From positions 1 to 57,398 of the IMG/VR virus record IMGVR_UViG_3300048611_000204: a stretch of DNA of 57,398 bases; one strand, written 5' to 3'. Both the position numbers and the translations under genes were made by a program. Below are positions 1-57,398 of this stretch, in pieces. Below the pieces are notes generated by a model that searched no databases, had not been told where the DNA came from, and saw only the letters and a program-made list of their open reading frames with translations. Within the stretch, counting starts at the first letter, position 1. Each line of letters starts with the position of its first letter. The stretch is from a virus (lineage: Duplodnaviria > Caudoviricetes).

Positions 1-12
1 GCGCAGGGGTAG
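1..12 (+). repeat. 12-nt terminal direct repeat, left copy
   Basis: GCGCAGGGGTAG at 1-12 equals 57387-57398. Confidence 0.95.
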
Positions 13-176
13 GCAAGGGGTGTGGGGGCCATCGGGCTTGAGGGGCAGCGCAGGAGGCAGTACGGCAGGCGGGGCGGGCTACGCTCAGTGGTCCTGCTCG
101 CGGGGGATAGGAGTCCTTCGATTATGTGGGTTTTCGTTCCTCTGCACACAGGCTGCGGCCTGAGAAAGGTATCATC

Positions 177-341
177 ATGAGAATCTTTATCCTGTTTTAT
201 CATTCCGTACATCGTGATTCCTGTGAGCCGGGGATATTCGGCGTCTACTCAAAAGCGACCACCGCGGTTCTGGACAGGCAGCATCTCGAAAAAGGGGGCT
301 TCGCCTGTTCCATCCAAGAGGTGACAGTGATCAATGATTAA
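177..341 (+). CDS. small hypothetical protein
   Basis: ATG after purine-rich GAAAGG; first gene of the + strand block. Confidence 0.45.
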   Translation: MRIFILFYHSVHRDSCEPGIFGVYSKATTAVLDRQHLEKGGFACSIQEVTVIND

Positions 342-454
342 CCAGGGGGACAGGAGACTCCCGACTGTGTGGGTTTTCGTCTCCGATTCACCTTCCCTTG
401 TCCATCCGGGATAAGGAAGCAACCAGCCTGCGGGCCAACAAAAGGAGTACCATC

Positions 455-784
455 ATGAAAGTAGATCTCTTTGTCAACGCCAGCTTCCCCGAGAAAGATG
501 GAAGTACGACTATCACCGCGCGTTTGCGTAATAACAGCAACGCGAAGTCTTTCAGGTTGCCGAACGCTCCGGGCAACCTGCAGAAGAACGACGGCATCGC
601 GGTCGAGCTCTCGGGGAAACTGGCCGTGGGGGAAAAGTACGTGACCCCCGAGTCGTTCAAGGTCATCGACCACAAACCGGGCGCCTACATCCCGGCCGCC
701 GTGGAGATGAACACCGACGAGTACCTGGCTTCGCTTGAGGAGGTGCCGTACCACGACGACGCCGACGCTTGCCCTCCGTTCTAG
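455..784 (+). CDS. hypothetical protein with acidic SSB-like C-terminal tail
   Basis: AAGGAG RBS before ATG 455; ends HDDADACPPF. Confidence 0.65.
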   Translation: MKVDLFVNASFPEKDGSTTITARLRNNSNAKSFRLPNAPGNLQKNDGIAVELSGKLAVGEKYVTPESFKVIDHKPGAYIPAAVEMNTDEYLASLEEVPYHDDADACPPF

Positions 785-879
785 GACGTGGAAGCACTCG
801 TAATCCTCGCGTTCCTGGCTGTCGTCCTCTGGGCGGCAGTCAGGGGCAGAAAATAACCGTGACTCTCAAAGGGGCAAAC

Positions 880-1026
880 ATGAAATACATGCAGCCACCA
901 AACAACAAGACTATTCATTATCTCACCGACGCGGAAGCTGAAGCGAAACTCGAACAGGGTTGGACGCGCCTCTTCGGGAAGAAGCTCGACAGCTACATGT
1001 ACCGGCTGCGGAGGGCACAGCGATGA
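880..1026 (+). CDS. small hypothetical protein
   Basis: AGGGG RBS-like sequence before ATG 880. Confidence 0.45.
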   Translation: MKYMQPPNNKTIHYLTDAEAEAKLEQGWTRLFGKKLDSYMYRLRRAQR

Positions 1027-1141
1027 GTAACCTGCCACCCTTCAAGGAAAACTGGGAAGAGTACCTGATCAACGGCCTGCTCTTCCTACTCGTCCTCTTC
1101 TCGCTCGGCCTCTGTTACTTCCTGGCCAGCTTCATCTGACC

Positions 1142-1588
1142 TTAAGAGCCGGCGCCTGCATGGGCCGGCTCTGTTTTCTTTTCGGGCCGCGGACGCTGAG
1201 CTTCATCCATTGACACACCCTGAGCTTCATCCGTTGACCGATGCAGGATCATCCGCAGGCAGGCGGCCTTGTCTCTGATCTGAGCCAGAGTCTCTTCCGC
1301 TTCCCTGATCTGCACCTCGACGTCCCCTTCCAGCGCGAAGCGGCCCGCCTGACTCAGATGATAGGGGTTGACGCACAGCGACTCCCCACAGACGTGGCTC
1401 ACCCGCTGCGTCTTCAGCAGACCGCCGGCGAACATCGCATAGACGACCCTGACCACCGAGATGCATCTGCCATCCACCGTAATATACCCACTCCCATTGT
1501 TGTGTGACCCTCGCCACAGCCAGCAATCCTCTATTCCTTTCACCGCGATCCGCTTCACCAACGCAATCATCCTCCGCTCGCTCAACAT
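1142..1588 (-). CDS. HNH endonuclease-like protein
   Basis: CWLWRG...GY...SHVCGESLCVNPYHL, typical of phage HNH homing nucleases; GAGGAGAGG upstream. Confidence 0.75.
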   Translation of the reverse strand: MLSERRMIALVKRIAVKGIEDCWLWRGSHNNGSGYITVDGRCISVVRVVYAMFAGGLLKTQRVSHVCGESLCVNPYHLSQAGRFALEGDVEVQIREAEETLAQIRDKAACLRMILHRSTDEAQGVSMDEAQRPRPEKKTEPAHAGAGS

Positions 1589-2173
1589 AACCTCTCCTCG
1601 AAAATGTATTTCCGACAGCTATTCGCATATAAGGCATGATATACCCCGCGAATAGATGATTTCACAAGGGTAATTTCAGGTCGATTTCGTCCATTTCGGG
1701 GCGGAATCGGTCGAAAAGAGACTCCCGGAAGGTGGCACATGAGCCTGGTGAGAGTGAATTGAGAGCGAATCGGGGATGAATCGAGGATGAATTGAGGACG
1801 TCCTGGGGCTGCACAGGAACCAGTGAAGAACACGCGGAGAGGCCGCACATGAGCCTGCTAAGTGCCTGATTGGGTGCCTGGTTGGGTTATTATTGAGTAC
1901 CTAGTTGAATTGTTGTTGGATAGGCGCCCTGCTGAAGAGGTGGAGAAAAGCTGATGGTTGCGGGGTGATGAATGCAGGGCTGAACTGTCTTTGCTGTATG
2001 GGGGAAACGAATTCTTTTTAGCGGTCTTTTCTACCTTTATAGAGGGGCATGGGCAGGCAAGCGGGCTGGGTTGGGGTGGAGAACTGTGCTTAGCGGTCGA
2101 GTAAGGGGGGCGTAAAAGCGGGCGAATAGGCGTCAGCGCGCTTCGACTTGACACTTAAGAGGAGGTTTCCACC

Positions 2174-2398
2174 ATGAAACACAAGCTTTACGGCGTCGAC
2201 GTTCCCTGTTATTGCACGGAAGATGATCGTTGTGTGGTCTGTGAGGGCGGGTTGGCCGACTGCTCGGTATGCGGCGGGGCTGAGTCCAGTCTACCTGCCG
2301 ACTGCCCGGGGAAGAGAATGAGCGGCGAAACTATGGATCTGGTCGCCGCCGGGGAACTCGACTACAAAGACGGCGAGTGGATCAATCTCATTTCTTAA
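2174..2398 (+). CDS. Cys-rich hypothetical protein
   Basis: GAGGAGG RBS; CxxC pairs. Confidence 0.75.
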   Translation: MKHKLYGVDVPCYCTEDDRCVVCEGGLADCSVCGGAESSLPADCPGKRMSGETMDLVAAGELDYKDGEWINLIS

Positions 2399-2733
2399 AC
2401 CTTCAACAGCAAGCGGGCCGGGTTTGTGTGGGTGTTCGTTCTCCCCGCCGGTCTACCTCTTTCCACCTTCTCCGAAATAGGCATTGAGAACCGGCTGCAA
2501 AAATCGGCCGGTATAAGGTAGTGCCCACGACCTTTGGAGACACGCCGTCAGGAGGCGCCTATGTGTCTGTACGATCGCTGCAAGGAAGCTATGGCTGAAG
2601 CGGCCAGGCAGGACGCGAACAGGCGCCTCCTGCACTCGCTCAAACGAAAAGAGAAAATGACCAGTCTGAAGAGAATATTGACCATCTGGAGTAATTCCTG
2701 CCAATCCTTCAACTACGTGGAAAGGAAACCAAA

Positions 2734-2934
2734 ATGAACAAAATTCTCGGCGCGAGGATAAAATTCAGCCGCAAGAGAAACCGCCTGACGCTCTCTGAGG
2801 TGGCCAAACATCTCAAAGTGACACCCTCATACCTTCGCGTCGTAGAAAGCGGCGGAGAAGCGACCTCAGAAGCTTTTCGAGCCAAGTACGCGCGCGCCCT
2901 TGAACAGATTACTTATGAAAGGAATGAGCAATGA
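2734..2934 (+). CDS. XRE-family helix-turn-helix protein
   Basis: LGARIK..RK..RLTLSEVAKHLKVTPSYL..VESG. Confidence 0.8.
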   Translation: MNKILGARIKFSRKRNRLTLSEVAKHLKVTPSYLRVVESGGEATSEAFRAKYARALEQITYERNEQ

Positions 2935-3128
2935 ACGTCATCCAGGCGCTGATCGCCCTTGAACGGGGTTATAAAATTTCACATCGATCCTTCACCAACA
3001 AGGAGTGGGTCAGAAAGTTCGGCGAGCGGTATCTGTTCGAAGATGATACCACCTGCACCCCCTGCGGCTTCTGGAGCGACCGCTGCGACGACTGCTGGCT
3101 GCAAAACTGGGGTATTTATGGAGACTGA
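2931..3128 (+). CDS. hypothetical protein, weak DUF2829/Tad2-like pattern
   Basis: ATGA overlap with previous gene; MNVIQALIALERGYKISH...W..NW. Confidence 0.6.
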   Translation: MNVIQALIALERGYKISHRSFTNKEWVRKFGERYLFEDDTTCTPCGFWSDRCDDCWLQNWGIYGD

Positions 3129-3414
3129 TCTGGCCTTGGCGATCTGGGCGGCTTATCAGAAGGCGGAGCAACACTTTTACAACCACTGCGCTGTCGCTTA
3201 TTAAACCGGCTTCGGCTATTCTGTGGGCTGTTCAATAACCCACGCTTCTACCCGGGAGGTGTCCTATGCGCCGCAGTTAAAGCCTGCCCTAATAGATCGT
3301 CCACAGCTTTTTTAGCGGCTTGGCGGGGCTGTCCCGCCCGGTCCAAAGGTACAACATTTGGTGCTACGGACGATCTTGACGGAGAGCCTTTAACCCCAAC
3401 CAAGGAGGAAACAC

Positions 3415-3879
3415 ATGCAGACACAACTTGAAGAGTCTAATTTGTCAGCTTTCGACGCAATCATGGAATCAATTGTCAAGGACCCGGAGCAACTGAGCAA
3501 GGTATGCGCGCCGGTGACCGATCTGGAAGCCGCCTGGCCGATCGCCGAACAGCTGCTCACCACCTGCTTAATGCTGGACAGCGGCGAGAAGATGAGCTGC
3601 GTCGGAATCGCAGCCAATCAGATCGGCTTTCAGGAGCGGATCATTATGATCAAGGTCAAGGGCAATTACAAAGCCTATATCAACCCGCGGCTGATCGGCG
3701 GCGTGCAACCGGTCACCAGCCAGGAAGGGTGTTACTCCCAACCCGGCAAGATTACTCGCGTCAAGCGGCTGCGCAAAATCACCGTCGAGGCGGACAACAC
3801 CAGACGCCACCAGTTGACCGGGCTGACCGCCAGGGCCTTCCAACACGAGCTTGACCATCTGAACGGTATTCTGATCTAA
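3415..3879 (+). CDS. def: peptide deformylase
   Basis: All three PDF motifs: VGIAANQIG, EGCYS, QHELDHLNG; AGGAGG RBS. Confidence 0.93.
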   Translation: MQTQLEESNLSAFDAIMESIVKDPEQLSKVCAPVTDLEAAWPIAEQLLTTCLMLDSGEKMSCVGIAANQIGFQERIIMIKVKGNYKAYINPRLIGGVQPVTSQEGCYSQPGKITRVKRLRKITVEADNTRRHQLTGLTARAFQHELDHLNGILI

Positions 3880-3904
3880 TCATAAAACTAATCGATTCAC
3901 CACG

Positions 3905-3933
3905 AGCCCCACCGACTACTGGTGGGGCTTTTT
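3905..3933 (+). terminator. intrinsic terminator
   Basis: AGCCCCACC/GGTGGGGCT stem followed by T-run, downstream of def. Confidence 0.75.
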
Positions 3934-3950
3934 ACTTTCAAGGAGGAAGT

Positions 3951-4136
3951 ATGAATCTATCGTCACTCACTATTAAACCCTTTCTGGTCGAGATGACGTG
4001 TCTCAAATGTGGGGAGAAGTTGCAACACACCACAGCGGACCGAGAGGATGAATTGCTGATCAAAATCCTGCCCTGTGACAGCTGTATGAACGACAACTGG
4101 CAGCAGGGTTATGACAAGGAGGAAAGGGAAAAATAA
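3951..4136 (+). CDS. small Zn-ribbon-like protein
   Basis: AGGAGG RBS; CLKC...CDSC. Confidence 0.7.
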   Translation: MNLSSLTIKPFLVEMTCLKCGEKLQHTTADREDELLIKILPCDSCMNDNWQQGYDKEEREK

Positions 4137-4507
4137 TGGACACAAACAAGCAGTTCGATATGTGCCCGGAGCTTGACGAACAGGGTAAACTTGAAGCGCA
4201 AAAACTAATCGATCGCTTCAAGGAAAAAATGTTGGAAACCGCAGAAGACGTCCTTGGAAACCTCTACTGCGACGTTGCCGTTCATATCGAAACGGATAGC
4301 TGGACCAACTACCGGAATAAGATGATGGACGGCCTGATGGACTACGGCAATCAAGCCCTGCTAAAAAGGAAGCTTTACAAAAAGTTGAGGGAGAAACTTC
4401 TGCACGACTACGCCCCGCAGATTATCGACGATATCAACAAGGATCTGCTCGATGAAATCGCGGAGCTGAAGCGGCAAATAGAATCTCTGCAACGCAACTA
4501 CTTCTAA
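4136..4507 (+). CDS. hypothetical protein
   Basis: Start overlaps upstream stop; 123-aa ORF. Confidence 0.75.
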   Translation: MDTNKQFDMCPELDEQGKLEAQKLIDRFKEKMLETAEDVLGNLYCDVAVHIETDSWTNYRNKMMDGLMDYGNQALLKRKLYKKLREKLLHDYAPQIIDDINKDLLDEIAELKRQIESLQRNYF

Positions 4508-4611
4508 ACAGCTTAAGCCTCGATCCCTGGCTGCCTCTTCGGAGGCGGTCAGTATTGGATGCTTAACCAGCGGGCTTTGCCCGGATACCCTTATAAGGAG
4601 GATAAAATAAA

Positions 4612-5070
4612 ATGAAATTACCACCAATTTTCAAACCTTTTGAAGACTGCACACGTAAGCATGTGTCGATCGTAACTTGGAACATCAGTGCACCGGAAAA
4701 TATGCAAGAGATTATCGTCCACCTCGAAAAAGCCAGGAGCGTCTCTCTTTACGTCGGCTACTCGAAAACCACACACAATTTAGAGCTTCTGCTAAAGCTG
4801 ATGCTTCAATATCGCCGAATTGGTTGTGAGGTTTATGGCATACCAAACTGCCATGCCAAATTCTGGAAAGTCGGTCATAAACTTTGGATCGGCTCCGCGA
4901 ACTTCTGCGCGCCGTCATTGACAAATATTATGGTGGAAACCAAGAGTATGGAAGCCAATGATTTGTTCTACACAATCGTTGAACGGGCGCAGAATATCAA
5001 CGAAACAACCAAGCTAAAGCTATTGCGTCAGATTTATACCAAAGAAGAGCTTTTTCACTGCATTTTCTAG
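4612..5070 (+). CDS. phospholipase D-superfamily (HKD-like) protein
   Basis: CHAKFW...WIGSANF matches HxK...GSxN; AGGAGG RBS. Confidence 0.7.
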   Translation: MKLPPIFKPFEDCTRKHVSIVTWNISAPENMQEIIVHLEKARSVSLYVGYSKTTHNLELLLKLMLQYRRIGCEVYGIPNCHAKFWKVGHKLWIGSANFCAPSLTNIMVETKSMEANDLFYTIVERAQNINETTKLKLLRQIYTKEELFHCIF

Positions 5071-5083
5071 AGGGGGATTACCC

Positions 5084-5644
5084 ATGCTTTCGATTATTGG
5101 CAGAATCAGGAAAAGCCTGGCGGGCGGCGCGTTGCGGGAAAAGCCACCCGACAAAACAAGAGAGATCAAAACCATCAGCGATCTGGTGCAAACCCGGGAA
5201 GATGTCTTCCCGGGGTTTGGCGTCTCCGATTTACAAGAGGGTTCTTTGCGGCCCCACTACAACTTCCGCTTCAGGTCTGTTCCGCGGCGCAGCAAGCTGC
5301 CCCTTGAACCTCCAAGGACGATCGAAAACCCGCTGAAACCGGTCGGCCCGACCCTGTTCCTGAGTGTACAAGCGGTCTGGGAATATTACCGGGAAATCGA
5401 CAAGGCGGATCAGGCCCTACTTGAACTGCCCTTCACCGATCAGGGCGTCGGCAAATTCGTCGAGCCGCTGTTTGATGTCGTCGAAGATTATTACCCGCTG
5501 TTCGACTCACCCTTCAATCACCACCGCTACCTGGTCGGCAGGGAAAACATCAAATTTCTCGACTACCTGAAGAAATACAAAGGGAAGTCTCCTTTTTACA
5601 GCCTGCCGATCGTCGGCAAGGGCGCATCGATACTGGAGGACTGA
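5084..5644 (+). CDS. hypothetical protein
   Basis: 186-aa ORF with GAGGGGG RBS. Confidence 0.7.
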   Translation: MLSIIGRIRKSLAGGALREKPPDKTREIKTISDLVQTREDVFPGFGVSDLQEGSLRPHYNFRFRSVPRRSKLPLEPPRTIENPLKPVGPTLFLSVQAVWEYYREIDKADQALLELPFTDQGVGKFVEPLFDVVEDYYPLFDSPFNHHRYLVGRENIKFLDYLKKYKGKSPFYSLPIVGKGASILED

Positions 5645-5645
5645 G

Positions 5646-5897
5646 ATGCTGACACGAAAAGAATTGACCGCCATGAAACACAAACTGGAACGCGGCACGT
5701 TGCGGATGGCAGAAATTGTCAACCCCGAAGAGCTCGTTTGGCTGATCGAACAGGCCGAGAAAGAGGTTTTTGAACTCTGCCTCTGCGAGTCGCAACAGCT
5801 GTTCTTGCGGGAACACCGGCTCTACCGGTTCACCGCGGAACCCAGCTGTAAAAGCTGTCAGAAAATCAAAGCGATCTACCACGAGGAGGAAAAATGA
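5646..5897 (+). CDS. hypothetical protein
   Basis: GGAGGA RBS; tightly packed. Confidence 0.7.
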   Translation: MLTRKELTAMKHKLERGTLRMAEIVNPEELVWLIEQAEKEVFELCLCESQQLFLREHRLYRFTAEPSCKSCQKIKAIYHEEEK

Positions 5898-6127
5898 AAA
5901 GAAAATATTCTCAACCGGGAAAACCCCTGGGCAAGACCGCGGCAAAGGAAAAGCTTCTGATGCGGCACAAGTCCGGAGCGTCAAGCTCGCTGATCTTCAA
6001 AAACTACTCTGGACAAAAACCCTTTCACGGAGTGTCGCCCCCCGCGCGGGGGCGTGGATTGAAACTGCGGCGCACAGCGTCCGCAACAACGGGAGTTAGT
6101 CGCCCCCCGCGCGGGGGCGTGGATTGA
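5894..6127 (+). CDS. basic hypothetical protein whose 3' end runs into the CRISPR mini-array
   Basis: GAGGAGG RBS and ATGA overlap; stop is the TGA inside the second repeat. Confidence 0.5.
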   Translation: MKRKYSQPGKPLGKTAAKEKLLMRHKSGASSSLIFKNYSGQKPFHGVSPPARGRGLKLRRTASATTGVSRPPRGGVD

Positions 6128-6130
6128 AAC
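6034..6130 (+). CRISPR. CRISPR mini-array: 2 identical 32-nt type I-C-like repeats and one 33-nt spacer
   Basis: GTCGCCCCCCGCGCGGGGGCGTGGATTGAAAC at 6034-6065 and 6099-6130; spacer TGCGGCGCACAGCGTCCGCAACAACGGGAGTTA; hairpin plus ATTGAAAC end typical of I-C. Confidence 0.92.
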
Positions 6131-6162
6131 ATTAAATTGTTGGGCAGCGCGGAGATAAAACG

Positions 6163-6480
6163 ATGCGAAACAAAACCGATAAATGCCGTTATTTTACCGG
6201 GATACAAAACAAAACATGTGAGATCGGGATCGAATACCCAGTAAGCGATCTGCCTTGCCTCGGAGATCACCAAACTTGTGATAAGCACGAACCATTTTCG
6301 GCGGAAGAATTGGCCGCAAAGAAGGTGGCAATGGATCGACACATGGACTTGATGAGGCGCGGCTTGTCTGGTTGTTGTGAGGCGGAATTTAACACCAACC
6401 AAGTGCTGACCAGCGGGAAGTACAAAGGTCACGGCCCGCGTTTTTGTTCAAAATGTGGGAAGCTGGCATTCATGGTTTAG
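6163..6480 (+). CDS. Cys-rich hypothetical protein (cassette gene)
   Basis: GGAG RBS; bounded by GTTGGGC (6139-6145) and GCCCAAC (6483-6489). Confidence 0.75.
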   Translation: MRNKTDKCRYFTGIQNKTCEIGIEYPVSDLPCLGDHQTCDKHEPFSAEELAAKKVAMDRHMDLMRRGLSGCCEAEFNTNQVLTSGKYKGHGPRFCSKCGKLAFMV

Positions 6481-6482
6481 CA

Positions 6483-6504
6483 GCCCAACACCTTGGGTAA
6501 CTGG
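6483..6504 (-). other. attC-like half site (L'-R' part only)
   Basis: Minus strand CCAGTTACC-CAAGGT-GTTGGGC; partner arm absent. Confidence 0.55.
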
Positions 6505-6554
6505 GCGGGGAGACTGGCGAGAGGTGGCAGGCGGCTATGGAGTTTCACCGAGCC

Positions 6555-6622
6555 GATTAACGATCAAGGTAAGCGGTGAGGCGCGGCCTTTCGCGCCGAT
6601 CCGCTTGACCGCCTGGTTAGGG
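6555..6622 (-). other. integron attC-like site A
   Basis: Minus strand CCCTAAC-CAGGC-GGTCAAGCGG...CCGCTTACC-TTGATC-GTTAATC: 5/6-nt spacers, extra C in L''. Confidence 0.85.
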
Positions 6623-6710
6623 TGATTTTGCACCTCAGAAAAAAACACACATTGCGTATATAATTAGAATCAAGAAGAGGACAAAACAACCCGAACCAAG
6701 GAGAAAGACA

Positions 6711-6932
6711 ATGATCAAAGCATATGCAAGAGAAACCGGGGAACAATATCCACTGTGCAGCCTGTTGGGGGAGCCCGACCATGATGGACTCAGCACCGTA
6801 GCTCCGAAATGCCGAGAGGGGAATGTGGTTTGGGTAGCGGGCGAGCGATGCGTGGTGTATGTGTCTGACCAGGGTAAGGAATATTTGGTCCCGACCACAA
6901 TGGATGGCTCCTTTTATTTGGTCGAAGCATGA
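6711..6932 (+). CDS. hypothetical protein
   Basis: AAGGAG RBS. Confidence 0.7.
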   Translation: MIKAYARETGEQYPLCSLLGEPDHDGLSTVAPKCREGNVVWVAGERCVVYVSDQGKEYLVPTTMDGSFYLVEA

Positions 6933-7184
6933 CCGGCGAAGAGCAAGCGGAGCTTGGCGGCCAACGCTCGTATGTGGGCCATGTTGTCGGACATATCGCG
7001 TCAGATTGATTGGCATGGGCAACGGCTCACCCCGGAGGATTGGAAGATCATGTTTACCACATCCCTCAAACAACAAAGGGTAGTTCCGGGTTTGGAGGGT
7101 AGCGGCTTCGTCGTTTTGGGCGCTTCAACGTCCAAGATGAGTGTTGCGGAGTTGTCACTAAAACAAAAAAGGAGGATAAAATGA
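6933..7184 (+). pseudogene. NinB-family recombination protein fragment
   Basis: RSLAANARMWAMLSDISRQIDWHG..L...DWK..F...VVPGLEG.GFVVLGASTSKMSVAELS; both termini missing. Confidence 0.75.
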
Positions 7185-7390
7185 AGTGCGAAAACTGCGG
7201 CCATGAATGTTATAGGGACGAGGTTCACGTTGGAGTTGGGGTTGTTTCCGGCCCATGGGGGTGTCCTTGCGGATGGAGCGAGGATGATAGATACAATCTT
7301 CTGGATGGACCCAAGAAAACAGCGGAGGGTGGGACCATAGATCAGTATGGCGGGGTTATCCCGAATCGCGACAATGGAGGCATGAAATGA
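7181..7390 (+). CDS. small Cys-rich hypothetical protein
   Basis: AGGAGG RBS; CENC...CPCGW. Confidence 0.7.
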   Translation: MKCENCGHECYRDEVHVGVGVVSGPWGCPCGWSEDDRYNLLDGPKKTAEGGTIDQYGGVIPNRDNGGMK

Positions 7391-7565
7391 AAGAGCTATT
7401 TTGGAGGACGATCTTTCGAAGCACCCCTGCCAAGTGGATATGCTGCGGTTGCAATGGATGGGACACCCGGCGCGGAGCCGGCCATTGAGTACCACCGAAC
7501 CTATCGAGAAACACGGACGCCGAAGGCGTCCCTTGCAGCGCCTTGTTATGGCGCGGGAGACGGAG

Positions 7566-7802
7566 ATGGATAGGACGAAAAATCCAGACATTGAAGCTGG
7601 GTATAAATTTGCATCAGCCGCGATAGAGTCGTTGTGTAAAACGGGGATAGGCGAAGATCCCCTTCTTTTTTACGCATCCATGATTGGCACCCATTTGGGC
7701 AATATTGCGGCCCATATCGGCAAGGCTGCCACGTTGGGGATGATTGATTGTTTGCGGGAGCAAGTGGCGGCAACCCTGCCAGATAAAGGCAAGATGCAGT
7801 AG
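7566..7802 (+). CDS. hypothetical protein
   Basis: GGAG upstream of ATG 7566; ends just before attC-like site B. Confidence 0.5.
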   Translation: MDRTKNPDIEAGYKFASAAIESLCKTGIGEDPLLFYASMIGTHLGNIAAHIGKAATLGMIDCLREQVAATLPDKGKMQ

Positions 7803-7804
7803 CA

Positions 7805-7892
7805 CCATAACGGTAGATTTAAGCGGCGGCGGAGTACTGTTCGCCTGGATCGCTGCTGCATCTTCCGTCCGGCTTCAAATCGTTGGTTATGT
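7805..7892 (-). other. integron attC-like site B
   Basis: Minus strand ACATAAC...TTTGAAGC...GCTTAAA-TCTACC-GTTATGG; imperfect palindrome with one extra base in the left arm. Confidence 0.75.
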
Positions 7893-7908
7893 GCTCATTG
7901 GAGGTGAT

Positions 7909-8073
7909 ATGCTCTATACCGCTGGGAAAGATGAACATTGCCCTGACTGCAATGAGGTTGTGTGCAGGTGCGAAGAATCCCCTGACCCTATCGCTGAAAT
8001 TGACAGAACACTGTCGAAGAAAACAAAACGTCGTCGAGGGCAACGAAGAGCGTCTAATTTATTTTTCACATAA
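7909..8073 (+). CDS. small hypothetical protein (cassette gene)
   Basis: GGAGGTG RBS; stop TAA lies in the ACATAAC core. Confidence 0.65.
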   Translation: MLYTAGKDEHCPDCNEVVCRCEESPDPIAEIDRTLSKKTKRRRGQRRASNLFFT

Positions 8074-8127
8074 CGATGAAGGTAAGCGGCGGACGGTTTA
8101 CCCGTCCGCTTGACCGCTGGGTTCGTT
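8068..8127 (-). other. integron attC-like site C
   Basis: Minus strand AACGAAC-CCAGC-GGTCAAGCGG...CCGCTTACC-TTCATC-GTTATGT; same arms as site A. Confidence 0.85.
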
Positions 8128-8175
8128 TACACCAACAACCCCACGAGCCCGCGCTTTTACTGACTTGGAGGAACA

Positions 8176-8334
8176 ATGAGAGAAATTGCAATCGGTGACA
8201 TTCACGGCTGCGTTCACACGCTTCGCCAGATGATCGAGCAGATTTCCCCGGTACAAGACGACCGCCTTATTTTTCTCGGGGACTATGTAGATCGGGGTTT
8301 TTATTCTGCCCAGGTGATAGAAGAACTACTGTAA
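8176..8334 (+). pseudogene. Ser/Thr phosphatase (metallophosphoesterase) N-terminal fragment
   Basis: 52 aa with GDIHG and GDYVDRG motifs; stops before the GNHE motif. Confidence 0.8.
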
Positions 8335-8639
8335 TGAGAATTTACATTGCTGGCCCTATGTCTGGATTGCCGGAATACAACTACCCGGCGTTTAATTCTG
8401 CTGCCGAGGAACTGCGGCGACAGGGACACGAGGTCGAGAACCCGGCAGAGAACCCGGAACCACCATGTAAAAGTTGGGCAGGCTATATGCGGATGGCCGT
8501 AGCTCAACTGGTTCGGTGTGAGGTTGTGGCGTTGCTGCCTGGGTGGGAAACATCGAAAGGTGCCAGCGTGGAACACCGACTGGCGCACGATCTCGGGCTG
8601 AAAGTGCTGCCGGTTTCCGCATTAGGTATTGCGGCTTAA
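8334..8639 (+). CDS. DUF4406 (nucleoside deoxyribosyltransferase-like) protein
   Basis: IYIAGPMSGLPEYNYPAF...NPAE...LPGWETSKGA..E. Confidence 0.85.
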   Translation: MRIYIAGPMSGLPEYNYPAFNSAAEELRRQGHEVENPAENPEPPCKSWAGYMRMAVAQLVRCEVVALLPGWETSKGASVEHRLAHDLGLKVLPVSALGIAA

Positions 8640-8698
8640 CGACTGAGGTCAAGGGCTCGGCGCAGTTTGCCGAGTCCGCTTGCAGCGATTGGTTATAT
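8634..8698 (-). other. integron attC-like site D
   Basis: Minus strand ATATAAC-CAATC-GCTGCAAG...CTCGGC/GCCGAG...CTTGACC-TCAGTC-GTTAAGC. Confidence 0.75.
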
Positions 8699-8924
8699 GC
8701 CGATGTGCCAACATAACGAAGTGTCTATAAGGGAAATGTTCATCACCTCATATTGTTATGACAGGGAAGGTGGACAATGGACAGGTGGCGAAGGGATGAT
8801 GCCTGATCCGACAGGAAAACTCTATATCAAATGCCGAGAGTGCGGGCTAGATAGGAAGTATTACCGCCATCAAAAAAATATGCCCGCATGGCTGAGACGC
8901 CACTTGGAAGAACTAGGCATATAA
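8697..8924 (+). CDS. hypothetical protein (cassette gene)
   Basis: Fills the interval GTTATAT...ATATAAC; stop TAA lies in the core. Confidence 0.65.
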   Translation: MPMCQHNEVSIREMFITSYCYDREGGQWTGGEGMMPDPTGKLYIKCRECGLDRKYYRHQKNMPAWLRRHLEELGI

Positions 8925-8968
8925 CAAAAAGCACACCGGCCGCAGGTCCGGTGCTGCGGGAGTTGTCA
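8919..8968 (-). other. short or degenerate attC-like site E
   Basis: Minus strand TGACAAC-TCCC-GCAGCACCGG...CCGGTGTGC-TTTTT-GTTATAT; spacers 1 nt shorter than canonical. Confidence 0.5.
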
Positions 8969-9000
8969 AGCAATCCTTTACAACTGGGCGTGAGGAAATC

Positions 9001-9360
9001 ATGAAACATCTATTTGCAGCAGTTGCATTTTTGCTGTTCGGCTGCGGTCAGGAACCAGCGAAGAACATACCTCAACCGCAACCCGACTCAACCGTTGAAG
9101 TCAGAATGACCATCAACTACGGGAACTCGGACGCTATAGCCATGGTCTGCGGTGAGCCCGACATGGCCGTTAAGACAATACGGGGCTGTGCCTTTTCCGA
9201 TGGACTCGTTGATGGGGCGTATCGAGGCACGATCTGGCTGTTAAATGACCATCAGGGCGCCGTATCGCTCGCTGAGCGCATGACTGGCCACGAAGTAAGG
9301 CATATCCTCGGCCACACCCACGCATCGGACCTGGAGCAGGCCCTGCAGCATGGCTTTTAA
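9001..9360 (+). CDS. putative lipoprotein with HExxH motif
   Basis: Signal peptide ending LFGC lipobox; GHEVRHILGH. Confidence 0.65.
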   Translation: MKHLFAAVAFLLFGCGQEPAKNIPQPQPDSTVEVRMTINYGNSDAIAMVCGEPDMAVKTIRGCAFSDGLVDGAYRGTIWLLNDHQGAVSLAERMTGHEVRHILGHTHASDLEQALQHGF

Positions 9361-9385
9361 CCTTTTAACCAAAAAGGAGATTGAA

Positions 9386-9718
9386 ATGAAGGTTCAGGAG
9401 GTACTCGACAGCGCACGATATAACCCCATCCTCGGCTTCTGGTCGGTGTATATCGACACCCGGTGGCGGGTCTACACGGCGAGCACGCTGCACGACCTGC
9501 TGTCTATCCTGACGGCGTACTCGATCCTGCCCGAAGGAAGACCGCCGTTGCGGCTGGTAATCGTCTGTCTCTGGCGGCAGAGGGTGCCGGTAGGCGTCGC
9601 CCTAGCCGAGCTGCACGCCATGGGCTATCGCGGCACCAGCCGCTGCGAGCTGATCCGGGAATGGGTCGGGCTCGATGAAGTAAGCCACCCGTGCGCCATG
9701 AGGTTGGAGGAAGGATGA
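9386..9718 (+). CDS. hypothetical protein
   Basis: AAGGAG RBS before ATG 9386. Confidence 0.55.
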   Translation: MKVQEVLDSARYNPILGFWSVYIDTRWRVYTASTLHDLLSILTAYSILPEGRPPLRLVIVCLWRQRVPVGVALAELHAMGYRGTSRCELIREWVGLDEVSHPCAMRLEEG

Positions 9719-9948
9719 ATCGCAAGTCGTTTATCACACAGCAAATCAGCGAAGCTTTTGTCGTCGGTGACGACTATCTCGACACCAAGAAGATCTCTTC
9801 CGCCTTTATGTCTGAGGACAAGAAGAACGAGCTGCTGCTGGAGATGTCCAAGTTGAAGAAGAAGGCGGGCCGCAAGGCGCAGCCGAAGAAGGAAGTCGCC
9901 GAGTCCAAACCCGCCGAGAAAGAAGGCGAACAAGGGAGCCTGTTATGA
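9715..9948 (+). CDS. hypothetical protein
   Basis: GGAGG RBS; ATGA overlap; ends EQGSLL. Confidence 0.65.
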   Translation: MNRKSFITQQISEAFVVGDDYLDTKKISSAFMSEDKKNELLLEMSKLKKKAGRKAQPKKEVAESKPAEKEGEQGSLL

Positions 9949-10103
9949 ACGTAGTTATCGAAATCGAAAAAACCATCGAAGTCGCTGTTTATGAAGTGTC
10001 TTGCGAGTGCGGACAAATCCTTAAGTTCAAGGCGTCGGCAGACAGCGACTCCGATATTCTCGTTGAGGTCGAAGAACACATCTGCATTCAGGAGGATAAA
10101 TAA
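9945..10103 (+). CDS. small hypothetical protein
   Basis: 52 aa MNVVIEIEK...CECG...HIC; ATGA overlap; absent from ORF track because of size. Confidence 0.6.
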   Translation: MNVVIEIEKTIEVAVYEVSCECGQILKFKASADSDSDILVEVEEHICIQEDK

Positions 10104-10104
10104 T

Positions 10105-10284
10105 ATGGCTACCGACATGCAAATCACCTGGGAAAAGAAAACCTACGACATCCCGGAAGGCTTCACCGTTGCTGAGTTCGTCGACTCGCTGGCATCGAAG
10201 GACCCGAAAGCGGCGACCGCCGAGCTGATCGACGACGGCGACGGCAAATACACCTTGAAGTCCGTCTTCAAGCCGAAGGGGTAG
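10105..10284 (+). CDS. small ubiquitin-like (beta-grasp) candidate
   Basis: AGGAGG RBS; 59 aa; TVAEF..SL....P...A.L......Y.L...KG C-terminus. Confidence 0.5.
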   Translation: MATDMQITWEKKTYDIPEGFTVAEFVDSLASKDPKAATAELIDDGDGKYTLKSVFKPKG

Positions 10285-10367
10285 GTTAATCGAAGGACCG
10301 GAGACGATCGATTGTGTGGGTTCTCGTCTCCGGTTCTTCTTCCCCTGTATTTTGACAAGGAGGCTCT

Positions 10368-10565
10368 ATGGCAAACAACGTCTTCACCATGCACCTCGAC
10401 CTGAGTGGCGACGAGTTCGTCGCCTGGGAGGAAGGTGAGGTCGCCAGACGCCTGCTTTTGATCGTGGAGAAGCTGCGCCATGGTCGAAGGCACGACATTA
10501 TCCTGAACAACAACAACGAACAGATCGGCGCGTATGCGATCAGCGGAGGCTATGACGAGAAATGA
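10368..10565 (+). CDS. hypothetical protein
   Basis: AGGAGG RBS. Confidence 0.7.
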   Translation: MANNVFTMHLDLSGDEFVAWEEGEVARRLLLIVEKLRHGRRHDIILNNNNEQIGAYAISGGYDEK

Positions 10566-10768
10566 AGATAACCAGACACAAGCTGCCACGGTGCAGCTGC
10601 AAGGAAACCATCGACGGCCGGACTCTCGTATGCGGGAAGCCGGCCTTTGCCGTTCACCGGTTGGATTACGGCTTTCAGAAACTGACCATCTACGCCTGCG
10701 AAGACTGCGACCGGAAACTTTCAGCAACCCATGATGCGTACCAGCGCGCGACAGGAGCAATCAAATGA
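10562..10768 (+). CDS. small Cys-containing hypothetical protein
   Basis: ATGA overlaps on both sides. Confidence 0.6.
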   Translation: MKITRHKLPRCSCKETIDGRTLVCGKPAFAVHRLDYGFQKLTIYACEDCDRKLSATHDAYQRATGAIK

Positions 10769-11856
10769 AACAGGGAACCTTCGGAAATCTGCAGTCACTG
10801 GCCATGGAGCTTGACCGCAGAAGCAGAAACCGCAACGACTTCATCGTCGAGCCCAAAGCCGCCGAGATCTTCCATGAGGAAGGCGACAATCGCCCGCATC
10901 TGCACTTCACCCATCAGGACAGTAACTGCCATACCCTGCTCAGCAAGACGGTCATGCAGGACCTGGCCTTGCAACAGATGATGCAGCGGCTGAACATCCC
11001 GGCCGCCTACCACCGCAAGGTTTTGTCCGAGCATCCGGCCCTGCTGCGCGAGAACGTCAATTACCTGCTGCAGCGGCACACTACGCCGATGATGTTCCGC
11101 ACCCGAGACAACCAGACCGACGCGGTCCTCTCCAACGCCTACAAGCGGATCGACAACTACCCGGTAGCCTCGATGGTGCTGCCAGTCCTTCAGGAAGCCG
11201 ACGTGACTGTCGAGTCCTGCGACGTGACTGACCACAAAATGTATATTAAGGTCGTTTCTCCGCGCCTGCAGGGCGATGTCAAGGTCAACGACCCGGTTCA
11301 GCTCGGTATGGTCATCAGCAACTCGGAAGTCGGGCTCGGCTTTTTGAACGTTCAGACCATGATCTACCGGCTGGTCTGCACCAACGGCATGATCTCCGGC
11401 CGGGATCTGGGCGAAGGTATTCGCATGGCGCACCGCGGCTCCCGCCAGCCGCTCGGAGTCGCCTACCAGGAAGACACCATCCGCGCGATCGGCAACTCGA
11501 TCACCATGCAGGTTCGCGACACCGTCAGACAACTTCTCTCCCCGGAAAACTTCGCCAAACAGCTGGAAGCTTTGCGCGAAACCACCGGGCGCAAGGTCAC
11601 CGGCGATCCGACCCAGGCGGTCAAGGAACTCGGCAAGGTCGTCGGCTTCACCGAGGACGAAGGGAGCGGCATTATGCGGCACCTGATCGAGGGCGGCGAC
11701 CTGTCACAATATGGTCTGCTCAACGCCGTGACCCGCTACAGCCAGGACGACAATATCAACTACGACCGAGCAACTGAACTGGAGCGACTGGGCGGCAAGA
11801 TCCTTGAACTGAACCCGCGGCAGTGGAAGGTTATCTCCGAAGCGGAAGCAGCGTAA
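10765..11856 (+). CDS. DUF932-family protein
   Basis: AVLSNAYKRIDN...ISNSEVG.G...YRLVCTNGM...NAVT. Confidence 0.8.
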   Translation: MKQGTFGNLQSLAMELDRRSRNRNDFIVEPKAAEIFHEEGDNRPHLHFTHQDSNCHTLLSKTVMQDLALQQMMQRLNIPAAYHRKVLSEHPALLRENVNYLLQRHTTPMMFRTRDNQTDAVLSNAYKRIDNYPVASMVLPVLQEADVTVESCDVTDHKMYIKVVSPRLQGDVKVNDPVQLGMVISNSEVGLGFLNVQTMIYRLVCTNGMISGRDLGEGIRMAHRGSRQPLGVAYQEDTIRAIGNSITMQVRDTVRQLLSPENFAKQLEALRETTGRKVTGDPTQAVKELGKVVGFTEDEGSGIMRHLIEGGDLSQYGLLNAVTRYSQDDNINYDRATELERLGGKILELNPRQWKVISEAEAA

Positions 11857-11914
11857 AAATTATTCCAAGGGAAGTCATCCCGGCTGCCCTTATTTTTTTC
11901 AAAAGGAGAACATT

Positions 11915-12619
11915 GTGAAAAGATTCGCAGAATTGACCGACGCGGAAGTTATCGAGATCACCAACAACCAAGAGCGGGTTGAGCAGCTGATCGACCTGGA
12001 GTGCGCGTGGCAGGGCATCCCCTTGCTGCCGCCTCACCCCGGCAAGGAACCGGAACTGGAAGAGCTGGCCAATGACTTTCCCTACTACAAAGTCGGCAAC
12101 CTGTGTTTTGCCGATCGCAAAGAAGCCGAAGAAATCTTCGCCGCCGTCCAGAATATGCGCCTGGTCGACTCTGACTACTCGACGCATGTCGTGACCGATC
12201 TGAAGCCCGACGACTACAACTACCCCGAGCTCGAAGCCCGCGCGGGCGTGTCAAAGGAGAATTACAACGCCTATCATGAGCGCACTCAACTTGACCGTGA
12301 GCGCAAAACGGCGTGGCAGGAGCAGATGAACACCTACAACAAGATCGACAAGCAGCGCAGCGCAATTGTGCAGACCTTCTGGGATCGTTTTCACGCTATC
12401 CAGAGCGTTCGCGAACAGATCACCAATATCAACGCCGACCTTGAACGCTATCTGACTCTGGCCGAAGGAAACCAGAACGTAGCGATCAACTTCATGCTCA
12501 ATGCCCGCAAGGACGGCTCGCTTCAAGAAAGAGACGGCGCCCTGCAATATATCGACGAGAAGGGCGTCAGTCACGAAACTGGTATCGCGCGGCCCGACGA
12601 CGTGGTAGATAAATTTTAA
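11915..12619 (+). CDS. hypothetical protein
   Basis: AAGGAG RBS, GTG start, 234 aa. Confidence 0.8.
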   Translation: MKRFAELTDAEVIEITNNQERVEQLIDLECAWQGIPLLPPHPGKEPELEELANDFPYYKVGNLCFADRKEAEEIFAAVQNMRLVDSDYSTHVVTDLKPDDYNYPELEARAGVSKENYNAYHERTQLDRERKTAWQEQMNTYNKIDKQRSAIVQTFWDRFHAIQSVREQITNINADLERYLTLAEGNQNVAINFMLNARKDGSLQERDGALQYIDEKGVSHETGIARPDDVVDKF

Positions 12620-12675
12620 GACGTCATGTGATTTACCGGAGCAGCCTCGCAGGAGGCTGTTCTATTAAATTCCAT

Positions 12676-12707
12676 GTCGCTTCCCGCGCGAAAGCGTAGG
12701 TTGAAAC
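12676..12707 (+). CRISPR. solitary diverged type I-C-like repeat
   Basis: GTCGCTTCCCGCGCGAAAGCGTAGGTTGAAAC; 25/32 identical to the array repeat; two stem pairs changed compensatorily (C-G to T-A). Confidence 0.75.
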
Positions 12708-12746
12708 CACTATTCAAAGCGGGCGAGGCCCGGGAAAGGACAGACT

Positions 12747-12956
12747 ATGAGCTTTTATTGCGGACTGTGTGAAAAGAAGTGCAGTTGCCACTCGGAGGGG
12801 CCGCGCGATGAGTATTGCGCCCTCAGCGACTGCTGCAACTTCACGGCGTTCTACGACAGGGAGTTGACCAAGGAAGTCGATCCGACCGAGATCAGAGCTG
12901 AGGAAGAGTACTGCGCGGCCGAGGCGAAATACGACGAAATGAAGGAGGATCTATGA
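12747..12956 (+). CDS. small Cys-rich hypothetical protein
   Basis: AAGGA RBS. Confidence 0.65.
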   Translation: MSFYCGLCEKKCSCHSEGPRDEYCALSDCCNFTAFYDRELTKEVDPTEIRAEEEYCAAEAKYDEMKEDL

Positions 12957-13321
12957 AGAAATTTGTCTATTCGGGCAAGTGCCGCCTGTGCGAATGTGGA
13001 AAAGAGACGGGCATATATGACACCAACGGCCGGAAACTTTTCACTGGTGATATCGTCATGATCTTCACCGAAGACGGCGATGGTCTTGTTGAACAGATGG
13101 CCGATCATTTGACGGTTGTCGTCGACGAAGGTTTCAAGCCATATACCGACGGTCAGCATGTCCCTCAGGATTCTCCAGACAACCCTTATATCGTGGGCAT
13201 TAAAGACATAATCCATCCGGACAAAATCTGGCGGGTTATCAGGGTCAAGGAACAGGCCGATGTTGTTCATGGTGAGCACTGGCGGGATTTTGGCTTCAGC
13301 TACCGCGAGGAAGCGGAATAA
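12953..13321 (+). CDS. hypothetical protein with YopX-like motif
   Basis: TGIYDTNGRKLFTGDIV; AGGAGG RBS. Confidence 0.65.
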   Translation: MKKFVYSGKCRLCECGKETGIYDTNGRKLFTGDIVMIFTEDGDGLVEQMADHLTVVVDEGFKPYTDGQHVPQDSPDNPYIVGIKDIIHPDKIWRVIRVKEQADVVHGEHWRDFGFSYREEAE

Positions 13322-13335
13322 CTTGGAAGGAAGCG

Positions 13336-13369
13336 GTCGCCCCCCCCGCGCGGGGGCGTGGATTGAAAC
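13336..13369 (+). CRISPR. solitary type I-C-like repeat
   Basis: GTCGCCCCCCCCGCGCGGGGGCGTGGATTGAAAC, the array repeat with two extra C. Confidence 0.88.
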
Positions 13370-13514
13370 AATGAGTCGCACAACATCAACGCCGGCCACA
13401 CCGAGTGCCTGAAAAACGCCAAGCATCGGATCATCGCCGACTGTTTCGCGAGGGGGTATTGATGAAGAAACCGTCTTGCCCGACAATCACCAACCTTATC
13501 CACCGGAGGAAAAC

Positions 13515-13688
13515 ATGAATATAATCAGCTGTGAACGATGCGGCTCGACGGAGTTTGGAGTCGAGAAAGATTTCGACAGAGACCGGATCTACTGCAAGAA
13601 CTGCAATGCCCTTTACGGCTATATCAACGGAGCGGCAGATGCCAAGAGCGGTCCCGAAACCGAAGACGATCAGAAACGAACGATATAA
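13515..13688 (+). CDS. small Zn-ribbon protein
   Basis: GGAGGA RBS; CERC...CKNC. Confidence 0.6.
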   Translation: MNIISCERCGSTEFGVEKDFDRDRIYCKNCNALYGYINGAADAKSGPETEDDQKRTI

Positions 13689-13941
13689 GGCGTGGATCAG
13701 ACAGCTTCCGTGCCTCGGCAGATGCGCCGGGCGGGTGCCGGGGCCAAGCAATCCGCATCACCACAACCGGGAAGGACAGGGGTGTATGGCGGGGAAGACC
13801 GACGATAGCCGCTGCATCCCGCTCTGCACGCCCTGTCACCTCGAAGTTCATCGTGGTGCCCTGACCTTTCAGCGGCGCCACAACCTCGACTTCGAGGCGA
13901 TCATCAAACATCTCAACAGAATCTACGAGGAGGCCAAGTGA
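13639..13941 (+). CDS. DUF968-like HNH-fold protein
   Basis: YKAWIRQLPC..C...HH...G.MAGK.DD...IPLC..CH...H. Confidence 0.75.
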   Translation: MPRAVPKPKTIRNERYKAWIRQLPCLGRCAGRVPGPSNPHHHNREGQGCMAGKTDDSRCIPLCTPCHLEVHRGALTFQRRHNLDFEAIIKHLNRIYEEAK

Positions 13942-14405
13942 CTGACTCATTCATCCATTTCGACATGGACAAGGTTCACAGGCTGCGGGAGCACTATCTT
14001 GACGTGCTCAAATTCATCAGGGAAGACAACCCGGCGGTCAACATCAACAGCCCGAAATCGATCAAATCGTTCTGCAAGATCGCGCTCGGCCTGACCCTTG
14101 AAAACACCAGAATCAAGACTATCAACGACAAACTGGCTCTCTTCGACTCGGATTCGATGGAGTATTGCAGTCTGCTCGGGATTCTTTACGCGCTCAAGCT
14201 CAAGTTCGCGATCGCCAACTATCTCGACTGCGTTATCCGCCACCAGCGTGCCGGCGTGCTGCTGCTGCGGATCGTCGACGGCAAGCCGGTGATGTCGAAC
14301 CGGCAGCCGATCTTTTCCTCGCCGGAGATCTGGGAATGTGTGACTGAATGTTCGCCGGATGTTATCATCTACAACACCGGGGCCACCGCATCCAGGGGGG
14401 TGTGA
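13938..14405 (+). CDS. hypothetical protein
   Basis: GAGGAGG RBS, GTGA overlap. Confidence 0.7.
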   Translation: MTDSFIHFDMDKVHRLREHYLDVLKFIREDNPAVNINSPKSIKSFCKIALGLTLENTRIKTINDKLALFDSDSMEYCSLLGILYALKLKFAIANYLDCVIRHQRAGVLLLRIVDGKPVMSNRQPIFSSPEIWECVTECSPDVIIYNTGATASRGV

Positions 14406-14474
14406 CACGAAACCGGAAGCCAGGCCAACACTGGCCTATATTTCGCTCAATTTTGAGCAAGAAAGGGAGCAACT

Positions 14475-15116
14475 ATGTCGCTGTCAGCAGTAAAAGGTTC
14501 GGAAAGTGAAAGCTTTGAAAACCCGGAAGCGGGTTCCTACCCCGCACGTTGCATCCAGGTCATCGAACTGGGTACGTTTCCGAATGATCACCCGGACGCC
14601 AAACCCGGCGCCAAAAAAACCATGATGAAGATTGTCTGGGAACTTTCCGAACCGATGTCGGACGGCCGGCCGTTCACCGTCAACCAGGACTACACGGTCA
14701 GCTTGGGCAAGAATTCCAACCTCTACAAGATGCTGGTCGCCTGGCGCGGTCGCGCATTCACCGCGGAGGAACTGGAAGGCTTCAACATGCAGAATATCCT
14801 CGACAAGCCCTGCCTGATTTCGGTGGTGCTCAAGCCGAGCAAGAAGGACCCGAACAAGGTCTACGCCAACGTCGGCGGCGTCCTGCCGCTGGCCAAGGGG
14901 ATGACGGTTATCGAGCGGGTCAATGATCTGGTCTTCTTCGAGATCGAGAACATCCGCAACCAGGAGGAGTGGGACAAGGTCTGGCCGTGGGTTCAGAAGC
15001 GGATCCTGGCCTCGGATGAAGGCAAAGTCTCCGGCATGCAGGCCAACGAGCCGAAGCATGAAGCGGCGCCGGCGAACGATCCGCCGCTGATGGGCGAGGA
15101 AGAAATTCCTTTCTGA
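14475..15116 (+). CDS. single-stranded DNA-binding-like replication protein
   Basis: G.YPARC..VIELGT...YTVSLG.NSNL...L..WRG; acidic EEEIPF tail. Confidence 0.75.
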   Translation: MSLSAVKGSESESFENPEAGSYPARCIQVIELGTFPNDHPDAKPGAKKTMMKIVWELSEPMSDGRPFTVNQDYTVSLGKNSNLYKMLVAWRGRAFTAEELEGFNMQNILDKPCLISVVLKPSKKDPNKVYANVGGVLPLAKGMTVIERVNDLVFFEIENIRNQEEWDKVWPWVQKRILASDEGKVSGMQANEPKHEAAPANDPPLMGEEEIPF

Positions 15117-15138
15117 GGGCTGCAGATCGACAGTTGAG

Positions 15139-15170
15139 AAAAGCCCCTGGCGCAAGTCAGGGGCTTTTTT
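15139..15170 (+). terminator. intrinsic terminator
   Basis: AAAAGCCCCTGGC-GCAA-GTCAGGGGCTTTTTT. Confidence 0.8.
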
Positions 15171-15194
15171 GTGAAAGATTGGAAGGAGGACAGT

Positions 15195-15683
15195 ATGGCA
15201 ACAAAAAAATACCTGATCGACGCAGCGGCCTTCTACACGCGAATTGCCAACCTGCAGCCGGAAGACCGCGGCAAGTTCGTGCTAAAGGTGTCGATCGATA
15301 TGATGACTGATCAGTGCCAGGAAGACTTTCTGGAGCCGGCGATCGAGCGCAAGAAAGTCACGAAGACCAAACATGACGGCAACTACTCGGATGAGTTCGT
15401 CGCCTGGTGGAGTCTCTACCCGAAAAGGTCTGGCAAGGGGGCCGCCTACAGTATCTGGCTGACCCTGATGGACCGCGCAGCTAACCCGAAGCAATTGGTG
15501 GACGAATTGATGACCGCCCTGAAATGGCAGGTCAAGCAGTATGACTGGACCAAGGAGCGGGGCAAATACGTCCCGATGCCGACCACCTATCTCAACCAGC
15601 GGCGCTGGGAAGACGAGGACCCGAACGCCGGCAGGGAGCGCAGCGGCTACCGGGACGCGGACGGAATCTGGCACGATAATTAA
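15195..15683 (+). CDS. replication initiator / replisome-organizer-like protein
   Basis: F..WWSLYPKR.GK..A...YVPMPTTYLNQRRWED; directly upstream of helicase. Confidence 0.7.
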   Translation: MATKKYLIDAAAFYTRIANLQPEDRGKFVLKVSIDMMTDQCQEDFLEPAIERKKVTKTKHDGNYSDEFVAWWSLYPKRSGKGAAYSIWLTLMDRAANPKQLVDELMTALKWQVKQYDWTKERGKYVPMPTTYLNQRRWEDEDPNAGRERSGYRDADGIWHDN

Positions 15684-15778
15684 TCTTAAAAAGATGGAAT
15701 CCGGATCAAAGCTAAAGCATGATGAACCGCTCGTCATGCTTTTTGCCCGTACCTCTTGCCCACTCCGAAGGGTCTTCT

Positions 15779-16636
15779 ATGATTATTAAGCCACGCCACC
15801 TGAAAATCCAGTTTCAGAAAGTCCGAAAAGGAGAATTTATGAGAAAGGGGCTCTCCACCGGCTACACCGACCTCGACAAGCTGATCCGGCTGGCCAAGGG
15901 ATATCTGATGGTCATCACCGGGATTCCCGGCATGGGCAAGAGCGAGTGGTTGGACGCGGTCCTGGTCAATATGTCGCTTGAGCATGGCTGGAAGACGCTC
16001 TTCTACTCCCCGGAAAATCACCCGATCGAGATGCACATGGGGAAACTGGCGGAGAAATTTATCGGCAAGTCGATTCTGAAATTCACCGAAACCGAAAATG
16101 ACACAGCCATGGAATATCTGGACAATTATTTCCTCTGGACGGACCCTGAAGTGCCGCTGCTCGAAACCCTTCTCGACCAGGCCAAGCTGCAGATCGACAC
16201 AGACGGCCTCGACTGCCTGGTTATCGATCCATGGAACGCGGTCATGCACAAGCGGGCCGCCGCCGAGCTGCTGCACGAATATCTCGCCAACACACTGACC
16301 CGCATCATCAAGTTCGCCCGCGACAACAACGTGCTGATCGCCATCGTAGCGCACCCCAGCAAGCCGCAGAAGGACAAGGACGGCTCTTACCCTGTCCCTA
16401 CCCTCTACGACATCTCTGACGGAGCGATGTGGCGCAACAAGATGGATTACGGAGTCGTTTGCCACCGGCCGGACATGACCAAGAACCAGCTGGCGGTCTA
16501 CGTGCAGAAGATCAAGCAGAAATGGATGGGCAAGGTCGGTATGGAAGTTCTCGACTACGACTGGCAGAGCGGCCGCTTCAAGAACATGAGCGATCAGGAA
16601 TACAAACTCGTGACCGAAATACAGGCACCGTTTTGA
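15779..16636 (+). CDS. DnaB/T7 gp4-like (SF4) replicative helicase
   Basis: Walker A GIPGMGKS, Walker B LVIDP, VAHP, YDISDG; start uncertain. Confidence 0.88.
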   Translation: MIIKPRHLKIQFQKVRKGEFMRKGLSTGYTDLDKLIRLAKGYLMVITGIPGMGKSEWLDAVLVNMSLEHGWKTLFYSPENHPIEMHMGKLAEKFIGKSILKFTETENDTAMEYLDNYFLWTDPEVPLLETLLDQAKLQIDTDGLDCLVIDPWNAVMHKRAAAELLHEYLANTLTRIIKFARDNNVLIAIVAHPSKPQKDKDGSYPVPTLYDISDGAMWRNKMDYGVVCHRPDMTKNQLAVYVQKIKQKWMGKVGMEVLDYDWQSGRFKNMSDQEYKLVTEIQAPF

Positions 16637-16645
16637 GGAGTAATT

Positions 16646-17339
16646 ATGCTGAACATCCCCAGTTTCTACCCGACGCCCGCCCTTCTTGCGTCGAAAATGC
16701 TGTCAAAGATAAAAGGCTACCCCACCCGCTGGCTGGAGCCTTCCGCCGGCAAGGGCGACCTGGCCGAACAGATCAGAACCAGGTATAAATCCTCCTACGG
16801 AAGCCAGGCGCAAATTTTCTGTATCGAAAAAGACAATGATCTGCAGGCGACTCTCCGCGGCAAGGGCTTCACGCTTCTCGACTCCGACTTTCTGACCTAC
16901 TCTGCCCCCGACCAGTTCGACGCGATCCTCATGAACCCGCCCTTCGAGAGCGGTGAGAATCATCTACTCAAGGCGATAGAAATCATGTATCGCGGTCAAA
17001 TCGTCTGCCTGCTGAACGCCGAGACGATCAGACACCCGTTCACCAACAACCGCCGGCGGCGCCAACAAGGGATCGTCGACCTACTTCGACTTCGTCTGTT
17101 ACAAGAAGGGGACGATTCACCTGACATTCCGAAGCGAGAATATCCTGCGTCGCTTCAACGTCACCGCCTGCAAGGGAAAGGGCTGGTTGCCGGGAGACTA
17201 CGGGGCCAGACCCTACGAGCAGCTGAGCGTGCTGGAGCGTGAACTGGTCGAGCAGTTCGAGGTCAAGCACGCGGATTATGTTCAGAATCAGGGACAAAAG
17301 CTTTTCTCCGCCAAGAACACGCTGCAGATCACGATTTAG
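16646..17339 (+). pseudogene. adenine methyltransferase with DUF4942-like C-terminus, internally deleted and frameshifted
   Basis: LEPSAGKG and MNPPF in the first frame; YFDFVCYKKGTIHLTF...GWLP continues in another frame from ~17060 to TAG 17339. Confidence 0.75.
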
Positions 17340-17347
17340 GAGGGCTG

Positions 17348-17821
17348 ATGGCCAGTTATTTCAAGACCCTGCAAATAGCAAAGGAGATGGACTTCGACCC
17401 GCGGGAAGCGGCGCTGTGCAGGATTCGCTTCCTGCAGCCGCTGCTCGACTTCTACAAACAGGATTACTTCTGCGACGACGAGCTGAACCGCTTCGTCGCG
17501 CGGCGCTGGGGAGGTGAGATAGAGGAAGAGATAAATTACCTGAACAAGAACACCATTCACCAGAGAGAATTCGACCCGATCAACGATATCGACGACGCGC
17601 GCATCGAGCGGGCCAGGGATTACCCTCTGGAAAAACTGATCGACTTCAAAAACGGAGTTGCCCTGGCCTTCTGTCATCAGGATAATTCGCCCTCGCTCTC
17701 CCTGCACAGAAAAGCCAACCGCGCTAGATGCTTCGTCTGCGACAAGAGTTTCAATTCGGTAGATGTAATGATGGAGGTCTTCGGCTTCTCCTTTATCGAT
17801 GCTGTAAAGGCCCTGACCTGA
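17348..17821 (+). CDS. CHC2 zinc-finger (primase Zn-binding domain) protein
   Basis: FCHQDNSPSLS...CFVC...D.M....SFIDAVKAL. Confidence 0.75.
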   Translation: MASYFKTLQIAKEMDFDPREAALCRIRFLQPLLDFYKQDYFCDDELNRFVARRWGGEIEEEINYLNKNTIHQREFDPINDIDDARIERARDYPLEKLIDFKNGVALAFCHQDNSPSLSLHRKANRARCFVCDKSFNSVDVMMEVFGFSFIDAVKALT

Positions 17822-17832
17822 AAAGGATTTTT

Positions 17833-18165
17833 ATGAAGGTACAAATCAAAAGGCTGGATGGGAAACGCTGGAAGCCGCTGCTGGCTGAGGAATTGGTCGG
17901 CAAGTCGACTATCGACTTCCTGCTGGAAAGCCAGGACACCCTGGTCGCCGCGGCGTTCGACCCGGGCACCGACAAGCCGTTCCTCTTTATCTCCAACAAC
18001 CCGACCTACGTCGAGATGTACAAGGAGCGGGGCGTGAGCCTGAGCGCCAAGGACGTTCGCAGCCTGTTTCTGTCCGAGAACGTCCCGCAGGTCGTCGCGC
18101 ACGTCTTCCCGGACGGAGAAATCGGCGCGATGACCGCTATTTCGGAGCAGGGAAACCTGCTTTGA
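17833..18165 (+). CDS. hypothetical protein
   Basis: AAGGA RBS; ends EQGNLL. Confidence 0.7.
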   Translation: MKVQIKRLDGKRWKPLLAEELVGKSTIDFLLESQDTLVAAAFDPGTDKPFLFISNNPTYVEMYKERGVSLSAKDVRSLFLSENVPQVVAHVFPDGEIGAMTAISEQGNLL

Positions 18166-18175
18166 CATTTTTCTT

Positions 18176-18205
18176 TTGACAAGACGCCGTGGGAAAAAGT
18201 ATCTT
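18176..18205 (+). promoter_or_regulatory. sigma70-like promoter candidate
   Basis: TTGACA-N18-TATCTT at the start of a long intergenic region. Confidence 0.45.
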
Positions 18206-18323
18206 GTCCAAACGAAATTAACAGATTGGCATTGTCGGGATACCAGTCTGAGAGAAAAGAGCAGCAACATCGCTCGAACCCGCTACGGAGCCCGACACTC
18301 CAAGGCGGGTTTTTTTTGTGCAA

Positions 18324-18553
18324 AATCCAGGGTGGTCAGGTCTATCGGGTAGCGCCCTGGATTGTTCATCCCGTACTATGCGAGCTCAAAACGGGAACCG
18401 TGGGTACAGACCTAGAGCGGTGAGTGATCGGCTGATACAGAGCTGATAATAGTCTAGGGTCAAAGTCGCTCCACTGTATCAGGTGAGCGTCCGAGCGGCG
18501 AGCGATCTTATACGGCTGTTCGAAAGGTACTGACTCCACGATAGGGTCAGTGC
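18324..18553 (+). ncRNA. candidate structured RNA or element
   Basis: Four consecutive stems plus a possible pseudoknot in an intergenic region. Confidence 0.4.
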
Positions 18554-18616
18554 GACCAGCTCACGAAGCTAACCGGCTGTTGAAAAGAAATAACTGATAA
18601 TATTTAAGGAGATCTT

Positions 18617-19069
18617 ATGGAAGTTTGTAGTTGCGGTTCTCGAATGAAGGTTTGTACCCAGCACAAGGTTGCAGGCTCCGAGTGCACCGGTTGCGGCAAG
18701 CGTATTTGGAATAGCCAAGCCGATCTCGATCTGGCAACCATCAATTCGCGCGACATAACAGAAGAATTAGAGGTGGGGTGGCCGGATAAAATGACTTGTT
18801 CAACTTGCCGGTGGTGGGTACTCGACAAAAATGACAGCTACAACTCACTGATTTCACCGGAAGACCCGGTGACGTACGAGCAGGAGAAGACGGAAGAGGC
18901 CATCGCCACCAAGTGGGGCCACGTTGTGCGGCGCTGTCGCTGCCCAAAGATTACGTTCTATCAGCGCCCGGAGCGCGACGGGGCTACCGTGTGTGACGGG
19001 TCGGAATATATGGCGCAACTGCTTACGGGGCCGGACTTCGGCTGTATCCATCATGAGCCGAACGATTAA
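18617..19069 (+). CDS. Cys-rich hypothetical protein
   Basis: AAGGAG RBS; several CxxC. Confidence 0.65.
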   Translation: MEVCSCGSRMKVCTQHKVAGSECTGCGKRIWNSQADLDLATINSRDITEELEVGWPDKMTCSTCRWWVLDKNDSYNSLISPEDPVTYEQEKTEEAIATKWGHVVRRCRCPKITFYQRPERDGATVCDGSEYMAQLLTGPDFGCIHHEPND

Positions 19070-19195
19070 AACAATAGCCACTGAGTCGGTAACGGCTCCA
19101 AGCCGCGAGGTGGGTATCAAGTTCGGGGGGGTAGAGTACCTTCTGGAGGAAGCCTGTGGATGCTACGACGGGTAGAGGTTTTGCGCCGATTTAGA

Positions 19196-19329
19196 ATCTA
19201 ACGATCAAAGATAAGGGGATTGCGGATATGACGACACCGAAAGACAAATACTCTGAACCTGATGTTTATGTCTGCCCTGCTTGCGGAAAGCCCAGTGGTA
19301 GCAATTCCCTCTTAATTAACGGGTTAGGG
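19196..19329 (-). other. integron attC-like site G (long loop)
   Basis: Minus strand CCCTAAC-CCGTT-AATTAAGAGGGAATTGC...GCAATCCCCTTATCT-TTGATC-GTTAGAT. Confidence 0.7.
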
Positions 19330-19536
19330 GGCGGGGCTGAACGGGCCACCATTGACAAGGCGTTGAAACTGGCCGTTGAGTATGGCGGAATTGACGGCGC
19401 TCACCACAAGGACTGGGTAATAGACCAGGTGATCAGGATACTGGCCGGCGATGGTTACGACAAGCTGGTGGCTGAAAGCTGTGATGGAGAGGATGGCCCG
19501 AACACATATGGCTGGGATTGCGGTATAGCACCCTAA
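19228..19536 (+). CDS. hypothetical protein (cassette gene, starts inside site G)
   Basis: YGGIDGAHHKDWVIDQ..R.L...WD.GIAP; stop TAA in CCCTAAC core. Confidence 0.7.
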   Translation: MTTPKDKYSEPDVYVCPACGKPSGSNSLLINGLGGGAERATIDKALKLAVEYGGIDGAHHKDWVIDQVIRILAGDGYDKLVAESCDGEDGPNTYGWDCGIAP

Positions 19537-19615
19537 CGATTGAGGTCAGCGGACCGGTGGGGCGCTGACGGAAAACACTGCCATATCAACCTCCGCTGCA
19601 TTGGGCTGGTTGGAT
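19531..19615 (-). other. integron attC-like site H
   Basis: Minus strand ATCCAAC...TGCAGCGG...CCGCTGACC-TCAATC-GTTAGGG. Confidence 0.7.
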
Positions 19616-19639
19616 GGCAATCTAACTACGGAGACGAGA

Positions 19640-19885
19640 ATGCAGACATTAACCTACCCTGTAACTGATGAGCGCCATCGCCGCGCTATTGCCCACCGTA
19701 ACTTTTGCCCAGAATGCGGGTCTGAGGTGGATACCGGCTGGGAGTGCAATAACCGAGAGTGCCAGTATGACGCCAGAGACGAAGCGTTGTCGGTGACCAA
19801 TGCTGATGTGCTGGCGCTGCTGGTATGGGAGCGGGCAGATGAGCGGCCCGCGATTGACCAGCGCGGAACTGGGCGTTACTGCTAG
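19640..19885 (+). CDS. small Zn-ribbon protein (cassette gene)
   Basis: GGAG RBS; CPECG...C....C. Confidence 0.6.
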   Translation: MQTLTYPVTDERHRRAIAHRNFCPECGSEVDTGWECNNRECQYDARDEALSVTNADVLALLVWERADERPAIDQRGTGRYC

Positions 19886-19887
19886 AC

Positions 19888-19910
19888 AGCCAACGATGCT
19901 ATCAGCGGAC
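19888..19910 (-). other. attC/attI-like half site
   Basis: Minus strand GTCCGCTGATAGCATC-GTTGGCT; no partner arm found. Confidence 0.45.
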
Positions 19911-20030
19911 GGCGACGGACCGCCCGCGAATCACTGAATTATTTAAGGATAATCAATAATGGTCAGCCCGAGATTGAACGGCATGCGGTCGTTCAATCGG
20001 GCCGATCAATTAACAAGGAGGATTTACTAG

Positions 20031-20306
20031 ATGGCAGAATCTATTTCGTTACCCAGATACAAATGTCACAAGGTCGTGCAGGCGGCCAGGATCACTCGTA
20101 TTGACAGACGCGGCACACCGGAGGTCAAAGTCTTGATTCTCGGTGAAGCAGGCCAGGAACTTGTAATCAACGACGAGTTTGCCAATAAGCACCATCCAAA
20201 GGTCGGCAAATATCTCGTTGTTTACGAAGACGGCCACAAGTCTATTACGCCAACTGAGGTCTTCGAGGCCGGCTATGCCCTGATCGAAGAGGAGGAGTCT
20301 GAATAA
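20031..20306 (+). CDS. hypothetical phage protein
   Basis: AGGAGG RBS; LPRYKCHKVV.A...G.YLVVYEDG..S..P...FEAGY. Confidence 0.8.
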   Translation: MAESISLPRYKCHKVVQAARITRIDRRGTPEVKVLILGEAGQELVINDEFANKHHPKVGKYLVVYEDGHKSITPTEVFEAGYALIEEEESE

Positions 20307-20629
20307 TGGAACTCATAACCAGAACCCTGCCGTCTCTGTTGAGCGACGAGCAGCGCAACGCTTACGGACAGGAGCAGGCCAAGTTGCTTGTCGAGATCAA
20401 GTCCCTCGAAGCGGATCGCACCGAAGCCAACCGGCGTATCAAGCCTAAGCGGACCCGCGTCAACTACTTGGCGCCGGTCATCGACTCCGGCATGGAACAC
20501 AAGGAAGTCGAGTGTTATTGGGAATATCACTGGGAGCAAGGCGTGAAAAACCTGCGCCGGCACGACACCGACGAAATCGTCGAGGACACAGTCCCGATTG
20601 AGGACTACGAATCGCAGATGAACCTTTGA
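20306..20629 (+). CDS. hypothetical protein
   Basis: GAGGAG RBS; ends SQMNL. Confidence 0.75.
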   Translation: MELITRTLPSLLSDEQRNAYGQEQAKLLVEIKSLEADRTEANRRIKPKRTRVNYLAPVIDSGMEHKEVECYWEYHWEQGVKNLRRHDTDEIVEDTVPIEDYESQMNL

Positions 20630-20634
20630 TCGAC

Positions 20635-20755
20635 AGGGCGCTACCGTCTAAAGTGGCTGGCGCGAGACGTCGGGTTAAGCGCCGGCCAAGTACTGTCTGG
20701 TACTGAGATCAACAGCCCCTCTCCCCCTCCGGGGCTGCTCAAGTCAGACCGCCCT
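20635..20755 (+). ncRNA. candidate three-way-junction RNA
   Basis: Closing stem AGGGCG/CGCCCT enclosing two hairpins; followed by a terminator. Confidence 0.4.
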
Positions 20756-20765
20756 TTGTTTCATG

Positions 20766-20796
20766 CCCCCGCTTCTCTGAAAAGCGGGGGTTTTTT
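20766..20796 (+). terminator. intrinsic terminator
   Basis: CCCCCGCTT/AAGCGGGGG followed by TTTTTT. Confidence 0.8.
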
Positions 20797-20834
20797 CGTT
20801 GTTTGCCATGCGCATATTGCTGGCAGGAGGAAGG

Positions 20835-21119
20835 ATGGGCTATCCAGATCCAGACATCAGATTGAAGAAGGAGTATGGCGGCGTCAGGGCCGCGCTCGAA
20901 TACTGCGTCTCGTTGAACTTGAACAAGACCCAGGCGGCCAACCTATTGGGGATCGATCGCGCGACCCTCAGAGAGCGAGCCAGGCGTTATAACGTCGCCT
21001 TCCCGGACGGATATGCGACCCGTGACACGACGCTGGCCAGAGAAATCAGCCGGGAACGAATCATCGCCGGGAATCAAAACGGAAACATGGGCGGCCGGAG
21101 ACGATGGAAAAAGGTCTGA
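20835..21119 (+). CDS. Fis-type helix-turn-helix protein
   Basis: NKTQAANLLGIDRATLRER; AGGAGG RBS. Confidence 0.75.
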   Translation: MGYPDPDIRLKKEYGGVRAALEYCVSLNLNKTQAANLLGIDRATLRERARRYNVAFPDGYATRDTTLAREISRERIIAGNQNGNMGGRRRWKKV

Positions 21120-21241
21120 ACGGCCTGGCCGTGTCCACCGCAATTAAATTAATATCTACACAGATTTAACCGAGAAAAGGGATGTATCATGATTTCAGTT
21201 GAACGATTAGCTAACGGGCTTGCGGCCCTACGGAGGAGAAC

Positions 21242-21613
21242 ATGGGAATTGGAGAGAGATTTGAATTCGAGAAGACGGGCCGAATAGACCCAGAGCGTAG
21301 CAAGTCCGCCGTGCAGCGTTTGGTTAGCGCCTTTTCGGAGCACGACTGTCTCTGCTGCGGACCGTTTGAGGGCGACTTTGGTTCCCCGGATGACCGCATC
21401 TTGAAAGACAAAATGGTGACAGCCCGCAAGAGCGGGGAATGCCACCTGTGCGGCCAGCAGATACAGCCGAAAGAGCGGATCAGGACCATGGCCGCTGTGT
21501 TCGACGGTGAATTGATGTCGTACCGCTGGTGCAACGCCTGCTGTGCAGCCATGGCAAAGAGCCTGTACGACGATGGCGAAGCATGGGAAGACCGCTCAGC
21601 ATTGAGGCGCTAA
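21242..21613 (+). CDS. Cys-rich hypothetical protein
   Basis: GGAGGAG RBS; stop TAA in the CGCTAAC core of site J. Confidence 0.75.
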   Translation: MGIGERFEFEKTGRIDPERSKSAVQRLVSAFSEHDCLCCGPFEGDFGSPDDRILKDKMVTARKSGECHLCGQQIQPKERIRTMAAVFDGELMSYRWCNACCAAMAKSLYDDGEAWEDRSALRR

Positions 21614-21709
21614 CGGTAAGGGTTGAGCCAGCGCGACGCGCCGCTGGCCGACCACCGAACTTTTCGAGGAGCTGCCGTGTTGAACGTCGGCTCGAACCCA
21701 TTGTTAGAC
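21608..21709 (-). other. integron attC-like site J
   Basis: Minus strand GTCTAAC-AATGG-GTTCGAGCC...GGCTCAAC-CCTTACC-GTTAGCG; extra C at position 4 of L''. Confidence 0.8.
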
Positions 21710-21725
21710 CCATTTGGAGGACGCT

Positions 21726-21947
21726 GTGAAAAGAGAAATTCAGAGATTTACCGTAGGCGACGTTATCAGGATGCCTCATTACCCGACATGCGGCGGCTTC
21801 CGCTGCTGGAAAGTGATAGGCGAACACCTTGGAGGGGTGAAACAGGAAGGCACCTATGAACTTTTGCCGCTGGACGTGGTTGGCAACGAAGCTGTTCATG
21901 TGCCATGCCTAATGTTGGAGACTCACCCGGAAATCGTCAGGGTCTAA
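21726..21947 (+). CDS. hypothetical protein (cassette gene)
   Basis: GGAGG RBS, GTG start; bounded by GTTAGACCC...GGGTCTAAC. Confidence 0.7.
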   Translation: MKREIQRFTVGDVIRMPHYPTCGGFRCWKVIGEHLGGVKQEGTYELLPLDVVGNEAVHVPCLMLETHPEIVRV

Positions 21948-22243
21948 CAATAATTCTACAGCACCCAATGCCGTATAGTCTTTTTCCCTTTTTGGCTTAA
22001 ACCCTTAAAAATGGAGGTCTTTATGAAAATGACAGAGAGACAGGCCCTGCATACGAAGAGCGGGGTCAGGCCGGACCCTCGACGGCGTGGTCCACGATGA
22101 ACTGCCGTGGGACAAGCCAAAACAGGAGGGGCGTTGAGCCCGACCACAAACAGGAAGGAGGAAGATCATGGCTATTCATTGCCCACGCGGAATCTGTGTC
22201 GAGTGTGAAGGGCACTGCGGACTCTGCTTTCAGGAGAAGAAGA

Positions 22244-22414
22244 ATGATCATCGAACTCAAACTCAAAAATCTGGAGAGGATAGACGAAGCGATCAGCGCC
22301 CTGGATCGGGCGATCGAAAAGACCAGCGTCGCTGACGCGGTTCAGTTAATCGACGTAAAATACATTGTTATCGCCATCAAGCGACAATATGAGAAAGGAA
22401 AATATCGTGATTGA
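22244..22414 (+). CDS. small hypothetical protein
   Basis: AGGAG RBS. Confidence 0.55.
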   Translation: MIIELKLKNLERIDEAISALDRAIEKTSVADAVQLIDVKYIVIAIKRQYEKGKYRD

Positions 22415-23438
22415 ACCAGCAGGCATTATCAGCGGAGTCGAAGTGTTCCGCGCCGGAAGAATTCTCTTTACCAACAAGCATGGTCTGCCTCCGGAGATTG
22501 TTCGGGCCATCATGAAGGACCGCTACAGCGACCCGAACGAGCGGTCCTTTGACGAGTCCGCTTCGACCATCACCGCGCCGACCCAGCAGGTCATCCTCAC
22601 CCGCCTGCACAGGGACAACCTGATCATCCGGGACGTGACCAAGTTCTACGCCGCCTTCATGGGCAGCGTCGCCCACCAGGTGCTGGAAGACTCCTGGCAC
22701 GAAGACATGAGCTCGACGGTCGAGCAGCGCATGTACGTCGACTTCGAGATCAACGGCAAGACCGTGGTTCTGTCCGGCAAGTTGGATTGCTTTGACGAGC
22801 CGGAGATCCGCGACTACAAGACTTGTAAGGTCTACAAGATGCAGAAGGGCGGCTTCGAGGACTGGGAGGCGGGCCAGAACACCTACGCCTATATCGTCAG
22901 GGCAGCCGGTCATACCGTCGACCGCCTGAACGTCTGGGCTTTGATCGGCGACTGGAAGGCGCATGAAGCTTTCAAGCCGAATTACCCCGCCTGCCAAATC
23001 GTCAAAGTTCCGCTCAAACTCTGGGACACGGAGAGCCAAGAAGCCTTCATCCACGAGCGCCTGCAGCGCCTGGCCGACGCCCAGCGGATTGTTGACACTC
23101 TCGGCGCCGATGGACTCACTGCCGAAGAAGGACTCGCCAGTCGATACCCTTGCTCCCAGCACGAGATGTGGCAGGATCTGATCGACGTGGTGATCATGAA
23201 GGACGGCGCCAGCCGGGCGACCAACGGCACCAAGTGCGAAACCCGGGAAGAGTGCCAGAAAATCAAGGATGAGAAATACGCCGACCAACCGGAGTACAAG
23301 GTCGTCGAGCGCTACAACAAGCGAACTCGCTGCCTCGACTGGTGCGACGTCGCCCACGTCTGCGCGCAGAATCTGAGACTCTGTAAGGAGGAAGGTATTG
23401 AACCCCCTGTCAGGCTGCATGGAAAACCGATCTTTTAA
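22389..23438 (+). CDS. PD-(D/E)xK / Cas4-like exonuclease
   Basis: GSVAH..LE, E.R, SGKLD...DYKT, QNTY, C-terminal C..WC....C; start uncertain. Confidence 0.82.
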   Translation: MRKENIVIEPAGIISGVEVFRAGRILFTNKHGLPPEIVRAIMKDRYSDPNERSFDESASTITAPTQQVILTRLHRDNLIIRDVTKFYAAFMGSVAHQVLEDSWHEDMSSTVEQRMYVDFEINGKTVVLSGKLDCFDEPEIRDYKTCKVYKMQKGGFEDWEAGQNTYAYIVRAAGHTVDRLNVWALIGDWKAHEAFKPNYPACQIVKVPLKLWDTESQEAFIHERLQRLADAQRIVDTLGADGLTAEEGLASRYPCSQHEMWQDLIDVVIMKDGASRATNGTKCETREECQKIKDEKYADQPEYKVVERYNKRTRCLDWCDVAHVCAQNLRLCKEEGIEPPVRLHGKPIF

Positions 23439-23784
23439 GCGGCGCTGCCCCATGGCGGGGTCGGCGGATGGCAAGCCTGGCTTTGTCAGCTGGCCTGTCG
23501 CCCGCTGCGTCGAACGCTTTGAAGCAGCCGCCAAGACAGACAATGGCTGCAAGGACTGCCAGACCCTGCTCAACGAAGCATGGCTGTTACTAGGAGGATA
23601 ACTGTGGGCAGAAGTAATGGACGCGACCTGTATTTCACCAGGTACATCGAGCCGGCCAGGACGCCGGAAGAATACATGGAGGCGTTGAAAAAATCACCCT
23701 ACCGGACGCACCGCCGCATGGCCGCGCTTCTCAAACCGCAATATGATGAACTCAACAACCAGAAGAACAAGGGGGAATAAATTG

Positions 23785-24366
23785 ATGAAAGTCACAATCG
23801 CCATCGACAACGGAGTGTCCGGATCGATCTGCATCCTCTCCGCCAGCGGCAAATTGCTGCACTACGGACCGACCCCGGTCCGCAAATGCCTCAACTACAC
23901 CAAGGTAAAGGAATATCTCAACCGCGTCGACGGCGTCGCGCTCAGAGCAATCCTCGAACCCTACGCGCAAGGGGAGTCCACCGTGGTCATCGAGCGGCCG
24001 ATGCTCAACCCGCTGCGCTGGAAGGCCAGCGTCTCGGCTCTGCGCTGCGACGAAGCAACCCTGGTTGTCCTGGAGACGCTTGGTTTAAGCTACCACTACG
24101 TCGACTCCCGCCAGTGGCAGACCCCGATGTTGCCCAAGCGGTCGGCGGTCCCGGCTGTGCCGAAGCTGCCCAAGCTGGCCAGCAAGGACGAGAAGGTGCA
24201 GAATGACAAACTCAAAGCCGCCCGCAAGAAAAGAATGGCCGAGTATAATAAGGAGACCAAGGCCCTCTCCCTGGCGATCGGCCAGCGGCTGTTCCCCGGG
24301 ATTGTTTTCAAAGGAGACGCGGACGCCGCGGTGATGTGCGAGTGGGCCCGCAGAGAGGATCTGTAA
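23785..24366 (+). CDS. RuvC-like Holliday junction resolvase
   Basis: IAIDNGVSG, VVIERP, WQ, DADA. Confidence 0.75.
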   Translation: MKVTIAIDNGVSGSICILSASGKLLHYGPTPVRKCLNYTKVKEYLNRVDGVALRAILEPYAQGESTVVIERPMLNPLRWKASVSALRCDEATLVVLETLGLSYHYVDSRQWQTPMLPKRSAVPAVPKLPKLASKDEKVQNDKLKAARKKRMAEYNKETKALSLAIGQRLFPGIVFKGDADAAVMCEWARREDL

Positions 24367-24686
24367 TGGCGCCAAAAAAAGTTTCACCGGGATCTGTCCT
24401 GCCCGCTGTGCCCGACACGATTTCGCTCGGCGGCTTCGACATCAAAACCGTTTTCGATAAAGCAATGTTCGAGCAGTCGCGCAAGATCGGCGCCGCCAAC
24501 TACCCGGAGCAGACCATAACCCTCTCCGCCGCCGGCCACCCGATGCAGACGCTCGAACATACCTACCTGCACGAGATGGTGCACTGGATTCTGTTCATGA
24601 TGAACCGCTTCGACCTGCGCGACGACGAGACGTTCGTTGACGTCTTCGCCCACTTTCTTTACCAGGCCCTGAAGACGGCGAAATAA
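24366..24686 (+). CDS. small zincin-like metallopeptidase
   Basis: TYLHEMVHWI...DETFV. Confidence 0.7.
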   Translation: MAPKKVSPGSVLPAVPDTISLGGFDIKTVFDKAMFEQSRKIGAANYPEQTITLSAAGHPMQTLEHTYLHEMVHWILFMMNRFDLRDDETFVDVFAHFLYQALKTAK

Positions 24687-24688
24687 GC

Positions 24689-24730
24689 AAAAAGCCCCTC
24701 GGAAGATTCAATTCTTCCGGGGGGCTTTTT
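24689..24730. terminator. bidirectional terminator between the convergent genome arms
   Basis: AAAAAGCCCCTCGGAAGA...TCTTCCGGGGGGCTTTTT. Confidence 0.85.
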
Positions 24731-24763
24731 GTTGGCCTGCTTGTCTGGAGTTACCGGCTCTAG

Positions 24764-25027
24764 CTATTCGTCCGCTTCCCTGTTCGCCATATAGGCGTCA
24801 ACCGAGTGCCCCGGATCGATCGTCTCCAGAATCCACTTATCGACATAGTAATGGAGGGGGTGTCGCCACTTGGACAGATAACCGCCATGCTTCTTTTCCC
24901 CGATCCGCTCGGAAATGGTCCTGACCCTCCCCCCCATGATGCAGTTAAGCAGGATGTCCGCCGCCAAGAGATTGTTGAAAAGGTATTGCTTGAAGGAATC
25001 GGGCTTTATCCTGCGGTAGTAACTCAC
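24764..25027 (-). CDS. hypothetical protein
   Basis: D...N...GG...TIS.R.G...DPGH; GTGA overlap. Confidence 0.65.
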   Translation of the reverse strand: MSYYRRIKPDSFKQYLFNNLLAADILLNCIMGGRVRTISERIGEKKHGGYLSKWRHPLHYYVDKWILETIDPGHSVDAYMANREADE

Positions 25028-25416
25028 ACCATCCCCCCTGCATCATCCTCAACCTGCAGCCCCATCTCCGCTAACACATCCCCCCACGGCTCATCAATCC
25101 GGATTACCACCTGTGCCAGGAAATCCGCGCACTCCTGCGCCGTCGGCGGCTCCAGGTCTGGCCATCTTGCGGCGTAATCGGCGGAGATGGCCTGGTGCAG
25201 GTCGACCTGCCCGGCCAGGATCGCCTGCACCGTCTGCACGAAATCCGGCGCTGCTGCGGTTGACGCGCCGTAGTGGGTCGGATTTTCGGCGCTCGGCAGG
25301 GGGATGGCGAAGGTTTTGTCTCCCCCGCGATCCGGGTCGAGGGCTCGGCCGATGCGGTTGGCGGAATCCCGCAGGGATGCCGGGACAATCATTTGTACGC
25401 GATGTGGCCAGCTCAT
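25024..25416 (-). CDS. hypothetical protein
   Basis: AAGGA RBS before MSWPHRV. Confidence 0.7.
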   Translation of the reverse strand: MSWPHRVQMIVPASLRDSANRIGRALDPDRGGDKTFAIPLPSAENPTHYGASTAAAPDFVQTVQAILAGQVDLHQAISADYAARWPDLEPPTAQECADFLAQVVIRIDEPWGDVLAEMGLQVEDDAGGMV

Positions 25417-25512
25417 ATTATTTCCTTTGTATTCATTCGTACTCATGAAAACCCGACAAACAATGAAGAGACCAACTTGATGCTCCACATGCCACAATGC
25501 TGTAACACATAG

Positions 25513-26583
25513 TTAAACTACCGAAACAAATGAAGGGCGAAAGCCGATGGTCGCGCCCGCGACCGACCGCGGGTTGCTCAGGTGGCAGGCGAAAACCCCG
25601 GCATTGCTCGCGCTGTCCCAGCGGCCGCCACGAAACGGCAGACGCTCAGTGGTATTGTTGTAATAAAAACGGTCCCCCATCAGGCCTGTTGTGCCGGGAG
25701 CCAGCGCCAGCTGGGCCAACAGGGGCGGGACAGTCACCCCGGCGGCCGGGGCAATTGATTCCAGCAACTGGCTATACGAGCCACCCGCACCAACAACCGT
25801 GTTGATTTTAAGGGCATCGTCATATTTGAGCGTGTCGGCAGTTCCCGGAGCTACCAGGCTGCCATCCTGCAAAATCGCTTTCCAGTCGCTCGATGATGCC
25901 CCGTGATCAGCGGCGACCGGATCGAGGATCACCTGGATCTCGCCATCGTTGAGCCGCATACCCGACACCCACTCCCAGACGTTGCCGTTGAGGTCACGGA
26001 TGCCCCAGGGCGTGCCATCGTGGCTCCAGGCGAGCGGGCCGCTGCCGGTCAGTGTCCGGTCGGCCCCATTGTCGCTACCCGGAGCGGTCCAATCCTGCTG
26101 GATACCCTGCTGCGTCAAATCCGAATACTCACGGCCGTAGCTGTTGTTGCCGGTGGGCATGGTGTTGTTGTCGCGCGCCGTGATCGCCAGCGCTGCCCAC
26201 AATCCGTTGGACATCAGGTCCCAGCCGTCCCCCTTGGCACGGCAGGCGGTCATGGCGGCGTCGAAATTGATAGACGTTGCGGGGTCGCGGCTGGGCAGCG
26301 ACACGGCGCGGCTGTTGAGCAGGGAGGCTTGATACTTGCCGACCCAGTATTCCTTCCCCGCTTCAAACGCCGGGTGCAGTCCGCTGCCGTAATCGCCTGC
26401 GATGTCCTCGCAGTTAAAGGGGTCGACGCGCACCATGATGCTTGGCTGGTCGAGGTCGTCAAAGAGGACGGTGTTTTTACCTCCCGACGCCGCCTCGACC
26501 TTGGCGCGGTCGGGGTTGGGGACAAAAATCGTGTAGTTCGGCTTGCCGCATTTTCCGGCCAGATATTGTCGTAGTGTGCTCAT
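25513..26583 (-). CDS. Mtd-like / FGE-type C-type lectin receptor-binding protein (DGR target-like)
   Basis: VGKYQAS, DLNGNVWEW, RGGRW....AGVF.....R.....IGFRP. Confidence 0.85.
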   Translation of the reverse strand: MSTLRQYLAGKCGKPNYTIFVPNPDRAKVEAASGGKNTVLFDDLDQPSIMVRVDPFNCEDIAGDYGSGLHPAFEAGKEYWVGKYQASLLNSRAVSLPSRDPATSINFDAAMTACRAKGDGWDLMSNGLWAALAITARDNNTMPTGNNSYGREYSDLTQQGIQQDWTAPGSDNGADRTLTGSGPLAWSHDGTPWGIRDLNGNVWEWVSGMRLNDGEIQVILDPVAADHGASSSDWKAILQDGSLVAPGTADTLKYDDALKINTVVGAGGSYSQLLESIAPAAGVTVPPLLAQLALAPGTTGLMGDRFYYNNTTERLPFRGGRWDSASNAGVFACHLSNPRSVAGATIGFRPSFVSVV

Positions 26584-27077
26584 AGTGTGCTCCCCAGTTC
26601 GGCGGCGGTCAGCTCGCGGTCGATCAACAACAGGCCGTAGCAGTGTCCGGTGTGCAGCTGGAACTCGGTGCCGACGTTGAGCGCGAGGGTCGTGAGCTCG
26701 TCGGGTCCGGCGTAAACCACAGTACAATCGCCAAGCGCCGCGGCAAGAGTGACGCTGAGTAGATCATCTACCCCGTCCATTTCCAGATAGTAGTTACCCC
26801 CCGCATCCTGCCGCAGGATCGGTTTCTGTGAGCTGGTCGCTTGCGAGAGATGGTTATCGTTGCCGCTCTTGTCGATGATCAGCCCCACCGGCGAGCCCAC
26901 CGCCGCCGGAGTCGTACCGGCGGCATCCTGGTAGAGGTTGGCGAGGTTCTGGATGTCGAGCCAGAGGCCCTGTTCGCCGGCGGTGTATATGTCCGTAATT
27001 CTCAAAAGCTTTTTCCCGAGGCTCGCAAACATCCCGGGGAAAAGAACGGGAGAACCAAATGTTTTTTGTACCGGCAT
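26580..27077 (-). CDS. tail-associated protein
   Basis: GLWLD.....LYQDAAGT.P....PVG.I.DKSGN.NH..Q. Confidence 0.65.
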   Translation of the reverse strand: MPVQKTFGSPVLFPGMFASLGKKLLRITDIYTAGEQGLWLDIQNLANLYQDAAGTTPAAVGSPVGLIIDKSGNDNHLSQATSSQKPILRQDAGGNYYLEMDGVDDLLSVTLAAALGDCTVVYAGPDELTTLALNVGTEFQLHTGHCYGLLLIDRELTAAELGSTL

Positions 27078-27090
27078 AATAACTCCCTTC

Positions 27091-27402
27091 TTATGGCTTT
27101 TCCCACTTGGCTACGCCAGCGGCTCCTGCCGTTACGTTCTTGACGACGCGGAACATGCCTGGGCCGTAGACGGTGACCGGGTTGTTGGTCGTGGACAATT
27201 GAAGCTGCGTGTTTTCGGCCCAGCAATCCTCGTAGTCGACCCCGTCGTAACTGATCTGCAGATCGACGGTCTCGCCGGCCGCCAGCCCCTTGGCCACCAG
27301 CGTCACCGGGTGGTTCTCGCCGACGACAAACGGATCGCTTGTCACCAGAACAGTATCCTCGTCAACGATTTTGCTGAATCCCTGAATTCTGATGTTGCCC
27401 AT
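27091..27402 (-). CDS. hypothetical protein
   Basis: AAGGAG RBS. Confidence 0.75.
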   Translation of the reverse strand: MGNIRIQGFSKIVDEDTVLVTSDPFVVGENHPVTLVAKGLAAGETVDLQISYDGVDYEDCWAENTQLQLSTTNNPVTVYGPGMFRVVKNVTAGAAGVAKWEKP

Positions 27403-27414
27403 GATGAATCTCCT

Positions 27415-27756
27415 TTAGTTGAATTTGAACCCGAGTTGTTTCATGACCCAGGCCAATGTGATTGAACCGGTAATGAACAGCGTCAGCCAGGTAACGATGC
27501 GGGAGATGATTGTGCGCCGGACCAGTCTGATATCCTTGCGCATCTCCGAGACAAAATTATGGTTGGACATCCACTCTTCTCTATTGATCGCGCACTCCTT
27601 CATCTGCTGATGATGCAGAAAATGTTCTTCCATGGCCACAACAAACGGAGCGTCCTTGAAATACTCGTGAATCTCGTCGCGGATCGCCCGGCGGATTTTG
27701 TCTTCGTCCTCCTGGCGGCGCATGGCGGACCGCTCGGTTCTGATTCCTCCACTCAT
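27415..27756 (-). CDS. membrane protein (holin or anti-holin-like)
   Basis: One C-terminal hydrophobic helix; in lysis cluster. Confidence 0.55.
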   Translation of the reverse strand: MSGGIRTERSAMRRQEDEDKIRRAIRDEIHEYFKDAPFVVAMEEHFLHHQQMKECAINREEWMSNHNFVSEMRKDIRLVRRTIISRIVTWLTLFITGSITLAWVMKQLGFKFN

Positions 27757-28271
27757 TTGGCAGCCACCCCCCATCTCTTTTCCAGCGAGCGCATTCCGCC
27801 GACGCCAAGCAGCGTACCGACCAGGGCGAGCAGGGTCGGCATGTCAAGGGAAGGCATGTTGACCGCCTCCTTCATGATCTCCAGCAGCTCTGTCGTCAGG
27901 CCCGCTTCCCGGTAGGCTCCGTAAAGCAGAAAACCGAGTTTGGTGACCCAGATGGCCAGCGGTCGAAGCACGAACTGATAGCTGATGCCGAAGACGCAGG
28001 CCCAGCCAAGCGCCGGCCGCCAACCCGACTTGAACAGCGAGGCACTCTGCGCGTCGATCTTGGTCAGCTCCTGCTGGCCCATGATGATTTCCTGTTCGCG
28101 GTTCGCTCTCGCCTCTTCGAGCGCGTCAAGCCGCCGGAGAAGTTCATACTGCTGCTCGGCGGTCATTGGCTCCTTGCCGGTGATCGCCGTCCGGATGTCC
28201 TTGAACAGCTCCCCGGCGCTGGACATGAAGCCGGAAATGGTTCCGGATGCAACTGATTCCCAAAAAGCCAT
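27753..28271 (-). CDS. holin (3TM/GTA-holin-like)
   Basis: SGWRPALGW...LLG.GG.RS.EK; next to endolysin. Confidence 0.8.
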   Translation of the reverse strand: MAFWESVASGTISGFMSSAGELFKDIRTAITGKEPMTAEQQYELLRRLDALEEARANREQEIIMGQQELTKIDAQSASLFKSGWRPALGWACVFGISYQFVLRPLAIWVTKLGFLLYGAYREAGLTTELLEIMKEAVNMPSLDMPTLLALVGTLLGVGGMRSLEKRWGVAAK

Positions 28272-28280
28272 GGAGTCCTC

Positions 28281-28739
28281 CTAAAGTTCGTGGTGTGGGT
28301 AGTCGTTGAATTTGTTGTCAAGCAATGACCAGTCTTTGTCCCAGTCCCCGCCCCAACGGGTTTCAAGATCAAATACAAGAAGAGCGACCATCTGCACGAT
28401 CGCCGCGAAGCGGACCATTTCCCGGTAATAAAGTTCTCTGATCTGCGGATCGGAGTCGTGCCAGTGAATACCCCCTCTACGCCCGGGAATCAGCACATAG
28501 GGGACAGCGTCCACCCCGCGCGACGGCATACTGTTGTGGGTGCTGTCGGGCCACCTGACGTGCGTCGCCGGAGGATCGGCGAAGAACAGTTCATCCTGGC
28601 GCTCCTGCCCACGATGCCCTTCAAGCAGAGAATGGTCAATGCCGAGCACGTCCTTGATGTAGGTGAAGACTTTTTGCCAGCGCGGATCGAGTGTGTCGAA
28701 AGCCGCCTGCGACCGCTTTCCGTAAACAACCTTGTTCAT
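28281..28739 (-). CDS. endolysin, M15-type peptidase
   Basis: EGHR..ERQ, STH...SRGVD, RWGGDW, D.PH.EL. Confidence 0.85.
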   Translation of the reverse strand: MNKVVYGKRSQAAFDTLDPRWQKVFTYIKDVLGIDHSLLEGHRGQERQDELFFADPPATHVRWPDSTHNSMPSRGVDAVPYVLIPGRRGGIHWHDSDPQIRELYYREMVRFAAIVQMVALLVFDLETRWGGDWDKDWSLLDNKFNDYPHHEL

Positions 28740-28770
28740 GATGCCTCCTGATAATTTAATCCCAAGCTGC

Positions 28771-31700
28771 TTATCTGAGGATGCCGAGTTCCTTCATCTT
28801 TATCCTGAAAGCCTGCTTCTCGTCGCTCGACTTGTCCCGCCGCGACATCATGTTGCTGTACTTCTTGAACATCAGCGGCCGCAGGACTTTCTTTTCGGAG
28901 TCGGTCGCGTATTGCCATGTGTCGATCGCGCCCTGCAGGGTCAGGCCAGTCATGGCCGAGACAAGGGGGGATTTGTAGCGCGGGTTCTTTTTGTCGCCGA
29001 TGCGCGGCAGCCTGGCGATCGCGTTGTCGTATTTACGTTTCGACAGTTCCCCGTCCCGAAGCATCCGGTTCAGCTCGGCCTTATCCCCCTGCCCGTAGGC
29101 GTAGGCGGCCCGCTTGACCTTGTCCCTGACGGTCATCTCGTCTTCGCTGGTCGCCCGCCCCTTGAACTCCTTCCGTCTGGTTTCGAACGCCTTGTTGGCG
29201 GCCGCCGAGCGCTTGGCCACCGCCGGCGCCGAGGTCAGGCCGAGCAGCGAGTAGGTGGTCAGCTTCGGGTTAAAGCCCTTGCTGCGCCAATCGCCGTAGG
29301 CGGAAGACATGGAGATCGGCGCGATCGAAAAGATGTGGGTCAGGGAGTCGAACGCCTGCTTGCCGACGTTGTCGTTGCTGTCCCGGATCGTCACCCCCCG
29401 AAAATTCTCCCCGCTGAACGCTTCGAAGGCGTTGCCGACGATGCTGTTGACCCGGCCGGAGACCATCTTGGTCGGCTCCATGTGCGTGCCGAGGATGCCG
29501 AGGTGGTGGAAGATCTTGTAGGCTTCGGTCACGTAGGACGGAATTGAGATGCGCGCCTGCGGATCGTTGGCGTCGACCCGCGGGAACAGCATTTTGGTCA
29601 GCAACGGAACGTCTTCATCGTCCGGGACTTCCCCGCCGCCGCCGAGCCCGACCCCGATGTTGTAGGCGAGTGAGATCATGCCGGCCGCCATGAAGTGCGC
29701 GATAACGGCGTTGACCCCCCACCAGCCTTTTTCGGTCAGCTGGTAGTTGACCTTCTCGCTGTCCTTGGCGCCGAGGTCCTTGACCGCGAACCAGCCGAGT
29801 TTGCCGACGTCGACGCCCGCCTTGGCCAGCGATTTCCACGAACCGGTGAACCAGGTGAAGGATCTGAACAGAAATTGCAGGGCCGACTTATAGGACGGTA
29901 ACATCCACTGGTTCGTCCAGTTGACTTCCCCGAAGCGGTCCTCGACAAACTTCATGGTGTTGTGGGCGATTTCTTCCTTGCTGACTTGCCCGGCGGCGAT
30001 CTGGTCCTTCTGCCGTTCCAGCCGCTGAGTATACTCCCTGATCCAGACGCCCAGCTTGACCTTCGGGATGGTTTCTTCCATCAGCCAGGCGGTCGTCCCC
30101 TGCAGCGAGGCGAAGGCCATCGTCTTGAACATGGCGGCCACCGGCTGGTCCGGGTTGTTGTTGATAAGGGTCCGGTGGACGTCCTTGACCGAGCCCACCA
30201 TGGCGGACAGGTTGGCCTTCGGCTGGCTGATGTTCAGCTCGCCGTCTTTCATCTCGAATTGGGCTTCGCCTTTGGAGTATTTCATCTTGCCCAGGGCGTG
30301 GGTGCTTGAGCGCAGACTGATGTCCTGATGCAGATCCCCGCCGACCAGATAGAATTGCCGAATAATGTCGAGCACGTCCGCGTTGCTGGTCCCGAACAGT
30401 TTGTCGGCCTTGGCGGCGAAGGCTTCGTCCCCGGCTAATTCCGGATTCTCCATCAATTTTTTGACCAGGGCGGCGATGTCCCGGGAGTCGTTGAGCGCAG
30501 TGACCGGGTTGTAGCCGCTGAGTTTGGCCAACCCCTTCTTCTTCTGCATGGTCCACGAAGAGGTCGAGGCCGTCAGCTCCTGGCCGATGGTAAAGGCGTG
30601 GAAGAGAGACATGGCGAATTCGATGGCGGTCGAGTGGTTCTTTATCTTGAGCGCCTGGGCGCCGGACACCCCGAGCAACTTGCCGTTGCGGAAACCGTCC
30701 TTGGCGATTACAACCCGAGTCATGCGGGCGAGGTCTTTTTTGAAATAAACCCGGGCAATCGTCTCCTGCTTTTCACTGGCGGCGGTCGCGGGGTTGACCA
30801 GGTACTGCGCCTCGGGGTTTTGCTGCTCCAGCCGGCGCATGTGCTCTTCGGCCTTTTCCCGGGTGATGTAGACTTCGATCTCACTGAACTCTCCGTCTTC
30901 TGTCACTTCATTTACCGCGTAACCGGTCTTGTCTTGCGATTTTTCCTTTATCCCTTCCTTGATCTCGAAAGCGGCGTCGTCGACCCATTCATACCCGGCC
31001 TTGGTCGCCTCGAAGTGGTCGGTGAAGATCTTGGCCTGGCCCGCTTCGATCGCCTCGTCCTTCATCTGTGTCAGGGCGATCAGCTTGTAGGCGTCCTTGA
31101 TATACTGCTCGATGACCTTGTTCGGGTTGATGTGGTCGTAAGCGAGCCCTTCCTGTTCGCGGATTTCGGCCGTGGTTCGGTCCATGGCCTTTTCTTTGGT
31201 GAAGTGCTTCGACCCCTGCAGTCGAGAGGTCTCGGAGAGCAGTACATCGGAGATGTCTTCGTCAAGCGCGATCCCGCTCTTGCGCCAGCGCAGCGATTGT
31301 CCGTAGTGCGTGGCGAGCTGTGGCAGCTCAGGATCGATTTTCTTGAGCTCGGCATAGATAGAGGCGGCGAGCTTCTGATAGTCGGCGTAGGCGGAGATTA
31401 CGGCGTCTGAGTAGCCATAGTCTTTGGCCCGCTGCCGGCCCGCTTCGCTCCGCACGTCGATTGGCTCGACCGGAGTCTTGACATACTGCTGCTCCGCCAG
31501 CTTGAGAATCGCTTCGGTGTAGGTCTTCTGATTGATTTTTCTGTTTTGAAGATCCTTCTGCGCCTGCTCCATCCTGGCGGTGACCGCCTTGTTCTCGGTC
31601 ATTTCAATACCGCGGACGAACAGATCGTGCATCTCTTCGAGGCGGGTGTTGCTCATCTCCTCGAAGGCCGCTTCGTGCTTCTGCAACACGCGGTAGTAGG

Positions 31701-34700
31701 CCTGAGTCGCTTCGAGGTTGCCGAGGAAGACCGCCTTGTTGGAGATCTTGACGGCGACCGGGTCCCCGAGGAAGTCGGCGAAGATACCCTGCGGCATTTG
31801 ATGTTTGAGCCAGTCGAGAGTAGACAGCAGAATCCGCTCGATGCTGCTCATCACGTCGCGATGGTTGCTGGTCCCTTTGGGGAAGATCTTCTTCCAGATT
31901 CCCTGCAGCCATTTGCCGGGGGTGGCCAGGGTTTGTTTGACCTCGTTGTAGCTGCGCAGGCCGAGGCTGATCTGGTAGCGGACATCTTTATGCTGACGCT
32001 CCGTCGAGTTGAGAGCGCCGCCGACCCGCCCCTGGTTGACGAACTCGCGCCCGCCGATCATGTCGCTCACCAGTTCATAGGCCGCTAGCATGTCGGTAGA
32101 CCCGATCAGACTCTTGTTCTCGTAATTGGTGAAGGCCATGGGCATCTTGCTGATTCCGTCGAGCTTGACGATGTTCTCCAGCAGGCGGGTGGCCAGATCC
32201 CCGGCGATTTTGGTGCCGGCGAAGTCCTTGGCCAGATGCTCGTAGAAGGGGACCTGCCCCATGACCTTGGCGAATAGTTCGGCCTGCAGCTCCTCTTCGG
32301 CCCGCTCGTAGGACAGCCCCTCTTCCGTGGCGATCCGCTCTATGTGGTCTTCCCACCTGCTCCCGGACACCAGTTCTTTGATCCCGGCCGTGAACGCCTT
32401 ATGCTCGGCGGGCTTGGCCTTGTTGACCACGTGATGAAAGAGTTCGTGGCTGAAAACCCGATGGACCGATAATTCCTTGTTGGTGTTGATGACAATCTTG
32501 GCCCGGCCGTCGGACGCTTCGCCGATGTAGCGGGTCCGGTAGTAGGGGTCGCTGACGATGACCAGGTCGGCGTCGAAGGCCTTACTGACCAGCTCGTAAA
32601 AGCCGCGGGCGACCTTGTTGCGGATGCGACCGACCGCCTCAACCTCCAGTTCAGCCTCGAAGCCCTGCGGGTTGTCGTTGCGCTCGAACAGATCGGCGGA
32701 CGCCGGCTTGAGCCCGGCTTCATCCTTGACCGTGGCGAAGCTGCGCTCCTCGTCGATGGCAGCCTGGGTCCCCCTGCCGCTCATCAGCATCTCCAACTCG
32801 CGCAAAGCCCGGAAGCGAATTTTCTGCATCCCGTCGAGACGGGCGTAGTTCTCGCCAGCCTGCCGCCGGTCCGCCGCTTTCGGGTTGGTGGGGTATATTT
32901 TTTGGTACAGCCCCTTCTCGTGGTCGGACAGTTCGTGGACGACCAGCCCCCGAACGTCGCCGTCGAGAGCCTTGCGGTATTTCTCCTGATGCGCGGCGCG
33001 CTCGACCGCTTCGATCCGCCTGGCGATGGTGCTGACCAATCTGCCGAGGTCCGATCCGTTCTGCACGTAAGCGACGTACATGTCGGCGGACGTCCAGCCG
33101 CTGCCCTGGTATTTCTCGGCCAGGTCCTCGAAGGTCTTGGCCGAGACCGCATTCTTCTGCCGGTAGTGGGCCAGGGAAAGGGCGGTCGAGATTTTCAGCA
33201 GCTCGGAGTTCAGTTCGTCCTTGATGAATTTGCGATCCTTCGCGGGAATCCGCTTGTCGAAGGCGTTGGTGTGCAGCTTCCACAGACGCCTGCGGTATTG
33301 CTTGAAGTCCTCACCTCGCTGGTTGGCAACCTGTTCTATGGCCCCGGCGCGTCCGGCCGCCTGCAGCATCTCAAGGCTGTTCTCCTGACGGTCGAAACCT
33401 TCGATCATGTCCAGCTTGCCGACGTCCAGCACCTGCAGAGCGGGTCCATGTTTCTTGCGCAGCCCGGCCACCTCGCCGTTTTCCATCTCGGCCAGCCGCG
33501 GGCTGGTGTAGAAGCTTTCGTATTCCTTCTTCATCGTCGGATGATTCTGTTTGGTGTTGATCACGAACGGATCAGCTTTCAGTTGGGCCAGACGCTCAGC
33601 CGCCTTGTCCACCGCAACCAGCTCGGAACGCAGCAGCTGCTTTTTGGTCACCGGGTCGGTCGTCGAGTAGAGGATCTTCTGTTTGCCCCTGTCCTGCCAG
33701 AGTCTGCCGGTGGGATAGGTCACCCTGACCAGCGCCGCGTAGTTGCGCCGGGTGCCGGTCCGCGCGCTGACGTTGTCGACTTCCGTGACGCCCGGCTCCT
33801 CGCTGCGGATGTCGATGTTGTCGATGTCGTAGGGGCGGATGTCTTCCGTAAGATAGTGGGTGTTGACCGGGTAAAGGGCGATCAAAGTCTCGCTGATGAG
33901 CGCCTTCTGTTTAGCTTGGGGCAGAGCCCTGAACTCGTCGGTGGCGCCGTTGCGGACGAAGGACATGCGGTGCGCTATCTCGTCGACGTCCAACACGCGG
34001 CTGCTCATGTTCTTCCCCAAAAAGGAAAGGTCATTGAGAACCCTGAGAATGGAAGGGATGTTTTCCATACCCAGACGAATGTCGTTGTCTTTCGCGCTTC
34101 GCTTCTCGACGAAGGCCCGGTAGCTGGCTTCGTTTTGCGCCTGTTGTCTGCGCTCGGCCTCGGCCCCTTCGGCCCTCTTCTGCGCGATGTCCCGCCCGCT
34201 TTTGGTCCGGTTGAGAATCTGTTCCTTGGTCCAACTTTCGGTCTTGTCTTTCCGGCCAGTACCGGCGACTTTCTTTACTTCCGGTGGGCGCAGGACCCGT
34301 TCTTCGTAATCCGGGTCGCTGACCGGGTCGTAGTCTTCGTCGACGGCGACGTTCTTGTTCTCCAGCGGGTAGAAAACTTCTTCGTCGATAATCGCATCGA
34401 GCAGCTTCGGCGTGATCTCCGCGTCGATCTCTTCCTTGATCTTCTGGCGAATGACCTCGTCGCTCGCGTTCCGGTTATTCTGAATGATGTCGGTAATCCG
34501 CTTGGGCCTGGTCAGCAGGATCGACAGCGCCTTCTTGTTGACTCGCGCTTGGCCAGGGTTATCTTTCTTAAATCGCGTCAGTAGCTTGACCACTTCTGGG
34601 GCATTGGCCGCAAGATCTTGTTCGGCGGGGGTTGAGGCTCCGCGCTGCAAAACCTTCGCCGCCTGCTCCGCGGAGCTTTCCTGACTGAAATCTTCGACCT

Positions 34701-37700
34701 CGGAGAGATACGCATTCTCGAAATGGCTGAACAGCGTCTCTAGGGCGTTCATCTTACTTTCGGTCATTTTGCTCAACGACTTGAAGGCCTCGTCGTCGCT
34801 CGGCATTTTTGACGTGACCAGTCGTTCTTCCCGGGCGATGAATCTGGCGACGTCCTTGAGGCTTGCGCCGTGCTGTTCGGCGAGGGCGTAGAGTTCAAAG
34901 ACCATCATCTCGGCCGGTGTCGCGTAGTTGCCCGCTTTAATATCCGCAATCCGCTTTCCCACCGGTCTGGCGTCCTTGTTCTTTCCTTCGAGACGAGACT
35001 TGAACAGGGCGGAAGCGATCTTTCTGAGCGATACTTCGTTGCTTTTCTGGACAGTATCGCGCACCTGCTGCTTCTCTTCCCTGGTCAGCGGGTCGAGATT
35101 CGCTTCATCCACTGGTGAGGTGTCGTTGGCGGCGAGCTTGCGGCTCAGTGTCTTCTTAAAAGCTTGGTCGTCAAAGGCACTTCTGATCGTCTTGATGGCG
35201 TTGACGCGGCCGCTGGTCTCGTCGATGAACATGCCGCTTTTTACGTCGTAGTCGGCGTCGACGGAGCGCATGCCGCTCGAATCCTTCCTGGCTCCATCGC
35301 CCGTCCGCTCGACGCCGTCCTCGGCATAAGTCTCGTCGTAATCAGTCTCGTCAAACATCTGATGATCGATGTCGGGATTGGCGAGTTTGTAGTTGCTGCC
35401 GGTCTCCTGGTTGAAACCTTCGATGAAGTTGTTCTGCAGAATCTTCTGCTGCTGGGCGTCGCTCATGGTGCCCGGCGCGACCGATTCGATCAGGTCGAAC
35501 TCGTCCTTACCGAGCTTCGGAGACGAGGACACGGTGTCGCCCTTGCCCATGATCGCGGTGTAGCCGTCTTCCAGAGCCTGGTCGAGGGTCGGAAGGTCTG
35601 TTGCTTCTTTTTTTGCTGCAAAGGTCTTCTGATAAACCTCGTCGATGGCTTTCTTTCCCTTAGCGGAAAGTTGTCTGGTCCCGATACCGGCAAAATTATT
35701 TGTCAATGTAGGTGTTCCGGTGGATTTGAAATGTTTTCCATCGTATTTAAACCAGCTGTCTCTCTGTTGGTCGAAAACATAGACAGGTCTCCCGGAATCG
35801 ATAGCCATCTGAACCGCCCATCCGGTTCCGCCTTTAACGGTTTTTGCTCCTTTTTCAATCTCACCGACAGCAAAGACGCCGTCAGAGTTATAGACCTGCC
35901 AGGCGTTTCTCCTCAGAAGATTATTGACGTAGTCATTCGAGGTCGGAAACCTTCTTTTCAGCGCCAGATTTGCTTTTTGAATAAGCACGTCAGCTTTCTT
36001 CAAAAGTTCTTTCTTTATCGGGGTATTCCCTTTCGGCGTCTTCTGGCCTTCCGCATGATAATGTTTGCTGTTGATGCCATACGCCACACCAGCATCACCC
36101 CAGTAGGAATCACTGCCCAAGGCACCACCGGAGTGATTTACCACCGGCTGTGTCCTGTCCAGGAGATTGTCTTCTTCGACCTGTTTGGAAGAAAATTGAT
36201 TAACAGGATCACCGGCGTTCTTCTGCGCTTCCTGCGCGATCGTCTGCTCCTCGATGGAAAGGACTTCGTTAGGGCTGACAGCGGTACTGCGGAAGGCGTC
36301 GAGATTCGGGTCGATATCCTGCGTCAAAGAGACGTACTGCTCCTGCAGGGAAAGCCTTTTCGCTTCATCGTCCTCGGTCCTGATCTGCTCAAGCAGAGAT
36401 TTCAACTGCTGCTGTGCGCCCTGCCCTTTGCGAATAATCGGCTGCGCTTCTCCGGCAGTTCCCTCCTGAATGGTGTCGAGCGCTTCGGCCAGCGCCGGGT
36501 CGTCGGCCGTCTCAAGATCCTGGACCTCGTTGTTGTTCTTTCTCAGTACCCATTCGCCGCGCTCGTTGAGCAGAATCCCCTTCATCTGGTTCCACATCTG
36601 CAGGGCGTATTTCTTGACGTTCTGACCGAACTGTTGGACCAAAGCGGAGGTGAATTGAGCGGCGGTCTTGACCTTGCCGTGGATGTCGTAAACCGCCTGC
36701 ATGAACACGCCGTGATCCTCGACGCCGAGTTCGGCAGCGGCCCTGGTCACGGACGAAGGGGCGGAAACCGCTTCCTGAATCTTGGCTGCGGCGATCTGCT
36801 CATCCATCGCTTCACCGGCTGCCTGGGCCTGTGCTTGCGTCTGCTGGGCGTTCTGCTGCTGTTCCATGGTAGGAGTCGCGCCAGCGTCCAGAGAGGCGGG
36901 AGCGAGCGTTTCTCCGACAGCGGCTTGCTGCCCGACTTCAGCCTGCCCGGTCAGCTCCTTGAGCCGTTGCTGCTTGGCGACTTGAAGATTATTGCTGAGG
37001 GTCTGTTTGAGGTTAACTCCGCCGCCCATTCCGGCGCCGACTATCAACCCCATCCCGGCCGCTTCTTTTACCCCTTCGTTCCATTCCTTCCCAAGGGCGA
37101 TGTTTTGCAGAATCGTCTCTTGAGCGGATTGCGGAAGCTCTTCCAGAAAGCCTTCAGTCACTATCCCGCCGAGCGCTTGTTTTAAGTAACTCTTGCGTGT
37201 TGCTTCCGAGGTTTTCCCGCTGCCCCAGACGTCAACGTCCGCAAACCCGAGCTTGTTGGCGATCTTGCCGCTCAGTGCGCTGGCACCCATGGTCAGCGCC
37301 CCGGTCGCTCCGGAAAGAAGAAGCTGCTTCCCGGTAATGGTCCCGTCTTCTGTTTCTCCCCTGATCCCCTCGGCGGCCGAACCCATTGCGAGAATCCCTT
37401 CCGAGATGGCGCTGGCGATGGGCCGAGAGAGTTTTGTTGCTCCGCTCAAGAGCTTGCCGCCTCCGCCCGTGGCAACGATCGAAGGAGCAGACTGGATAAA
37501 CGCGCCAACTGCGGTGGAAGGGTTTTCAACAACCGAACCGAGACCGCCGACAAAACTTTCATCGAAAGCCCTACTGACTTCCGCCTGCTCTTTTTGCCGC
37601 TCCGGAGAATAGCCCCTGGCCAGAATATCAGAGCTTTTTTCCTGCATGAATTCGGCTTTTGATTCAGGGGTAAGCGGACCCCAGATCTGTTCACCAAGGG

Positions 37701-37929
37701 CAGCGACAACATTTTTACCGGCAGATTTGATCAGCTTGCCCGCCAGGCCAAACGTCGGGACGTTGGTCACTCCGATAGCCGAGTCGGCAAGAGCGATTCC
37801 GCCTGTGGCCAGATCGATTCCGGCGTCTTTCGCCCTGTCCCAAGCACTTGCCTCCGGAATCGGAGTCAGGGTTCTGGAGTTGTTGAGAATGTGGTCAATC
37901 AGCTTCTTGTCGCGCGGCAGGTTCGCCAT
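28771..37929 (-). CDS. giant internal virion / DNA-ejection polyvalent protein
   Basis: 3052 aa at the end of the virion block; Gly/Ala-rich N-terminus; SLOG-like segment; HELFH...E zincin motif. Confidence 0.8.
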   Translation of the reverse strand: MANLPRDKKLIDHILNNSRTLTPIPEASAWDRAKDAGIDLATGGIALADSAIGVTNVPTFGLAGKLIKSAGKNVVAALGEQIWGPLTPESKAEFMQEKSSDILARGYSPERQKEQAEVSRAFDESFVGGLGSVVENPSTAVGAFIQSAPSIVATGGGGKLLSGATKLSRPIASAISEGILAMGSAAEGIRGETEDGTITGKQLLLSGATGALTMGASALSGKIANKLGFADVDVWGSGKTSEATRKSYLKQALGGIVTEGFLEELPQSAQETILQNIALGKEWNEGVKEAAGMGLIVGAGMGGGVNLKQTLSNNLQVAKQQRLKELTGQAEVGQQAAVGETLAPASLDAGATPTMEQQQNAQQTQAQAQAAGEAMDEQIAAAKIQEAVSAPSSVTRAAAELGVEDHGVFMQAVYDIHGKVKTAAQFTSALVQQFGQNVKKYALQMWNQMKGILLNERGEWVLRKNNNEVQDLETADDPALAEALDTIQEGTAGEAQPIIRKGQGAQQQLKSLLEQIRTEDDEAKRLSLQEQYVSLTQDIDPNLDAFRSTAVSPNEVLSIEEQTIAQEAQKNAGDPVNQFSSKQVEEDNLLDRTQPVVNHSGGALGSDSYWGDAGVAYGINSKHYHAEGQKTPKGNTPIKKELLKKADVLIQKANLALKRRFPTSNDYVNNLLRRNAWQVYNSDGVFAVGEIEKGAKTVKGGTGWAVQMAIDSGRPVYVFDQQRDSWFKYDGKHFKSTGTPTLTNNFAGIGTRQLSAKGKKAIDEVYQKTFAAKKEATDLPTLDQALEDGYTAIMGKGDTVSSSPKLGKDEFDLIESVAPGTMSDAQQQKILQNNFIEGFNQETGSNYKLANPDIDHQMFDETDYDETYAEDGVERTGDGARKDSSGMRSVDADYDVKSGMFIDETSGRVNAIKTIRSAFDDQAFKKTLSRKLAANDTSPVDEANLDPLTREEKQQVRDTVQKSNEVSLRKIASALFKSRLEGKNKDARPVGKRIADIKAGNYATPAEMMVFELYALAEQHGASLKDVARFIAREERLVTSKMPSDDEAFKSLSKMTESKMNALETLFSHFENAYLSEVEDFSQESSAEQAAKVLQRGASTPAEQDLAANAPEVVKLLTRFKKDNPGQARVNKKALSILLTRPKRITDIIQNNRNASDEVIRQKIKEEIDAEITPKLLDAIIDEEVFYPLENKNVAVDEDYDPVSDPDYEERVLRPPEVKKVAGTGRKDKTESWTKEQILNRTKSGRDIAQKRAEGAEAERRQQAQNEASYRAFVEKRSAKDNDIRLGMENIPSILRVLNDLSFLGKNMSSRVLDVDEIAHRMSFVRNGATDEFRALPQAKQKALISETLIALYPVNTHYLTEDIRPYDIDNIDIRSEEPGVTEVDNVSARTGTRRNYAALVRVTYPTGRLWQDRGKQKILYSTTDPVTKKQLLRSELVAVDKAAERLAQLKADPFVINTKQNHPTMKKEYESFYTSPRLAEMENGEVAGLRKKHGPALQVLDVGKLDMIEGFDRQENSLEMLQAAGRAGAIEQVANQRGEDFKQYRRRLWKLHTNAFDKRIPAKDRKFIKDELNSELLKISTALSLAHYRQKNAVSAKTFEDLAEKYQGSGWTSADMYVAYVQNGSDLGRLVSTIARRIEAVERAAHQEKYRKALDGDVRGLVVHELSDHEKGLYQKIYPTNPKAADRRQAGENYARLDGMQKIRFRALRELEMLMSGRGTQAAIDEERSFATVKDEAGLKPASADLFERNDNPQGFEAELEVEAVGRIRNKVARGFYELVSKAFDADLVIVSDPYYRTRYIGEASDGRAKIVINTNKELSVHRVFSHELFHHVVNKAKPAEHKAFTAGIKELVSGSRWEDHIERIATEEGLSYERAEEELQAELFAKVMGQVPFYEHLAKDFAGTKIAGDLATRLLENIVKLDGISKMPMAFTNYENKSLIGSTDMLAAYELVSDMIGGREFVNQGRVGGALNSTERQHKDVRYQISLGLRSYNEVKQTLATPGKWLQGIWKKIFPKGTSNHRDVMSSIERILLSTLDWLKHQMPQGIFADFLGDPVAVKISNKAVFLGNLEATQAYYRVLQKHEAAFEEMSNTRLEEMHDLFVRGIEMTENKAVTARMEQAQKDLQNRKINQKTYTEAILKLAEQQYVKTPVEPIDVRSEAGRQRAKDYGYSDAVISAYADYQKLAASIYAELKKIDPELPQLATHYGQSLRWRKSGIALDEDISDVLLSETSRLQGSKHFTKEKAMDRTTAEIREQEGLAYDHINPNKVIEQYIKDAYKLIALTQMKDEAIEAGQAKIFTDHFEATKAGYEWVDDAAFEIKEGIKEKSQDKTGYAVNEVTEDGEFSEIEVYITREKAEEHMRRLEQQNPEAQYLVNPATAASEKQETIARVYFKKDLARMTRVVIAKDGFRNGKLLGVSGAQALKIKNHSTAIEFAMSLFHAFTIGQELTASTSSWTMQKKKGLAKLSGYNPVTALNDSRDIAALVKKLMENPELAGDEAFAAKADKLFGTSNADVLDIIRQFYLVGGDLHQDISLRSSTHALGKMKYSKGEAQFEMKDGELNISQPKANLSAMVGSVKDVHRTLINNNPDQPVAAMFKTMAFASLQGTTAWLMEETIPKVKLGVWIREYTQRLERQKDQIAAGQVSKEEIAHNTMKFVEDRFGEVNWTNQWMLPSYKSALQFLFRSFTWFTGSWKSLAKAGVDVGKLGWFAVKDLGAKDSEKVNYQLTEKGWWGVNAVIAHFMAAGMISLAYNIGVGLGGGGEVPDDEDVPLLTKMLFPRVDANDPQARISIPSYVTEAYKIFHHLGILGTHMEPTKMVSGRVNSIVGNAFEAFSGENFRGVTIRDSNDNVGKQAFDSLTHIFSIAPISMSSAYGDWRSKGFNPKLTTYSLLGLTSAPAVAKRSAAANKAFETRRKEFKGRATSEDEMTVRDKVKRAAYAYGQGDKAELNRMLRDGELSKRKYDNAIARLPRIGDKKNPRYKSPLVSAMTGLTLQGAIDTWQYATDSEKKVLRPLMFKKYSNMMSRRDKSSDEKQAFRIKMKELGILR

Positions 37930-37946
37930 AGTCAGGCTCCAATCTG

Positions 37947-39089
37947 TTACAGACCGATGTTCAGCTCAGGCAGCGGGGCCAGTTGATACTGGGCAGGAAC
38001 CGATTCGCTAGCGCCGATCCCGAGGAAGCCGCTGTTCGCCGGCACCTCGTCGGCGACCTTCTCGCGAATCGCGTTCATGTACCAGGCGTGAGCGTTGGCC
38101 CTGGCCGCTTCTGGATCGATGGCGTTTTCCGCTTCGGCCAGCATCTTCGAGTATTGCACGCGGATCGCTGCCTGGTATTTCATGGTCAGCCCTTGTTCCT
38201 TGCTCGGAGTCGACTCGGCGGTCGCCACATATTGCTGGCCGAGGGCTCTCTGCATGTCAGCCGTGGCGGGGATCGCCGTATCGATCTGGGCCTGGGCCAG
38301 GGCCGCCCGGGAATCAGCATCAAGTTTTCCCGTCTGGTTAGCCTGGTCAATCGCGTCAAGCTCCCGCTCCTTCTTCGACCTGGTTCGCTTCAGGGCAGCA
38401 GCTTCTGCTTCGGCCGGGTCCATACCCTGGGCCAGGTTGTCCTGATAGGCGGCCGCCAGCCGGGAGTTCTTATTGTAGTTCCTGTCCAGACTGCCGCTTT
38501 GGTCGGCGGCCAGTTTCTCGCGGACGAAGCGGGGCAGATAAGTGCCGGTCGGTTGGATATTCTGACGCTGCAGAAGTCTTTGCATGGCCTGGTCCTGTAC
38601 CGCCTGCCAGTCGGCGGAGCGCTGCGGCTTGGTGATCTGGCTCGGCAGGGGGGTGTCCGTCGATTGCAGCTGTGGCCTTTGCGTTTGGTCCTGCGAGTGG
38701 CTGCTCATCATTTGCAGCTGCCCCGAGAGCGCCGGGGCTGGTTTCGGCAGCCCTCGGAAGGTATCGGCAAACCGGCCGGGGATGGCGGTAGCCCGCTGGC
38801 CGATGTCGGAAAGCTCGGCGATCTTTCTGTTGGAGAAAGGCTTCATGCCGGCGGCCGCAGAGGAAACCGAGCGGTTCCAGCGATCCATGACCGCGTTCGT
38901 CTTGCCCGCTCCGCTCTTGATCGCGTCGTTCACGTTCGGGCCGAGGTTGTTGAGCGCGTTGTTGGTTCTGGTTCTCAACCTCGGGGCGGGGAGCCCGAGG
39001 GGGTTGACCTTTTGACTTGCGGCGGGGAAAAGCTTTTTCTTCTGATCGGGGGGCGTCCAGTCCATAATTCTTATCTCCTTTGTCTTCAA
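37947..39089 (-). CDS. putative internal virion protein
   Basis: Gln/Ala-rich; upstream of giant gene; likely start at MDWTPP after AAGGAG. Confidence 0.65.
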   Translation of the reverse strand: MKTKEIRIMDWTPPDQKKKLFPAASQKVNPLGLPAPRLRTRTNNALNNLGPNVNDAIKSGAGKTNAVMDRWNRSVSSAAAGMKPFSNRKIAELSDIGQRATAIPGRFADTFRGLPKPAPALSGQLQMMSSHSQDQTQRPQLQSTDTPLPSQITKPQRSADWQAVQDQAMQRLLQRQNIQPTGTYLPRFVREKLAADQSGSLDRNYNKNSRLAAAYQDNLAQGMDPAEAEAAALKRTRSKKERELDAIDQANQTGKLDADSRAALAQAQIDTAIPATADMQRALGQQYVATAESTPSKEQGLTMKYQAAIRVQYSKMLAEAENAIDPEAARANAHAWYMNAIREKVADEVPANSGFLGIGASESVPAQYQLAPLPELNIGL

Positions 39090-39132
39090 ATATTTGCCAG
39101 TGTATTCGCTAACCTATCGATAAGTCTAGCGA

Positions 39133-41121
39133 TTAAGCAACGGGCGCTTCTTCGCCGAGAATCTGCGAAATGGTGTTGATCTGGGAGAGAGAAGCGGACG
39201 CCATTTCAGCGGCAGCTTGCGCCCCGGTCGCCGCCCCACTAATCGCCGCTTTGATCTGCTCGGAAAGCAGGCGGCCCTGTTCCCGGAAGGTTTCGTTGGC
39301 TTCGGCCTGGTTGAATTTATAGGCTTCCTGGTCGAGCCGCGCGACTTCGATATTCGAGAAGACCTGCGCCTTGGAGCGCTCGACTTCGGAGCGATAGGCG
39401 TCGTTCTTGGCCAGAAAAACCTTCACGTTGCCGTCGATCTGGGCAACCTGTTTGGAAATATCCGCCCGCTGCAGTTCGATCAGACTGCGCAGTTGAACCA
39501 GTTTCGCCTCGTCGGCGCCGATCTGCGCCTGAATCCGGATTTTGTCCCCTTCCAGCCTCGCTACCTTCGCTTCGTTCTCGGCGCGGAACGCGGTCACCTG
39601 GGAGTTGAAGACATCGAGCTTGGCCTTCTCCCCGTCGATCTCGGCCCGGTAGGCGCCGTACTCCGATTCCTTGGCCTGGATCTCGGTGGCGTAGGCGCTG
39701 ACCTCGGCCTTGAACAGCTCCAGCTTGGTCACTTCGATGGAAGCTTCGATCTGCGAGGCTTCCAGCTGCAGTCGGTAGAACTGGGCGATGGTGTTGACCG
39801 CGTTGACCTGGGCTGTGTAGTTCTGGATCTCGGTCGACTGGATATCCGCCTCGATCTTCTTGCCCTGAATCCTCAAATTGTCGATATCGGCCACGCGGGC
39901 GGCCGCGTCAACCTGGGCCTTGTAGTTATCGACCGTGATCGACTGGATGTCTGCCTCGGTCTTGACCCCTTCCATCTGTGCCCGATATTGCTCGATCGAC
40001 AGACCGGCGGCGCGGATCAGCAGCTCGTGAACATTCGCCGAAGAAGTATAGGCTTCCAGGCGCGCCCGGTAGTCGAGGACCTTGGCATTGAAGACCTCTA
40101 TGGCGATCTGCACCGAAGCCTTGGCGAACTCCAGCGCCCGGTTCGCCACGCTGTTGAAGTGCTGCAGGAACATGGCTTCGCGCTGAATGGTCTTGTCGAT
40201 GGCGAAGTGGGTGTTGGTCTGCGCCAGTCGCGCCTGCTCGATGAAGATGTCGCGGCTGAGGTCGTCGATGCGGTTCTGCAGGTCGGCCCGGATTGCGTCC
40301 TGCTTGGCGCGCAGCGCTCCGCCCGGCCGGTGGAAGCCGGATGAGGCGAATACGTCGGCGGCTTTTTCGAGATTGTTTCTCGCCGTGTCGACTTCGCGAC
40401 TGACCGCCGCGTCGATCAGGGCCGCTTCCACCGCCGCGCCGAGCCCGGTCCCGCCGTTCTCTATCTGGCTGGTCAGCCAGGCGGCCGCCAGGTCGTCGAG
40501 CACCGACTGATAAGTCTCTTCGTTGTAGACCAGCTGACCGATGATCGGGGCCTCAAGGGTGCCGGGTAAATTCTGGTCGAAAGGTTCGACGGTCGGGAAC
40601 TCGGGGAGAGGAGGGATCTCGATATCGGAAATGGTGACCGCAGGTGGAAGGGTGATGTTGGTCAGTTCAGGGATATCGATCTTACCCAGAACCGGAGCGT
40701 CCGGCATATTGTAATCGGGCTGGCCGGGGAGCTTCGGCAGGCTGATTTCGGGTTTGGCCGGCTTCGTATAGTTGAAGGCATTCGGCCTGGCCGGCATTGA
40801 AAGCGACGGGGCGGCAAGGTCGAACTCCTTGAAACCCGGGTCGATCGGTCCAGCGATAGTCGCAAGCGTCAGCTCCGGCAGATCGACGAAGCTGGTGATG
40901 TCCGGCACATCCTGCAAATCTTCCGGCTTCCCGCTGGCGTCGATGTCGGCGTTGACGTGCGGCGCGTTGACGTAGGCGTAGCCCAGCCTGCTGTTGTTGG
41001 TATTCAGGCTTGAGATTGCGCTTTTCAGGGTGGTCTGCATGTCATAGGCAGCCTGCAGTGCTGCGGTGGCGTTGGTCTGGGCGGTTACTATCTGGTCCTG
41101 GATGTCGTCTACGAGAGCCAT
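39133..41121 (-). CDS. putative virion protein (Pro-rich plus coiled coil)
   Basis: 662 aa; AGGAG RBS; position in structural block. Confidence 0.7.
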   Translation of the reverse strand: MALVDDIQDQIVTAQTNATAALQAAYDMQTTLKSAISSLNTNNSRLGYAYVNAPHVNADIDASGKPEDLQDVPDITSFVDLPELTLATIAGPIDPGFKEFDLAAPSLSMPARPNAFNYTKPAKPEISLPKLPGQPDYNMPDAPVLGKIDIPELTNITLPPAVTISDIEIPPLPEFPTVEPFDQNLPGTLEAPIIGQLVYNEETYQSVLDDLAAAWLTSQIENGGTGLGAAVEAALIDAAVSREVDTARNNLEKAADVFASSGFHRPGGALRAKQDAIRADLQNRIDDLSRDIFIEQARLAQTNTHFAIDKTIQREAMFLQHFNSVANRALEFAKASVQIAIEVFNAKVLDYRARLEAYTSSANVHELLIRAAGLSIEQYRAQMEGVKTEADIQSITVDNYKAQVDAAARVADIDNLRIQGKKIEADIQSTEIQNYTAQVNAVNTIAQFYRLQLEASQIEASIEVTKLELFKAEVSAYATEIQAKESEYGAYRAEIDGEKAKLDVFNSQVTAFRAENEAKVARLEGDKIRIQAQIGADEAKLVQLRSLIELQRADISKQVAQIDGNVKVFLAKNDAYRSEVERSKAQVFSNIEVARLDQEAYKFNQAEANETFREQGRLLSEQIKAAISGAATGAQAAAEMASASLSQINTISQILGEEAPVA

Positions 41122-41130
41122 CTGTGTCTC

Positions 41131-42972
41131 CTATCGGCGTTTCAAGAGAATAGGTATCAGTTCAAGGCCGCTGACTTCGAAATCAGCGCCGTCCACGTTC
41201 TTCAGGCCTACTTGCCAGTAGTTCGACTTGACCCCCTTTTGCAGCTTGACCCGTTCGTTGTTGAGCCGGCCGTTGCCGATCGAAGCCAGTAGCCAGCGTT
41301 CCTTGTTGTCGTCGGTGACCGTCTTGATCAGCAGCTGGCCGTCGCTGCGCATGGCGAGATAGGCCTGGATCAGGGTTGACTTCTGGGCGTGGCCGAAGTT
41401 GGTGCTGCCGAGCGTCACCGACGCCTCGATGTTCGCGCCGTCGTCGTCGTTGCCTTCGAGCAGGTAAAGCCCGTTCTGGTTGGCGCCGTAGTAGCTGCCG
41501 CCGATCCGGGCGAAGGAGTTGAAGGGGAAGCTCTGGTATTGGGAGACCCCGAAGCCGTCGACGTTCATCACCCAGCCGGTGTAGCTTTCGCCGTCAAGAC
41601 CGAAGGAGAGGGTGAAACCGATCCCATCGTTGAGCATGTCCTGCAGGATCGCCGAGGAGAGGAAAGTTCCTTCCAGGTTAACTCCTTCTGTAATCGGGAA
41701 GGAGAGCGAAAGGTTCATCTGCGCGGCGCCGGCCAGGATCATCTGCTCCAGTTGCACCGCGTTGGCCAGTAAGGTGTTGGCCTGGGCTTCGGTAAGGCTG
41801 AAGTCTTCGACCACCTCCGCCCCCTTGCCGGACTCAAGATCCTCAAGGAGAGTCAAGCTGACCGAGACGGCAGAAACCGCCTGCAACAACGAAGCGCTGG
41901 CTCCGCTGGCCTGCAGCTTCTCAATAACCCGCACAGCGTGTTCGAACTTGCCAATGCTGGTGTCGGTATGCGTGACTGTCTCTTCGACCAGTAGAAGCCA
42001 ACCTGCGACGAGCAGGGCCTTGGAAGAGACGGTTTCATTGACAATCGCGTTGAAGGTCGACCCGCTCGGATCGAGAACAGCGGAAACGGCAAGGATCTCC
42101 TTTACCGCGACCGCCTCCTGAACTGAAAGCAAGCCGCTGACGCTCAGCGACTCTATCACTTCCGCGAGCTTGTTAAGCTTCGCCGCCGCCGTCGTCGTGG
42201 AGGTGAATACTTCGATCAAACTATCCCGGTATCCGGCCAGAGCAATCGCGCTGAGCAGAAGATCAAAACTTTCTGTCGCCGTGTGGTTGAAGGCTCCATT
42301 GACATCAGTCCCGAAGTCGTAATTACCGACGGTATCGACCACGTTCACATACTGCAGTTCTCCGCCTTCCGTGACGGTGACCCCGTCGTCATGCACCCAT
42401 CCGTAGCCGGGCTGAAGCTCCATGGATTCGCTTGTCGTATGCTGATGCGTCCCGGTCACCCCTCCCGACAAGATCATCCCGAAAGCTTCAGACACGACTA
42501 CTTCCTTTTCCAAGGTAGCGACATCGCCGACGATCACCGTGGCGTTGGTTCCGAGAATGACATAGGTCCCGTCGTCGTAGGAAATGCTCAGGAGGTCTTC
42601 AAGCGTGCCTGACGACTTGGCCTCCCAGGTTGCGCCGAGGTCATCGGAGGTCATGATCACCCCCGACGCGCCGACCGCGATGAACACCCCCGCCCAGACA
42701 ACCCCATAGAGGGCGCCTCCGTAGGGTGACCCATTCGCTTCACTCCAATCGATGCCGTCAACCGACTTGAGGATGATCCCCGTCGCGCCGACGGCGACCC
42801 AGGTTGTTACACCATAGGCGTAGCCCCACGCGACGCAGTAAAGATTCTCCGTGGTTCCGGATGCGTGCTGCTCCCAGGTTGCTCCGCCGTCGATCGAGCG
42901 GAGGATCAGGCCGTTGTTGCCTACCGCGATGGTAACCCCGTCCATGCTCGCTTCCGCGCTGTAAAGACTCAT
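41131..42972 (-). CDS. tail-associated protein with BNR/beta-propeller N-terminus
   Basis: AVG..G.I..S.DG..W repeats. Confidence 0.7.
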   Translation of the reverse strand: MSLYSAEASMDGVTIAVGNNGLILRSIDGGATWEQHASGTTENLYCVAWGYAYGVTTWVAVGATGIILKSVDGIDWSEANGSPYGGALYGVVWAGVFIAVGASGVIMTSDDLGATWEAKSSGTLEDLLSISYDDGTYVILGTNATVIVGDVATLEKEVVVSEAFGMILSGGVTGTHQHTTSESMELQPGYGWVHDDGVTVTEGGELQYVNVVDTVGNYDFGTDVNGAFNHTATESFDLLLSAIALAGYRDSLIEVFTSTTTAAAKLNKLAEVIESLSVSGLLSVQEAVAVKEILAVSAVLDPSGSTFNAIVNETVSSKALLVAGWLLLVEETVTHTDTSIGKFEHAVRVIEKLQASGASASLLQAVSAVSVSLTLLEDLESGKGAEVVEDFSLTEAQANTLLANAVQLEQMILAGAAQMNLSLSFPITEGVNLEGTFLSSAILQDMLNDGIGFTLSFGLDGESYTGWVMNVDGFGVSQYQSFPFNSFARIGGSYYGANQNGLYLLEGNDDDGANIEASVTLGSTNFGHAQKSTLIQAYLAMRSDGQLLIKTVTDDNKERWLLASIGNGRLNNERVKLQKGVKSNYWQVGLKNVDGADFEVSGLELIPILLKRR

Positions 42973-44495
42973 TTGTCCTCCCCGCGGGTCCAGGCGCTGC
43001 CCGTCCGCACTCTTCGCTCGTCGTTTTTCCCGACAGCGATGAAGCTCTGATAGTAGTGGTTGAATGCAACGTCAAGCATCGCGTCCGATACTTCGGCAGT
43101 CTCAGCAGCCCACGTAAGCCCGTCGCTGCTGGTCAGGACAACACCGGCGTCTCCGACTGCCAGGTAGAGGCCCCCGCCGTAGACGACGCCGCGTAGTGTC
43201 GCCTCCGTGACCTGGTCAGCGGTCTGCCACGTCGCGCCCTTGTCATCGGAGACGGCGATCCCGCCGTTTCGTCCGACGAGGACAATGCGTCCGTTCCGGC
43301 CGACGCACGACGCCAGATAGGGGCTTTCAAGGTCACTCGCGGCAATCGCGGCGGGGTCCGAGTCATCGTTGGCGACAGTCTCGTCGTACGGCTGGTTCAG
43401 TGGGATTTCCGGCGTTCCTTCGTCGTTGTCCGTCGCTTCGACGGTGTAGAAAACTCGAAGGGCAATAGAATCTACACGAAGAATCCCGCTGCCGTTGTCG
43501 GGTGTAAAAGAAACCTTGAAGTCATTCGACAACAGTTCTTCTCTTGACCATGGTCCTCCGCTCCACAGATCGGCTGACCCCCCGAAGCTCGACTCCATCA
43601 GTTGGGGGAGATACGTGTCGTAGTGGGTGGGCGACTCGAAGGAGACCTCTTCCAATCCTCCGGCGGGAAGCGTGAACACCTGGATTCTGTTGTTGTCCTG
43701 GTCGGTCGCATAGAGCTGGTCGGCGTCGGAATGTAGCTGGCGAACAGCCCAAAATTGGCCGTCGCCGCTGCCGGCGGTCCCCTGGGAGTGAATCAGCGTC
43801 TTGGCGCTATTGTAGACCCTGAGCTTTGGCACCGTTTCGTTGAGGACGTAAAAGTTCCCGTTCCGGATGGTAACCCCGCCAGCGACACCGCCATAGAGGT
43901 TGAAGTCAAATCCATCCGCCCATGAATCGAGGATATTCCCATTCAGGTCCATCTCAACAACATTATTGTTTACTGTAACTCCGAAGATACTGCCGTCGAT
44001 GTAGACCAGTGATCCGGGTGCGTCACCCGAGGCAAAGGTATATTTGATTATCGGCTCACCACCGTCGATGTCAAACTTGTAGATCCCGGTTGTCATATGA
44101 TCTGCGACAAACAAGTATCCGCCCGCCTCTACGATACCTCCGTTTGCCTTGTAACCCGTTGGCAGAGAAAACGACACCCCAGCAAGCTGACTCATGTCAC
44201 TTTTCAGGCGGACTTCAATGTTATTTGCTCCGCCGGAGTCGTCGGATATGTAGAGCCGGTCGAGCGTCTTCGAGACATGCACCGACTGCGGATAGTAGCC
44301 AACACCCGATTGTGTCGTCACCAACGTCCCGTCCTTGAGATATTTCGACACTGACCCAAAGCTGCCAGAGTCGATGATGTACAGGTGTGTGTCGTCGATA
44401 TCCTGGCCCCACGCATACGATTTGGAGACAGCAAAGGCGAAAACCGGATCACCTGATGCCTGCCGCTTTATGACGAGTTTCGCCGCGTCGCTCAT
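42969..44495 (-). CDS. tail-associated NHL/BNR beta-propeller protein
   Basis: GSGDGQF...LYATD..NNRIQVF and S.D.G.TW repeats. Confidence 0.7.
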   Translation of the reverse strand: MSDAAKLVIKRQASGDPVFAFAVSKSYAWGQDIDDTHLYIIDSGSFGSVSKYLKDGTLVTTQSGVGYYPQSVHVSKTLDRLYISDDSGGANNIEVRLKSDMSQLAGVSFSLPTGYKANGGIVEAGGYLFVADHMTTGIYKFDIDGGEPIIKYTFASGDAPGSLVYIDGSIFGVTVNNNVVEMDLNGNILDSWADGFDFNLYGGVAGGVTIRNGNFYVLNETVPKLRVYNSAKTLIHSQGTAGSGDGQFWAVRQLHSDADQLYATDQDNNRIQVFTLPAGGLEEVSFESPTHYDTYLPQLMESSFGGSADLWSGGPWSREELLSNDFKVSFTPDNGSGILRVDSIALRVFYTVEATDNDEGTPEIPLNQPYDETVANDDSDPAAIAASDLESPYLASCVGRNGRIVLVGRNGGIAVSDDKGATWQTADQVTEATLRGVVYGGGLYLAVGDAGVVLTSSDGLTWAAETAEVSDAMLDVAFNHYYQSFIAVGKNDERRVRTGSAWTRGEDK

Positions 44496-45001
44496 TACAG
44501 CAGACTCCTTTCAACCGTGACCTGAATTCCGACCACCGTAGCTCCTTCCGGTATGTTGAGCGGAAACTGCGAGACGAGAATTTCAGTCGCGGGACCGCTT
44601 CCTCCGGTGATGCAGGTTGCGACACTGCCATCTTCCGCGCGAACCTGGTGCAGGCCGTTCCAGCTTCCGTCGCCTGCCGTGCCTTCCTCGACTTTGTTGG
44701 GGTAGAGCTTCCCAGTCGTAAAGCCAACCCCGTTGACCGGATTCGGCAACGCCCCCGCCGGCGGGTCGGGGACAGCAGGGATGATCTCCGAATTGATCTG
44801 CGTGGGCTTCGGGCTGTAGATTCTTTTTACCGGCGTGGCAAGGGGCTCCTGCGTTACGGGGTCCGTATCCAGATCACCGGTAGCAGGCGCGTCGACAAAA
44901 AACCCGTCGTTCTTACCGGGGCCGGTAATGGGCAACCCGGGGTTTTGCAGGCTCCATCGCTCGGCAAAGCGCAGGCTGGATATTTCTTCGAAACTCGACA
45001 T
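44495..45001 (-). CDS. hypothetical structural protein
   Basis: AAGGAG RBS; packed in operon. Confidence 0.65.
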   Translation of the reverse strand: MSSFEEISSLRFAERWSLQNPGLPITGPGKNDGFFVDAPATGDLDTDPVTQEPLATPVKRIYSPKPTQINSEIIPAVPDPPAGALPNPVNGVGFTTGKLYPNKVEEGTAGDGSWNGLHQVRAEDGSVATCITGGSGPATEILVSQFPLNIPEGATVVGIQVTVERSLL

Positions 45002-45004
45002 CTG

Positions 45005-46090
45005 TTACTCCTTTATCGCCAGGCCGAAGGGCTGGTTGTATTGGGTTAAACTATCTCCGTAGCCGACGTGCTTCGAGATCGGACTGCCGGCGTGGGTAAA
45101 GCGGGTTATGCTGTCCCGGAAGCGAAACTCTTCGGCTGGAGCCCCACTGTTTACGTCAGAGACGTAGACGCCGGTTCCGTCCACGGCGATTCCCCTCGCC
45201 CCGCCCCCGTAATATTCAAACTCGCCGACTCCGGCCGGGTCGCCGTTGCTCGGACCCTGTGTGCCGAATGATCGCGTCAACGCGCCCCCCTCGGTGGGGA
45301 AGACATGGATGTAATTGCCGGAGGGCGTGGCACCGCCGTCGGGGTCTGTAATGTACAGCTCGCCACGGTAAACCGCCATCCCCCCACAGAGAGATACGCC
45401 CGAATAGCTCCAGAGCAGATCCTGGCTGTCCAGATCGTAGACGTTGATATCGGGGCCGCTGTCCCATGCGCCGACGCTGACGTAGAGCCGGTTCTTGAAA
45501 AGGGCGACCGCACCAATGGCATAGTCGGCAATCTGCGTGAACGAAGTTACCAGGTTGAAGTCGGTGTCGTAAACCAGGACGGTGTCGTTGCTCGGGTTCG
45601 ACCCGCCGACATTGGCGACTACCGCGATCAGGCCGTCAGCGGCGGCGATATGATAGACCGGGTGATTGGCGACGATGACCCGAAGCTGAAATTCGCCTGT
45701 AAGCGAATAAATATCGACCGCCCCGAGGCTGGTATTTGTCGCGTAGATCTTTTGCCCCATGGCAGCGATATCGAAGGCAAGGCCATCGAACTGCCCTTCG
45801 CCTGTTCCGTACTCGCTATAGACTTTTGCTTTGCCGCCAAGCGGAATAGTGGCAACCTGCTTGATGCGGCTGTTCGATGAATCAGCTACCCAAAGCATCC
45901 CACCTTGGGCATGGATCTTAATAATCTTTTCGTATCTGGTGATCATAACGGTGATCGAGACGCCGTTCGGGAGATTCCGAGTCAGGGTTCTGACCTTAAT
46001 TCGCTCCGCCTGCTTCAGATAATTCTGGGCGAGGGGAAGGTATCTGGCGGCTTTGCCGGTGTCTCCTGTCAATATCTTCCGTGTAATCAT
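45005..46090 (-). CDS. NHL-repeat beta-propeller protein
   Basis: WVADS.N.RI, GTGEGQF, GIAVD...VYVSD. Confidence 0.75.
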   Translation of the reverse strand: MITRKILTGDTGKAARYLPLAQNYLKQAERIKVRTLTRNLPNGVSITVMITRYEKIIKIHAQGGMLWVADSSNSRIKQVATIPLGGKAKVYSEYGTGEGQFDGLAFDIAAMGQKIYATNTSLGAVDIYSLTGEFQLRVIVANHPVYHIAAADGLIAVVANVGGSNPSNDTVLVYDTDFNLVTSFTQIADYAIGAVALFKNRLYVSVGAWDSGPDINVYDLDSQDLLWSYSGVSLCGGMAVYRGELYITDPDGGATPSGNYIHVFPTEGGALTRSFGTQGPSNGDPAGVGEFEYYGGGARGIAVDGTGVYVSDVNSGAPAEEFRFRDSITRFTHAGSPISKHVGYGDSLTQYNQPFGLAIKE

Positions 46091-46104
46091 CGTTGGCCCT
46101 AAAT

Positions 46105-46144
46105 AAAAGGCCCACCCCCGACAGAGATCAGAGGCGGGCCTTTT
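46105..46144 (-). terminator. intrinsic terminator candidate
   Basis: AAAAGGCCC...GGGCCTTTT inverted repeat. Confidence 0.6.
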
Positions 46145-46163
46145 CTCGCTTTAACAAACCAGC

Positions 46164-46688
46164 TTAGGCGCTGGCTGCCTGAACCGTGTAGGTGATCAGC
46201 AGCTGATCGTCGGCGATGACCGCACGAGAAACGCTGAACTTCGAGGCGGCGAACAGAACGCCGGCGGCCCCGCCCTTGACGTTGGACGAGACCAGAAACG
46301 CTCCGTAGATGGTCTTGCTGGCGTTGATGGTGAAGGTCGCCTTGTTCGCCGAGTTGGTGATCTGCTGGGACGCGGCGGCTGCTTCGACCCACTCGGGACG
46401 GGTCGCTTCGGTGTAGGCGGTCGACTCGGTCATGCCGTGAGAAGCTGCCGTGTCACCAGCAACTGGGGTATAGCTGGTTTCAAAGAGCCCGACATACCAG
46501 GTCGGCTTCTGCGTGCCGTTGCCGAGGTAGACCTGCAGCAGGTCGTTCAGCCCTTCGTTGACGACGATGTTCTTCTCGTCCCACTCGTCGATGACAACGC
46601 CCTTGCGGACCAGCTGGCAGTGAAAGGTTCCGCCGACGTCGAACGGAGCAAGTTGGCTATTGACTTCGGGGTGCTGTACTTTTTCCAT
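46164..46688 (-). CDS. structural (tail-like) protein
   Basis: NIVVNEG...WYVGL...FTI...TIYGAFL. Confidence 0.65.
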   Translation of the reverse strand: MEKVQHPEVNSQLAPFDVGGTFHCQLVRKGVVIDEWDEKNIVVNEGLNDLLQVYLGNGTQKPTWYVGLFETSYTPVAGDTAASHGMTESTAYTEATRPEWVEAAAASQQITNSANKATFTINASKTIYGAFLVSSNVKGGAAGVLFAASKFSVSRAVIADDQLLITYTVQAASA

Positions 46689-46699
46689 GATGTTTCTCC

Positions 46700-47734
46700 T
46701 TAGATGATGATGCCGTTGCGCCGTACTTCGGCCACGGCGATGTCGCTTGTGCGCATATTGCTGACTTCGCCGCTATTCGGCAGCGAGGAAACGATATGAC
46801 TTTGACCGTTCAAATGCCGAAGCATTGAAGCCCCGACGCCGTCTGCCGGGTAGGAGGTATGATCGCCAGTCGTCTCGATGATTCCCCCACCTTTGGTACC
46901 GATGATCTTCCCTCTTGTCGATTCCCAGACCACTACCGTTCCGGCCAGATTTGCCGACTTGAAGATTTCCCCCCTGGTGGTGAGCAGGGTGCCGGCAACG
47001 GCTCCGCAGTCGGAGACCTGGTTGAAGCGCTCCGGCTCGTTCGGGTTACCTCCGGCGAGAAAATAGACCCCGCTCCCGGTGCCGAAAAAGATCCCGTCGT
47101 CCACCGCGCCAATCACGGAGATGCCGGGCAGATCGAGATAGTCTTTTCTCAGGTCGAACAGCTCCGGCTGGTAGGGGCGGCTGTAGAAGACCCCCTCAGA
47201 CACAACGACCCAAAGCCTGCCGAACAGCCAGGCGAGCTGACTTCCGGCCGGTGGGGCGTCGAGCGCCTGCTCGTCGTCTTGCGGGTTGACGTCCAGGTTG
47301 CTCGGCCAGCTGTAACTGCCGACCCGGGACACCAGCGCGATCGAGCTGCTGTCTGTCGACCAGACGTTCTGGCCATCACTGAGGTAGATGCCGGCGCCGG
47401 TGTCCGCGTAGGATAATCTCCGTTCGCTCATCGCGCCCAGAACCGTTTCGCTCAGATCGGGGCTGATCCGGACCAGCTGACCGTCCCTGACCGCGAAGCT
47501 GATGGTTCCGCTTTGGTTAGACCAGAGCGAGTGGTAGGCGCCGGCGCTGGCCAGGGAGAAGCCCTTGCGCCTTGAGACGGCAAAGGTCGAAGAGATGTCG
47601 ACGTTGACCGCTTCCGGGAGAAAGCTCTTGCCGGCGCCGCGGTCGAGCAGAGCTTCATGCGCGTTCTTGTTGTCGAGGCCGAGAAATTTATTGATCTCGG
47701 TCACGCCGTCATCGACGCCGGTGTACTTGTTCAT
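46700..47734 (-). CDS. putative tail nozzle / tubular protein
   Basis: F.GL.N...AVNVD...RR.G N-terminus; follows adaptor gene. Confidence 0.55.
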   Translation of the reverse strand: MNKYTGVDDGVTEINKFLGLDNKNAHEALLDRGAGKSFLPEAVNVDISSTFAVSRRKGFSLASAGAYHSLWSNQSGTISFAVRDGQLVRISPDLSETVLGAMSERRLSYADTGAGIYLSDGQNVWSTDSSSIALVSRVGSYSWPSNLDVNPQDDEQALDAPPAGSQLAWLFGRLWVVVSEGVFYSRPYQPELFDLRKDYLDLPGISVIGAVDDGIFFGTGSGVYFLAGGNPNEPERFNQVSDCGAVAGTLLTTRGEIFKSANLAGTVVVWESTRGKIIGTKGGGIIETTGDHTSYPADGVGASMLRHLNGQSHIVSSLPNSGEVSNMRTSDIAVAEVRRNGIII

Positions 47735-48522
47735 AAAAACGCCCTCATCGGCGCGTTGGTGGTGAGTTTCTTGTCCAGTTCCTCTTCGAGATGTTTGATC
47801 TCGTCCAGACGATCGAGGAAGCGCTTGCCGTGGATCTCCGCCTTCTTCTTGTCGAAGCTCTCGGCATCCTGCTTCAGGTACATCAGTTCGAGCACACCGT
47901 CCATGAAGGCGTCGTGGTAGACGCTTCTGAACTCGGGCACGTCCGTGTCAGCGGCGAGGTCGGCCAGCGGCAGGCGCCGAATCCGCAGCAGCAAGATATC
48001 CGCTGCCGTCGAGCGGTAGTTGAGTGCGAGCTTGCCGGTATTGAGGTCGGTGGCATACTCGGTCGGATCGGCGACGCGCTGCTCCCACATGACGTCCTGT
48101 GCCCACTTCTGCGAGGAAACCTTGGTGAGGGTCCAGGGCCGGACTGCCCACTTGACCTCGTCTATCTGGAGAACCGAGGCGTGTAGGGCGAGCAGGTAGG
48201 GGGTGACGTCGAGCTGATAAAGCGGAGAACTTGCGCTGTTCGCCCAGAGGTGATCGAGGGTGCCGGACGTCAGGGTGGTGTAGTCGACCGGGTCAACGGC
48301 GATCTGGCAGACAGCGGGGGTGGAGGCGTCGCGGATACAGAGACATTCCTTGGCGATTTTGCGGTAGACGCGATTGACGTAGGCGAGCAAGTCGCTTGAC
48401 GACCAGAAGAGATCATCGTCAAGTCCCACTTCGTCATCGTCAAGTCCCACTTCGTCATCGTCAAGTCCCACTTCGTCATCGGCCAGAGAGCGGATTTCGG
48501 TGATGATCTCCAGTAGCGTCAT
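47731..48522 (-). CDS. head-tail adaptor-like protein
   Basis: MTL.E....R...D...WS...L..Y.N; YLKQDAE.FD. Confidence 0.6.
   Translation of the reverse strand: MTLLEIITEIRSLADDEVGLDDDEVGLDDDEVGLDDDLFWSSSDLLAYVNRVYRKIAKECLCIRDASTPAVCQIAVDPVDYTTLTSGTLDHLWANSASSPLYQLDVTPYLLALHASVLQIDEVKWAVRPWTLTKVSSQKWAQDVMWEQRVADPTEYATDLNTGKLALNYRSTAADILLLRIRRLPLADLAADTDVPEFRSVYHDAFMDGVLELMYLKQDAESFDKKKAEIHGKRFLDRLDEIKHLEEELDKKLTTNAPMRAFL
48413..48481. repeat. 21-bp tandem repeat, 3.3 copies, in frame
   Basis: TCATCGTCAAGTCCCACTTCG x3 + TCATCG; encodes (DEVGLDD)3. Confidence 0.95.
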
Positions 48523-48532
48523 AACAATCCTT

Positions 48533-49066
48533 TTAAGAATTCAACCTCGCGTAAGCGATGTCGAGTTGTCCTTGAGTGACCTTGAAGCCGGCCAGGGCGC
48601 TGACGTTCTGCAATGTATGACGACCCTTGACCATGTAGTTCGGCGGCAGGATCTTGATGATGTTTTCGATCGACTTCAGCCGGAAGCGCTCGTTCATTCT
48701 GTTGGTCTGCTCCCGCTGCTTCGGGACCGTCTCGCCATTGTGAAGCTCCACATGCTGGATCGGCTTCCCTTCTTCCGGAACCGCTTCGAGCGCTTCGACC
48801 CGGGACAGCAACTCCTTGACCTGCGCGATCAGGTCATTTTCGTTCTCGCGCCCGGCGATGGCGATTTTCACCGCCTCGGTCAGGGCGTCCAGCCCCTGCA
48901 GTTGCCCTTCCAGCAGGGAAACTTTCTGCGCCAGGCTGATGCTCTCTTCCAGCACTTCTCCGAACTGTCTGGCGACTTCGCCTATCTTCACTTCGACGGC
49001 GACCAGCCGCTTGTTGAGGGAAGGAACGTTGTGCACCATCTTCTTCTGATCTTTTTGTGGGGCCAT
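48533..49066 (-). CDS. hypothetical coiled-coil protein
   Basis: GAGGA RBS. Confidence 0.65.
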   Translation of the reverse strand: MAPQKDQKKMVHNVPSLNKRLVAVEVKIGEVARQFGEVLEESISLAQKVSLLEGQLQGLDALTEAVKIAIAGRENENDLIAQVKELLSRVEALEAVPEEGKPIQHVELHNGETVPKQREQTNRMNERFRLKSIENIIKILPPNYMVKGRHTLQNVSALAGFKVTQGQLDIAYARLNS

Positions 49067-49142
49067 TGCTGGTATCCTCGTGGAAATGACAAGGGGGAGC
49101 CGTTTCCGACTCCCCGTTGCCGGGTGTATTTCAGGCGATCAA

Positions 49143-49439
49143 TCAGCCTTCCTGGGTGGTGTAACCGGCGACCGGCATTTCGACGAAGACCAGAGACACG
49201 TCCCCGGCGCCGGAGGCCGTCACGCAGAGATCTTCGGTGCTCACGACCTTAATCGGGAAGGTCGTAACGTCGGCGCCCGAGTCGATATTCACCGCGGTAG
49301 TGTTGGCGCCGTGATGATAGACACCAAGGACCAGATAGTCCCCGCCGGAGAGCAGGACGTCGTTGTCAGCGGTGACCGAGAAACGAGCCGTGCGGGGCAG
49401 TGAACCGACAACGGATTTTGCGTAGCGAGTAGTAGCCAT
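49143..49439 (-). CDS. small virion protein
   Basis: AAGGAG RBS; directly after capsid gene. Confidence 0.6.
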   Translation of the reverse strand: MATTRYAKSVVGSLPRTARFSVTADNDVLLSGGDYLVLGVYHHGANTTAVNIDSGADVTTFPIKVVSTEDLCVTASGAGDVSLVFVEMPVAGYTTQEG

Positions 49440-49496
49440 GAGTTTCAATTCTCCTTGTCAGGCAAGCGGCGAGTTGCCCCGCCGCTCACCGGTTAA

Positions 49497-50543
49497 TTAC
49501 GCGTTCTTGATGAAGTCCACGCCGATCATGTTTTCTTTGATGATGCTGGAGCCGTAGACCTGCAGACCCTGCATCAGCTTGCCCCAGCCGAACGGGTTGT
49601 CGATGATCCGGCTTTCCGTAATCTGGGTGGCGAAGGTCACCGCTACCTTGCTGCCGAAAATAACCGAGGTGCTGTCCACCGCCTGGGTGGAGGTCGGCAG
49701 GTTGTTGGAAAACAGCAGCTCAAAACGGTCGATGCCGGGGACCTGACCGGTCATCAGCGGGGTTTTGTCCTGGCCGGTCGCGTAGACCTGGGCGAAGGTG
49801 CCGCCGATGTCCTTGAGCGCCTGCATGGTCCAGGAAGGGAAGATGATGAAGCGACCTTTCTCCGGAGCGTTGTTCTCGTCGAGCAGGCGGCCGTAGAGCA
49901 GGCACTGTTTGACGATATTGGCCGAGGTGGCGGCCGAGACAGCGGCGTCGGAGAGCCCGAGAGTGGACCCGGCGGTGGTCCCGGACGCTACGGTAGTGCC
50001 TTTGGAGGTGGTGCAGCCGGCGACCAGCGCGCCCTTGGCGAGGGTGTAGTTGGAGAAGGCCAGACCGTCGGCGTCGTAGCCGGTAATGGTGGTCTTGGCC
50101 TTGCTGGCGGCAGCGGCTCCGGCGGCGGCGATCGAGGTCAGACCGTTGAGGTCGATGACCTGCTTCATCTGCTCGGCGGCGTCGTCGCCCCACTCGTTCA
50201 TCAGGTCGAGATCGGACTGGAACTCGTCGATCTTGTCGATATTGAAGCTGAAGCCCTCGCCCTGATCGATCTTCAGGGTGACGTAGGGGCTCTCAGGATT
50301 CTGTACCGGCAAGACCATACCCTTCTTGTATTTGAAGGTTTCGATCTTCGGCCGGGTGCGAATGTAGACGGTGTCTCCCTGCTCCTTGATGTCTCCTTCG
50401 TAGTCGGTGTTGGCGATCTTGGTGAAGACCGTCTGCGGGTAGAACTTCTTGACCAGCAGGGCGGAATAGACCGCGGGGATGTACTGGCTGGAAGAGCCGG
50501 TACTATGATCGGGCGCGCCAGAGGCGACGGGAAAAACGGCCAT
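49497..50543 (-). CDS. major capsid protein
   Basis: IP.VYS..L..KFY...IANTDYEG.I...GDTV.IR..P; G..M.GLQVYG. Confidence 0.88.
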   Translation of the reverse strand: MAVFPVASGAPDHSTGSSSQYIPAVYSALLVKKFYPQTVFTKIANTDYEGDIKEQGDTVYIRTRPKIETFKYKKGMVLPVQNPESPYVTLKIDQGEGFSFNIDKIDEFQSDLDLMNEWGDDAAEQMKQVIDLNGLTSIAAAGAAAASKAKTTITGYDADGLAFSNYTLAKGALVAGCTTSKGTTVASGTTAGSTLGLSDAAVSAATSANIVKQCLLYGRLLDENNAPEKGRFIIFPSWTMQALKDIGGTFAQVYATGQDKTPLMTGQVPGIDRFELLFSNNLPTSTQAVDSTSVIFGSKVAVTFATQITESRIIDNPFGWGKLMQGLQVYGSSIIKENMIGVDFIKNA

Positions 50544-50568
50544 GGGAAAATCTCCTTGAGATTAAAGG

Positions 50569-51579
50569 TTATTTGTAGCGCCCCTGTCCGGGGGCCAGCA
50601 TCAGATCGTTCCAGAGTTTCAACGATTCTTCCTGCGAATATTTGCCGGCGCGATCATCCCTTTCGAACTGCTGCTGTGTCGCTTTTGTCCAGATAATCGG
50701 TTCTGGACCGGAGGTGGGGACACTTTGCTGCGTAGCGCGGGAAGGGGCGATGAGCGCCTGTTTGTTCTTGTCCTCGACGGGCGGCTTGACCACGGCCGTT
50801 GGGGCAGCCGGGAGATCGGCCGGTGGCGCGGACGACTGGTAGTAGAGGTTAAAGAGGGTCGCCATCTTCTCGTCGTTCAGATTCTCATAAAACAGGCGGA
50901 ACAGCTGACCGTTGGTGTACAGGCCGCTCGGGTCAGGCTGGTCGAGGAATGCGATGAAGCCCTCGTCCTTGCCTTCCCAGGCGTCGCGCCAGTTGCCTTC
51001 GATTGAGCTGTCCAGGCTGCTTGCGAACTGATCCTCGGCCGACGCGGCCTGGCTCTGCCTGACCGAGTTCAACGTCTCCTGAACGGGGTTAATGGACTTT
51101 TCGATCAACGGGGTAAATTCTTCGGTGATGAGCTCCCGCAGGTTGCTGATGTAGTCTTCCCCGTAATCTTCCCGGAACTGCGCCAGTTTGGCGTTTTCTT
51201 TCGGCTTCTCGGGTTCGGGGGGATCGTGCTTGGCAACTTCGCGGTTGACGCTTTCGAGCACCTCTTGTTTGAATTGCTTGATCTCCGACTGCAGACGCGG
51301 GACTTCGGCGTTGTATTTCCCCTTGAGGCTGGAATGCTGTGAAGAGAGCTTGGTGTGCTCGTTTTCCAGTTTCTCGTAACGCTCCTGCCAGTTCACCTCC
51401 TCGACGGCCGGGGTCTCAGGCACTTCAGGTGTTTCGGTTGGATCGGTATCGGCGGGTTCGGCGCCGGCCGCGGGCGTCTCGGAAGCGGGTTCTTCGGGAG
51501 GTGCTTCTCTGGGAAACATTTCTCCGTGGAGTTTGGCTGCCATCTCTGCTGCTTCCGAAACTTGTTTTGGAATTGCCAT
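50569..51579 (-). CDS. capsid scaffolding protein
   Basis: Acidic/Pro N-terminus, LKGKYNAEVP, ends A..QGR; upstream of MCP. Confidence 0.75.
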   Translation of the reverse strand: MAIPKQVSEAAEMAAKLHGEMFPREAPPEEPASETPAAGAEPADTDPTETPEVPETPAVEEVNWQERYEKLENEHTKLSSQHSSLKGKYNAEVPRLQSEIKQFKQEVLESVNREVAKHDPPEPEKPKENAKLAQFREDYGEDYISNLRELITEEFTPLIEKSINPVQETLNSVRQSQAASAEDQFASSLDSSIEGNWRDAWEGKDEGFIAFLDQPDPSGLYTNGQLFRLFYENLNDEKMATLFNLYYQSSAPPADLPAAPTAVVKPPVEDKNKQALIAPSRATQQSVPTSGPEPIIWTKATQQQFERDDRAGKYSQEESLKLWNDLMLAPGQGRYK

Positions 51580-51628
51580 GATCTTCATCCTTTCGGGGGC
51601 CGGCTGTACGGTTTCCCCTGGTTGGAGT

Positions 51629-51678
51629 AAAAAAAAGGGCCGCAGGCAAAGGGAAAATCCCTTTACACTACGGCCCCT
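51629..51678 (-). terminator. terminator-like hairpin before scaffold gene
   Basis: Minus strand GGGCCG...CGGCCC followed by T8. Confidence 0.55.
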
Positions 51679-51722
51679 TGGTTCAGGTTAGCCAAATATT
51701 TTGTTGTCGTTTAGCTCTTGAT

Positions 51723-51755
51723 GTTTCAATCCACGCCCCCGCTCGGGGAGGCGAC
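51723..51755 (-). CRISPR. solitary type I-C-like repeat
   Basis: Minus strand GTCGCCTCCCCGAGCGGGGGCGTGGATTGAAAC. Confidence 0.85.
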
Positions 51756-51757
51756 GC

Positions 51758-52000
51758 TTAGATTTTGATGAACTCTTCGATTTCGGCCTGGTAGCCGATC
51801 CTGCAGTTGCGCGTCATGGAGACGTTGCCTTTGAACAGCGGCCGCTCCCGTTTGATGATGTCGAGAAGATCCTTGACGGTCCCGGCGCCGACGGTGAAAA
51901 CCCGCTTGGCCGACTTGACCTTCCCTGCGTCACAATGGAAAACGACGGTCCCGCCGTCCTCCAACGTCTTGTTGATCTCAGTGGCGTCGCCCTTCAGCAT
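51758..52000 (-). CDS. hypothetical protein
   Basis: GGAG RBS. Confidence 0.65.
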   Translation of the reverse strand: MLKGDATEINKTLEDGGTVVFHCDAGKVKSAKRVFTVGAGTVKDLLDIIKRERPLFKGNVSMTRNCRIGYQAEIEEFIKI

Positions 52001-52012
52001 TGCAGCTCCATA

Positions 52013-52264
52013 TCAACCGAAACTCGGTTCTCTCGGGGTTGAAATCGGTTTTGCACATTCTCTAAGCAATTCCAACAGGTTGTCAATAGCAAAAGCGTAG
52101 CCCTTGTGAAACTCGTTCATTTCGGCGCCGTCCATCTTGAACGCCTTGTAGTTCTGCTCCGACAATTCTCCAAGATACCCGATCAGGTCGGGCCCGTCGG
52201 CGCTGGCGACAATACGCGCCAGCATTCGCCTGCGTCGTTCTTCATCTGCAATAAAATCAGCCAT
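52013..52264 (-). CDS. hypothetical protein
   Basis: Overlaps portal stop. Confidence 0.65.
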   Translation of the reverse strand: MADFIADEERRRRMLARIVASADGPDLIGYLGELSEQNYKAFKMDGAEMNEFHKGYAFAIDNLLELLRECAKPISTPREPSFG

Positions 52265-54347
52265 TTACCACTCCCGCTTTTGAGCCGTCAGGGTTAACCC
52301 CGACCGGCTTGGTTGGAGCGCCGCCGCCCTTGGCGATCTGCCCCTGTTCTTGGTTTGGATCGCCGCCGGCCATCTGCATGATCATCTGCTGAACACGGGC
52401 GGTGACGTCGGTACTCCCGTCGAGTCGGCCCACATCGGGAAGATCGATACTGTTCGACTTGGCGATCTGGGCGAGCAGTGCCCCCATGTTTTCGGCGCCG
52501 AGGATTTCCATCAGCACCGGGTTCGACACCGCCTGAAGATACTCAACCTTGCGCTGCGCCTGTTCCTCCTTCTCCTGCAGCCGCTTGACACCCTTGGCGA
52601 TGACGTTGGCGTCTCCCTTGACACTTTCATCGTCGCTGAACTTCATGGTGAAGTCGTAGGCCATCTTGTGATAAGAGACAATAATGTCGTCGTCGATGTT
52701 GGCGACCACCGCCTTTATCGAGCGGGCGGCCATGGCGAAGAGCTGGGTGGCGACGCTGGCGGTTCCGGTAGTGACCCCGGATTGACTGGCGCCCTGGGCG
52801 TAGGCGGGAACCGTCATTTCATCCAGCACCCGCGACAGGAAGGTGTAGACGGAGATCAGTTCCTGAGCGTGCATCTGCGGCTGGTAGAAATTGACGGCGG
52901 GGATGTTGTTCTTCATCTGGTGGGTGGTCGATCTGAATTTCTTCCACGGATAAACCGGGGTGTCTTCCGGAATCCGGTCCTTATCTTCTTCCACCATCGG
53001 GCCGGAGGCGATGCCGATATTATTGAGCAGGGCCCTGACCACGGCGTTGATCGCATCCTCGACGACCGCGGAGAACTCGATCATCCCTTCGCCGACCAGC
53101 CAGGCCGGGTTCTTCGCCCATGAGCTGATGTGGTAGGGTTTGCGGCCCAAGCTGTCAGGGTTGATGACCGCCTTGATGATGTGGTCGCCGATCTTCCAGC
53201 AGTTGACCTGGTACTCCGAGCTGGCCTGCACTTCGGCAAGGCCAAGTTCTTCCGCCTTGTCCCCCGCCCATTCGAGCAGCATGGAACCAGCGATGGTGCC
53301 GTAGAATTCCAGGGCGCGGATCTTGGTTTCAATGCTGCCGGTCTCGCTGATCTTCGATTTACGCTTTTCCTTCTCGACTTCCTTGACCTGCTCCTCGTCT
53401 TCGAGGGTGAACCACTTGCCCTTGAGCTTCTTGGCGTCATACTCGGCGAGCACCTGGCGGACCTTATCGTCGTTGTAACCGGGGACGCCGATCAGGTTGC
53501 TGATCGCCTGCCGGGTCAGCTCGTGGATCTCGACGATGTCGCCGTCGTTGACTGTCCGGCTGCCCTTGGTCGGCAAAATATTGAACGGCGAGGCGCAATA
53601 GACCTCGTTGCCGAGTTCTTCCTTGACGGTGAACTCGACGCCGCCTTCCGGCCCGGGCGCCCAGACATTTTTCTTCTTCTTGGTCAGGACCGGGCCCTTA
53701 ATGACGCTGTAATGCACGCGGACGAAGTAATAAAGGAAATCCTTGAAGGCTTCGTCCCAGCCGCCTTCCGCATTCTGATCCCTGACCGCCTGCTGCGCCC
53801 GGCTGCAGCGCTCCTTGGCAGTTTTTTTCAACTCCTTGCGCGCGACGTCCAGCCGCTCGTAGTAATAATCGTTGACCAGGGAAGCCAATTCTTCCGGGTC
53901 GATAACCGCTCCACTCTGGGCCAGCTGTATTTCGATGGTCTCTGCCTCCCGCCTGGTCTCGGCGATGGTCCCCTGCAGGGTTTCGTCGGGCAGTTCGGGA
54001 ATTGGGGTCGGCTCGAAGCTGAACGGGCTGTCGACCGTGTAAATTTCCTTGATCCAGCCGACCGCGGCCCGGGCCTTGGCCTCGCCAACCCGGACGAACG
54101 CTTCACTGCCGCCGAAGTTCTTGATGTCTTGCAGCTTGGCGGCCGGGTATTCGCCGCGGCAGCGCTGTAGGGAAGCGATCATCTCCCGCCTGATCGGTTT
54201 GAAATCCTTGGCGTTGCGCGTGAAGACCGCATGCACATGGTCCGAAAGCCGGGAAATGACTTTGTTCTGGTCTTTGCCGAGTTTTTCTTCGAGAAAGGCG
54301 CGGTCGCCGGCCGGGTCGGCGGTCTTGGGCGGAGTAACGGTCTCCAT
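52257..54347 (-). CDS. portal protein
   Basis: 696 aa between terminase and scaffold; NP..LGRKPY, R.L.NN..IASGP.V. Confidence 0.85.
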   Translation of the reverse strand: METVTPPKTADPAGDRAFLEEKLGKDQNKVISRLSDHVHAVFTRNAKDFKPIRREMIASLQRCRGEYPAAKLQDIKNFGGSEAFVRVGEAKARAAVGWIKEIYTVDSPFSFEPTPIPELPDETLQGTIAETRREAETIEIQLAQSGAVIDPEELASLVNDYYYERLDVARKELKKTAKERCSRAQQAVRDQNAEGGWDEAFKDFLYYFVRVHYSVIKGPVLTKKKKNVWAPGPEGGVEFTVKEELGNEVYCASPFNILPTKGSRTVNDGDIVEIHELTRQAISNLIGVPGYNDDKVRQVLAEYDAKKLKGKWFTLEDEEQVKEVEKEKRKSKISETGSIETKIRALEFYGTIAGSMLLEWAGDKAEELGLAEVQASSEYQVNCWKIGDHIIKAVINPDSLGRKPYHISSWAKNPAWLVGEGMIEFSAVVEDAINAVVRALLNNIGIASGPMVEEDKDRIPEDTPVYPWKKFRSTTHQMKNNIPAVNFYQPQMHAQELISVYTFLSRVLDEMTVPAYAQGASQSGVTTGTASVATQLFAMAARSIKAVVANIDDDIIVSYHKMAYDFTMKFSDDESVKGDANVIAKGVKRLQEKEEQAQRKVEYLQAVSNPVLMEILGAENMGALLAQIAKSNSIDLPDVGRLDGSTDVTARVQQMIMQMAGGDPNQEQGQIAKGGGAPTKPVGVNPDGSKAGVVNG

Positions 54348-54349
54348 GA

Positions 54350-54685
54350 CTACTGCGCCTCCTCCTTGATGACGGACAGATCGGTGATCTGCAGATCCAC
54401 CGACTGTGTCTTACTCTCCTTACCGTCGATTTTCACGCGGTCCTCGATGCGTATGCTGGTCACGTCGCACTTGGCTACCAACATGACGGTTCCGCCGGCA
54501 GTAAAGTCGGAGGCGTCCAGCCCAAGCGCTGTTATCGAGTCGTTGCTGAGGTCGATCCGCAGGCCGTAGGGATACGGGTTTCCCTCATAGTACTCGCAAG
54601 GCTTGCTTTCCTCTTCTTTCTTGTCCCTCTTCGGCTGGGCCATGCTCTTCAGGCCCTTCTGTAATTTCTCCATCGGATTTGCCAT
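54350..54685 (-). CDS. small head-associated protein
   Basis: YPYGLRIDL.....ALGL...V.LQITD. Confidence 0.6.
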   Translation of the reverse strand: MANPMEKLQKGLKSMAQPKRDKKEEESKPCEYYEGNPYPYGLRIDLSNDSITALGLDASDFTAGGTVMLVAKCDVTSIRIEDRVKIDGKESKTQSVDLQITDLSVIKEEAQ

Positions 54686-54703
54686 TGTTTCCTCCTTGGC
54701 TGG

Positions 54704-56206
54704 TTAGACGCATCCTCGCATCTTGGATTTGAAATCGACGACCTGCCTTTTCTGCAGCGGGTTGACCAGATAATCCCACAGGTAAGCGGGGGCGTTGACA
54801 AGGTAGCGCATGTCGTCCATCAGGTGGTCGTTCTTCTTGACGATCTGGCCGTTTTCATCGCGGTGGTAGAGCGAAAGCTCGCGCTGCAGGTTGGAGAGCG
54901 ATCGGAAGATTTTCAGGCGGCCGGTGGTCATCCGCTCGTAGACGTCGAAGATTCCGGATTCCACTGCGTTGTTGGCCAGAAACAGGTTCAGGCCACACCC
55001 TTCCGGCTCAGGTTTGGTGTAGATGTCATAAAGCCGCTCGCCGTCCTTCTGGGAGCGTCCTCTGGCGGCCGGGTCGATGACTCCCTTCTGTTTACCGCGC
55101 GCCTTGATCGCCTTGGCGTGAATGATCGGCTCGGCCATCCCCTGCCGGTGCTCGGAAATCAGGTAGATGATGTCGTTGTCGATGTCCCATGCGCCCCATA
55201 GCGCCGCGGTCATGTTCCAGCCGACGTCCAGGGCGTAAAGCCGCTTGTAGTGATGCGGAACGACGAAGTCGTCGACTGCCAGGTTCTCTGGGTCGACCGG
55301 GTAGACCATGCCGGCGCCGACTGTCGGTACACCTCGGGTTCGCGCGTCGCGCAGCTGCGGCGGGGTACTGGCCAGGATCTTTTTTTTGGTCTCTTCCGAA
55401 ATATGGGGAACGTCGTCCCAGGTGCAGACGCCGACATACTTCGGGTGCTCGACGTCGGTGTCCTGGGAATTATCCAAAAAGGAGAGGACCAGGGGGGTGA
55501 CCCCCTGCAACGGGGTGAAGGTGGTAAAAATAAGCCCGCCCGAGTTTACCAGGCGGATAAGGGCTTCGCCGTAGACGTCTTCCGGGCACTCTTCGTCGAC
55601 CCAGATCCAGTCGATGACCGTACCCTGCCAGGTCTTGCGCCCCTGCTCGTAGGTCTTGAGCACGATGGTGCTGACTCCGCCGGTGATATGCCGGACCTTG
55701 ATGATTTCAAGCGCTTCCGGTACGTTGCGGCGGGTTTTGCAGTCCTCGACGATAATGTCTTCCCGGGAGAGCATGCCGCTGCCCATGTCGTTAATGTCCG
55801 GGCCGACCAGCTTGACCTGAATAATGTCTCGCACCGTGGTCGCCGTGTCGCCCCCGACCCAGCCGATAGTCGGGTGGTTGAAGCGCTTCCCCTTCCACCA
55901 GTGGGGATATTTGCCGGTGGCATGGCAGCGAGCCTCGTAGGCACCAGCTTCGCTCTTTCCGATCTGATTCGCGGCGATAAAAGCCCGCTCGGTGAAGTCC
56001 GCCCCGGCGGCGAAGAAGTTGATTTGTTTCGGGTAGAGCTCACGGCGCAGTAGGCCTTCATCCGGGTAGTAGTTGGCGGCCTTGTTATATTTCTGTTCGT
56101 CGGCCAGGACTTCCAATGCCTCGATCAGCTCTTCCTGTTCGTCGGCGTTCAGGCCCTTGCTGTAAACCGCCACCAGCGATCGGGTCAGTTCGTCCAGATG
56201 GCTCAC
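54704..56206 (-). CDS. terL: terminase large subunit (P22 gp2-like)
   Basis: AANQIGKS Walker A, WVDEE Walker B, TFTPLQG, LDVGW, DHLMD; probable GTG start. Confidence 0.93.
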   Translation of the reverse strand: MSHLDELTRSLVAVYSKGLNADEQEELIEALEVLADEQKYNKAANYYPDEGLLRRELYPKQINFFAAGADFTERAFIAANQIGKSEAGAYEARCHATGKYPHWWKGKRFNHPTIGWVGGDTATTVRDIIQVKLVGPDINDMGSGMLSREDIIVEDCKTRRNVPEALEIIKVRHITGGVSTIVLKTYEQGRKTWQGTVIDWIWVDEECPEDVYGEALIRLVNSGGLIFTTFTPLQGVTPLVLSFLDNSQDTDVEHPKYVGVCTWDDVPHISEETKKKILASTPPQLRDARTRGVPTVGAGMVYPVDPENLAVDDFVVPHHYKRLYALDVGWNMTAALWGAWDIDNDIIYLISEHRQGMAEPIIHAKAIKARGKQKGVIDPAARGRSQKDGERLYDIYTKPEPEGCGLNLFLANNAVESGIFDVYERMTTGRLKIFRSLSNLQRELSLYHRDENGQIVKKNDHLMDDMRYLVNAPAYLWDYLVNPLQKRQVVDFKSKMRGCV

Positions 56207-56207
56207 G

Positions 56208-56489
56208 TCAACGGCTCCACTTGAACATGCGCATTTCAATCAAAACCTTCTCTTCATCGAAGACCACGTCCGCTGGAATGATCTTCATGTCAGCCGCCAC
56301 CTGGTTCCGCAGGTCAAGCAGAAATCCTTCGCGGTCCAAAGTGTCGATGTCAAAGTGGACCTTGAAGCTGATCCCGGTAACAGGGTGGCTGTCCGCCCCT
56401 CGCCCCTTCAATTCAAAGACGCCGATCGCCGCCGGCAATTTTTCTTTCGGCACCTTGAAGACGCCGAATTGAACCAATTCCGCTTTCAT
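56208..56489 (-). CDS. hypothetical protein
   Basis: AGGAGG RBS; between terS and terL. Confidence 0.7.
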   Translation of the reverse strand: MKAELVQFGVFKVPKEKLPAAIGVFELKGRGADSHPVTGISFKVHFDIDTLDREGFLLDLRNQVAADMKIIPADVVFDEEKVLIEMRMFKWSR

Positions 56490-57154
56490 CTGTCCTCCTT
56501 CACCACTTCGGCCTCGACCGTCTGCTCCCGGCTGGCCAGCTGTTTCAATAAATCCGGTTTGCCAAGAAGCTCCAACAGCTTCGGCGCCAACATCTCAATC
56601 TTGCTCCTCGCCTCATCCACCGAAATGGTCCGCACCTCCGTCTGGTTTTTGGTCTCGATCTTCTCCGTCCAGTCGTGAATGTTCTGCATGTAACGCAGTT
56701 TGCCGGCGGCCTGTCCTGGCGTCTTGTAGACGTCGTTCTCACACCAATTTTTGATAATCAACTGGGTGTGTTCCATAATCGCCGTGAACTGCGGGTAATC
56801 CCGGTAGCGATAAAACATATCCTTGTACATGTTGAGATGGATCATCAACCCCTTAATACTCGGGATCTCGTCCTGTTCCTCGCACCACTCGAAATATTTA
56901 TTGATCTCGTTCTTCATCCGGGTAGGGGTGTATTTCTTCTTCCGCCCACTCCCCACGCTGGTCCTCACCAACTCCGAAGTGATTCTCGGAATCGGGCTCC
57001 TGACCGTGTTGTTGCGCTTCTGCAGGGCTTTCTTCTTATCCCCGTAATCCTGAATATCCTTCAACCGCCGGTCGTCCACAACCGACAGATCATTTTCAGA
57101 ATTATTCCCGGATTTTTTTTCTGATTTTTTCAAAGCGGGTTTCTTATCAGGCAT
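56486..57154 (-). CDS. terS: terminase small subunit
   Basis: GR..KYTP..M...I..YF..C...PSI.GL..HL; GGAGGTG RBS; upstream of terL. Confidence 0.75.
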   Translation of the reverse strand: MPDKKPALKKSEKKSGNNSENDLSVVDDRRLKDIQDYGDKKKALQKRNNTVRSPIPRITSELVRTSVGSGRKKKYTPTRMKNEINKYFEWCEEQDEIPSIKGLMIHLNMYKDMFYRYRDYPQFTAIMEHTQLIIKNWCENDVYKTPGQAAGKLRYMQNIHDWTEKIETKNQTEVRTISVDEARSKIEMLAPKLLELLGKPDLLKQLASREQTVEAEVVKEDR

Positions 57155-57271
57155 TTGCTCACCTCCAATGTCCCGTTTATACACGCAATTCAGTTCCAAT
57201 GCCAACAATCCGTTTTCCTGCGAAACTTAAAGTAACTCCCAGAGAAATAACATCCGGCCTTTTTAACTTCC

Positions 57272-57366
57272 TGTTGTGCATGATATGGGTGAGAAGTCTA
57301 ATCATTCTGACTTGGTGTTGTGCATGATAGGGGGAGTAAATCCTTTTTAGTCTCCTGTTGTGCATG
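57272..57366. repeat. three TGTTGTGCATG direct repeats
   Basis: At 57272, 57316 and 57356 (44 and 40 nt apart), between terS and the genome end. Confidence 0.9.
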
Positions 57367-57386
57367 TCAGGGGTTTCCATACAGCA

Positions 57387-57398
57387 GCGCAGGGGTAG
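57387..57398 (+). repeat. 12-nt terminal direct repeat, right copy
   Basis: Identical to 1-12. Confidence 0.95.

Follow-up and report, generated by a model that had tools for sequence, protein, structure and literature searches.

Mini-CRISPR arrays with which closely related archaeal viruses of the Sulfolobales target one another have been described by Medvedeva et al. 2019 (PMC6858448). Solitary repeat units (SRUs) constitute a second class of viral CRISPR component, of which 2,103 have been catalogued; RacrIC1, located 11 nt after acrIC5 and co-transcribed with it, inhibits type I-C systems, as reported by Camara-Wilpert et al. 2023 (PMC10651486). A third class comprises the Cracr/crlRNA mini-arrays, whose spacers are described by Liu et al. 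(bioRxiv 10.1101/2024.10.29.618823) as only partially matching host cas or toxin promoters.

Our analysis concerned a 57,398-nt stretch of DNA (the window), a linear record of a tailed phage with an estimated completeness of 83%, in which a cas-less mini-array and lone repeats occur together. Each of these devices has precedents in other phages, and the novelty of this locus is the perfect match of its spacer in two other viral contigs. As in the mini-arrays described in PMC6858448, the viral array is cas-less and within the range of 1-2 spacers, its spacer matches a virus of the same community, and it would need the Cas proteins of its host to act. However, the carrier is a bacterial tailed phage with a type I-C repeat rather than an archaeal virus, and the target is a largely unrelated phage rather than a close relative. 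The phage mini-array also differs from the arrays in that report in having no host-like leader, and reciprocal targeting was not seen, as the target genome contained no match to the 14-nt motif at the 3' end of the repeat, the only part searched. The other three repeats resemble the SRUs of PMC10651486, being solitary, intergenic, and of host type in a virus without cas genes. One of them, SRU5, follows the small gene orf80 by 2 nt in one apparent transcription unit, an arrangement comparable to that reported for RacrIC1. Unlike RacrIC1, SRU5 has a predicted activity only, orf80 has no detectable relation to AcrIC5 or any other known anti-CRISPR, and three solitary copies are combined with a targeting mini-array in one 57-kb genome. 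Similar to the Cracr/crlRNA units reported in the preprint, type I-C ones included, these phage repeats would engage the Cas proteins of the host in competition with its crRNAs, whereas the spacer here is a perfect match to a phage and PAM-flanked partial matches near host arrays were no better than chance. With moderate confidence, we propose that this phage exploits the I-C Cas proteins of its host through cas-less CRISPR parts, namely a guide mini-array and decoy SRUs.

Repeat inventory and the host arrays

Exact and ≤3-mismatch searches together with an edit-distance scan of both strands revealed five type I-C repeat copies in the window, two in the one-spacer mini-array and three solitary (Table 1), and 100 shuffles yielded no repeat match. 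Apart from palindromic self-hits of the repeats, the scan of both strands identified no further copy within edit distance 9, and other hits at edit distance 10 looked chance-like. The Pfam families Csd1 (Cas8c), Cas5d, Cas7, and Cas1 had no match in the 83%-complete record, which is linear and may lack a part. The original prediction of five I-C repeats without cas genes was therefore borne out for the recovered sequence, and its statement that the repeats follow local transcription held at all four loci, although the chance probability of this co-direction is only about 0.06. The plus-strand copies lie within a plus-strand replication/early block (about 2.1-24.7 kb), and the minus-strand copy lies within the virion block of that strand, between the portal-like and major-head genes. 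Every copy in the window is located between genes, and intergenic placement provides stronger evidence than co-direction: with a crude gene map, 7.2% of 32-mer positions are wholly intergenic, and all three solitary copies occupy such positions (p about 4e-4). The hairpin and handle are preserved in four of the five copies, SRU3 being the exception.

Table 1. Positions of the repeats and neighboring features in the window
Feature	Position	Strand	Description
Mini-array repeat 1	6034..6065	+	32-nt type I-C repeat, 7-bp GC stem, GGATTGAAAC handle
Spacer	6066..6098	+	33 nt
Mini-array repeat 2	6099..6130	+	Identical to repeat 1; next gene starts at 6163, 32 nt downstream
SRU3 solitary repeat	12676..12707	+	7 substitutions, all transitions
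orf69 and orf122	12747..13321	+	Pair of small genes, SRU3 on one side and SRU4 on the other
Leader-like 24 nt upstream of SRU4	13312..13335	+	Resembles leader-proximal junction of host I-C arrays
SRU4 solitary repeat	13336..13369	+	34 nt, two extra C in C-run, longer loop
Intrinsic terminator	51629..51679	-	Long GC hairpin followed by T8
SRU5 solitary repeat	51723..51755	-	33 nt, edit distance 2
orf80	51758..52000	-	Orphan 80-aa gene, GGAG ribosome-binding site, GC3 0.83
Promoter-like site	52057..52086	-	TTGACA, 18 nt, GAGAAT; 10/12 matches; inside orf83, upstream of orf80; consensus match only

Type I-C repeats are approximately 32 nt in length, with a GC-rich stem-loop and a conserved 3' ...ATTGAAAC tail that marks their orientation. 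The canonical copy displays this structure, with a 7-bp GC stem (-15.1 kcal/mol) and the 3' GGATTGAAAC handle, and mini-array repeat 1 additionally produced a sub-threshold Rfam CRISPR-DR9 hit on the plus strand. The assignment to type I-C is further supported by adjacency to cas8c (Pfam Cas_Csd1): the mini-array repeats are identical to those of arrays located about 6-7 kb from this gene, on one contig and one strand, in two bacterial genomes (G010 and G008), and Cas8c (Csd1) was encoded in four of the five repeat-bearing genomes checked. At least 120 bacterial genome stretches, spanning many phyla, contained the exact 32-mer, and many of the records among the matches listed are delta-proteobacterial/Desulfobacterota metagenome-assembled genomes. 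In the metagenome runs with phage variants, the repeat bins had a summed depth of hundreds to thousands and highly varied flanks, and such deep bins with many different flanks fit the presence of abundant arrays carrying the repeat in those runs. No full spacer-to-phage match was found among 1157 spacers from arrays with this repeat. The SRU3 and SRU5 variant sequences did not occur as repeats in a set of 185,579 species genomes, and the first 22 nt of the SRU3 variant yielded only a chance coding match among metagenome contigs, leaving without support the earlier suggestion that the copies address one or more host I-C systems.

The mini-array and its target phage

All 33 bases of the spacer match a protospacer in the two other viral contigs (G006 and G007), where the 5' flank is TTT; this perfect protospacer and its PAM were observed directly, and no spacer match was found in genome contigs. 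The protospacer in G007 sits between an HTH gene and the following gene, and one of the two target contigs is a complete 37.7-kb genome with terminal repeats. According to the results given in PMC5602111, TTT is the second-best I-C PAM, affording 95-99.5% protection in the Legionella I-C system, and is functional in B. halodurans as well. The target phage and the carrier share a 327-bp module with 97% identity, beyond which there are a few shorter matches and only four carrier ORFs with protein-level matches in the target. Both phages, along with arrays bearing the repeat, appear directly in the data from the same sediment metagenomes: protospacer contigs were present in two of the four runs holding carrier variants, one run (X4) showing the flank and the other (X5) bridging the protospacer. 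A cas-less array of one spacer that matches a co-occurring virus beside a usable PAM has the features of a viral mini-array.

Because the protospacer is perfect, the PAM is TTT, a module is shared, and the two phages co-occur, the mini-array (two of the five repeats) is predicted to be a guide against a rival phage. A decoy role for it was rejected, since the co-occurring phage contains the protospacer in full and beside a usable PAM. In the proposed sequence of events, the mini-array would be transcribed together with the early genes, its transcript would be cut by host Cas5d into one crRNA, and this crRNA may load host Cascade-Cas3 against competing phages of the G006/G007 type, an outcome equivalent to heterotypic superinfection exclusion. 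In a consensus scan, the roughly 500 nt preceding the mini-array contained no sigma-70-like promoter.

The solitary repeats and their neighboring genes

The 7-bp stem of SRU5 includes one G-U pair, its 3' handle is unchanged, and the same SRU5 sequence occurs in a 98.5%-identical fragment (L189) from a different sample. The preceding gene, orf80, has no Pfam, PHROG, or PDB relative and no homologue in 51 related loci, and its single-sequence structure model was poor (pLDDT 62). Direct comparison of the syntenic block with six relatives revealed that all of them lack the orf80-SRU5 insert, with the flanking genes within about 80 nt of each other in four of the six. A Racr is expected either to have a promoter no more than about 250 bp upstream or to share a transcript with an upstream acr gene; the promoter-like site, detected by consensus scan only, lies 300-330 nt upstream of SRU5, ahead of orf80. 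The terminator hairpin, which begins 43 nt downstream of SRU5, ends the orf80-SRU5 unit before p339 and the major-head genes. SRU5 may be part of a self-contained insert made up of promoter, gene, repeat, and terminator, and the 80-aa product of this insert may be a protein anti-CRISPR, orf80 being a candidate by position only.

SRU3 is located behind a strong hairpin, 56 nt past the stop of the gene at 11915-12619 and 39 nt before the start of orf69, and a contig of a variant strain in run X3 spans it. The original prediction noted two compensatory stem changes in this copy, and literally this is so, as pairs 6-18 and 7-17 changed from C-G to U-A; however, the changes also break a third pair and alter two handle bases, and the best predicted fold is no longer the canonical hairpin. 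SRU3 therefore looks decayed rather than tuned, and is probably an older copy in decay. SRU4, by comparison, has an intact stem and 3' handle and begins 14 nt after the stop of orf122; one variant contig in run X4 carries it without the two extra bases. The distance of 628 nt between SRU3 and SRU4 is too great for the two to have formed one array. Between them, orf69 is Cys-rich and orf122 has a weak YopX-like match, and direct comparison revealed that a relative (G001) has the conserved genes on both sides but no homologue of either small gene between them. A consensus scan of the plus strand identified no promoter-like site close to SRU3 or SRU4.

As expected of Racrs, the three copies are solitary and intergenic, belong to a known repeat type, and are unjoined to other repeats or cas genes. 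The decoy role originally proposed for the repeats fits SRU4 and SRU5, which combine the 7-bp stem and the unchanged 11-nt handle with a position just after small genes, but does not extend to the mini-array with its perfect protospacer or to the apparently decayed SRU3. For the solitary repeats, a role as decoys is plausible, and solitary copies and a mini-array with the exact sequence of the mini-array repeat are also present in other viral contigs. In the proposed scheme, SRU4 and SRU5 would be transcribed behind the small accessory genes that precede them and act as Racr-type RNAs that are bound and cut by Cas5d, with Cas proteins assembling on a guide-less RNA, and they may dilute the host's own guides and thereby affect immunity. 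The proposed guide and decoy roles pull against each other, because reliance on host Cascade-Cas3 lessens the reason to disable the same system.

Alternative explanations

The solitary repeats may instead be functionless scars, either mini-arrays that lost their spacers through repeat-repeat recombination or host-array/phage recombination junctions left by cassette acquisition, in which case the mini-array alone would be active. This is possible but rather unlikely. Each solitary copy does border DNA without a homologue in relatives, and SRU4 has the host-like leader-repeat junction expected of a captured array start, but anti-CRISPR activity has been measured elsewhere for solitary I-C repeats of this kind, as reported in PMC10651486, and SRU5 sits in a tidy promoter-to-terminator unit. 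The loss of the canonical hairpin as the best fold of SRU3, with its seven transitions, and the strain-dependent length of the SRU4 C-run are both compatible with neutral drift, whereas the changes in SRU4 and SRU5 are confined to the 5' arm or loop and leave the 7-bp stem and the last 19 nt untouched. Such repeats are absent from all the relatives identified, so no conservation was seen beyond the 98.5%-identical strain, a point in favor of scars; the intergenic and co-directional placement of all three solitary copies argues against them. Improbable, in our judgment, is a role as Cas5d-dependent RNA processing sites, which would free upstream mRNAs with a protective 3' hairpin or reshape downstream 5' ends and tie accessory-gene expression to host Cas5d. 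Every repeat is co-directional with the local genes, and the distances to them are short (2 and 14 nt from the preceding stops of orf80 and orf122; 32 and 39 nt from the following starts at 6163 and of orf69), yet this geometry is inconsistent, with a terminator and no gene after SRU5, and the papers cited here contain no natural precedent.

We assign a very low probability to the idea that the solitary repeats are empty arrays into which host Cas1-Cas2 inserts spacers from co-infecting phages, the mini-array being one such product. On a position weight matrix built from 24 leader-proximal host sequences (host leave-one-out median, 7.08 bits), the 24 nt upstream of SRU4 scored 7.04 bits, like a host junction and in the top 0.13% of window positions (nhmmer E 0.0027), and one solitary repeat of another virus (L125) scored 9.6 bits; the other four phage repeat sites had negative scores, with -7.3 bits for the region upstream of the mini-array. 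The conserved leader motif of host arrays (the -53 motif; present at -52 to -56 in 18 of the 25 host leaders) is missing upstream of all four phage loci (within 200 nt for the mini-array). The mini-array has exactly one spacer, and its PAM is also used by the I-C adaptation machinery according to PMC5602111, but no alternative spacers were seen, the variant-strain contigs not being traceable through the mini-array. We give hardly any credence to Cracr-type regulatory RNAs, in which a repeat and a partly matching pseudo-spacer would silence a host cas promoter or a CRISPR-guarding toxin promoter via Cascade. Viral Cracr arrays, including two-spacer I-C ones, are described in bioRxiv 10.1101/2024.10.29.618823; the present spacer, however, has a full 33/33 phage target rather than a partial one. 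In a PAM+seed search of 752 kb around 120 arrays, the only 10-nt hits were two, at chance level, and the one inspected was coding and queD-like by eye; the regions downstream of the solitary repeats yielded one 8-9-nt seed hit in the same search, also at chance level. No PAM-flanked partial match of at least 9 PAM-proximal bp at a cas or toxin promoter was thus found around arrays with this repeat, although those loci may not be those of the true host. The first 24 nt downstream of the solitary repeats had no exact viral-contig match outside the phage's own strain, and the stretch behind mini-array repeat 2 was covered by the PAM+seed search of host-array loci only.

Repeat copies in the phage and in bacterial arrays

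Exact and mismatch searches combined with an edit-distance scan detected exactly five copies of one repeat in the window, in agreement with the number in the original prediction; two form a mini-array and three are solitary repeat units (SRU3, SRU4, and SRU5). In the predicted fold of the consensus, a 7-bp GC hairpin precedes an 11-nt tail. The exact 32-mer was present in at least 120 bacterial genome stretches from many phyla. In two genomes carrying it, the array shared its contig and strand with a Cas8c (Csd1) match at a distance of ~6-7 kb; Cas8c was present in four of the five carriers checked, bearing out the predicted type I-C assignment. When the repeat is read as GTCGC...GAAAC, the host leader is 5' of it, and this fixes the orientation in which the repeat is transcribed. 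Among host arrays with the 32-mer from many phyla (loci L001-L120, 200 nt upstream of the first repeats), 18 of 25 leaders had a motif with the consensus of about GGTTCGCGGAAA at -52 to -56, which may represent a leader signal conserved in I-C systems; the leaders also had in common a box near -15 that contains TTA.

The entire record of this genome is a single linear viral contig of 57,398 bp with a completeness estimate of 83%, and it yielded no matches to Csd1, Cas5d, Cas7, or Cas1, so that the predicted lack of cas genes stands at this level of completeness. No tRNAs were found in the window, and megablast of the first 25 kb against the GenBank phage collection returned no matches. None of 51 terminase-linked loci held a repeat-like copy, and the 3' 14-nt repeat motif was absent from the records of five relatives. 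Rfam gave no matches at gathering thresholds, CRISPR-DR9 appearing only below threshold. The exact SRU3 and SRU5 sequences were not found in the contigs of 185,579 species genomes, and a 22-mer of SRU3 had one chance coding match in metagenome contigs. Neither SRU3 nor SRU5 was found as a natural repeat in these collections; a second host system was rejected, and the suggestion of one or more host I-C systems received no support. None of 1157 spacers used for host identification matched the phage in full. Two sets of repeated motifs, of 33 nt and 36 nt, may be packaging or regulatory sites, and the virion block has a 3,052-aa ORF with partial conservation in two relatives (G001 and G002).

Coordinates of the repeats and other features in the phage record
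Feature	Position	Strand	Description
Plus-strand gene block	~2.1-24.7 kb	+	Peptide deformylase, replication initiator, primase/helicase, methyltransferase domain, exonuclease, resolvase
Minus-strand genes	remainder of window	-	Small and large terminase, portal-like protein, major head protein, head-completion and tail proteins, 3,052-aa ORF
Mini-array repeats	6034-6065, 6099-6130	+	Identical 32-mers flanking a 33-nt spacer
ORFs through mini-array	5770-6099, 5894-6127		Mechanical ORFs
Segment shared with G007	7153-7479		327 bp, 97% identity to G007 4075-4401
Cys-rich ORF	7181-7390		69 aa
Further piece shared with G007	7486-7568
Intergenic motif with hairpin	8921-8964		44 nt; three copies in G007 (5862-5905, 37214-37181, 30934-30892)
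Other short motifs shared with G007	19901-19937, 21201-21240, 21299-21328
Hairpin before SRU3	12639-12665		11 bp
SRU3	12676-12707	+	7 substitutions
orf69 and orf122	12747-13321		Small genes
SRU4	13336-13369	+	Two extra C
3,052-aa ORF	28771-37929	-	In virion block
SRU5	51723-51755	-	One base inserted, one changed in the loop
orf80	51758-52000	-	80 aa
33-nt motif, three copies	57258-57374		40-44 nt apart; right end of record, beside small terminase gene
36-nt motif, three copies	102-137, 345-380, 10292-10327

The mini-array and its target phage

Two IMG/VR contigs match the spacer at 33 of 33 bases: G006, which is 90% complete at 34.3 kb, and the 37.7-kb G007, which has terminal repeats and is 100% complete. 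The spacer had no matches in the 185,579 species genomes. In G007 the protospacer occupies 1108-1140, between an HTH gene and the gene that follows it and immediately 5' of the latter's ribosome-binding site; the 5' flank of the protospacer is TTT. According to PMC5602111, TTT ranks second among the PAMs of the Legionella I-C system both in use during spacer acquisition and in efficiency of interference, where protection was 95-99.5%, and it is cited there as a functional PAM in B. halodurans. G007 is a different phage, with protein-level matches from only four ORFs of the carrier phage. Both phages nevertheless share the 327-bp segment, which covers the Cys-rich ORF (96% amino acid identity), and several short intergenic motifs, and thus draw on one gene pool; the segment itself points to a recent exchange between the phage and its targeted rival. 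The short shared motifs, one of them containing a hairpin, may be common terminator or promoter cassettes.

Variants of this phage occurred in four sediment DNA runs, and the G007-type allele of the shared module was present in all four. The protospacer flank was found on one contig in run X4, and the protospacer was bridged by one contig in run X5; the variant-strain contigs end at 6034, the start of the mini-array. In these runs the summed depth of the repeat bins rose to hundreds or thousands, and their flanks were of many kinds, as would be expected if arrays with this repeat were common in the samples. With a perfect protospacer, a TTT PAM, and a co-occurring phage, the mini-array is, as judged from sequence, a guide against a competitor and not a decoy. 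The prediction that the repeats act as decoys therefore failed for this locus, leaving only the solitary copies as candidate RNA anti-CRISPRs (Racrs).

Neither a host-like leader nor a promoter-like site was found upstream of the mini-array, and it would therefore be read through from early genes. Virus-borne mini-arrays used against other viruses are described in PMC6858448, and the phage mini-array agrees with those but differs in its upstream region. The 24 nt upstream of the array had no matches in viral contigs, nor did the 234-aa neighbouring protein in metagenome contigs. The two ORFs running through the mini-array were treated as spurious; third-position GC in the pre-array part of ORF 5894-6127 was 0.57 versus 0.67 and 0.68 in the two genes just upstream, and some neighbouring ORFs counted as genes had values no higher than that of this ORF.

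Solitary repeats and their neighbouring genes

SRU5 begins 2 nt past the stop codon of orf80, an orphan gene that is rich in third-position GC and has GGAG as its ribosome-binding site. Upstream of orf80, within orf83, there is a promoter-like site (TTGACA-18-GAGAAT), and a long hairpin followed by T8 starts 43 nt 3' of SRU5. The gene order portal, orf83, p339, and major head protein is common to six relatives (62-72% terminase identity); the genes flanking the orf80 position are at most ~80 nt apart in four of the six syntenic relatives, and no orf80 homologue was found in 51 related loci. The absence of orf80-SRU5 between such closely spaced flanks marks the unit as an insertion, apparently equipped with start and stop signals of its own. 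A 98.5%-identical fragment from another sample retained both orf80 and an identical SRU5. In the acrIC5-racrIC1 pair of PMC10651486, 11 nt separate the acr gene from the repeat behind it, both are on one bicistronic RNA, and I-C is inhibited by each of the two parts; SRU5 resembles racrIC1 in that it shortly follows a small gene, a likeness of sequence layout.

As a known Acr, orf80 was rejected, with no matches among PHROGs, Pfam, or PDB sequences. A word-indexed protein search returned only orf80 itself, and an exhaustive HMMER search gave weak matches to a repeated domain of giant proteins (E 4e-12 and ~31% identity to a ~65-aa domain repeated nine times in a 2,337-aa protein). An HCxAGK motif in orf80 led a language-model search to phosphatase fragments, at uninformative Atlas scores of ~0.8, and the AlphaFold model had a pLDDT of 62.

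SRU3 and SRU4 bracket orf69 and orf122. The genes on either side are conserved in G001, a syntenic relative, which has neither orf69 nor orf122 and no copy of the repeat. No matches to orf122 were found in viral contigs, and the other flanking small proteins had no relatives in the PDB. SRU4 begins 14 nt past the orf122 stop codon. Scored with a matrix from 24 host leader-proximal junctions, the 24 nt 5' of SRU4 reached 7.04 bits against a host median of 7.08, a level attained by only 0.13% of window positions, and the other phage loci were negative; this host-like junction suggests that SRU4 was acquired from a host array, at its leader end. Its two extra C were missing in one X4 contig.

The two compensatory stem changes proposed for SRU3 were recovered as two compensated pairs. 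In addition, a third pair is broken, the handle is changed at two positions, and another fold is now the best one; as all seven changes are transitions, SRU3 is read as a decaying copy. It was rejected as a typical terminal array repeat, its decay lying in the stem and that of host terminal repeats at the 3' end. Directly after the gene at 11915-12619, just before SRU3, a strong hairpin (fold z-score -3.75) has the look of a terminator stem without a T-run.

Readings of the combined anatomy

The best-supported reading is that the phage exploits host I-C proteins in two ways: the mini-array would supply one crRNA against the rival, and Racr-type RNAs from the solitary repeats, if transcribed and processed, would occupy Cas5d and Cas7, thereby diluting the host guides, with a presumed effect on immunity. 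The 7-bp stem and the entire 3' part are preserved in SRU4 and SRU5, and SRU3 folds non-canonically; that the solitary repeats are neutral scars is possible but unlikely. All three are intergenic (p ~4e-4 on a crude gene map), and all four repeat loci follow the local direction of transcription, as predicted, although at p ~0.06 this is weak evidence alone. A role as Cas5d-dependent mRNA processing sites appears improbable. Cracr-type regulators, in which a repeat is paired with a partly matching pseudo-spacer, are extremely unlikely, a PAM and seed search around arrays with this repeat having proved negative.

Using and blunting the same I-C system is a real tension, and the pairing raises the question of how one phage does both; one resolution would be that all five RNAs replace host guides in Cascade. 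On a quite improbable extension, the phage would take over the I-C system rather than simply jam it, and would keep a record of rivals for itself: each solitary repeat would be an empty array of a single repeat, loadable by host Cas1-Cas2 with spacers from co-infecting phages, the mini-array a filled example, and the transcripts of all five repeats the replacement for host guides. The host-like leader-repeat junction of SRU4 is cited in support, and, if true, this would give the phage an adaptive defence of its own against rival phages, without cas genes. That the solitary repeats serve simply as spacer landing pads is very unlikely. The solitary repeats with their downstream sequence were rejected as guides; the first 24 nt 3' of SRU3, SRU4, and SRU5 were unmatched in viral contigs beyond the phage's own strain and had no local matches.

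No new kind of system is revealed here, since publications already cover RacrIC1 and viral SRUs as well as Cracr arrays and viral mini-arrays; PMC10651486 counts 2,103 SRUs on viral sequences, including IMG/VR3. This bacterial phage is a clear environmental case of a real guide against a named rival paired with decoy-type lone repeats, the protospacer, PAM, co-occurrence of both phages, and shared gene module all being established. With three solitary copies and a mini-array with an identified target in one genome, the phage is somewhat richer than usual, and it offers testable material in the mini-array, in three variants of the repeat, and in orf80, the orphan 80-aa gene that is a candidate anti-CRISPR. 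The same exact repeat also occurs singly in other viral contigs. In one 41.7-kb IMG/VR contig (L128, 4333-5229, minus strand), a solitary copy with one mismatch is followed by a gene read as SSB-like by translation alone and by a small ORF running into a mini-array of two repeats with a 36-nt spacer, all elements lying on one strand.

Follow-up and report, generated by a model that had tools for sequence, protein, structure and literature searches.

In the textbook picture of an integron, a promoterless gene lies upstream of its own attC site and is oriented for expression from Pc. The promoter-bearing cassettes of sedentary chromosomal integrons, in contrast, are reverse-oriented. Such cassettes (e.g., toxin-antitoxin) have their own promoter and do not rely on Pc, a likeness to the cassettes described here, and excision rate is strongly set by the strand carrying the attC bottom strand, according to the sections cited of Richard et al. 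2024 (Sci Adv, PMC13108822). In bacterial arrays, promoter-bearing cassettes are a minority, whereas in the locus described here whole arrays are reversed, hold phage genes and lie in a phage genome. The sections used of Nivina 2016 define an attC site as an imperfect palindrome bounded by R' (5'-RYYYAAC-3') and R'' (5'-GTTRRRY-3'), put the cleavage point within the R' AAC of the bottom strand, and locate extrahelical bases near L'', those of attCaadA7 being G16 and T23, 7 apart.

Clusters of attC sites without an integrase (CALINs) have been published for phages by Qi et al. 2023 (Front Microbiol, PMC9892861). In the portions of that article consulted, five of six phage attC sites tested were recombined by IntI1 into attI1, the bottom strand more than the top; the attC sites of phage TJE1 were functional, and the TJE1 and PH101 arrays were described with a typical bacterial structure. 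Our locus resembles these CALINs in its several attC sites without an integrase, and small hypothetical genes and DNA methyltransferases nearby are a further likeness (PMC9892861). A claim of novelty for phage-borne attC arrays as such therefore fails, and it is the reversed cassette polarity that appears to be new. In TJE1 the attC strand is opposite the ORFs, whereas coding strand and attC bottom strand coincide in the window (the whole 57,398-base stretch of phage DNA analysed) and in 17 other viral records. In the main text of Qi et al. (PMC9892861), so far as covered, nothing was found on how gene sense relates to attC polarity, and our search found no reversed attC polarity of phage cassettes in print.

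The inverted integron-integrase group (Treponema and others) is similar in that its intI has the transcription direction of its cassette genes. According to the cited parts of Wu 2013 (PMC3607928) and Cury 2016 (PMC4889954), the Treponema intI points at attI and the cassettes, and the integrase is thus the flipped part. In two phage records that carry an integrase, G024 and G023, the attC-to-intI geometry is instead ordinary and the cassette genes are flipped, reading toward intI.

The attC sites of the window and the features around them are arranged as follows.

6555..6622, + strand: attC site 1 (R2 46.5 bits; bottom strand on +; predicted crossover 6560|6561, TAA|C)
6623..6710, + strand: promoter and 5'UTR module, travels with attC site 1 (alignments A2, A4, A6)
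6711..7802, + strand: cargo between sites 1 and 2, four ORFs with a NinB match and PHROG matches
6711-6932, + strand: ORF, cargo of sites 1-2
6972-7184, + strand: NinB fragment (PF05772 8.7e-24, profile positions 48-112 of 131)
7181-7390, + strand: zinc-ribbon ORF, cargo of sites 1-2
7401-7802, + strand: ORF, cargo of sites 1-2
7805..7892, + strand: attC site 2 (R2 21.9 bits; predicted crossover 7810|7811)
7909..8073, + strand: 54-aa Cys-rich ORF, TAA stop is the TAA of the site 3 5' box; no family match in Pfam or PHROGs
8068..8127, + strand: attC site 3 (R2 49.9 bits; predicted crossover 8073|8074)
8176-8334, + strand: truncated NinI-like metallophosphatase, 52 aa (PF00149 1.1e-8, profile positions 4-53 of 191)
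8334-8639, + strand: DUF4406 ORF (PF14359 6e-30), abuts the phosphatase fragment; stop is the TAA of site 4
8634..8698, + strand: attC site 4 (R2 37.4 bits; predicted crossover 8639|8640)
8919..8968, no strand assigned: terminator-like hairpin, not attC by the model (stem 8954-8933 on the minus strand, then a T run)
19196..19329, + strand: attC site 5 (R2 28.9 bits; predicted crossover 19201|19202)
19228..19536, + strand: 102-aa ORF (phrog_23179 2.1e-7), TAA stop shared with site 6
19531..19615, + strand: attC site 6 (R2 22.7 bits; predicted crossover 19536|19537)
21198..21329, + strand: weak attC-like candidate, not counted (R2 11.2 bits, E ~1)
21242..21613, + strand: 123-aa DUF7576 ORF (PF24461 3.8e-6; phrog_19515 4.5e-19), TAA stop shared with site 7
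21608..21709, + strand: attC site 7 (R2 22.3 bits; predicted crossover 21613|21614)

The scores are those of a covariance model, R2, built from an alignment (A3) of 25 attC sites in arrays adjoining intI in seven bacterial genomes; no window site was included, and the A3 sites had been gathered with a model, R1, whose training included some window sites. Scanning the window with R2 (filters off, E <= 10) returned 14 matches, seven of them with E values of 2.3e-12 to 6.3e-4. All seven strong matches lay on the + strand, none on the minus strand, and their coordinates were exactly those of the seven complete attC-like palindromes of the initial annotation, which the model, built without window sequence, thereby recovered in full. 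The short variant at 8919-8968, which had also been called attC-like, was absent from the R2 matches. No other match rose above noise; the next-best was the weak candidate at 21198-21329, and joints of contigs from sequencing run X4 touch it at 21202, 21207 and 21328. In a control scan with default filters, 80 loci from phages whose helicase is 39-56% identical (1,076,063 bases in all) gave no attC match. Nothing above 11.3 bits was found in a distant relative of 65,962 bases, and an Rfam search of the window returned no matching family.

The anatomy of the sites agreed with the model. The TAAC and GTT motifs that are invariant in alignment A1 were visible in all seven, as inverse core sites R' and R''. 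The L-box stem has one extra G on its 3' arm (CCGCTT-G-ACC, + strand), with another unpaired base, a T, 7 nt ahead of it; the unpaired central spacers measure 6 and 5 nt, and loop length ranges from about 5 to 100 nt, so that extrahelical bases, a central spacer and a variable terminal structure are all present. This sequence evidence identifies all seven palindromes as true attC sites of the integron type. Four lie in 6555-8698, two in 19196-19615 and one at 21608; with at least two attC sites and no intI nearby, they together form a CALIN in the phage early region. The clusters flank the replication genes on both sides, a point that bears on lagging-strand placement as a conceivable reason for the polarity.

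Polarity was calibrated on seven reference integrons with an intI above the TIGR02249 cut-off. The model orientation equalled the intI strand in each of the seven, with matches upstream of intI; 27 of 29 matches were on the intI strand, the other two being weak echoes on the reverse strand, and the intI strand in these integrons is the recombinogenic bottom strand. In the window, PHROGs matched 20 of 47 ORFs on the + strand and 0 of 16 on the minus strand. The inversion relative to the genes that the initial annotation had proposed is thus real, as the model places the recombinogenic strand on + and the window genes are also on +; the predicted recombinogenic bottom strand codes for the phage genes (sense strand), opposite to the arrangement in bacterial integrons. 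The ORF stops tell the same: the TAA stop of the upstream ORF is the TAA of the 5' box at four of the seven sites (8073, 8639, 19536, 21613). Across 26 sites of the reference arrays, ORF stops were canonical (opposite end, other strand) at 17, same-strand at 6 and neither at 3, compared to 4, 15 and 8 of 27 sites in the window and five phage contigs (Fisher p = 0.0016). Phage TJE1 served as a positive control, and R1 matched the strand opposite its annotated ORFs, the canonical layout; the rule of an ORF stop inside the box misclassifies TJE1, whose ORFs end inside its sites, and this phage was judged by its record annotation. We would guess that the reversed polarity reflects a transcription direction shared with the phage operons and with phage-borne intI.

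Reversed polarity was found in 18 of the 19 viral records examined (the window and 17 others), which were reached via one attC subfamily or one cassette gene and are not a random phage sample; the exception, provirus record G017, was canonical. One of six viral matches, at a contig end (L002), was left out. Sites were co-oriented with Pfam-supported genes in 10 contigs, and in an attC-blind sample chosen by HTH protein all 26 matches were on the gene strand, in 10 of 15 loci.

Five phage contigs have in common a cassette composed of attC, promoter, variable ORF and HTH gene, with an identical right end at TAA|C and four different right flanks. With its promoter, a small acidic ORF that varies and an HTH gene that is conserved, this cassette presumably resembles anti-defence operons with an HTH autorepressor. 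Between two of the phages (G012 and G015) about 650 bp are common, from the CTAAC of their own attC to CACC(C/T)TAA|C. These alignments show that one reversed cassette has been exchanged among other phages exactly at TAA|C. Window sites, too, have counterparts in other phages. The site 1 allele also occurs in G015 and G012, with homology from TAAC on into the promoter module; the site 2 allele follows the HTH cassette in L162, where the site alone is common and both flanks differ; site 3 is 93% identical over 45 nt to a site of G013, and site 4 is 93% identical over 73 nt to one of G012. Insertion of cassettes outside att sites (attG) is reported for bacterial genomes in the consulted part of Loot et al. 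(bioRxiv 10.1101/2022.09.11.507474). It would account for lone reversed cassettes whose TAA|C end abuts non-attC sequence (G015, L165, L163).

No tyrosine recombinase had been recognised in the initial annotation, and a PF00589 search of the 57-kb record indeed gave no match; CheckV completeness is 83%, and an integrase may therefore sit in the missing part. A complete integron has an intI gene with attI beside it and cassettes oriented for expression from Pc; with no tyrosine recombinase in the record and with cassette genes on the bottom strand, the locus is not one. True IntI genes were present in G024 and G023 (397 and 335 bits, cut-off 265), on the same strand as the reversed cassette and 46-50 nt downstream of its TAA|C. 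G024 carries portal, terminase and endolysin genes and, judging by these, is a real phage. Seven more viral contigs have an IntI 71-85% identical in the best segment, one of them recognised via a 27-residue piece only. In five of the six IntI loci inspected, four being new, ORFs preceding the crossover were mostly co-oriented with intI.

We consider it probable that the window carries genuine attC sites in reversed cassettes recombined by an IntI supplied in trans. On the sense strand such a cassette reads C-attC-(promoter or RBS)-ORF(s)-TAA: attC precedes its own gene, the gene stop often coincides with the TAA at the following crossover and, the cassette being reverse-built, the coding strand and the folded recombinogenic bottom strand are one and the same. 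An integron integrase acting in trans would cut 5'-AA|C-3' on the + strand and thereby excise, insert and exchange these units, and the window phage's own sites would still be recombined. A host IntI was the source originally proposed. Use in trans fits the findings, but since related phage records have their own IntI, a co-resident phage-borne integron of the G023/G024 kind may equally well be the source. Two points count against continued recombination in this phage: among the relatives sought, none close to it turned up with a window cassette gained or lost at its cores, and the indels of near relatives described next lie elsewhere.

A rival that we regard as unlikely holds that the sites are relics, which came with cassettes moved by an integrase in an ancestor or other phage and have ceased to recombine in this phage, whose early region would now change only by ordinary illegitimate or short-homology recombination. 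The absence of an integrase from the record is in keeping with this, as are the indels of near relatives. These were sought in contigs of four public runs mapped on 4500-23500. The nearest relative, G016:C11 (TerL 67% identical), lacks attC and is so diverged that indel ends cannot be placed in it; no match or close relative was found by megablast of 1-25000 against isolated phages, by a DUF932 protein search of viral contigs, or among metagenome contigs searched with ORF 9001-9360 or with a pattern specific to the site 1 allele. One clean indel, 18587-19935 (1349 bp), removes sites 5 and 6 and three ORFs; its ends lie at an RBS-proximal repeat and beside a degenerate half-site, outside the model-supported cores. 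A second, 4601-5078 (478 bp), is without any attC. The expectation that cassette boundaries fall at the cores was borne out at AA|C by the HTH cassette of the five other contigs and by the left edge of window site 1, but not by the near-relative indel at 18587-19935. No precise attC x attC excision product was present among the 15 joints listed for contigs of the four runs; contigs drop rare variants, and this lack says little. Four inter-attC joints (7890>19196, 8123>8638, 8696>19199, 21328>8079) have unknown letters between sides of just 29-38 letters and were for that reason not read either way. Loose contig ends occurred near the starts of site 1 (6558, run X4), site 3 (8071, run X3) and site 7 (21609, runs X2 and X4); the contigs at site 7 diverge again at 21640 and so represent another site with a similar arm.

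Features within the window also speak for relics. The cargo is of phage type, as initially annotated (NinB fragment, NinI-like phosphatase fragment, DUF4406, small zinc-ribbon ORFs), and it includes fragments typical of illegitimate recombination: NinB lacks its N-terminus and the phosphatase is cut after 52 aa. The site 1 promoter module retains a -10 TATAAT at 6659-6664 and has lost its -35 part relative to G015 and G012; a promoter scan of the window did not call it. Site 5, whose long variable loop contains the start of ORF 19228-19536, has a 69-nt insert (19228-19296) that is absent in contigs of three runs, and sites 2, 5, 6 and 7 score just 22-29 bits. In contrast, sites 1, 3 and 4 score like sites of working bacterial arrays (37-50 versus 22-71 bits), polarity is the same in all seven sites with the TAA-stop arrangement kept in four, and sites 1, 3 and 4 are 91-93% identical to sites of unrelated phages, which argues for recent transfer.

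It is improbable that the sites are instead exapted hairpins, kept on the sense strand as RNA or DNA for transcription or mRNA processing (as weak terminator, insulator or processing site) and not for recombination, a function that would set the polarity. In all seven sites the + strand folds with greater stability than the minus strand, by 3.0-6.4 kcal/mol (RNA parameters), the promoter module lies directly downstream of site 1, and attC sites are thought to contain weak terminators, as noted in the consulted part of Qi et al. (PMC9892861). No T runs follow the sites, however, and a terminator scan listed only a trivial 7-pair stem in site 1; moreover, the exact homology break at TAA|C between phages and the true IntI genes beside reversed arrays would be left unexplained. 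Chance palindromes, or a repeat family without relation to integrons, are a very remote prospect for which only the general abundance of hairpins in GC-rich DNA speaks, and are refuted computationally by seven matches (E <= 6.3e-4) to a model whose training sites adjoin intI and by the empty control of 1.08 Mb of related phage DNA.

Beyond recombination of reversed cassettes in trans, we tentatively raise a wider possibility: phages may run their own integron system, in which a phage IntI lineage lies downstream of reversed arrays and is co-transcribed with them. Under this proposal the first cassette would often supply a strong promoter and an Xre-type HTH regulator, and phages without an integrase, such as the window phage, would draw on the same pool of cassettes. 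Polarity would separate the phage pool from that of the host, a cross-inserted cassette being antisense either way. The recombinogenic strand would be exposed by transcription or lagging-strand synthesis, allowing shuffling within a single infection.

These results describe whole arrays built opposite to the taught cassette layout, and in phages, and supply specific phage-borne IntI genes and sites that can be taken to the bench. If the reading is true, pipelines that assume a gene upstream of attC on the top strand would mis-assign phage cargo, and the effect of strand placement on attC folding would be testable in nature, the bottom strand being the transcribed sense strand. If reversed cassettes recombine, small early genes would be swapped site-specifically among unrelated phage genomes, and the swapped cargo would include methyltransferases and candidate regulators or anti-defence genes.

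Seven palindromes of the window had been described in the initial annotation as complete attC-like sites; they are given here with the strand of the covariance-model match described below:

6555-6622, plus strand, site 1
7805-7892, plus strand, site 2
8068-8127, plus strand, site 3
8634-8698, plus strand, site 4
19196-19329, plus strand, site 5 (cluster 2)
19531-19615, plus strand, site 6 (cluster 2)
21608-21709, plus strand, site 7 (cluster 3)

Each site opens with xxxTAAC and a 6-nt spacer, continues with one arm of a 9-bp stem and a variable loop, and closes with the stem partner, which has an extra G, a 5-nt spacer and GTTxxxx. As read from the window sites, a second unpaired base, a T, lies on the same arm 7 nt ahead of the extra G. 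According to Nivina et al. (2016), attC sites carry the boxes R' (RYYYAAC on the bottom strand) and R'' (GTTRRRY) and extrahelical bases near L''; their central spacer is unpaired, their terminal structure varies, and the bottom strand is cleaved within the AAC of R'. The extrahelical bases of attCaadA7 given there, G16 and T23, are 7 apart, the same spacing as that of the two extra bases in the window sites.

A pattern derived from the window sites was used to gather similar sites in other genomes. An integron integrase gene (intI) above the TIGR02249 cut-off was present in 6 of the 10 genomes searched, and seven intI neighbourhoods were taken from those six. A covariance model, R2, was trained on 25 sites from these seven intI-adjacent arrays only; the sites count as bona fide because of their position beside intI, with the caveat that they were gathered with R1, a model itself trained partly on window sites. 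R2 recovered all seven complete sites, all on the plus strand (E = 2.3e-12 to 6.3e-4), and the next-best match in the window reached 11.2 bits. As controls, R2 matched nothing in 1.08 Mb from phages whose helicase is related, and nothing above 11.3 bits in a 66-kb distant relative. The window sites thus belong to the attC family as annotated, and the window qualifies as a CALIN, an attC cluster lacking an integron integrase. The short variant at 8919-8968, also annotated as attC-like, had no R2 match, resembles a minus-strand terminator and was rejected. A degenerate attC-like half-site at 19886-19940 retains AAC, GAT and a TCAGCGG arm and lacks the GTT box. In contigs of three other runs site 5 is compact, without the 69 nt at 19228-19296 that in the window lie within the site 5 loop and carry the start codon and CPxCG motif of ORF 19228-19536.

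The window is a linear IMG/VR virus record of 57,398 bases with a completeness of 83% (CheckV). AT skew and ORFs placed a plus-strand early region at about 2 to 24.4 kb and, beyond it, structural genes on the minus strand. PHROGs matches were obtained for 20 of the 47 candidate plus-strand ORFs and Pfam matches at E<=0.01 for 14, while the 16 longest minus-strand ORFs of the 6-22 kb interval had no PHROGs match. The enclosed genes are therefore on the plus strand, in agreement with the annotation. Features of the window included:

3415-3879, plus strand, phage-encoded peptide deformylase (PF01327, 5.8e-27)
6933-7184, plus strand, NinB gene fragment inside a cassette, first ~47 family positions absent, directly 3' of the ORF 6711-6932 stop
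8176-8639, plus strand, truncated NinI-like phosphatase and DUF4406 gene in a cassette, the phosphatase ending after 52 aa with its stop overlapping the DUF4406 start
20765-20800, plus strand, strong intrinsic terminator after ORF 20306-20629 (GC-rich 10-pair stem, then a T run), separating transcription units between clusters 2 and 3
28771-37929, minus strand, one ORF of 3052 aa in the structural region
Other plus-strand matches: DUF4406, DUF932, replication initiator, DnaB-like helicase, methyltransferase, exonuclease and resolvase

Model matches in all seven reference integrons lay upstream of intI, and 27 of the 29 were on its strand, the other two being weak opposite-strand echoes. The intI strand is the bottom strand, because intI and the cassettes diverge in an ordinary integron. 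An ORF stop was canonical, at the far site end on the opposite strand, for 17 of 26 sites in intI-adjacent arrays, same-strand for 6 and neither for 3; the corresponding counts for 37 sites in bacterial loci without intI in view were 12, 1 and 24. The window matches lie on the strand of the genes, and the TAA of the 5' box is the stop codon of the upstream ORF at four of the seven sites, so that the ORF ends at the predicted crossover, TAA|C. Matches in phage TJE1, used as a control, fell on the strand opposite the annotated ORFs, which demonstrates that the method can detect the ordinary layout in a phage. From the reference calibration, the window strand and the TJE1 check, it follows that the bottom strand of the window attC sites is the sense strand of the genes, and the description of the sites as inverted was correct.

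The reversed layout is not peculiar to the window phage. A first pattern scan yielded five other analysable viral contigs (G011-G015) with 20 sites at E<0.01, every one on the strand of long ORFs carrying Pfam domains, including DNA methylases, a primase-helicase and a ProQ-like protein. Between one another, these contigs have almost no DNA in common apart from the sites. A second pattern added five records, of which G018-G021 were reversed; the exception, G017, the record of a provirus that encodes an ordinary tyrosine recombinase, had the canonical layout. Among the 27 sites of the window and the first five contigs, a same-strand ORF stop lay in the 5' box in 15, with 4 canonical and 8 neither, and this arrangement differed from that of the intI-adjacent bacterial sites (Fisher p = 0.0016). 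Beside an attC cluster of G012, an intein-containing gene (L049:6804-9422, minus strand) comprises an 872-aa ORF with Hint and LAGLIDADG homing-endonuclease domains.

G012 and G015 have a stretch of about 650 bp in common. Its attC is of the same allele as site 1 of the window, and the stretch also contains a sigma-70 promoter, a small ORF that varies and a conserved Xre-type HTH gene of 65 aa, whose HTH matches are below Pfam cut-offs. On the left, the homology sets in at the CTAAC of the attC that belongs to the cassette; on the right, it stops at CACC(C/T)TAA|C, the HTH stop codon. A search of viral contigs with the HTH protein, which is blind to attC, gave 15 loci, each oriented by its HTH gene; R2 matched 26 times in 10 of them, always on the gene strand (26/26). 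When the five closest contigs were aligned, the homology ended on the right at the same TAA|C in all, followed by four different continuations, two of them different attC sites and two non-attC sequences. One right end with varied continuations is expected of AA|C cleavage on the sense strand. A crossover at the opposite site end would not produce this pattern. By these boundaries, the attC belongs with the gene that follows it. Homology of window site 1 to G015 and G012 runs from TAAC some 30 to 100 nt into the promoter/5'UTR, after which the genes differ, and the -35 part of the promoter is deleted in the window. In the mobile HTH cassette (L167:1035-1674; L054:9017-9584, minus strand; L050:5231-5782, minus strand), repeated ACACAATGTG-like words flank a consensus sigma-70 promoter, after which come a small, acidic, variable ORF and then the conserved Xre-type HTH gene. 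We take this layout to resemble that of anti-defence operons with an HTH autorepressor.

At two HTH loci, the gene that follows in the same orientation was a true integron integrase (G024, 397 bits; G023, 335 bits; cut-off 265). G024 is a phage; besides a phage integrase distinct from IntI, it encodes a portal, a large terminase, head-closure and structural proteins and an endolysin. Its five attC sites have the ordinary geometry, upstream of intI and on the same strand as intI, and the cassette genes with PHROG support share this strand and read toward intI; the HTH stop TAA|C is 46 nt ahead of the intI start codon. Seven further viral contigs carried IntI 71-85% identical in the best segment, one as a 27-residue piece only. 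The platforms, in which intI starts 46-50 nt past a TAA|C crossover, were located at:

L167:974-2760 (G024), phage-borne integron platform
L163:1492-2821 (G023), phage-borne integron platform
L181, L182 and L184-L186, phage-borne integron platforms

In the six loci read (G024 and five of the seven), conservation sets in at the C of TAAC and extends over the 46-50 nt to the start codon, and the sequence upstream varies. The conserved stretch begins AAT(G/C)ATTATC and carries a CTGTATATCC-like motif and an AGGAGG RBS. In five of the six loci, most upstream ORFs had the orientation of intI; a greedy ORF pick gave 5 of 10 at the G024 locus. R2 found two sites in G030 and one in G033, all on the intI strand and upstream of the gene, and no site in the other three loci read. 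Since the upstream cassette genes read toward intI, the promoter of the first cassette may drive intI. In Treponema-type inverted-integrase integrons, as outlined in the available descriptions, intI reads toward attI and the cassettes, whereas in the G024 type the cassette genes read toward intI.

No close relative of the window was found by megablast of 1-25000 against isolated phages, with the DUF932 protein against viral contigs, or with ORF 9001-9360 and the site 1 pattern against metagenome contigs. Near relatives were seen as contigs of four sediment runs holding parts of the region. They lack a clean 1349-bp block (18587-19935) comprising sites 5 and 6 and three ORFs. The block ends at an RBS-proximal repeat and beside the degenerate half-site, directly after which its right end falls, and both ends have a common ACTGA...ATTTAAGGA word just upstream of gene starts. 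A gene-sized 478-bp stretch at 4601-5078 (ORF 4612-5070), also absent from near relatives, has no attC. Neither difference lies at a model-supported core, which did not match the expectation that indel boundaries in relatives would fall at crossover cores and favours the main alternative, that the window sites are now inert relics; we consider this unlikely. The homology breaks at TAA|C among the five other phage contigs fit the proposed gain, loss and shuffling of reverse-oriented accessory cassettes; these near-relative indels do not.

Loose contig ends starting at 6558 and 8071 fit a TAA|C crossover; they may come from other organisms having only the site in common, as the loose end at 21609 clearly does. 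At site 2, only the site itself is common to the window and L162, a stretch of a compared record, and such sharing is also produced by family-wide attC similarity. No precise excision product was present among the listed contig joints of the four runs, contigs being prone to drop rare variants. The distant relative G016:C11 (L061, L063-L065), binned in a Cyanobacteriota-titled MAG, is syntenic and circularly permuted, with a TerL 67% identical, and appears to be a phage genome, not host DNA; its 65,962 bases contain no attC sites. Recombination of the window sites would take place at TAA|C on the sense strand with IntI supplied in trans, and this is the probable reading. The initial interpretation, in which a host IntI acts in trans on inverted phage cassettes, is as a whole partly supported.

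A screen of 10,705 phage genomes gave 3 complete integrons, one In0 and 17 CALINs, and IntI1 recombined five of six tested phage attC sites (Qi et al. 2023, PMC9892861); a phage CALIN as such is therefore not new. The arrays of TJE1 and PH101 are called typical there, and no mention of gene sense relative to attC polarity was found in the passages searched. Both those CALINs and the window carry attC clusters, yet TJE1 matches lie opposite the ORFs and window matches on the gene strand. Searches of an open-access library turned up no account of phage cassettes in reversed orientation, nor of an intI that follows co-oriented cassettes. The available text of Richard et al. (2024, PMC13108822) reports promoter-bearing cassettes in chromosomal integrons, and excision rising from <7e-5 up to 3e-2 with the bottom strand on the lagging-strand template. 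Because bottom-strand placement alters excision in that study, strand placement is plausible as a selective variable. Relative to these published studies, the new elements are the reversed cassette architecture and its tie to a lineage of phage-borne integron integrases.

Follow-up and report, generated by a model that had tools for sequence, protein, structure and literature searches.

attC sites and stem-loop-bounded genes in phage genomes

Small accessory genes bounded by stem-loops (PeSL) are found in plastic regions of T4-type phages and are thought to move via circles. PeSL are conserved motifs of an early promoter and a terminator stem-loop at the borders of the units, and are exchanged by homologous recombination. 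The locus described here likewise contains small accessory genes bounded by a conserved stem-loop motif; unlike PeSL, its stem-loops have the R and L boxes and the unpaired bases of attC sites, and are common to bacterial integrons.

The attC site has outer boxes of the form 5'-RYYYAAC...GTTRRRY-3' on one strand, of which AAC and GTT alone are invariant, and on its bottom strand the extrahelical bases occupy the arm facing the AAC (Nivina 2016). Groups of at least two attC sites that lie close together with no integrase nearby are referred to as CALINs, and clusters of attC sites have already been published from phages, where five of the six sites tested recombined with IntI1 (Qi 2023). Outside integrons, IntI inserts at short 5'-GWT-3' sequences, generating isolated cassettes and two-cassette clusters, and both insertion at genomic attG sites and the formation of SALINs and small CALINs have been treated by Loot et al. 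(10.1101/2022.09.11.507474).

The DNA analysed here is a viral record of 57,398 nucleotides (IMGVR_UViG_3300048611_000204, 83% complete), referred to in full as the window. It comes from a tailed phage, in whose early + strand region gene cassettes of the integron type probably form three small arrays without an integrase: array A at 6555-8924, array B at 19196-19935 and array C at 21209-21947. Profile searches of the 57.4-kb record with TIGR02249 and PF00589 found no tyrosine recombinase, and no array has the adjacent intI (TIGR02249) of a complete integron. The sites recognised by a covariance model number four in A, two in B and one, with a further degenerate site, in C, which corresponds to a CALIN. 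Like the clusters reported by Qi 2023, which occur in virulent or uncharacterised phages and hold small cassettes mostly of unknown function, the arrays have attC sites without intI.

Hairpins between the genes

The covariance model (R1) was trained on 58 bacterial attC sites only. Its top seven matches in the window all fall on the + strand, at the hairpins S3 (E 1.4e-12), S1 (2.9e-12), S4 (1.5e-4), S2 (0.009), S7 (0.083), S0B (0.32) and S5 (2.2), with weak support for the last three, and the scan of the window did not detect C0, S6 or a short hairpin site at 7506. In 80 loci (1.1 Mb) from phages related through their helicase there were no matches at E<=1. The boxes xxxxAAC and GTTxxxx stand at the model ends of all sites, except that S6 has no GTT box. 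The sites fold as imperfect hairpins with an L box, an unpaired central spacer (6 nt in S1, 5 nt in S3) and extrahelical bases, features that are degenerate in S0B, S5 and C0; in the R1 alignments a T and a G are left unpaired in the 3' arm of S1, S3, S4, S2 and S7. Folding is no better than that of shuffles for S0B, S5, S6 and C0.

S1 and S3 supplied a 24-base pattern that recurs in at least 120 stretches of bacterial genomes, mostly of Burkholderiales and Rhodanobacteraceae. Five such genomes were tested, and in four of them an IntI scoring above the TIGR02249 cut-off is encoded at a distance of 1.7-7.6 kb from these matches. With the chromosomal arrays of these bacteria (L083-L202, with IntI), S1 and S3 form the same family to the letter, sharing the pattern TAACG-N5-GGTAAGCGG...CCGCTTGACC-N5-GTT. 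These observations identify the hairpins separating the genes as true attC sites, belonging at the sequence level to the bacterial attC family.

Cassettes and their complementary ends

Read in the polarity discussed below, each cassette has the layout C - attC hairpin - GTTxxxx - small gene - xxxxAA, all features being on the + strand. Array A opens with S1 (6555-6622, boxes GATTAAC/GTTAGGG, DNA fold z -3.05), the head of cassette A1 (6561-7511), which contains ORFs 6711-6932 and 7181-7390 and between them a NinB fragment (6954-7184; PF05772, E 2.7e-26) that covers only profile positions 43-112 of 131. The ends of A1 match at 3/7 positions and its R box stays open on circularisation (summed pair probability 0.06), and A1 is probably rearranged. 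The short site (7506-7551, GAGAAAC/GTTATGG, found by heuristic search, fold z -1.32) heads A2 (7512-7810, ORF 7566-7802), in which circularisation raises R box pairing from 0.84 to 6.85 of 7. S2 (7805-7892, fold z -1.35) heads A3 (7811-8073, ORF 7909-8073), with ends GTTATGT/ACATAAC (7/7), and S3 (8068-8127, fold z -2.74) heads A4 (8074-8639). A4 was recognised in the sequence-only reading as a mismatched interval in which a truncated phosphatase abuts DUF4406, and this is what was found: a Metallophos fragment of 52 aa (8176-8334, profile positions 4-53 of 191) adjoins a complete DUF4406 gene (8334-8639) between boxes GTTCGTT/GCTTAAC that match at 3/7. These facts are compatible with the deletion hybrid of two cassettes proposed in that reading. 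The interval 6623-7505, with the NinB fragment, is a second of this kind (3/7). S4 (8634-8698) heads A5 (8640-8924, ORF 8736-8924, GTTATAT/ATATAAC, 7/7), and the array ends at 8924|8925 with no hairpin beyond, the exact closing box at 8919 overlapping the stop codon.

Array B begins with S0B (19196-19329), a site of 134 nt with a full-length R1 alignment (fold z +0.52). It heads cassette B1 (19202-19536, ORF 19228-19536), and in its loop lie the ribosome-binding site (RBS), the start codon (ATG at 19228) and some 32 opening codons of that ORF. The pair GTTAGGG/CCCTAAC at its ends is exact (7/7), as previously noted; the box at 19323, which had been taken to open the gene interval, lies inside the ORF and is the right box of S0B. 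Homologues of this ORF in 11 viral loci are plain genes that match only from residues about 19-45 on, the point where homology begins lying shortly to either side of the GTT box (about residue 32). S5 (19531-19615, fold z -0.45) heads B2 (19537-19893, ORF 19640-19885, GTTGGAT/AGCCAAC, 6/7). S6 (19888-19935), read from the sequence as the 5' half of an attC, has a left box (AGCCAAC) and 5' arm, lacks the 3' arm and right box, and stops where a 1349-bp block (18587-19935) that is missing from relatives has its right end. This block is the sole presence/absence difference found in other samples; its ends are not at AA|C points, falling within short RBS-like stretches that resemble each other and within S6, and the joint 18586->19936 is present in contigs of runs X2 and X3.

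In array C, the degenerate C0 (21209-21329, AGCTAAC/GTTAGCG, fold z -0.07), with an RBS and the ATG at 21242 in its loop, heads C1 (21215-21613), which encodes a DUF7576 protein and has ends GTTAGCGCC/GGCGCTAAC (9/9). S7 (21608-21709, fold z -1.70) heads C2 (21614-21947, ORF 21726-21947), and the array ends at 21947|21948. Homologous cassettes occur elsewhere, in three unrelated viral contigs, and keep complementary ends. Homologues of C1 lie behind clear attC sites in L001 and L002 (R1 E 9.8e-8 and 0.0098) with the same GTTAGCG end, and the DNA homology ends at CGCTAAC. The homologue of C2 in L224 (61/74 residues identical) is flanked by GTTAGGG/CCCTAAC where the phage has GTTAGAC/GTCTAAC, so that the two ends co-vary. 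Hairpins before homologous genes show no detectable excess of similarity over random attC pairs (S7 and its L224 counterpart 0.61, not the top match; C0 and L001 0.61, marginally the top match) and thus give no direct support for co-inheritance of hairpin and gene.

The + strand cassette ORFs include the Pfam families NinB, Metallophos, DUF4406 and DUF7576. Nucleotide differences are distributed 13/7/47 over the codon positions between the 73-aa gene and L224, and 32 of 35 fall at one codon position between the DUF7576 body and L001, indicating that the + strand ORFs are real and under purifying selection; for several small cassettes the coding strand is read from ORF and RBS only.

It had been claimed that the 7-mer opening each gene interval is the reverse complement of the one closing it. 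All six listed pairs are present at the coordinates given, five of them exact, including GTTAGACCC/GGGTCTAAC at the ends of C2 (9/9), the sixth being that of B2, and two further pairs were found (7545 GTTATGG/7805 CCATAAC and 21323 GTTAGCG/21608 CGCTAAC). The pairs are nearly all different from each other, as stated, with the exception of GTTAGGG, which stands at both 6616 and 19323. Complements GTTNNNN...NNNNAAC 150-1500 nt apart number 40 in 1-25500 against 27.2 +/- 6.0 expected, and 47 against 33.1 +/- 6.7 in the late region (200 dinucleotide shuffles); the bare observation of pairs is weak, because unanchored complements are frequent by chance. Pairs at gene boundaries, with the GTT box at -60 to +100 of the start codon and the AAC box within +/-12 of the stop of the same gene, are far above chance, an exact pair being found at 7 of the 53 + strand genes versus 0.15 expected from 2756 mismatched gene pairings.

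Sixteen hairpin-anchored adjacent pairs from four phage contigs were compared at their four variable positions: across genes 54/64 positions are complementary and 10/16 pairs perfect, a result equalled by 0 of 200,000 permutations, versus 37/84 positions within single sites, whose ends match less well as claimed. In the window alone 18/24 variable positions are complementary, which 2 of 720 permutations reach. The bacterial arrays, which served as positive control, have the same complementarity across the cassette, with adjacent boxes perfect in 61/126 intervals versus 12% when shuffled. When circularised in silico and folded, 17/21 cassettes have a closed R box (summed pair probability of at least 4 of 7), versus 3/21 in the genomic state; as in classical cassettes, there is one attC, and the ends rebuild a paired R box on circularisation. 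The complementary ends are thus best read as one R box per cassette, split into its two halves, which is what a circular intermediate would be expected to leave.

One pair stands apart. The ORF at 6163-6480 (+ strand) is flanked by GTTGGGC/GCCCAAC (6139-6489, 7/7) and is counted under the gene-boundary rule, and the pair at 6139/6483 is as exact as claimed, with neither box having a hairpin beside it or an R1 match. Relatives of the ORF (L211, L212) have an upstream GTT box in 0/2 cases, and one is without any boxes. The pair may be a decayed cassette or a chance occurrence.

Polarity and origin of the arrays

The R1 model strand is the intI sense strand on the cassette side, that is, the bottom strand, in 4/4 bacterial genomes, and it is the bottom strand for 40/40 matches in 23 viral loci that carry IntI. 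In the phage sites the unpaired T and G lie opposite the AAC arm, in agreement with the bottom strand as described (Nivina 2016). These geometries indicate that the + (coding) strand of the window is the attC bottom strand, and it follows that each hairpin would belong to the gene on its right and that the crossover would fall at xxxxAA|C of the hairpin's left box; the array ends and the in-silico circularisation are in agreement with this. The sequence-only reading of circular, integron-type cassettes opened within a perfect R box is upheld as regards the R box halves; its crossover, placed at the + strand GTT box, calls for correction, the G|TT being on the minus strand, at xxxxAA|C of the left box. 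Arrays open with a hairpin and close with a gene and a closing box without hairpin (5/5), the last right box has its exact complement at the stop of the last gene in 5/5 arrays, and a complement of the first left box, sought upstream of the arrays, was found in 0/6. The TAA stop of the gene is the TAA of the next crossover, TAA|C, in 6/8 bounded cassettes, and in at least two cassettes RBS and start codon are inside the hairpin loop.

The phage cassettes thus differ from the classical arrangement, in which the attC top strand carries the ORF and the site follows at the ORF's 3' end. In the four phage arrays the bottom strand carries the longest ATG-ORF in 17/22 intervals, versus 8/126 bacterial ones; in the bacterial arrays it is on the top strand in 118/126, and the phage record differs from these also in having no intI and no recognised attI. 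The right flanks of arrays A and C showed none of the similarity looked for. In TJE1 (Qi 2023), R1 matches are opposite to the strand of orf1-3, with attC 3' of each ORF as in bacteria (3/3), whereas here the model matches all share the coding strand, each ORF has its attC on the 5' side and start codons can be in the loop. No reversed cassette polarity was found in the literature searched, the supplementary tables of Qi 2023 lying outside that search. The canonical polarity implied by the sequence-only reading, TTxxxx - gene - xxxxAAC - hairpin - G, opened at the G|TT of the right-hand + strand box and with the hairpin owned by the left gene, is nonetheless suggested by the order on the + strand (gene, stop in xxxTAAC, hairpin, GTTxxxx), which resembles a textbook array, and by its occurrence in TJE1, a published phage attC cluster, and the complementarity of ends alone fits either polarity. 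It is quite improbable given that R1 matches are confined to the + strand, identified as the bottom strand by both the intI geometry and the unpaired bases, and given the unpartnered first left boxes and hairpin-less array ends described above.

For the reversed arrangement, we propose a mechanism in which the hairpin stands in front of its gene, with the recombined bottom strand as coding strand, and the R box halves would pair in a circular or folded form. The circle would open at the A-C step of the conserved AAC and join a phage target of the G|TT type, leaving the R box halves at opposite ends of the gene. The catalyst would be an integron integrase, supplied by the host or encoded by the phage within the missing 17%, the intermediates would be circular, each array would have been founded at a secondary site, and deletions would account for the two mismatched intervals (6623-7505 and 8121-8640). 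All outer junctions of the arrays are TAA|C, or G|TTA on the other strand, like the sites of Loot et al., whose cases are canonical cassettes in bacterial chromosomes, in contrast to the reversed gene polarity of the phage.

Alternatively, homologous recombination of the phage at the hairpin arms could shuffle the units in the manner of PeSL, the hairpins being mainly regulatory or translation-start elements with little part for an integrase at present. The phage encodes an exonuclease and has a NinB fragment, hairpins before homologous genes are not co-conserved, RBS and ATG sit in hairpin loops, and the only population-level difference (1349 bp, contigs of two runs) ends off AA|C. We regard this explanation as unlikely, as the sites belong by sequence to the attC family of bacteria and the right ends of arrays pass cleanly from xxxxAA|C to unrelated DNA with no hairpin arm (5/5); moreover, compensatory change keeps the boxes complementary, which argues for selection on R-box pairing, a property useless for homologous exchange. 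No empty site could be recovered, the closest relative being only 56% identical in the helicase. That the pattern arose by chance, as the frequency of unanchored 7-mer complements might suggest, or that the record is an assembly chimera of phage and bacterial integron, is hardly credible in view of the gene-boundary and permutation results, the presence of three arrays, set apart from one another among phage genes, and the phage-like nature of the cassette genes (NinB, DUF4406, phosphatase). In the likely source run, Logan contigs also extend unbroken across 6102-8950 and 13342-23000, these being a second assembly of the same data and not an independent sample.

The matching ends are direct sequence evidence of repeated site-specific recombination of the integron type on a phage genome, not mere look-alikes of attC. 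What stands out is the reversed build, with the hairpin before the gene, start codons in loops and the stop codon at the cut point, opposite to that of TJE1 and of bacterial arrays of the same attC family. We tentatively suggest, at a little short of even confidence, that phages keep their own pool of cassettes of reversed polarity, in which the attC bottom strand has the sense of the mRNA, the hairpin serves as 5' leader able to hold the RBS, the start codon and the first codons, and the TAA stop serves as crossover, and which host or phage integron integrases transfer between unrelated phages, landing at TAA|C behind phage genes. If so, ordinary phage genes of the NinB, phosphatase and DUF4406 types would be recruitable as cassettes, providing a natural system for the study of cassette birth, and the acquisition of attC could be tested on genes with and without a site, such as the 19228-19536 family. 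Integrons would then be a two-way route of gene exchange between phages and hosts, by which small accessory genes, possibly with counter-defence roles, can spread between unrelated phages.

Hairpins between the genes and their genomic setting

The hairpins that lie between genes in array A (6555-8924), array B (19196-19935) and array C (21209-21947) are attC sites. They share the form xxxxAAC - 6 nt - GGTAAGCGG ... CCGCTT(G)ACC - 5 nt - GTTxxxx; the two complementary ends of a cassette are the halves of its R box. A 24-base pattern taken from sites S1 (6555) and S3 (8068) has at least 120 matching stretches in bacterial genomes, the matches listed being mostly from Burkholderiales (Acidovorax, Ottowia, Comamonas, Methylibium, Roseateles) and Rhodanobacteraceae, and four of five tested pattern-bearing genomes encode an IntI that exceeds the TIGR02249 cut-off, at a distance of 1.7-7.6 kb from the sites matched. 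The window was also searched, with filters off, using R1, a covariance model of attC sites trained on 58 sites, all bacterial. Its best seven matches are without exception on the + strand: S3 (E 1.4e-12), S1 (2.9e-12), S4 at 8634 (1.5e-4), S2 at 7805 (0.009), S7 at 21608 (0.083), S0B at 19196-19329 (0.32), which was first revealed by R1, and S5 at 19531 (2.2), the scores being weak at several of the sites. Phages related through the helicase, searched at 80 loci (1.1 Mb in total), gave no R1 match at E<=1. Thermodynamic fold support is good for S1 (z -3.05) and S3 (z -2.74), moderate for S4, S7 and S2, and lacking for S0B, S5, S6 (19888) and C0 (21209). Neither Rfam, at the gathering threshold, nor ARAGORN gave matches.

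The record itself is linear, with 57,398 bases, and is estimated by CheckV to be 83% complete. The first 25 kb of the window contain small + strand genes, a primase/helicase, an exonuclease and a NinB fragment, and from about 25.5 kb on the minus strand encodes the late genes (large terminase, head-tail adaptor, tail and structural proteins). Amid the late genes is a minus-strand ORF of 3052 amino acids (28771-37929); the idea of an N4-like virion RNA polymerase with hairpin promoters was dropped after a PHROGs search, in which the N-terminus fell into an unknown family, residues 596-722 were DprA-like and nothing else was recognized. The nearest relative found via the helicase, L003 (56% identity in the helicase protein), has a common backbone with the window at 12.7-18.0 kb and 22.4-24.7 kb and does not share 18.2-22.4 kb, which places arrays B and C in a plastic region. 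Between 18166 and 18616 there are 450 nt without a convincing ORF, with a GC-rich hairpin and then a T run at about 18276-18318. Scans of metagenome contigs with backbone proteins found no relative, and thus no empty sites were obtained.

Cassette ends, polarity and ownership of the hairpins

That cassettes have complementary ends follows from the textbook integron mechanism, and the sequence-only reading had interpreted six complementary 7-mer pairs at the ends of gene intervals as cassette ends derived from circles opened at G|TT. All six pairs are present (6139/6483, 7886/8068, 8692/8919, 19323/19531, 19609/19888 and 21703/21940); taken alone, their presence is weak evidence. Comparison with shuffled sequence, which that reading had proposed, shows that unanchored pairs are common by chance: the early region contains 40 complementary GTTNNNN/NNNNAAC 7-mers 150-1500 nt apart, and shuffled versions contain 27.2 +/- 6.0. 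When the GTT box has to be close to a start codon and the AAC box has to coincide with the stop of that gene, 7 of 53 genes qualify with an exact pair; the expectation, derived from 2756 pairings of mismatched genes, is 0.15. This gene-boundary rule added two pairs, 7545/7805 and 21323/21608 (9/9), that had escaped earlier notice. The pairs 7886/8068, 8692/8919, 19323/19531 and 21703/21940, together with the imperfect 19609/19888 (6/7), are each anchored by a hairpin and are genuine cassette ends. Adjacent pairs anchored by hairpins, 16 in all across the window and three other viral contigs (L001, L002 and L224), are complementary at 54 of 64 variable positions, and 10 of these pairs match perfectly; the two boxes within a site match at 37 of 84 positions, with one perfect match in 21. 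The observed adjacent-pair sum was reached by none of 200,000 permutations (2 of 720 for the window alone).

The strand modelled by R1 is the attC bottom strand. It is the intI sense strand, on the cassette side, in all four bacterial genomes. In a set of 23 viral loci, R1 matches were present in 17, and all 40 of these matches, which lie upstream of the IntI homologue, are on the same strand. In the available text of Nivina et al. (2016), the bottom-strand attC has its AAC in R' and extrahelical bases on the opposite arm, with the crossover point between A and C of AAC; the + strand of the window has the same arrangement. For the genes, GC3-GC1 was discarded as an indicator because it left the strands unseparated even in bacterial arrays (60 vs 66), and the coding strand was judged instead by ORF length and codon-position differences. 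Pfam places NinB, Metallophos, DUF4406 and DUF7576 on the + strand, and homologues differ at third codon positions; the 73-aa gene (21726-21947) differs from its counterpart in L224 by 13/7/47 nucleotides by codon position, and one codon position takes 32 of the 35 differences between the DUF7576 body and that of L001. The strand call of some small ORFs is based on ORF and RBS only. In bacterial arrays of this attC family, 118 of 126 intervals have their longest ATG-ORF on the top strand; in four phage arrays, 17 of 22 intervals have it on the bottom strand. Since the R1 strand is the bottom strand and the genes lie on that same + strand, the phage cassettes are reversed relative to bacterial arrays of the same family. 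They also differ from the published phage cluster TJE1, where R1 matches run opposite to orf1-3 in the canonical manner. Two further sets were set aside for polarity, their counts being suggestive to equivocal: 13 other viral loci with the attC pattern (bottom 13, top 8, tie 8 in 29 intervals) and 10 IntI-bearing viral loci (8/8/5 in 21 intervals).

Once the bottom strand is placed uppermost, the crossover falls in the left box, and a cassette therefore reads C - hairpin - GTTxxxx - gene - xxxxAA, so that each hairpin belongs to the gene on its right. Array ends, anchored pairs and circularisation favour this layout over the canonical reading, with opening at G|TT on the + strand and the hairpin assigned to the left-hand gene. 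At the stop of the last gene in five of five arrays, 220-306 nt downstream of the last right box, lies the exact complement of that box, followed by unrelated DNA without a hairpin; a complement of the first left box was found upstream in none of six arrays. When the units are circularised in silico, another check proposed from the sequence, 17 of 21 cassettes have a closed R box, compared with 3 of 21 in their genomic arrangement; the window cassettes that do not close are S3, S1 and S5 (6/7). Comparison of hairpins between orthologous cassettes gave no clear signal of homology, and any co-inheritance of hairpin and gene is putative.

Shared, altered and variable units

The expectation that the same units recur elsewhere with matching ends was borne out for two genes. 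The DUF7576 gene (21242-21613) is also found in L001 and L002, where nothing else is common with the window by DNA or tblastx comparison; homology runs from GTTAGCG to CGCTAAC and ends there in all three. In both L001 and L002 the gene is preceded by a clear attC whose loop contains the RBS and ATG, and in L002 the gene is followed by a different hairpin and gene, closed by GTTATGTG/CACATAAC. The 73-aa gene recurs in L224 within a five-site array, its ends again complementary, with boxes GTTAGGG/CCCTAAC compared with GTTAGAC/GTCTAAC in the window, a compensatory change. ORF 19228-19536 has relatives in 11 viral loci. They are plain genes whose match starts only at about residue 19-45, just before or after the GTT box (about residue 32), and R1 finds nothing at E<=1 in these loci. 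A DUF7576 homologue occurs in one of 401 Burkholderiales genomes sampled, at a locus with no attC. The protein search for DUF7576 returned 63 clusters (P0001-P0063), almost all from short contigs of metagenomes (mostly 0.5-4 kb) that offer no context; the clusters have up to 227 member sequences, variable N-termini and query coverage of about 73-88%.

Two units have mismatched ends and carry gene fragments. At 8121-8640, Pfam and box comparison confirm the mismatched ends and the truncated phosphatase abutting DUF4406 that had been described there; the calcineurin-like phosphoesterase fragment (8176-8334) covers profile positions 4-53 of 191. The second unit, 6623-7505, contains a NinB fragment without either end (6954-7184, profile positions 43-112 of 131). 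Both may reasonably be read as deletion or rearrangement hybrids.

The 6139/6483 pair is exact and lies at ORF borders, 72 nt from array A; as a cassette end it is unproven, for it has no attC and relatives are unsupportive. Of these, L211 has an AAC box and hairpin 3' of the stop of its relative of ORF 6163-6480 and no upstream GTT box, and L212 lacks both boxes. The expected attC place is occupied by CRISPR-like repeats, two identical 32-nt copies (6034-6065 and 6099-6130) with one 33-nt spacer, directly upstream of GTTGGGC at 6139. Single copies, 78% and 91% alike, are found at 12676-12707 and 13338-13369. A repeat differing by three mismatches is arrayed in 3 of the 401 Burkholderiales genomes, with 43, 67 and 32 copies spaced at about 66 nt. 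The repeats of the window look like a phage-borne mini-CRISPR array with solitary repeats, probably of type I-C; Rfam at the gathering threshold does not call it. By eye, 6483-6554 (GCCCAAC - 6 nt - GGTAAC...) resembles the 5' half of a decayed attC, with the left box of S1 at the expected right-box position; this candidate, abutting S1, was rejected as R1 gives no support.

Population variants were sought in other sequencing runs (X2-X4), where uncovered parts of the window were given no weight. In contigs of X2 and X3, two runs from two studies, position 18586 is followed directly by 19936, the shorter side of the joint having 187 and 134 letters, and this joint is a phage form without the 1349-bp block 18587-19935, which comprises the gene 18617-19069 and array B. 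Because the right edge of the block lies inside S6, that site has no 3' half. The ends of the block are not AA|C / attC crossover points; they have in common a short GAA...ATTTAAGGA-like stretch. A contig of X2 matches 20579-21208 and then has 286 letters unlike the window, so that divergence appears to begin one base before the left box of C0. Short-sided joints (22-38 letters; among them 8123->8638, 7890->19196 and 21328->8079) and the skips 19227->19297 and 21228->21297 were rejected as phage rearrangements, and are read as probable other members of the attC family in the samples.

Known clusters and the source of the integrase

In the text available of Qi et al. (2023), 17 integrase-less attC clusters are counted in phages among 10,705 genomes, and five of six phage attC sites tested were active with IntI1. 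For bacteria, the accessible part of Loot et al. (bioRxiv 10.1101/2022.09.11.507474) describes single cassettes and small clusters founded by insertion at 5'-GWT-3'; the outer junctions of the window arrays read TAA|C. Reversed polarity with loop-borne starts was not found in the literature searched, and supplementary data of published work may bear on the point.

No IntI or other tyrosine recombinase was found in the window record (83% complete) or in those of L002, L224, L211, L246 and L234, the records searched, including L001, being 45-83% complete. A tyrosine recombinase of L001 was rejected as IntI because its score, 50 bits, is below the cut-off of 265. Judging from the attC family, the hosts would be IntI-carrying bacteria of Burkholderiales or Xanthomonadales type. 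Full-length IntI relatives with 52-71% identity were found in 328 IMG/VR contig stretches, of which 80 were kept (L259-L338), and upstream attC arrays lie on the intI sense strand in 17 of 23 mid-contig loci. Part of these viral stretches may be prophage edges or host DNA. Given viral IntI relatives with upstream arrays, a phage-borne integron integrase is possible.

Follow-up and report, generated by a model that had tools for sequence, protein, structure and literature searches.

The closest described counterparts of the elements reported here are the solitary CRISPR repeats of host type that are carried by viruses and known as Racr. One of these, RacrIC1, lies 11 nt past a gene with which it is cotranscribed, and it acts as an inhibitor of type I-C interference (Camara-Wilpert et al. 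2023, PMC10651486). A second group comprises the viral mini-arrays, which serve inter-virus conflict (PMC11656645, PMC7099407), and a recombinational route to the spacers of phage mini-arrays has been proposed (PMC7099407). Viral solitary repeats, viral mini-arrays, and a suggested origin by recombination with the host array are already known; in the papers accessible to us, neither gene truncations exact to the base nor a PAM footprint were described at the flanks of solitary repeats or mini-arrays. The junctions and the PAM footprint described below may be new evidence on how such elements arise.

The phage studied here carries both kinds of element. Its solitary repeats share with Racr, as represented by RacrIC1 in the available part of the account (PMC10651486), the character of a solitary host-type repeat in a virus; here two of them lie 2 and 14 nt past stop codons, one of the two with a terminator behind it. 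The present case differs from that account in combining three solitary repeats with a mini-array, in that no recognized acr gene was seen next to them, and in being known from sequence alone. Junction scars, found here at two loci, are not discussed in the same part of the Racr account (PMC10651486). The likeness to the viral mini-arrays, as described in the available text of PMC11656645 and PMC7099407, lies in two host-identical repeats enclosing one spacer, with no cas gene found and a perfect match in viruses of the same gene pool. The differences are that the targets (34-38 kb) have no more than short segments in common with this 57-kb phage, and that the array stands in place of a gene's 3' end, its left flank consisting of a PAM plus a protospacer. 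The best explanation of the whole is probably that this phage has repeatedly captured repeats from a host type I-C array by recombination between spacers and protospacers, and that the captured pieces now serve as a mini-array against competing phages and as Racr-like decoys.

The window, that is, the whole stretch of DNA analyzed (57,398 nucleotides), is a linear IMG/VR virus record from an uncultivated phage described as coming from soil or sediment, and CheckV places the completeness of the record at 83%. Genes up to ~ 24 kb lie on the plus strand and include small early genes, DUF932, a DUF968/HNH protein, and weak matches to YopX and Lar/zinc-ribbon proteins, while past ~ 24 kb the genes lie on the minus strand and include a connector/portal-like protein of 696 amino acids. 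Megablast of positions 4500-15000 against cultured phages gave no match, and nothing similar was found among cultured phages. Relatives were sought with five queries against viral contigs and one against metagenome contigs, and no usable relative was obtained; the sole match in the viral contigs (L146) covered 14 residues and was judged spurious.

Five copies of one repeat were found in the window, two of them in the mini-array (6034-6130) and three solitary, at 12676, 13336, and, on the minus strand, 51755. The 32-nt repeat is exact at 6034 and at 6099, with 33 nt between. The minus-strand copy (51755-51723) had been missed in the initial annotation and surfaced by BLAST against other viral loci, and a search across the window with the 14-nt 3' part of the repeat, allowing up to three mismatches, recovered the five copies and no sixth. 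Its sequence is that of the classical type I-C (Dvulg) repeat. Exact copies stand in arrays on more than 120 genome stretches across many phyla and in the array on the plasmid of Nitratidesulfovibrio vulgaris Hildenborough, and Cas8c/Csd1 was present in five of five repeat-bearing genomes vs none of 14 control genomes (in G003 on the array's own contig). Rfam returned nothing at gathering scores, with only sub-threshold matches to CRISPR-DR9, and none of the cultured phages searched carries the repeat.

CRISPR repeats fold into a stem-loop followed by a single-stranded 3' tail, which gives rise to the 5' handle of the crRNA. The predicted 7-bp stem and the 3' handle are kept in the copies at 6034, 13336, and 51755, with differences confined to the loop; the energy-minimum fold of the 12676 copy differs from the 7-bp stem. 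All four repeat loci are intergenic and are co-oriented with their flanking genes. The orientation of solitary repeats in other viruses was also scored with a longest-ORF heuristic (10 of 13 co-oriented, p 0.09); this comparison was dropped, the heuristic being wrong on the window's own loci.

The mini-array consists of repeat 1 (6034-6065, plus strand), identical to the type I-C (Dvulg) repeat, a 33-nt spacer (6066-6098), and repeat 2 (6099-6130). It interrupts an open reading frame, ORF5894, whose start overlaps the stop codon of ORF 5646-5897 (ATGA) and whose 5' part (5894-6033, plus strand) is cut at repeat 1 after 47 codons, the last of which ends on base 6034. The uninterrupted form of this gene is represented by P0005, a 77-amino acid JGI protein encoded on four contigs of at most 2606 nt. 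Residues 1-47 of P0005 are identical to ORF5894 and the two diverge at nucleotide 6034/6035, codon 48 onward lying in repeat 1. After residue 47, P0005 continues with PQKKMNF... and a hydrophobic membrane-helix tail, and this tail is encoded nowhere in the window. The same point of divergence was observed in DNA from other sequencing runs: contigs of runs X2 and X4 match positions 5500-6034 and then continue with 51 and 57 unlike letters, respectively, and an X3 contig likewise leaves the window at 6034, with 193 unlike letters (a minus-strand match, by our reading). These data bear out the proposal of the initial annotation that the mini-array cuts into ORF5894. To the right of the mini-array follows ORF 6163-6480, for which this contig is the sole known source. 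A joint from 6065 to 12673, considered as a deletion in a phage, was rejected and is a host array contig.

The solitary repeat at 13336-13369 (plus strand, 34 nt) starts 14 nt past the stop codon of ORF 12953-13321. It is a CRISPR repeat as first designated, and it differs from the 32-nt form at 6034 and 6099 by two additional C within the loop. It is followed directly by the 3' remnant of a gene for a 66-amino acid protein, without its first 37 codons (13370-13462, plus strand; 30 codons and a stop). No ATG, GTG, or TTG is present in the frame at 13370-13459. A search of the 31 residues of the remnant against 1.84 billion representative proteins identified P0003 (66 amino acids), which matches at residues 38-65 with 20 of 28 identities (71%; library-wide E 1.8e-4; tblastn 6e-10). 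The tblastn alignment opens at 13370, with the codon that immediately follows the repeat, and no coding sequence for the N-terminal 37 residues of P0003 exists anywhere in the window. P0003 is a singleton on a 1253-nt ENA contig, and the identification of the remnant rests on this one homologue. Three further protein matches to the remnant were set aside as low-complexity repeats. The start-less frame that had been noticed after this repeat is accordingly a real gene remnant. The wider claim, that the repeats sit at broken junctions, was confirmed at two of the four loci (ORF5894/P0005 and 13336/P0003).

The 13336 repeat is present wherever contigs of runs X3, X4, and X5 cover the locus, these being ~ 98% identical relatives from other samples. 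The X3 contig (1099 nt) spans 12771-13868 with 23 substitutions and no gap, and the X4 contig carries the canonical 32-nt form of the repeat at this locus. Immediately downstream, an 18-codon ORF (13462-13518) with a good Shine-Dalgarno sequence (GAGGGGG) overlaps both the stop codon of the remnant (TGATG) and the start of the following gene (ATGA), so translational coupling seems to have outlived the truncation.

The repeat at 12676-12707 (plus strand) is diverged (78% identical) and lies in a 127-nt gap between ORF 11915-12619 and ORF 12747-12956. It carries two changes in the handle and one mismatch in the stem; the two 'compensatory' pairs of this stem have a chance of ~ 30% under transition bias by our calculation and are not strong evidence. 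The copy is present without gaps in the X3 and X4 contigs, and its exact form had no copies in 241 million metagenome records. The repeat at 51723-51755 (minus strand, 33 nt) lies 2 nt past the stop codon of ORF 51758-52000 (minus strand). It is followed, 45 nt further on, by a long hairpin with U8 that resembles an intrinsic terminator (51629-51677, minus strand), which a simple terminator scan had missed. The fold of the minus strand at 51625-51760 has a free energy of -53.6 kcal/mol (z -4.4), and none of 200 shuffled sequences folded as well.

A mechanism has to account for four observations: where the repeats lie, the truncation of two genes, the geometry of the PAM, and its recurrence in other viral contigs. 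Probably, the host had gained neighboring spacers from this phage, and homologous recombination then took place between the 33-37-nt host spacers and the matching protospacers of the phage. The phage DNA between two protospacers would be swapped for the array content lying between the two spacers, which would be either one repeat, giving a solitary repeat, or a repeat-spacer-repeat unit, giving a mini-array. Such a swap would truncate the resident gene and leave the PAM of the upstream protospacer in place, and several separate capture events would have occurred in the history of the phage. Both Varble et al. 2019 and Watson et al. 2018, as cited in PMC8616872 and PMC7099407, describe a comparable exchange through 30-40 bp of identity between spacer and target; the difference, as far as these citing texts relate it, is that they concern transduction of a CRISPR locus, while here the phage would keep one repeat or a repeat-spacer-repeat unit and the footprint is a natural one.

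In type I-C systems, the PAM is TTC, located 5' on the spacer-sense strand, with TTT second best, and spacers are 33-37 nt long (Rao et al., bioRxiv 137067). Arrays fetched for the present analysis yielded 1152 spacers of mainly similar length (33 nt, 223 spacers; 34 nt, 496; 35 nt, 277; 36 nt, 86; 37 nt, 23; 38 nt, 17). The capture model predicts that a native protospacer of one spacer length, with a PAM before it, should lie to the left of the first repeat, and that the PAM should be lost on the right side of the repeat. Repeat 1 of the mini-array is indeed preceded by TTC (5996-5998, plus strand) and a flank of protospacer length (5999-6033, 35 nt), which would be the crossover segment. The 13336 repeat is preceded by TTC and 38 nt, a length that is rare among the harvested spacers (17 of 1152). 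No TTC was found at 32-38 nt to the left of the 12676 and 51755 repeats. Since the TTC background in the window amounts to 9.8% over distances of 33-37 nt and to 13.4% over 32-38 nt, the two of four loci with TTC at 32-38 nt are not significant (p ~ 0.09) and are weak evidence if taken alone. On the right side of the 13336 repeat, the residue of P0003 that precedes the break is Phe (TTY), at the place where the model puts the lost PAM, as judged at the protein level from one 71%-identical homologue.

The same prediction was then examined in other viruses. Viral contigs were scanned for the 14-nt end of the repeat, which gave at least 119 loci with at least 196 motif matches, at least 109 of which passed a hairpin filter. 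Six loci were added, and a cluster was kept if it comprised one to three repeats and lay no closer than 150 nt to a locus end; 45 loci among the matches listed then formed the test set, the window being excluded. TTC was present 33-37 nt upstream of the first repeat in 15 of these 45 loci, where ~ 3.6 would be expected (among the matches listed; binomial P ~ 1e-5 to 1e-6). Among the same listed matches, eleven other 5-nt bins between 3 and 62 nt contained one to seven loci each, with a mean of 3.6 over 17 control bins, and TTC ranked first of the 64 trinucleotides at 33-37 nt, the runner-up reaching seven loci. The implied flank lengths of 33-37 nt agree with the lengths of the harvested spacers, and all 15 flanks among these listed matches differ from each other in sequence. 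A decayed repeat upstream was sought at the 15 listed loci and none was detected (0 of 15 above the local 95th percentile), and the right flanks in the test set gave no GAA signal. The leaders of host arrays, a small control, showed the footprint in none of eight cases. We know of no functional reason for a native PAM plus protospacer to abut a repeat; such an arrangement is the expected product of a crossover between spacer and protospacer, and the footprint fits capture.

Another virus of this set, L011, carries on its minus strand both a solitary repeat (1071) and a mini-array (1868-1967) of the same repeat, with TTC 35 nt upstream of each; the solitary copy is one base off the array repeats. 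Isolate plasmids were tried as a further test set and abandoned: three solitary matches were found, none of them viral, one being a mini-array and one lying beside cas2.

The donor array itself was sought through its spacers. The flanks of the window's repeats gave no match among the 1152 harvested spacers, a small sample and hence weak evidence, so that the comparison with spacer databases that had been suggested beforehand came out negative within that sample. Likewise, the 40-nt flanks of every repeat had no match in the two target phages of the mini-array described below or in 752 kb of host array loci. The best spacer match found, to a spacer of a Magnetospirillum MAG, extends over 20 nt at 32729-32748 and covers this spacer only partly, and it was not used as a clue to the host. 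The other suggested comparison, with relatives lacking the repeats, showed sequence that runs on differently at the left junction of the mini-array (P0005 and the X2-X4 contigs) and pointed, by protein homology, to a longer gene at 13336 (P0003). Taken together, the two base-exact truncations, the TTC followed by 35 nt, the Phe before the break in P0003, and the footprint at 15 of 45 loci (among the matches listed) support the idea, raised when the locus was first annotated, that the repeats derive from recombination with a host array with deletion of phage DNA.

All footprint loci are on metagenome-derived viral contigs, and an assembler could make the same join by jumping from phage to host array and back to phage via the identity of spacer and protospacer. 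If this had happened, the mini-array and part of the 45-locus footprint (among the matches listed) would be unreal. The repeats of the mini-array are identical to those of hosts, close relatives lack the array at 6034, repeat-bearing hosts are abundant in the same kind of sample (repeat-bin depth up to 2814), and it is an odd coincidence that P0005 and the window's ORF are both 77 amino acids long. Such an artifact would, however, not explain the 12676 and 51755 copies, which differ from the host repeat, the former having no exact match in metagenome contigs, nor the 13336 junction, of which colinear, diverged versions turn up in separate assemblies from other samples. The X3 contig runs for 193 nt past 6034 without rejoining the window, which speaks against a bubble of equal length, and at least three footprint loci among the matches listed (L011 at 1071, L152, and L220) have noncanonical repeats. 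An assembly artifact is judged improbable as a general account, and it is unlikely as the source of the three solitary repeats of the window, while it stands as a rival account of the mini-array and of part of the footprint.

An arrival of ordinary Racr and mini-array genes through phage-to-phage module exchange or through illegitimate recombination, with truncations and PAM as coincidence, is also improbable, to our minds. The early region is certainly mosaic, with a 327-bp segment at 97% identity that is common to otherwise unrelated phages and many contig breaks in relatives, and the PAM statistic is weak within the window. Exchange of this kind nevertheless leaves unexplained the 15 of 45 loci (among the matches listed) with TTC at exactly spacer length, and also the two gene breaks that fall base-exactly at repeat ends.

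Capture from a host array, the preferred reading, further allows the events to be ordered. The mini-array looks recent: it has two identical repeats and a flank that is unchanged in protein sequence, and it is missing from relatives. The 13336 and 51755 repeats would be older, given the changes in their loops and, for 13336, its presence also in the X3, X4, and X5 contigs, and the 12676 repeat would be the oldest, given its identity of 78%. This suggests several captures in one lineage, one recent, two intermediate, and one old. About one-third of viral type I-C loci, among the matches listed, keep the footprint of PAM plus protospacer. Whether this amounts to a general birth route of Racr-type repeats and viral mini-arrays is a matter on which we are evenly divided: CRISPR immunity would then seed its own inhibitors, as neighboring spacers make the array a template, and the array might even bridge unrelated phages and produce mosaic junctions such as that at 6034-6130. 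Should the footprint survive read-level checks, it would provide a simple sequence test for the origin of these anti-defense RNAs and make captures datable, as with the recent, the two intermediate, and the old one of this single lineage, and it would mean that spacer acquisition exposes the host to a specific counter-move.

The 33-nt spacer of the mini-array has 33/33 matches in two phages that co-occur with the window phage, G001 (34 kb) and G002 (38 kb, with terminal repeats). The protospacers are intergenic and preceded by TTT, a PAM that gave 95-99.5% interference in a Legionella type I-C system (bioRxiv 137067). The flank of this protospacer was also seen in run X4. Neither target phage carries the repeat, and what they share with the window is a stretch of 327 bp at 97% and short intergenic elements. 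The shared stretch (7153-7479) contains a zinc-ribbon-like ORF of 69 amino acids (7181-7390) and has high depth in all four runs. One of the intergenic elements, at 8921-9006, bears a hairpin and recurs several times in G001 and G002, on either strand; it may have a role in regulation or recombination common to these phages.

The mini-array fits the viral type in having one spacer between host-type repeats and a target with a working PAM, and in that neither Cas8c nor Cas1, the two Cas proteins sought, is present in the window (83% complete record). Its crRNA would turn host Cascade-Cas3 on competing phages of the G001/G002 type, the repeats presumably being transcribed along with the surrounding phage genes. 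Host-like solitary repeats outside any array, as in Racr, are present at 12676, 13336, and 51755 (minus strand), and these, above all the 51755 repeat with its own terminator, may act as Racr-like decoys for Cas5c/Cas7c. A combination of Racr and mini-array functions is the best reading of present use, with transcription and activity inferred. The recombination scars had been put forward as an alternative to the Racr model, a claim that found no support in that form: phages that co-occur offer perfect targets for the spacer, and relatives at ~ 98% identity have retained the 13336 repeat. Moreover, an origin as a scar is not an alternative to Racr, since origin and present function are separate questions.

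The same recombinational origin could have left solitary repeats that are functionless now, only their history being real, which we regard as unlikely. Scans for sigma-70 promoters and terminators gave signals not above those of shuffled sequences, no RNA run was listed that holds the stretch 5500-14500, and the 12676 copy has the two handle changes and the stem mismatch noted above, while the remnant gene beside the 13336 repeat demonstrates that junk can persist in this phage. Against neutrality, three loci share an unchanged handle and stem base, a dedicated terminator follows the 51755 repeat, and all four loci are co-oriented with transcription, though the chance of the latter is 1 in 8. 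In addition, a type I-C solitary repeat 11 nt past a gene inhibited interference in the published case (PMC10651486, in the part available).

The repeats might also be regarded as attachment sites for integration of the phage into a host CRISPR array, an idea that has been published for viral repeats (PMC8616872, PMC7099407, and bioRxiv 2020.10.09.333658, as far as their available text goes). This is very unlikely here, given that a search of the window (83% complete record) revealed no tyrosine or serine recombinase and that four separate loci, one of them in a structural operon, are unlike a single attP.

Finally, the initial annotation had linked the repeats physically to integron attC sites. 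Two real copies of an imperfect palindrome with conserved flanks do exist, at 6559 and 8072. These elements (6557-6620 and 8070-8125) are intergenic, with conserved ends AACGATSAAGGTAAGCGG ... CCGCTTGACCGC and differing hairpins in the middle, and they resemble attC in that the palindrome is imperfect and varies in the middle while its ends are conserved. They differ from attC in that core sites are not enriched, no integrase was found, and the similarity to the flank of the 13336 repeat is not significant. The 'attC-like half arm' described before this repeat gave a local alignment score against the two palindrome copies that was reached by 9.5% of random 40-mers from the window (p ~ 0.09), and the 'lone cassette end' GTTGGGC belongs to a motif, GTTRRRY, that occurs at chance level (74 observed vs 82.5 expected). 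The proposed link thus dissolves on each count, and a joining of the repeats to attC sites deserves practically no credence. Contigs of relatives break exactly at the edges of the palindromic elements (loose ends at 6558, 6634, 8071, 8077, and 8113), and the element has more the look of a sequence marking module boundaries than of an attC site.

Several other elements were observed in the window. At 9948-10109, relatives from runs X2, X3, and X4 lack 160 nt and have nine other letters in place; the skipped piece holds an ORF of 52 amino acids (9945-10103) and has the inverted repeat I2 on both sides. Three related elements of ~ 36 nt, at 102-137, 345-380, and 10292-10339, form one family, the copy at 10292 being a hairpin with 16-nt arms. 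Within the minus-strand late region, a 21-nt tandem repeat is present in 3.5 copies (48413-48486). At the extreme end of the contig (57258-57374), three direct repeats of ~ 33 nt are spaced by 40-44 nt, and these may be iterons, or may mark a packaging or origin region.
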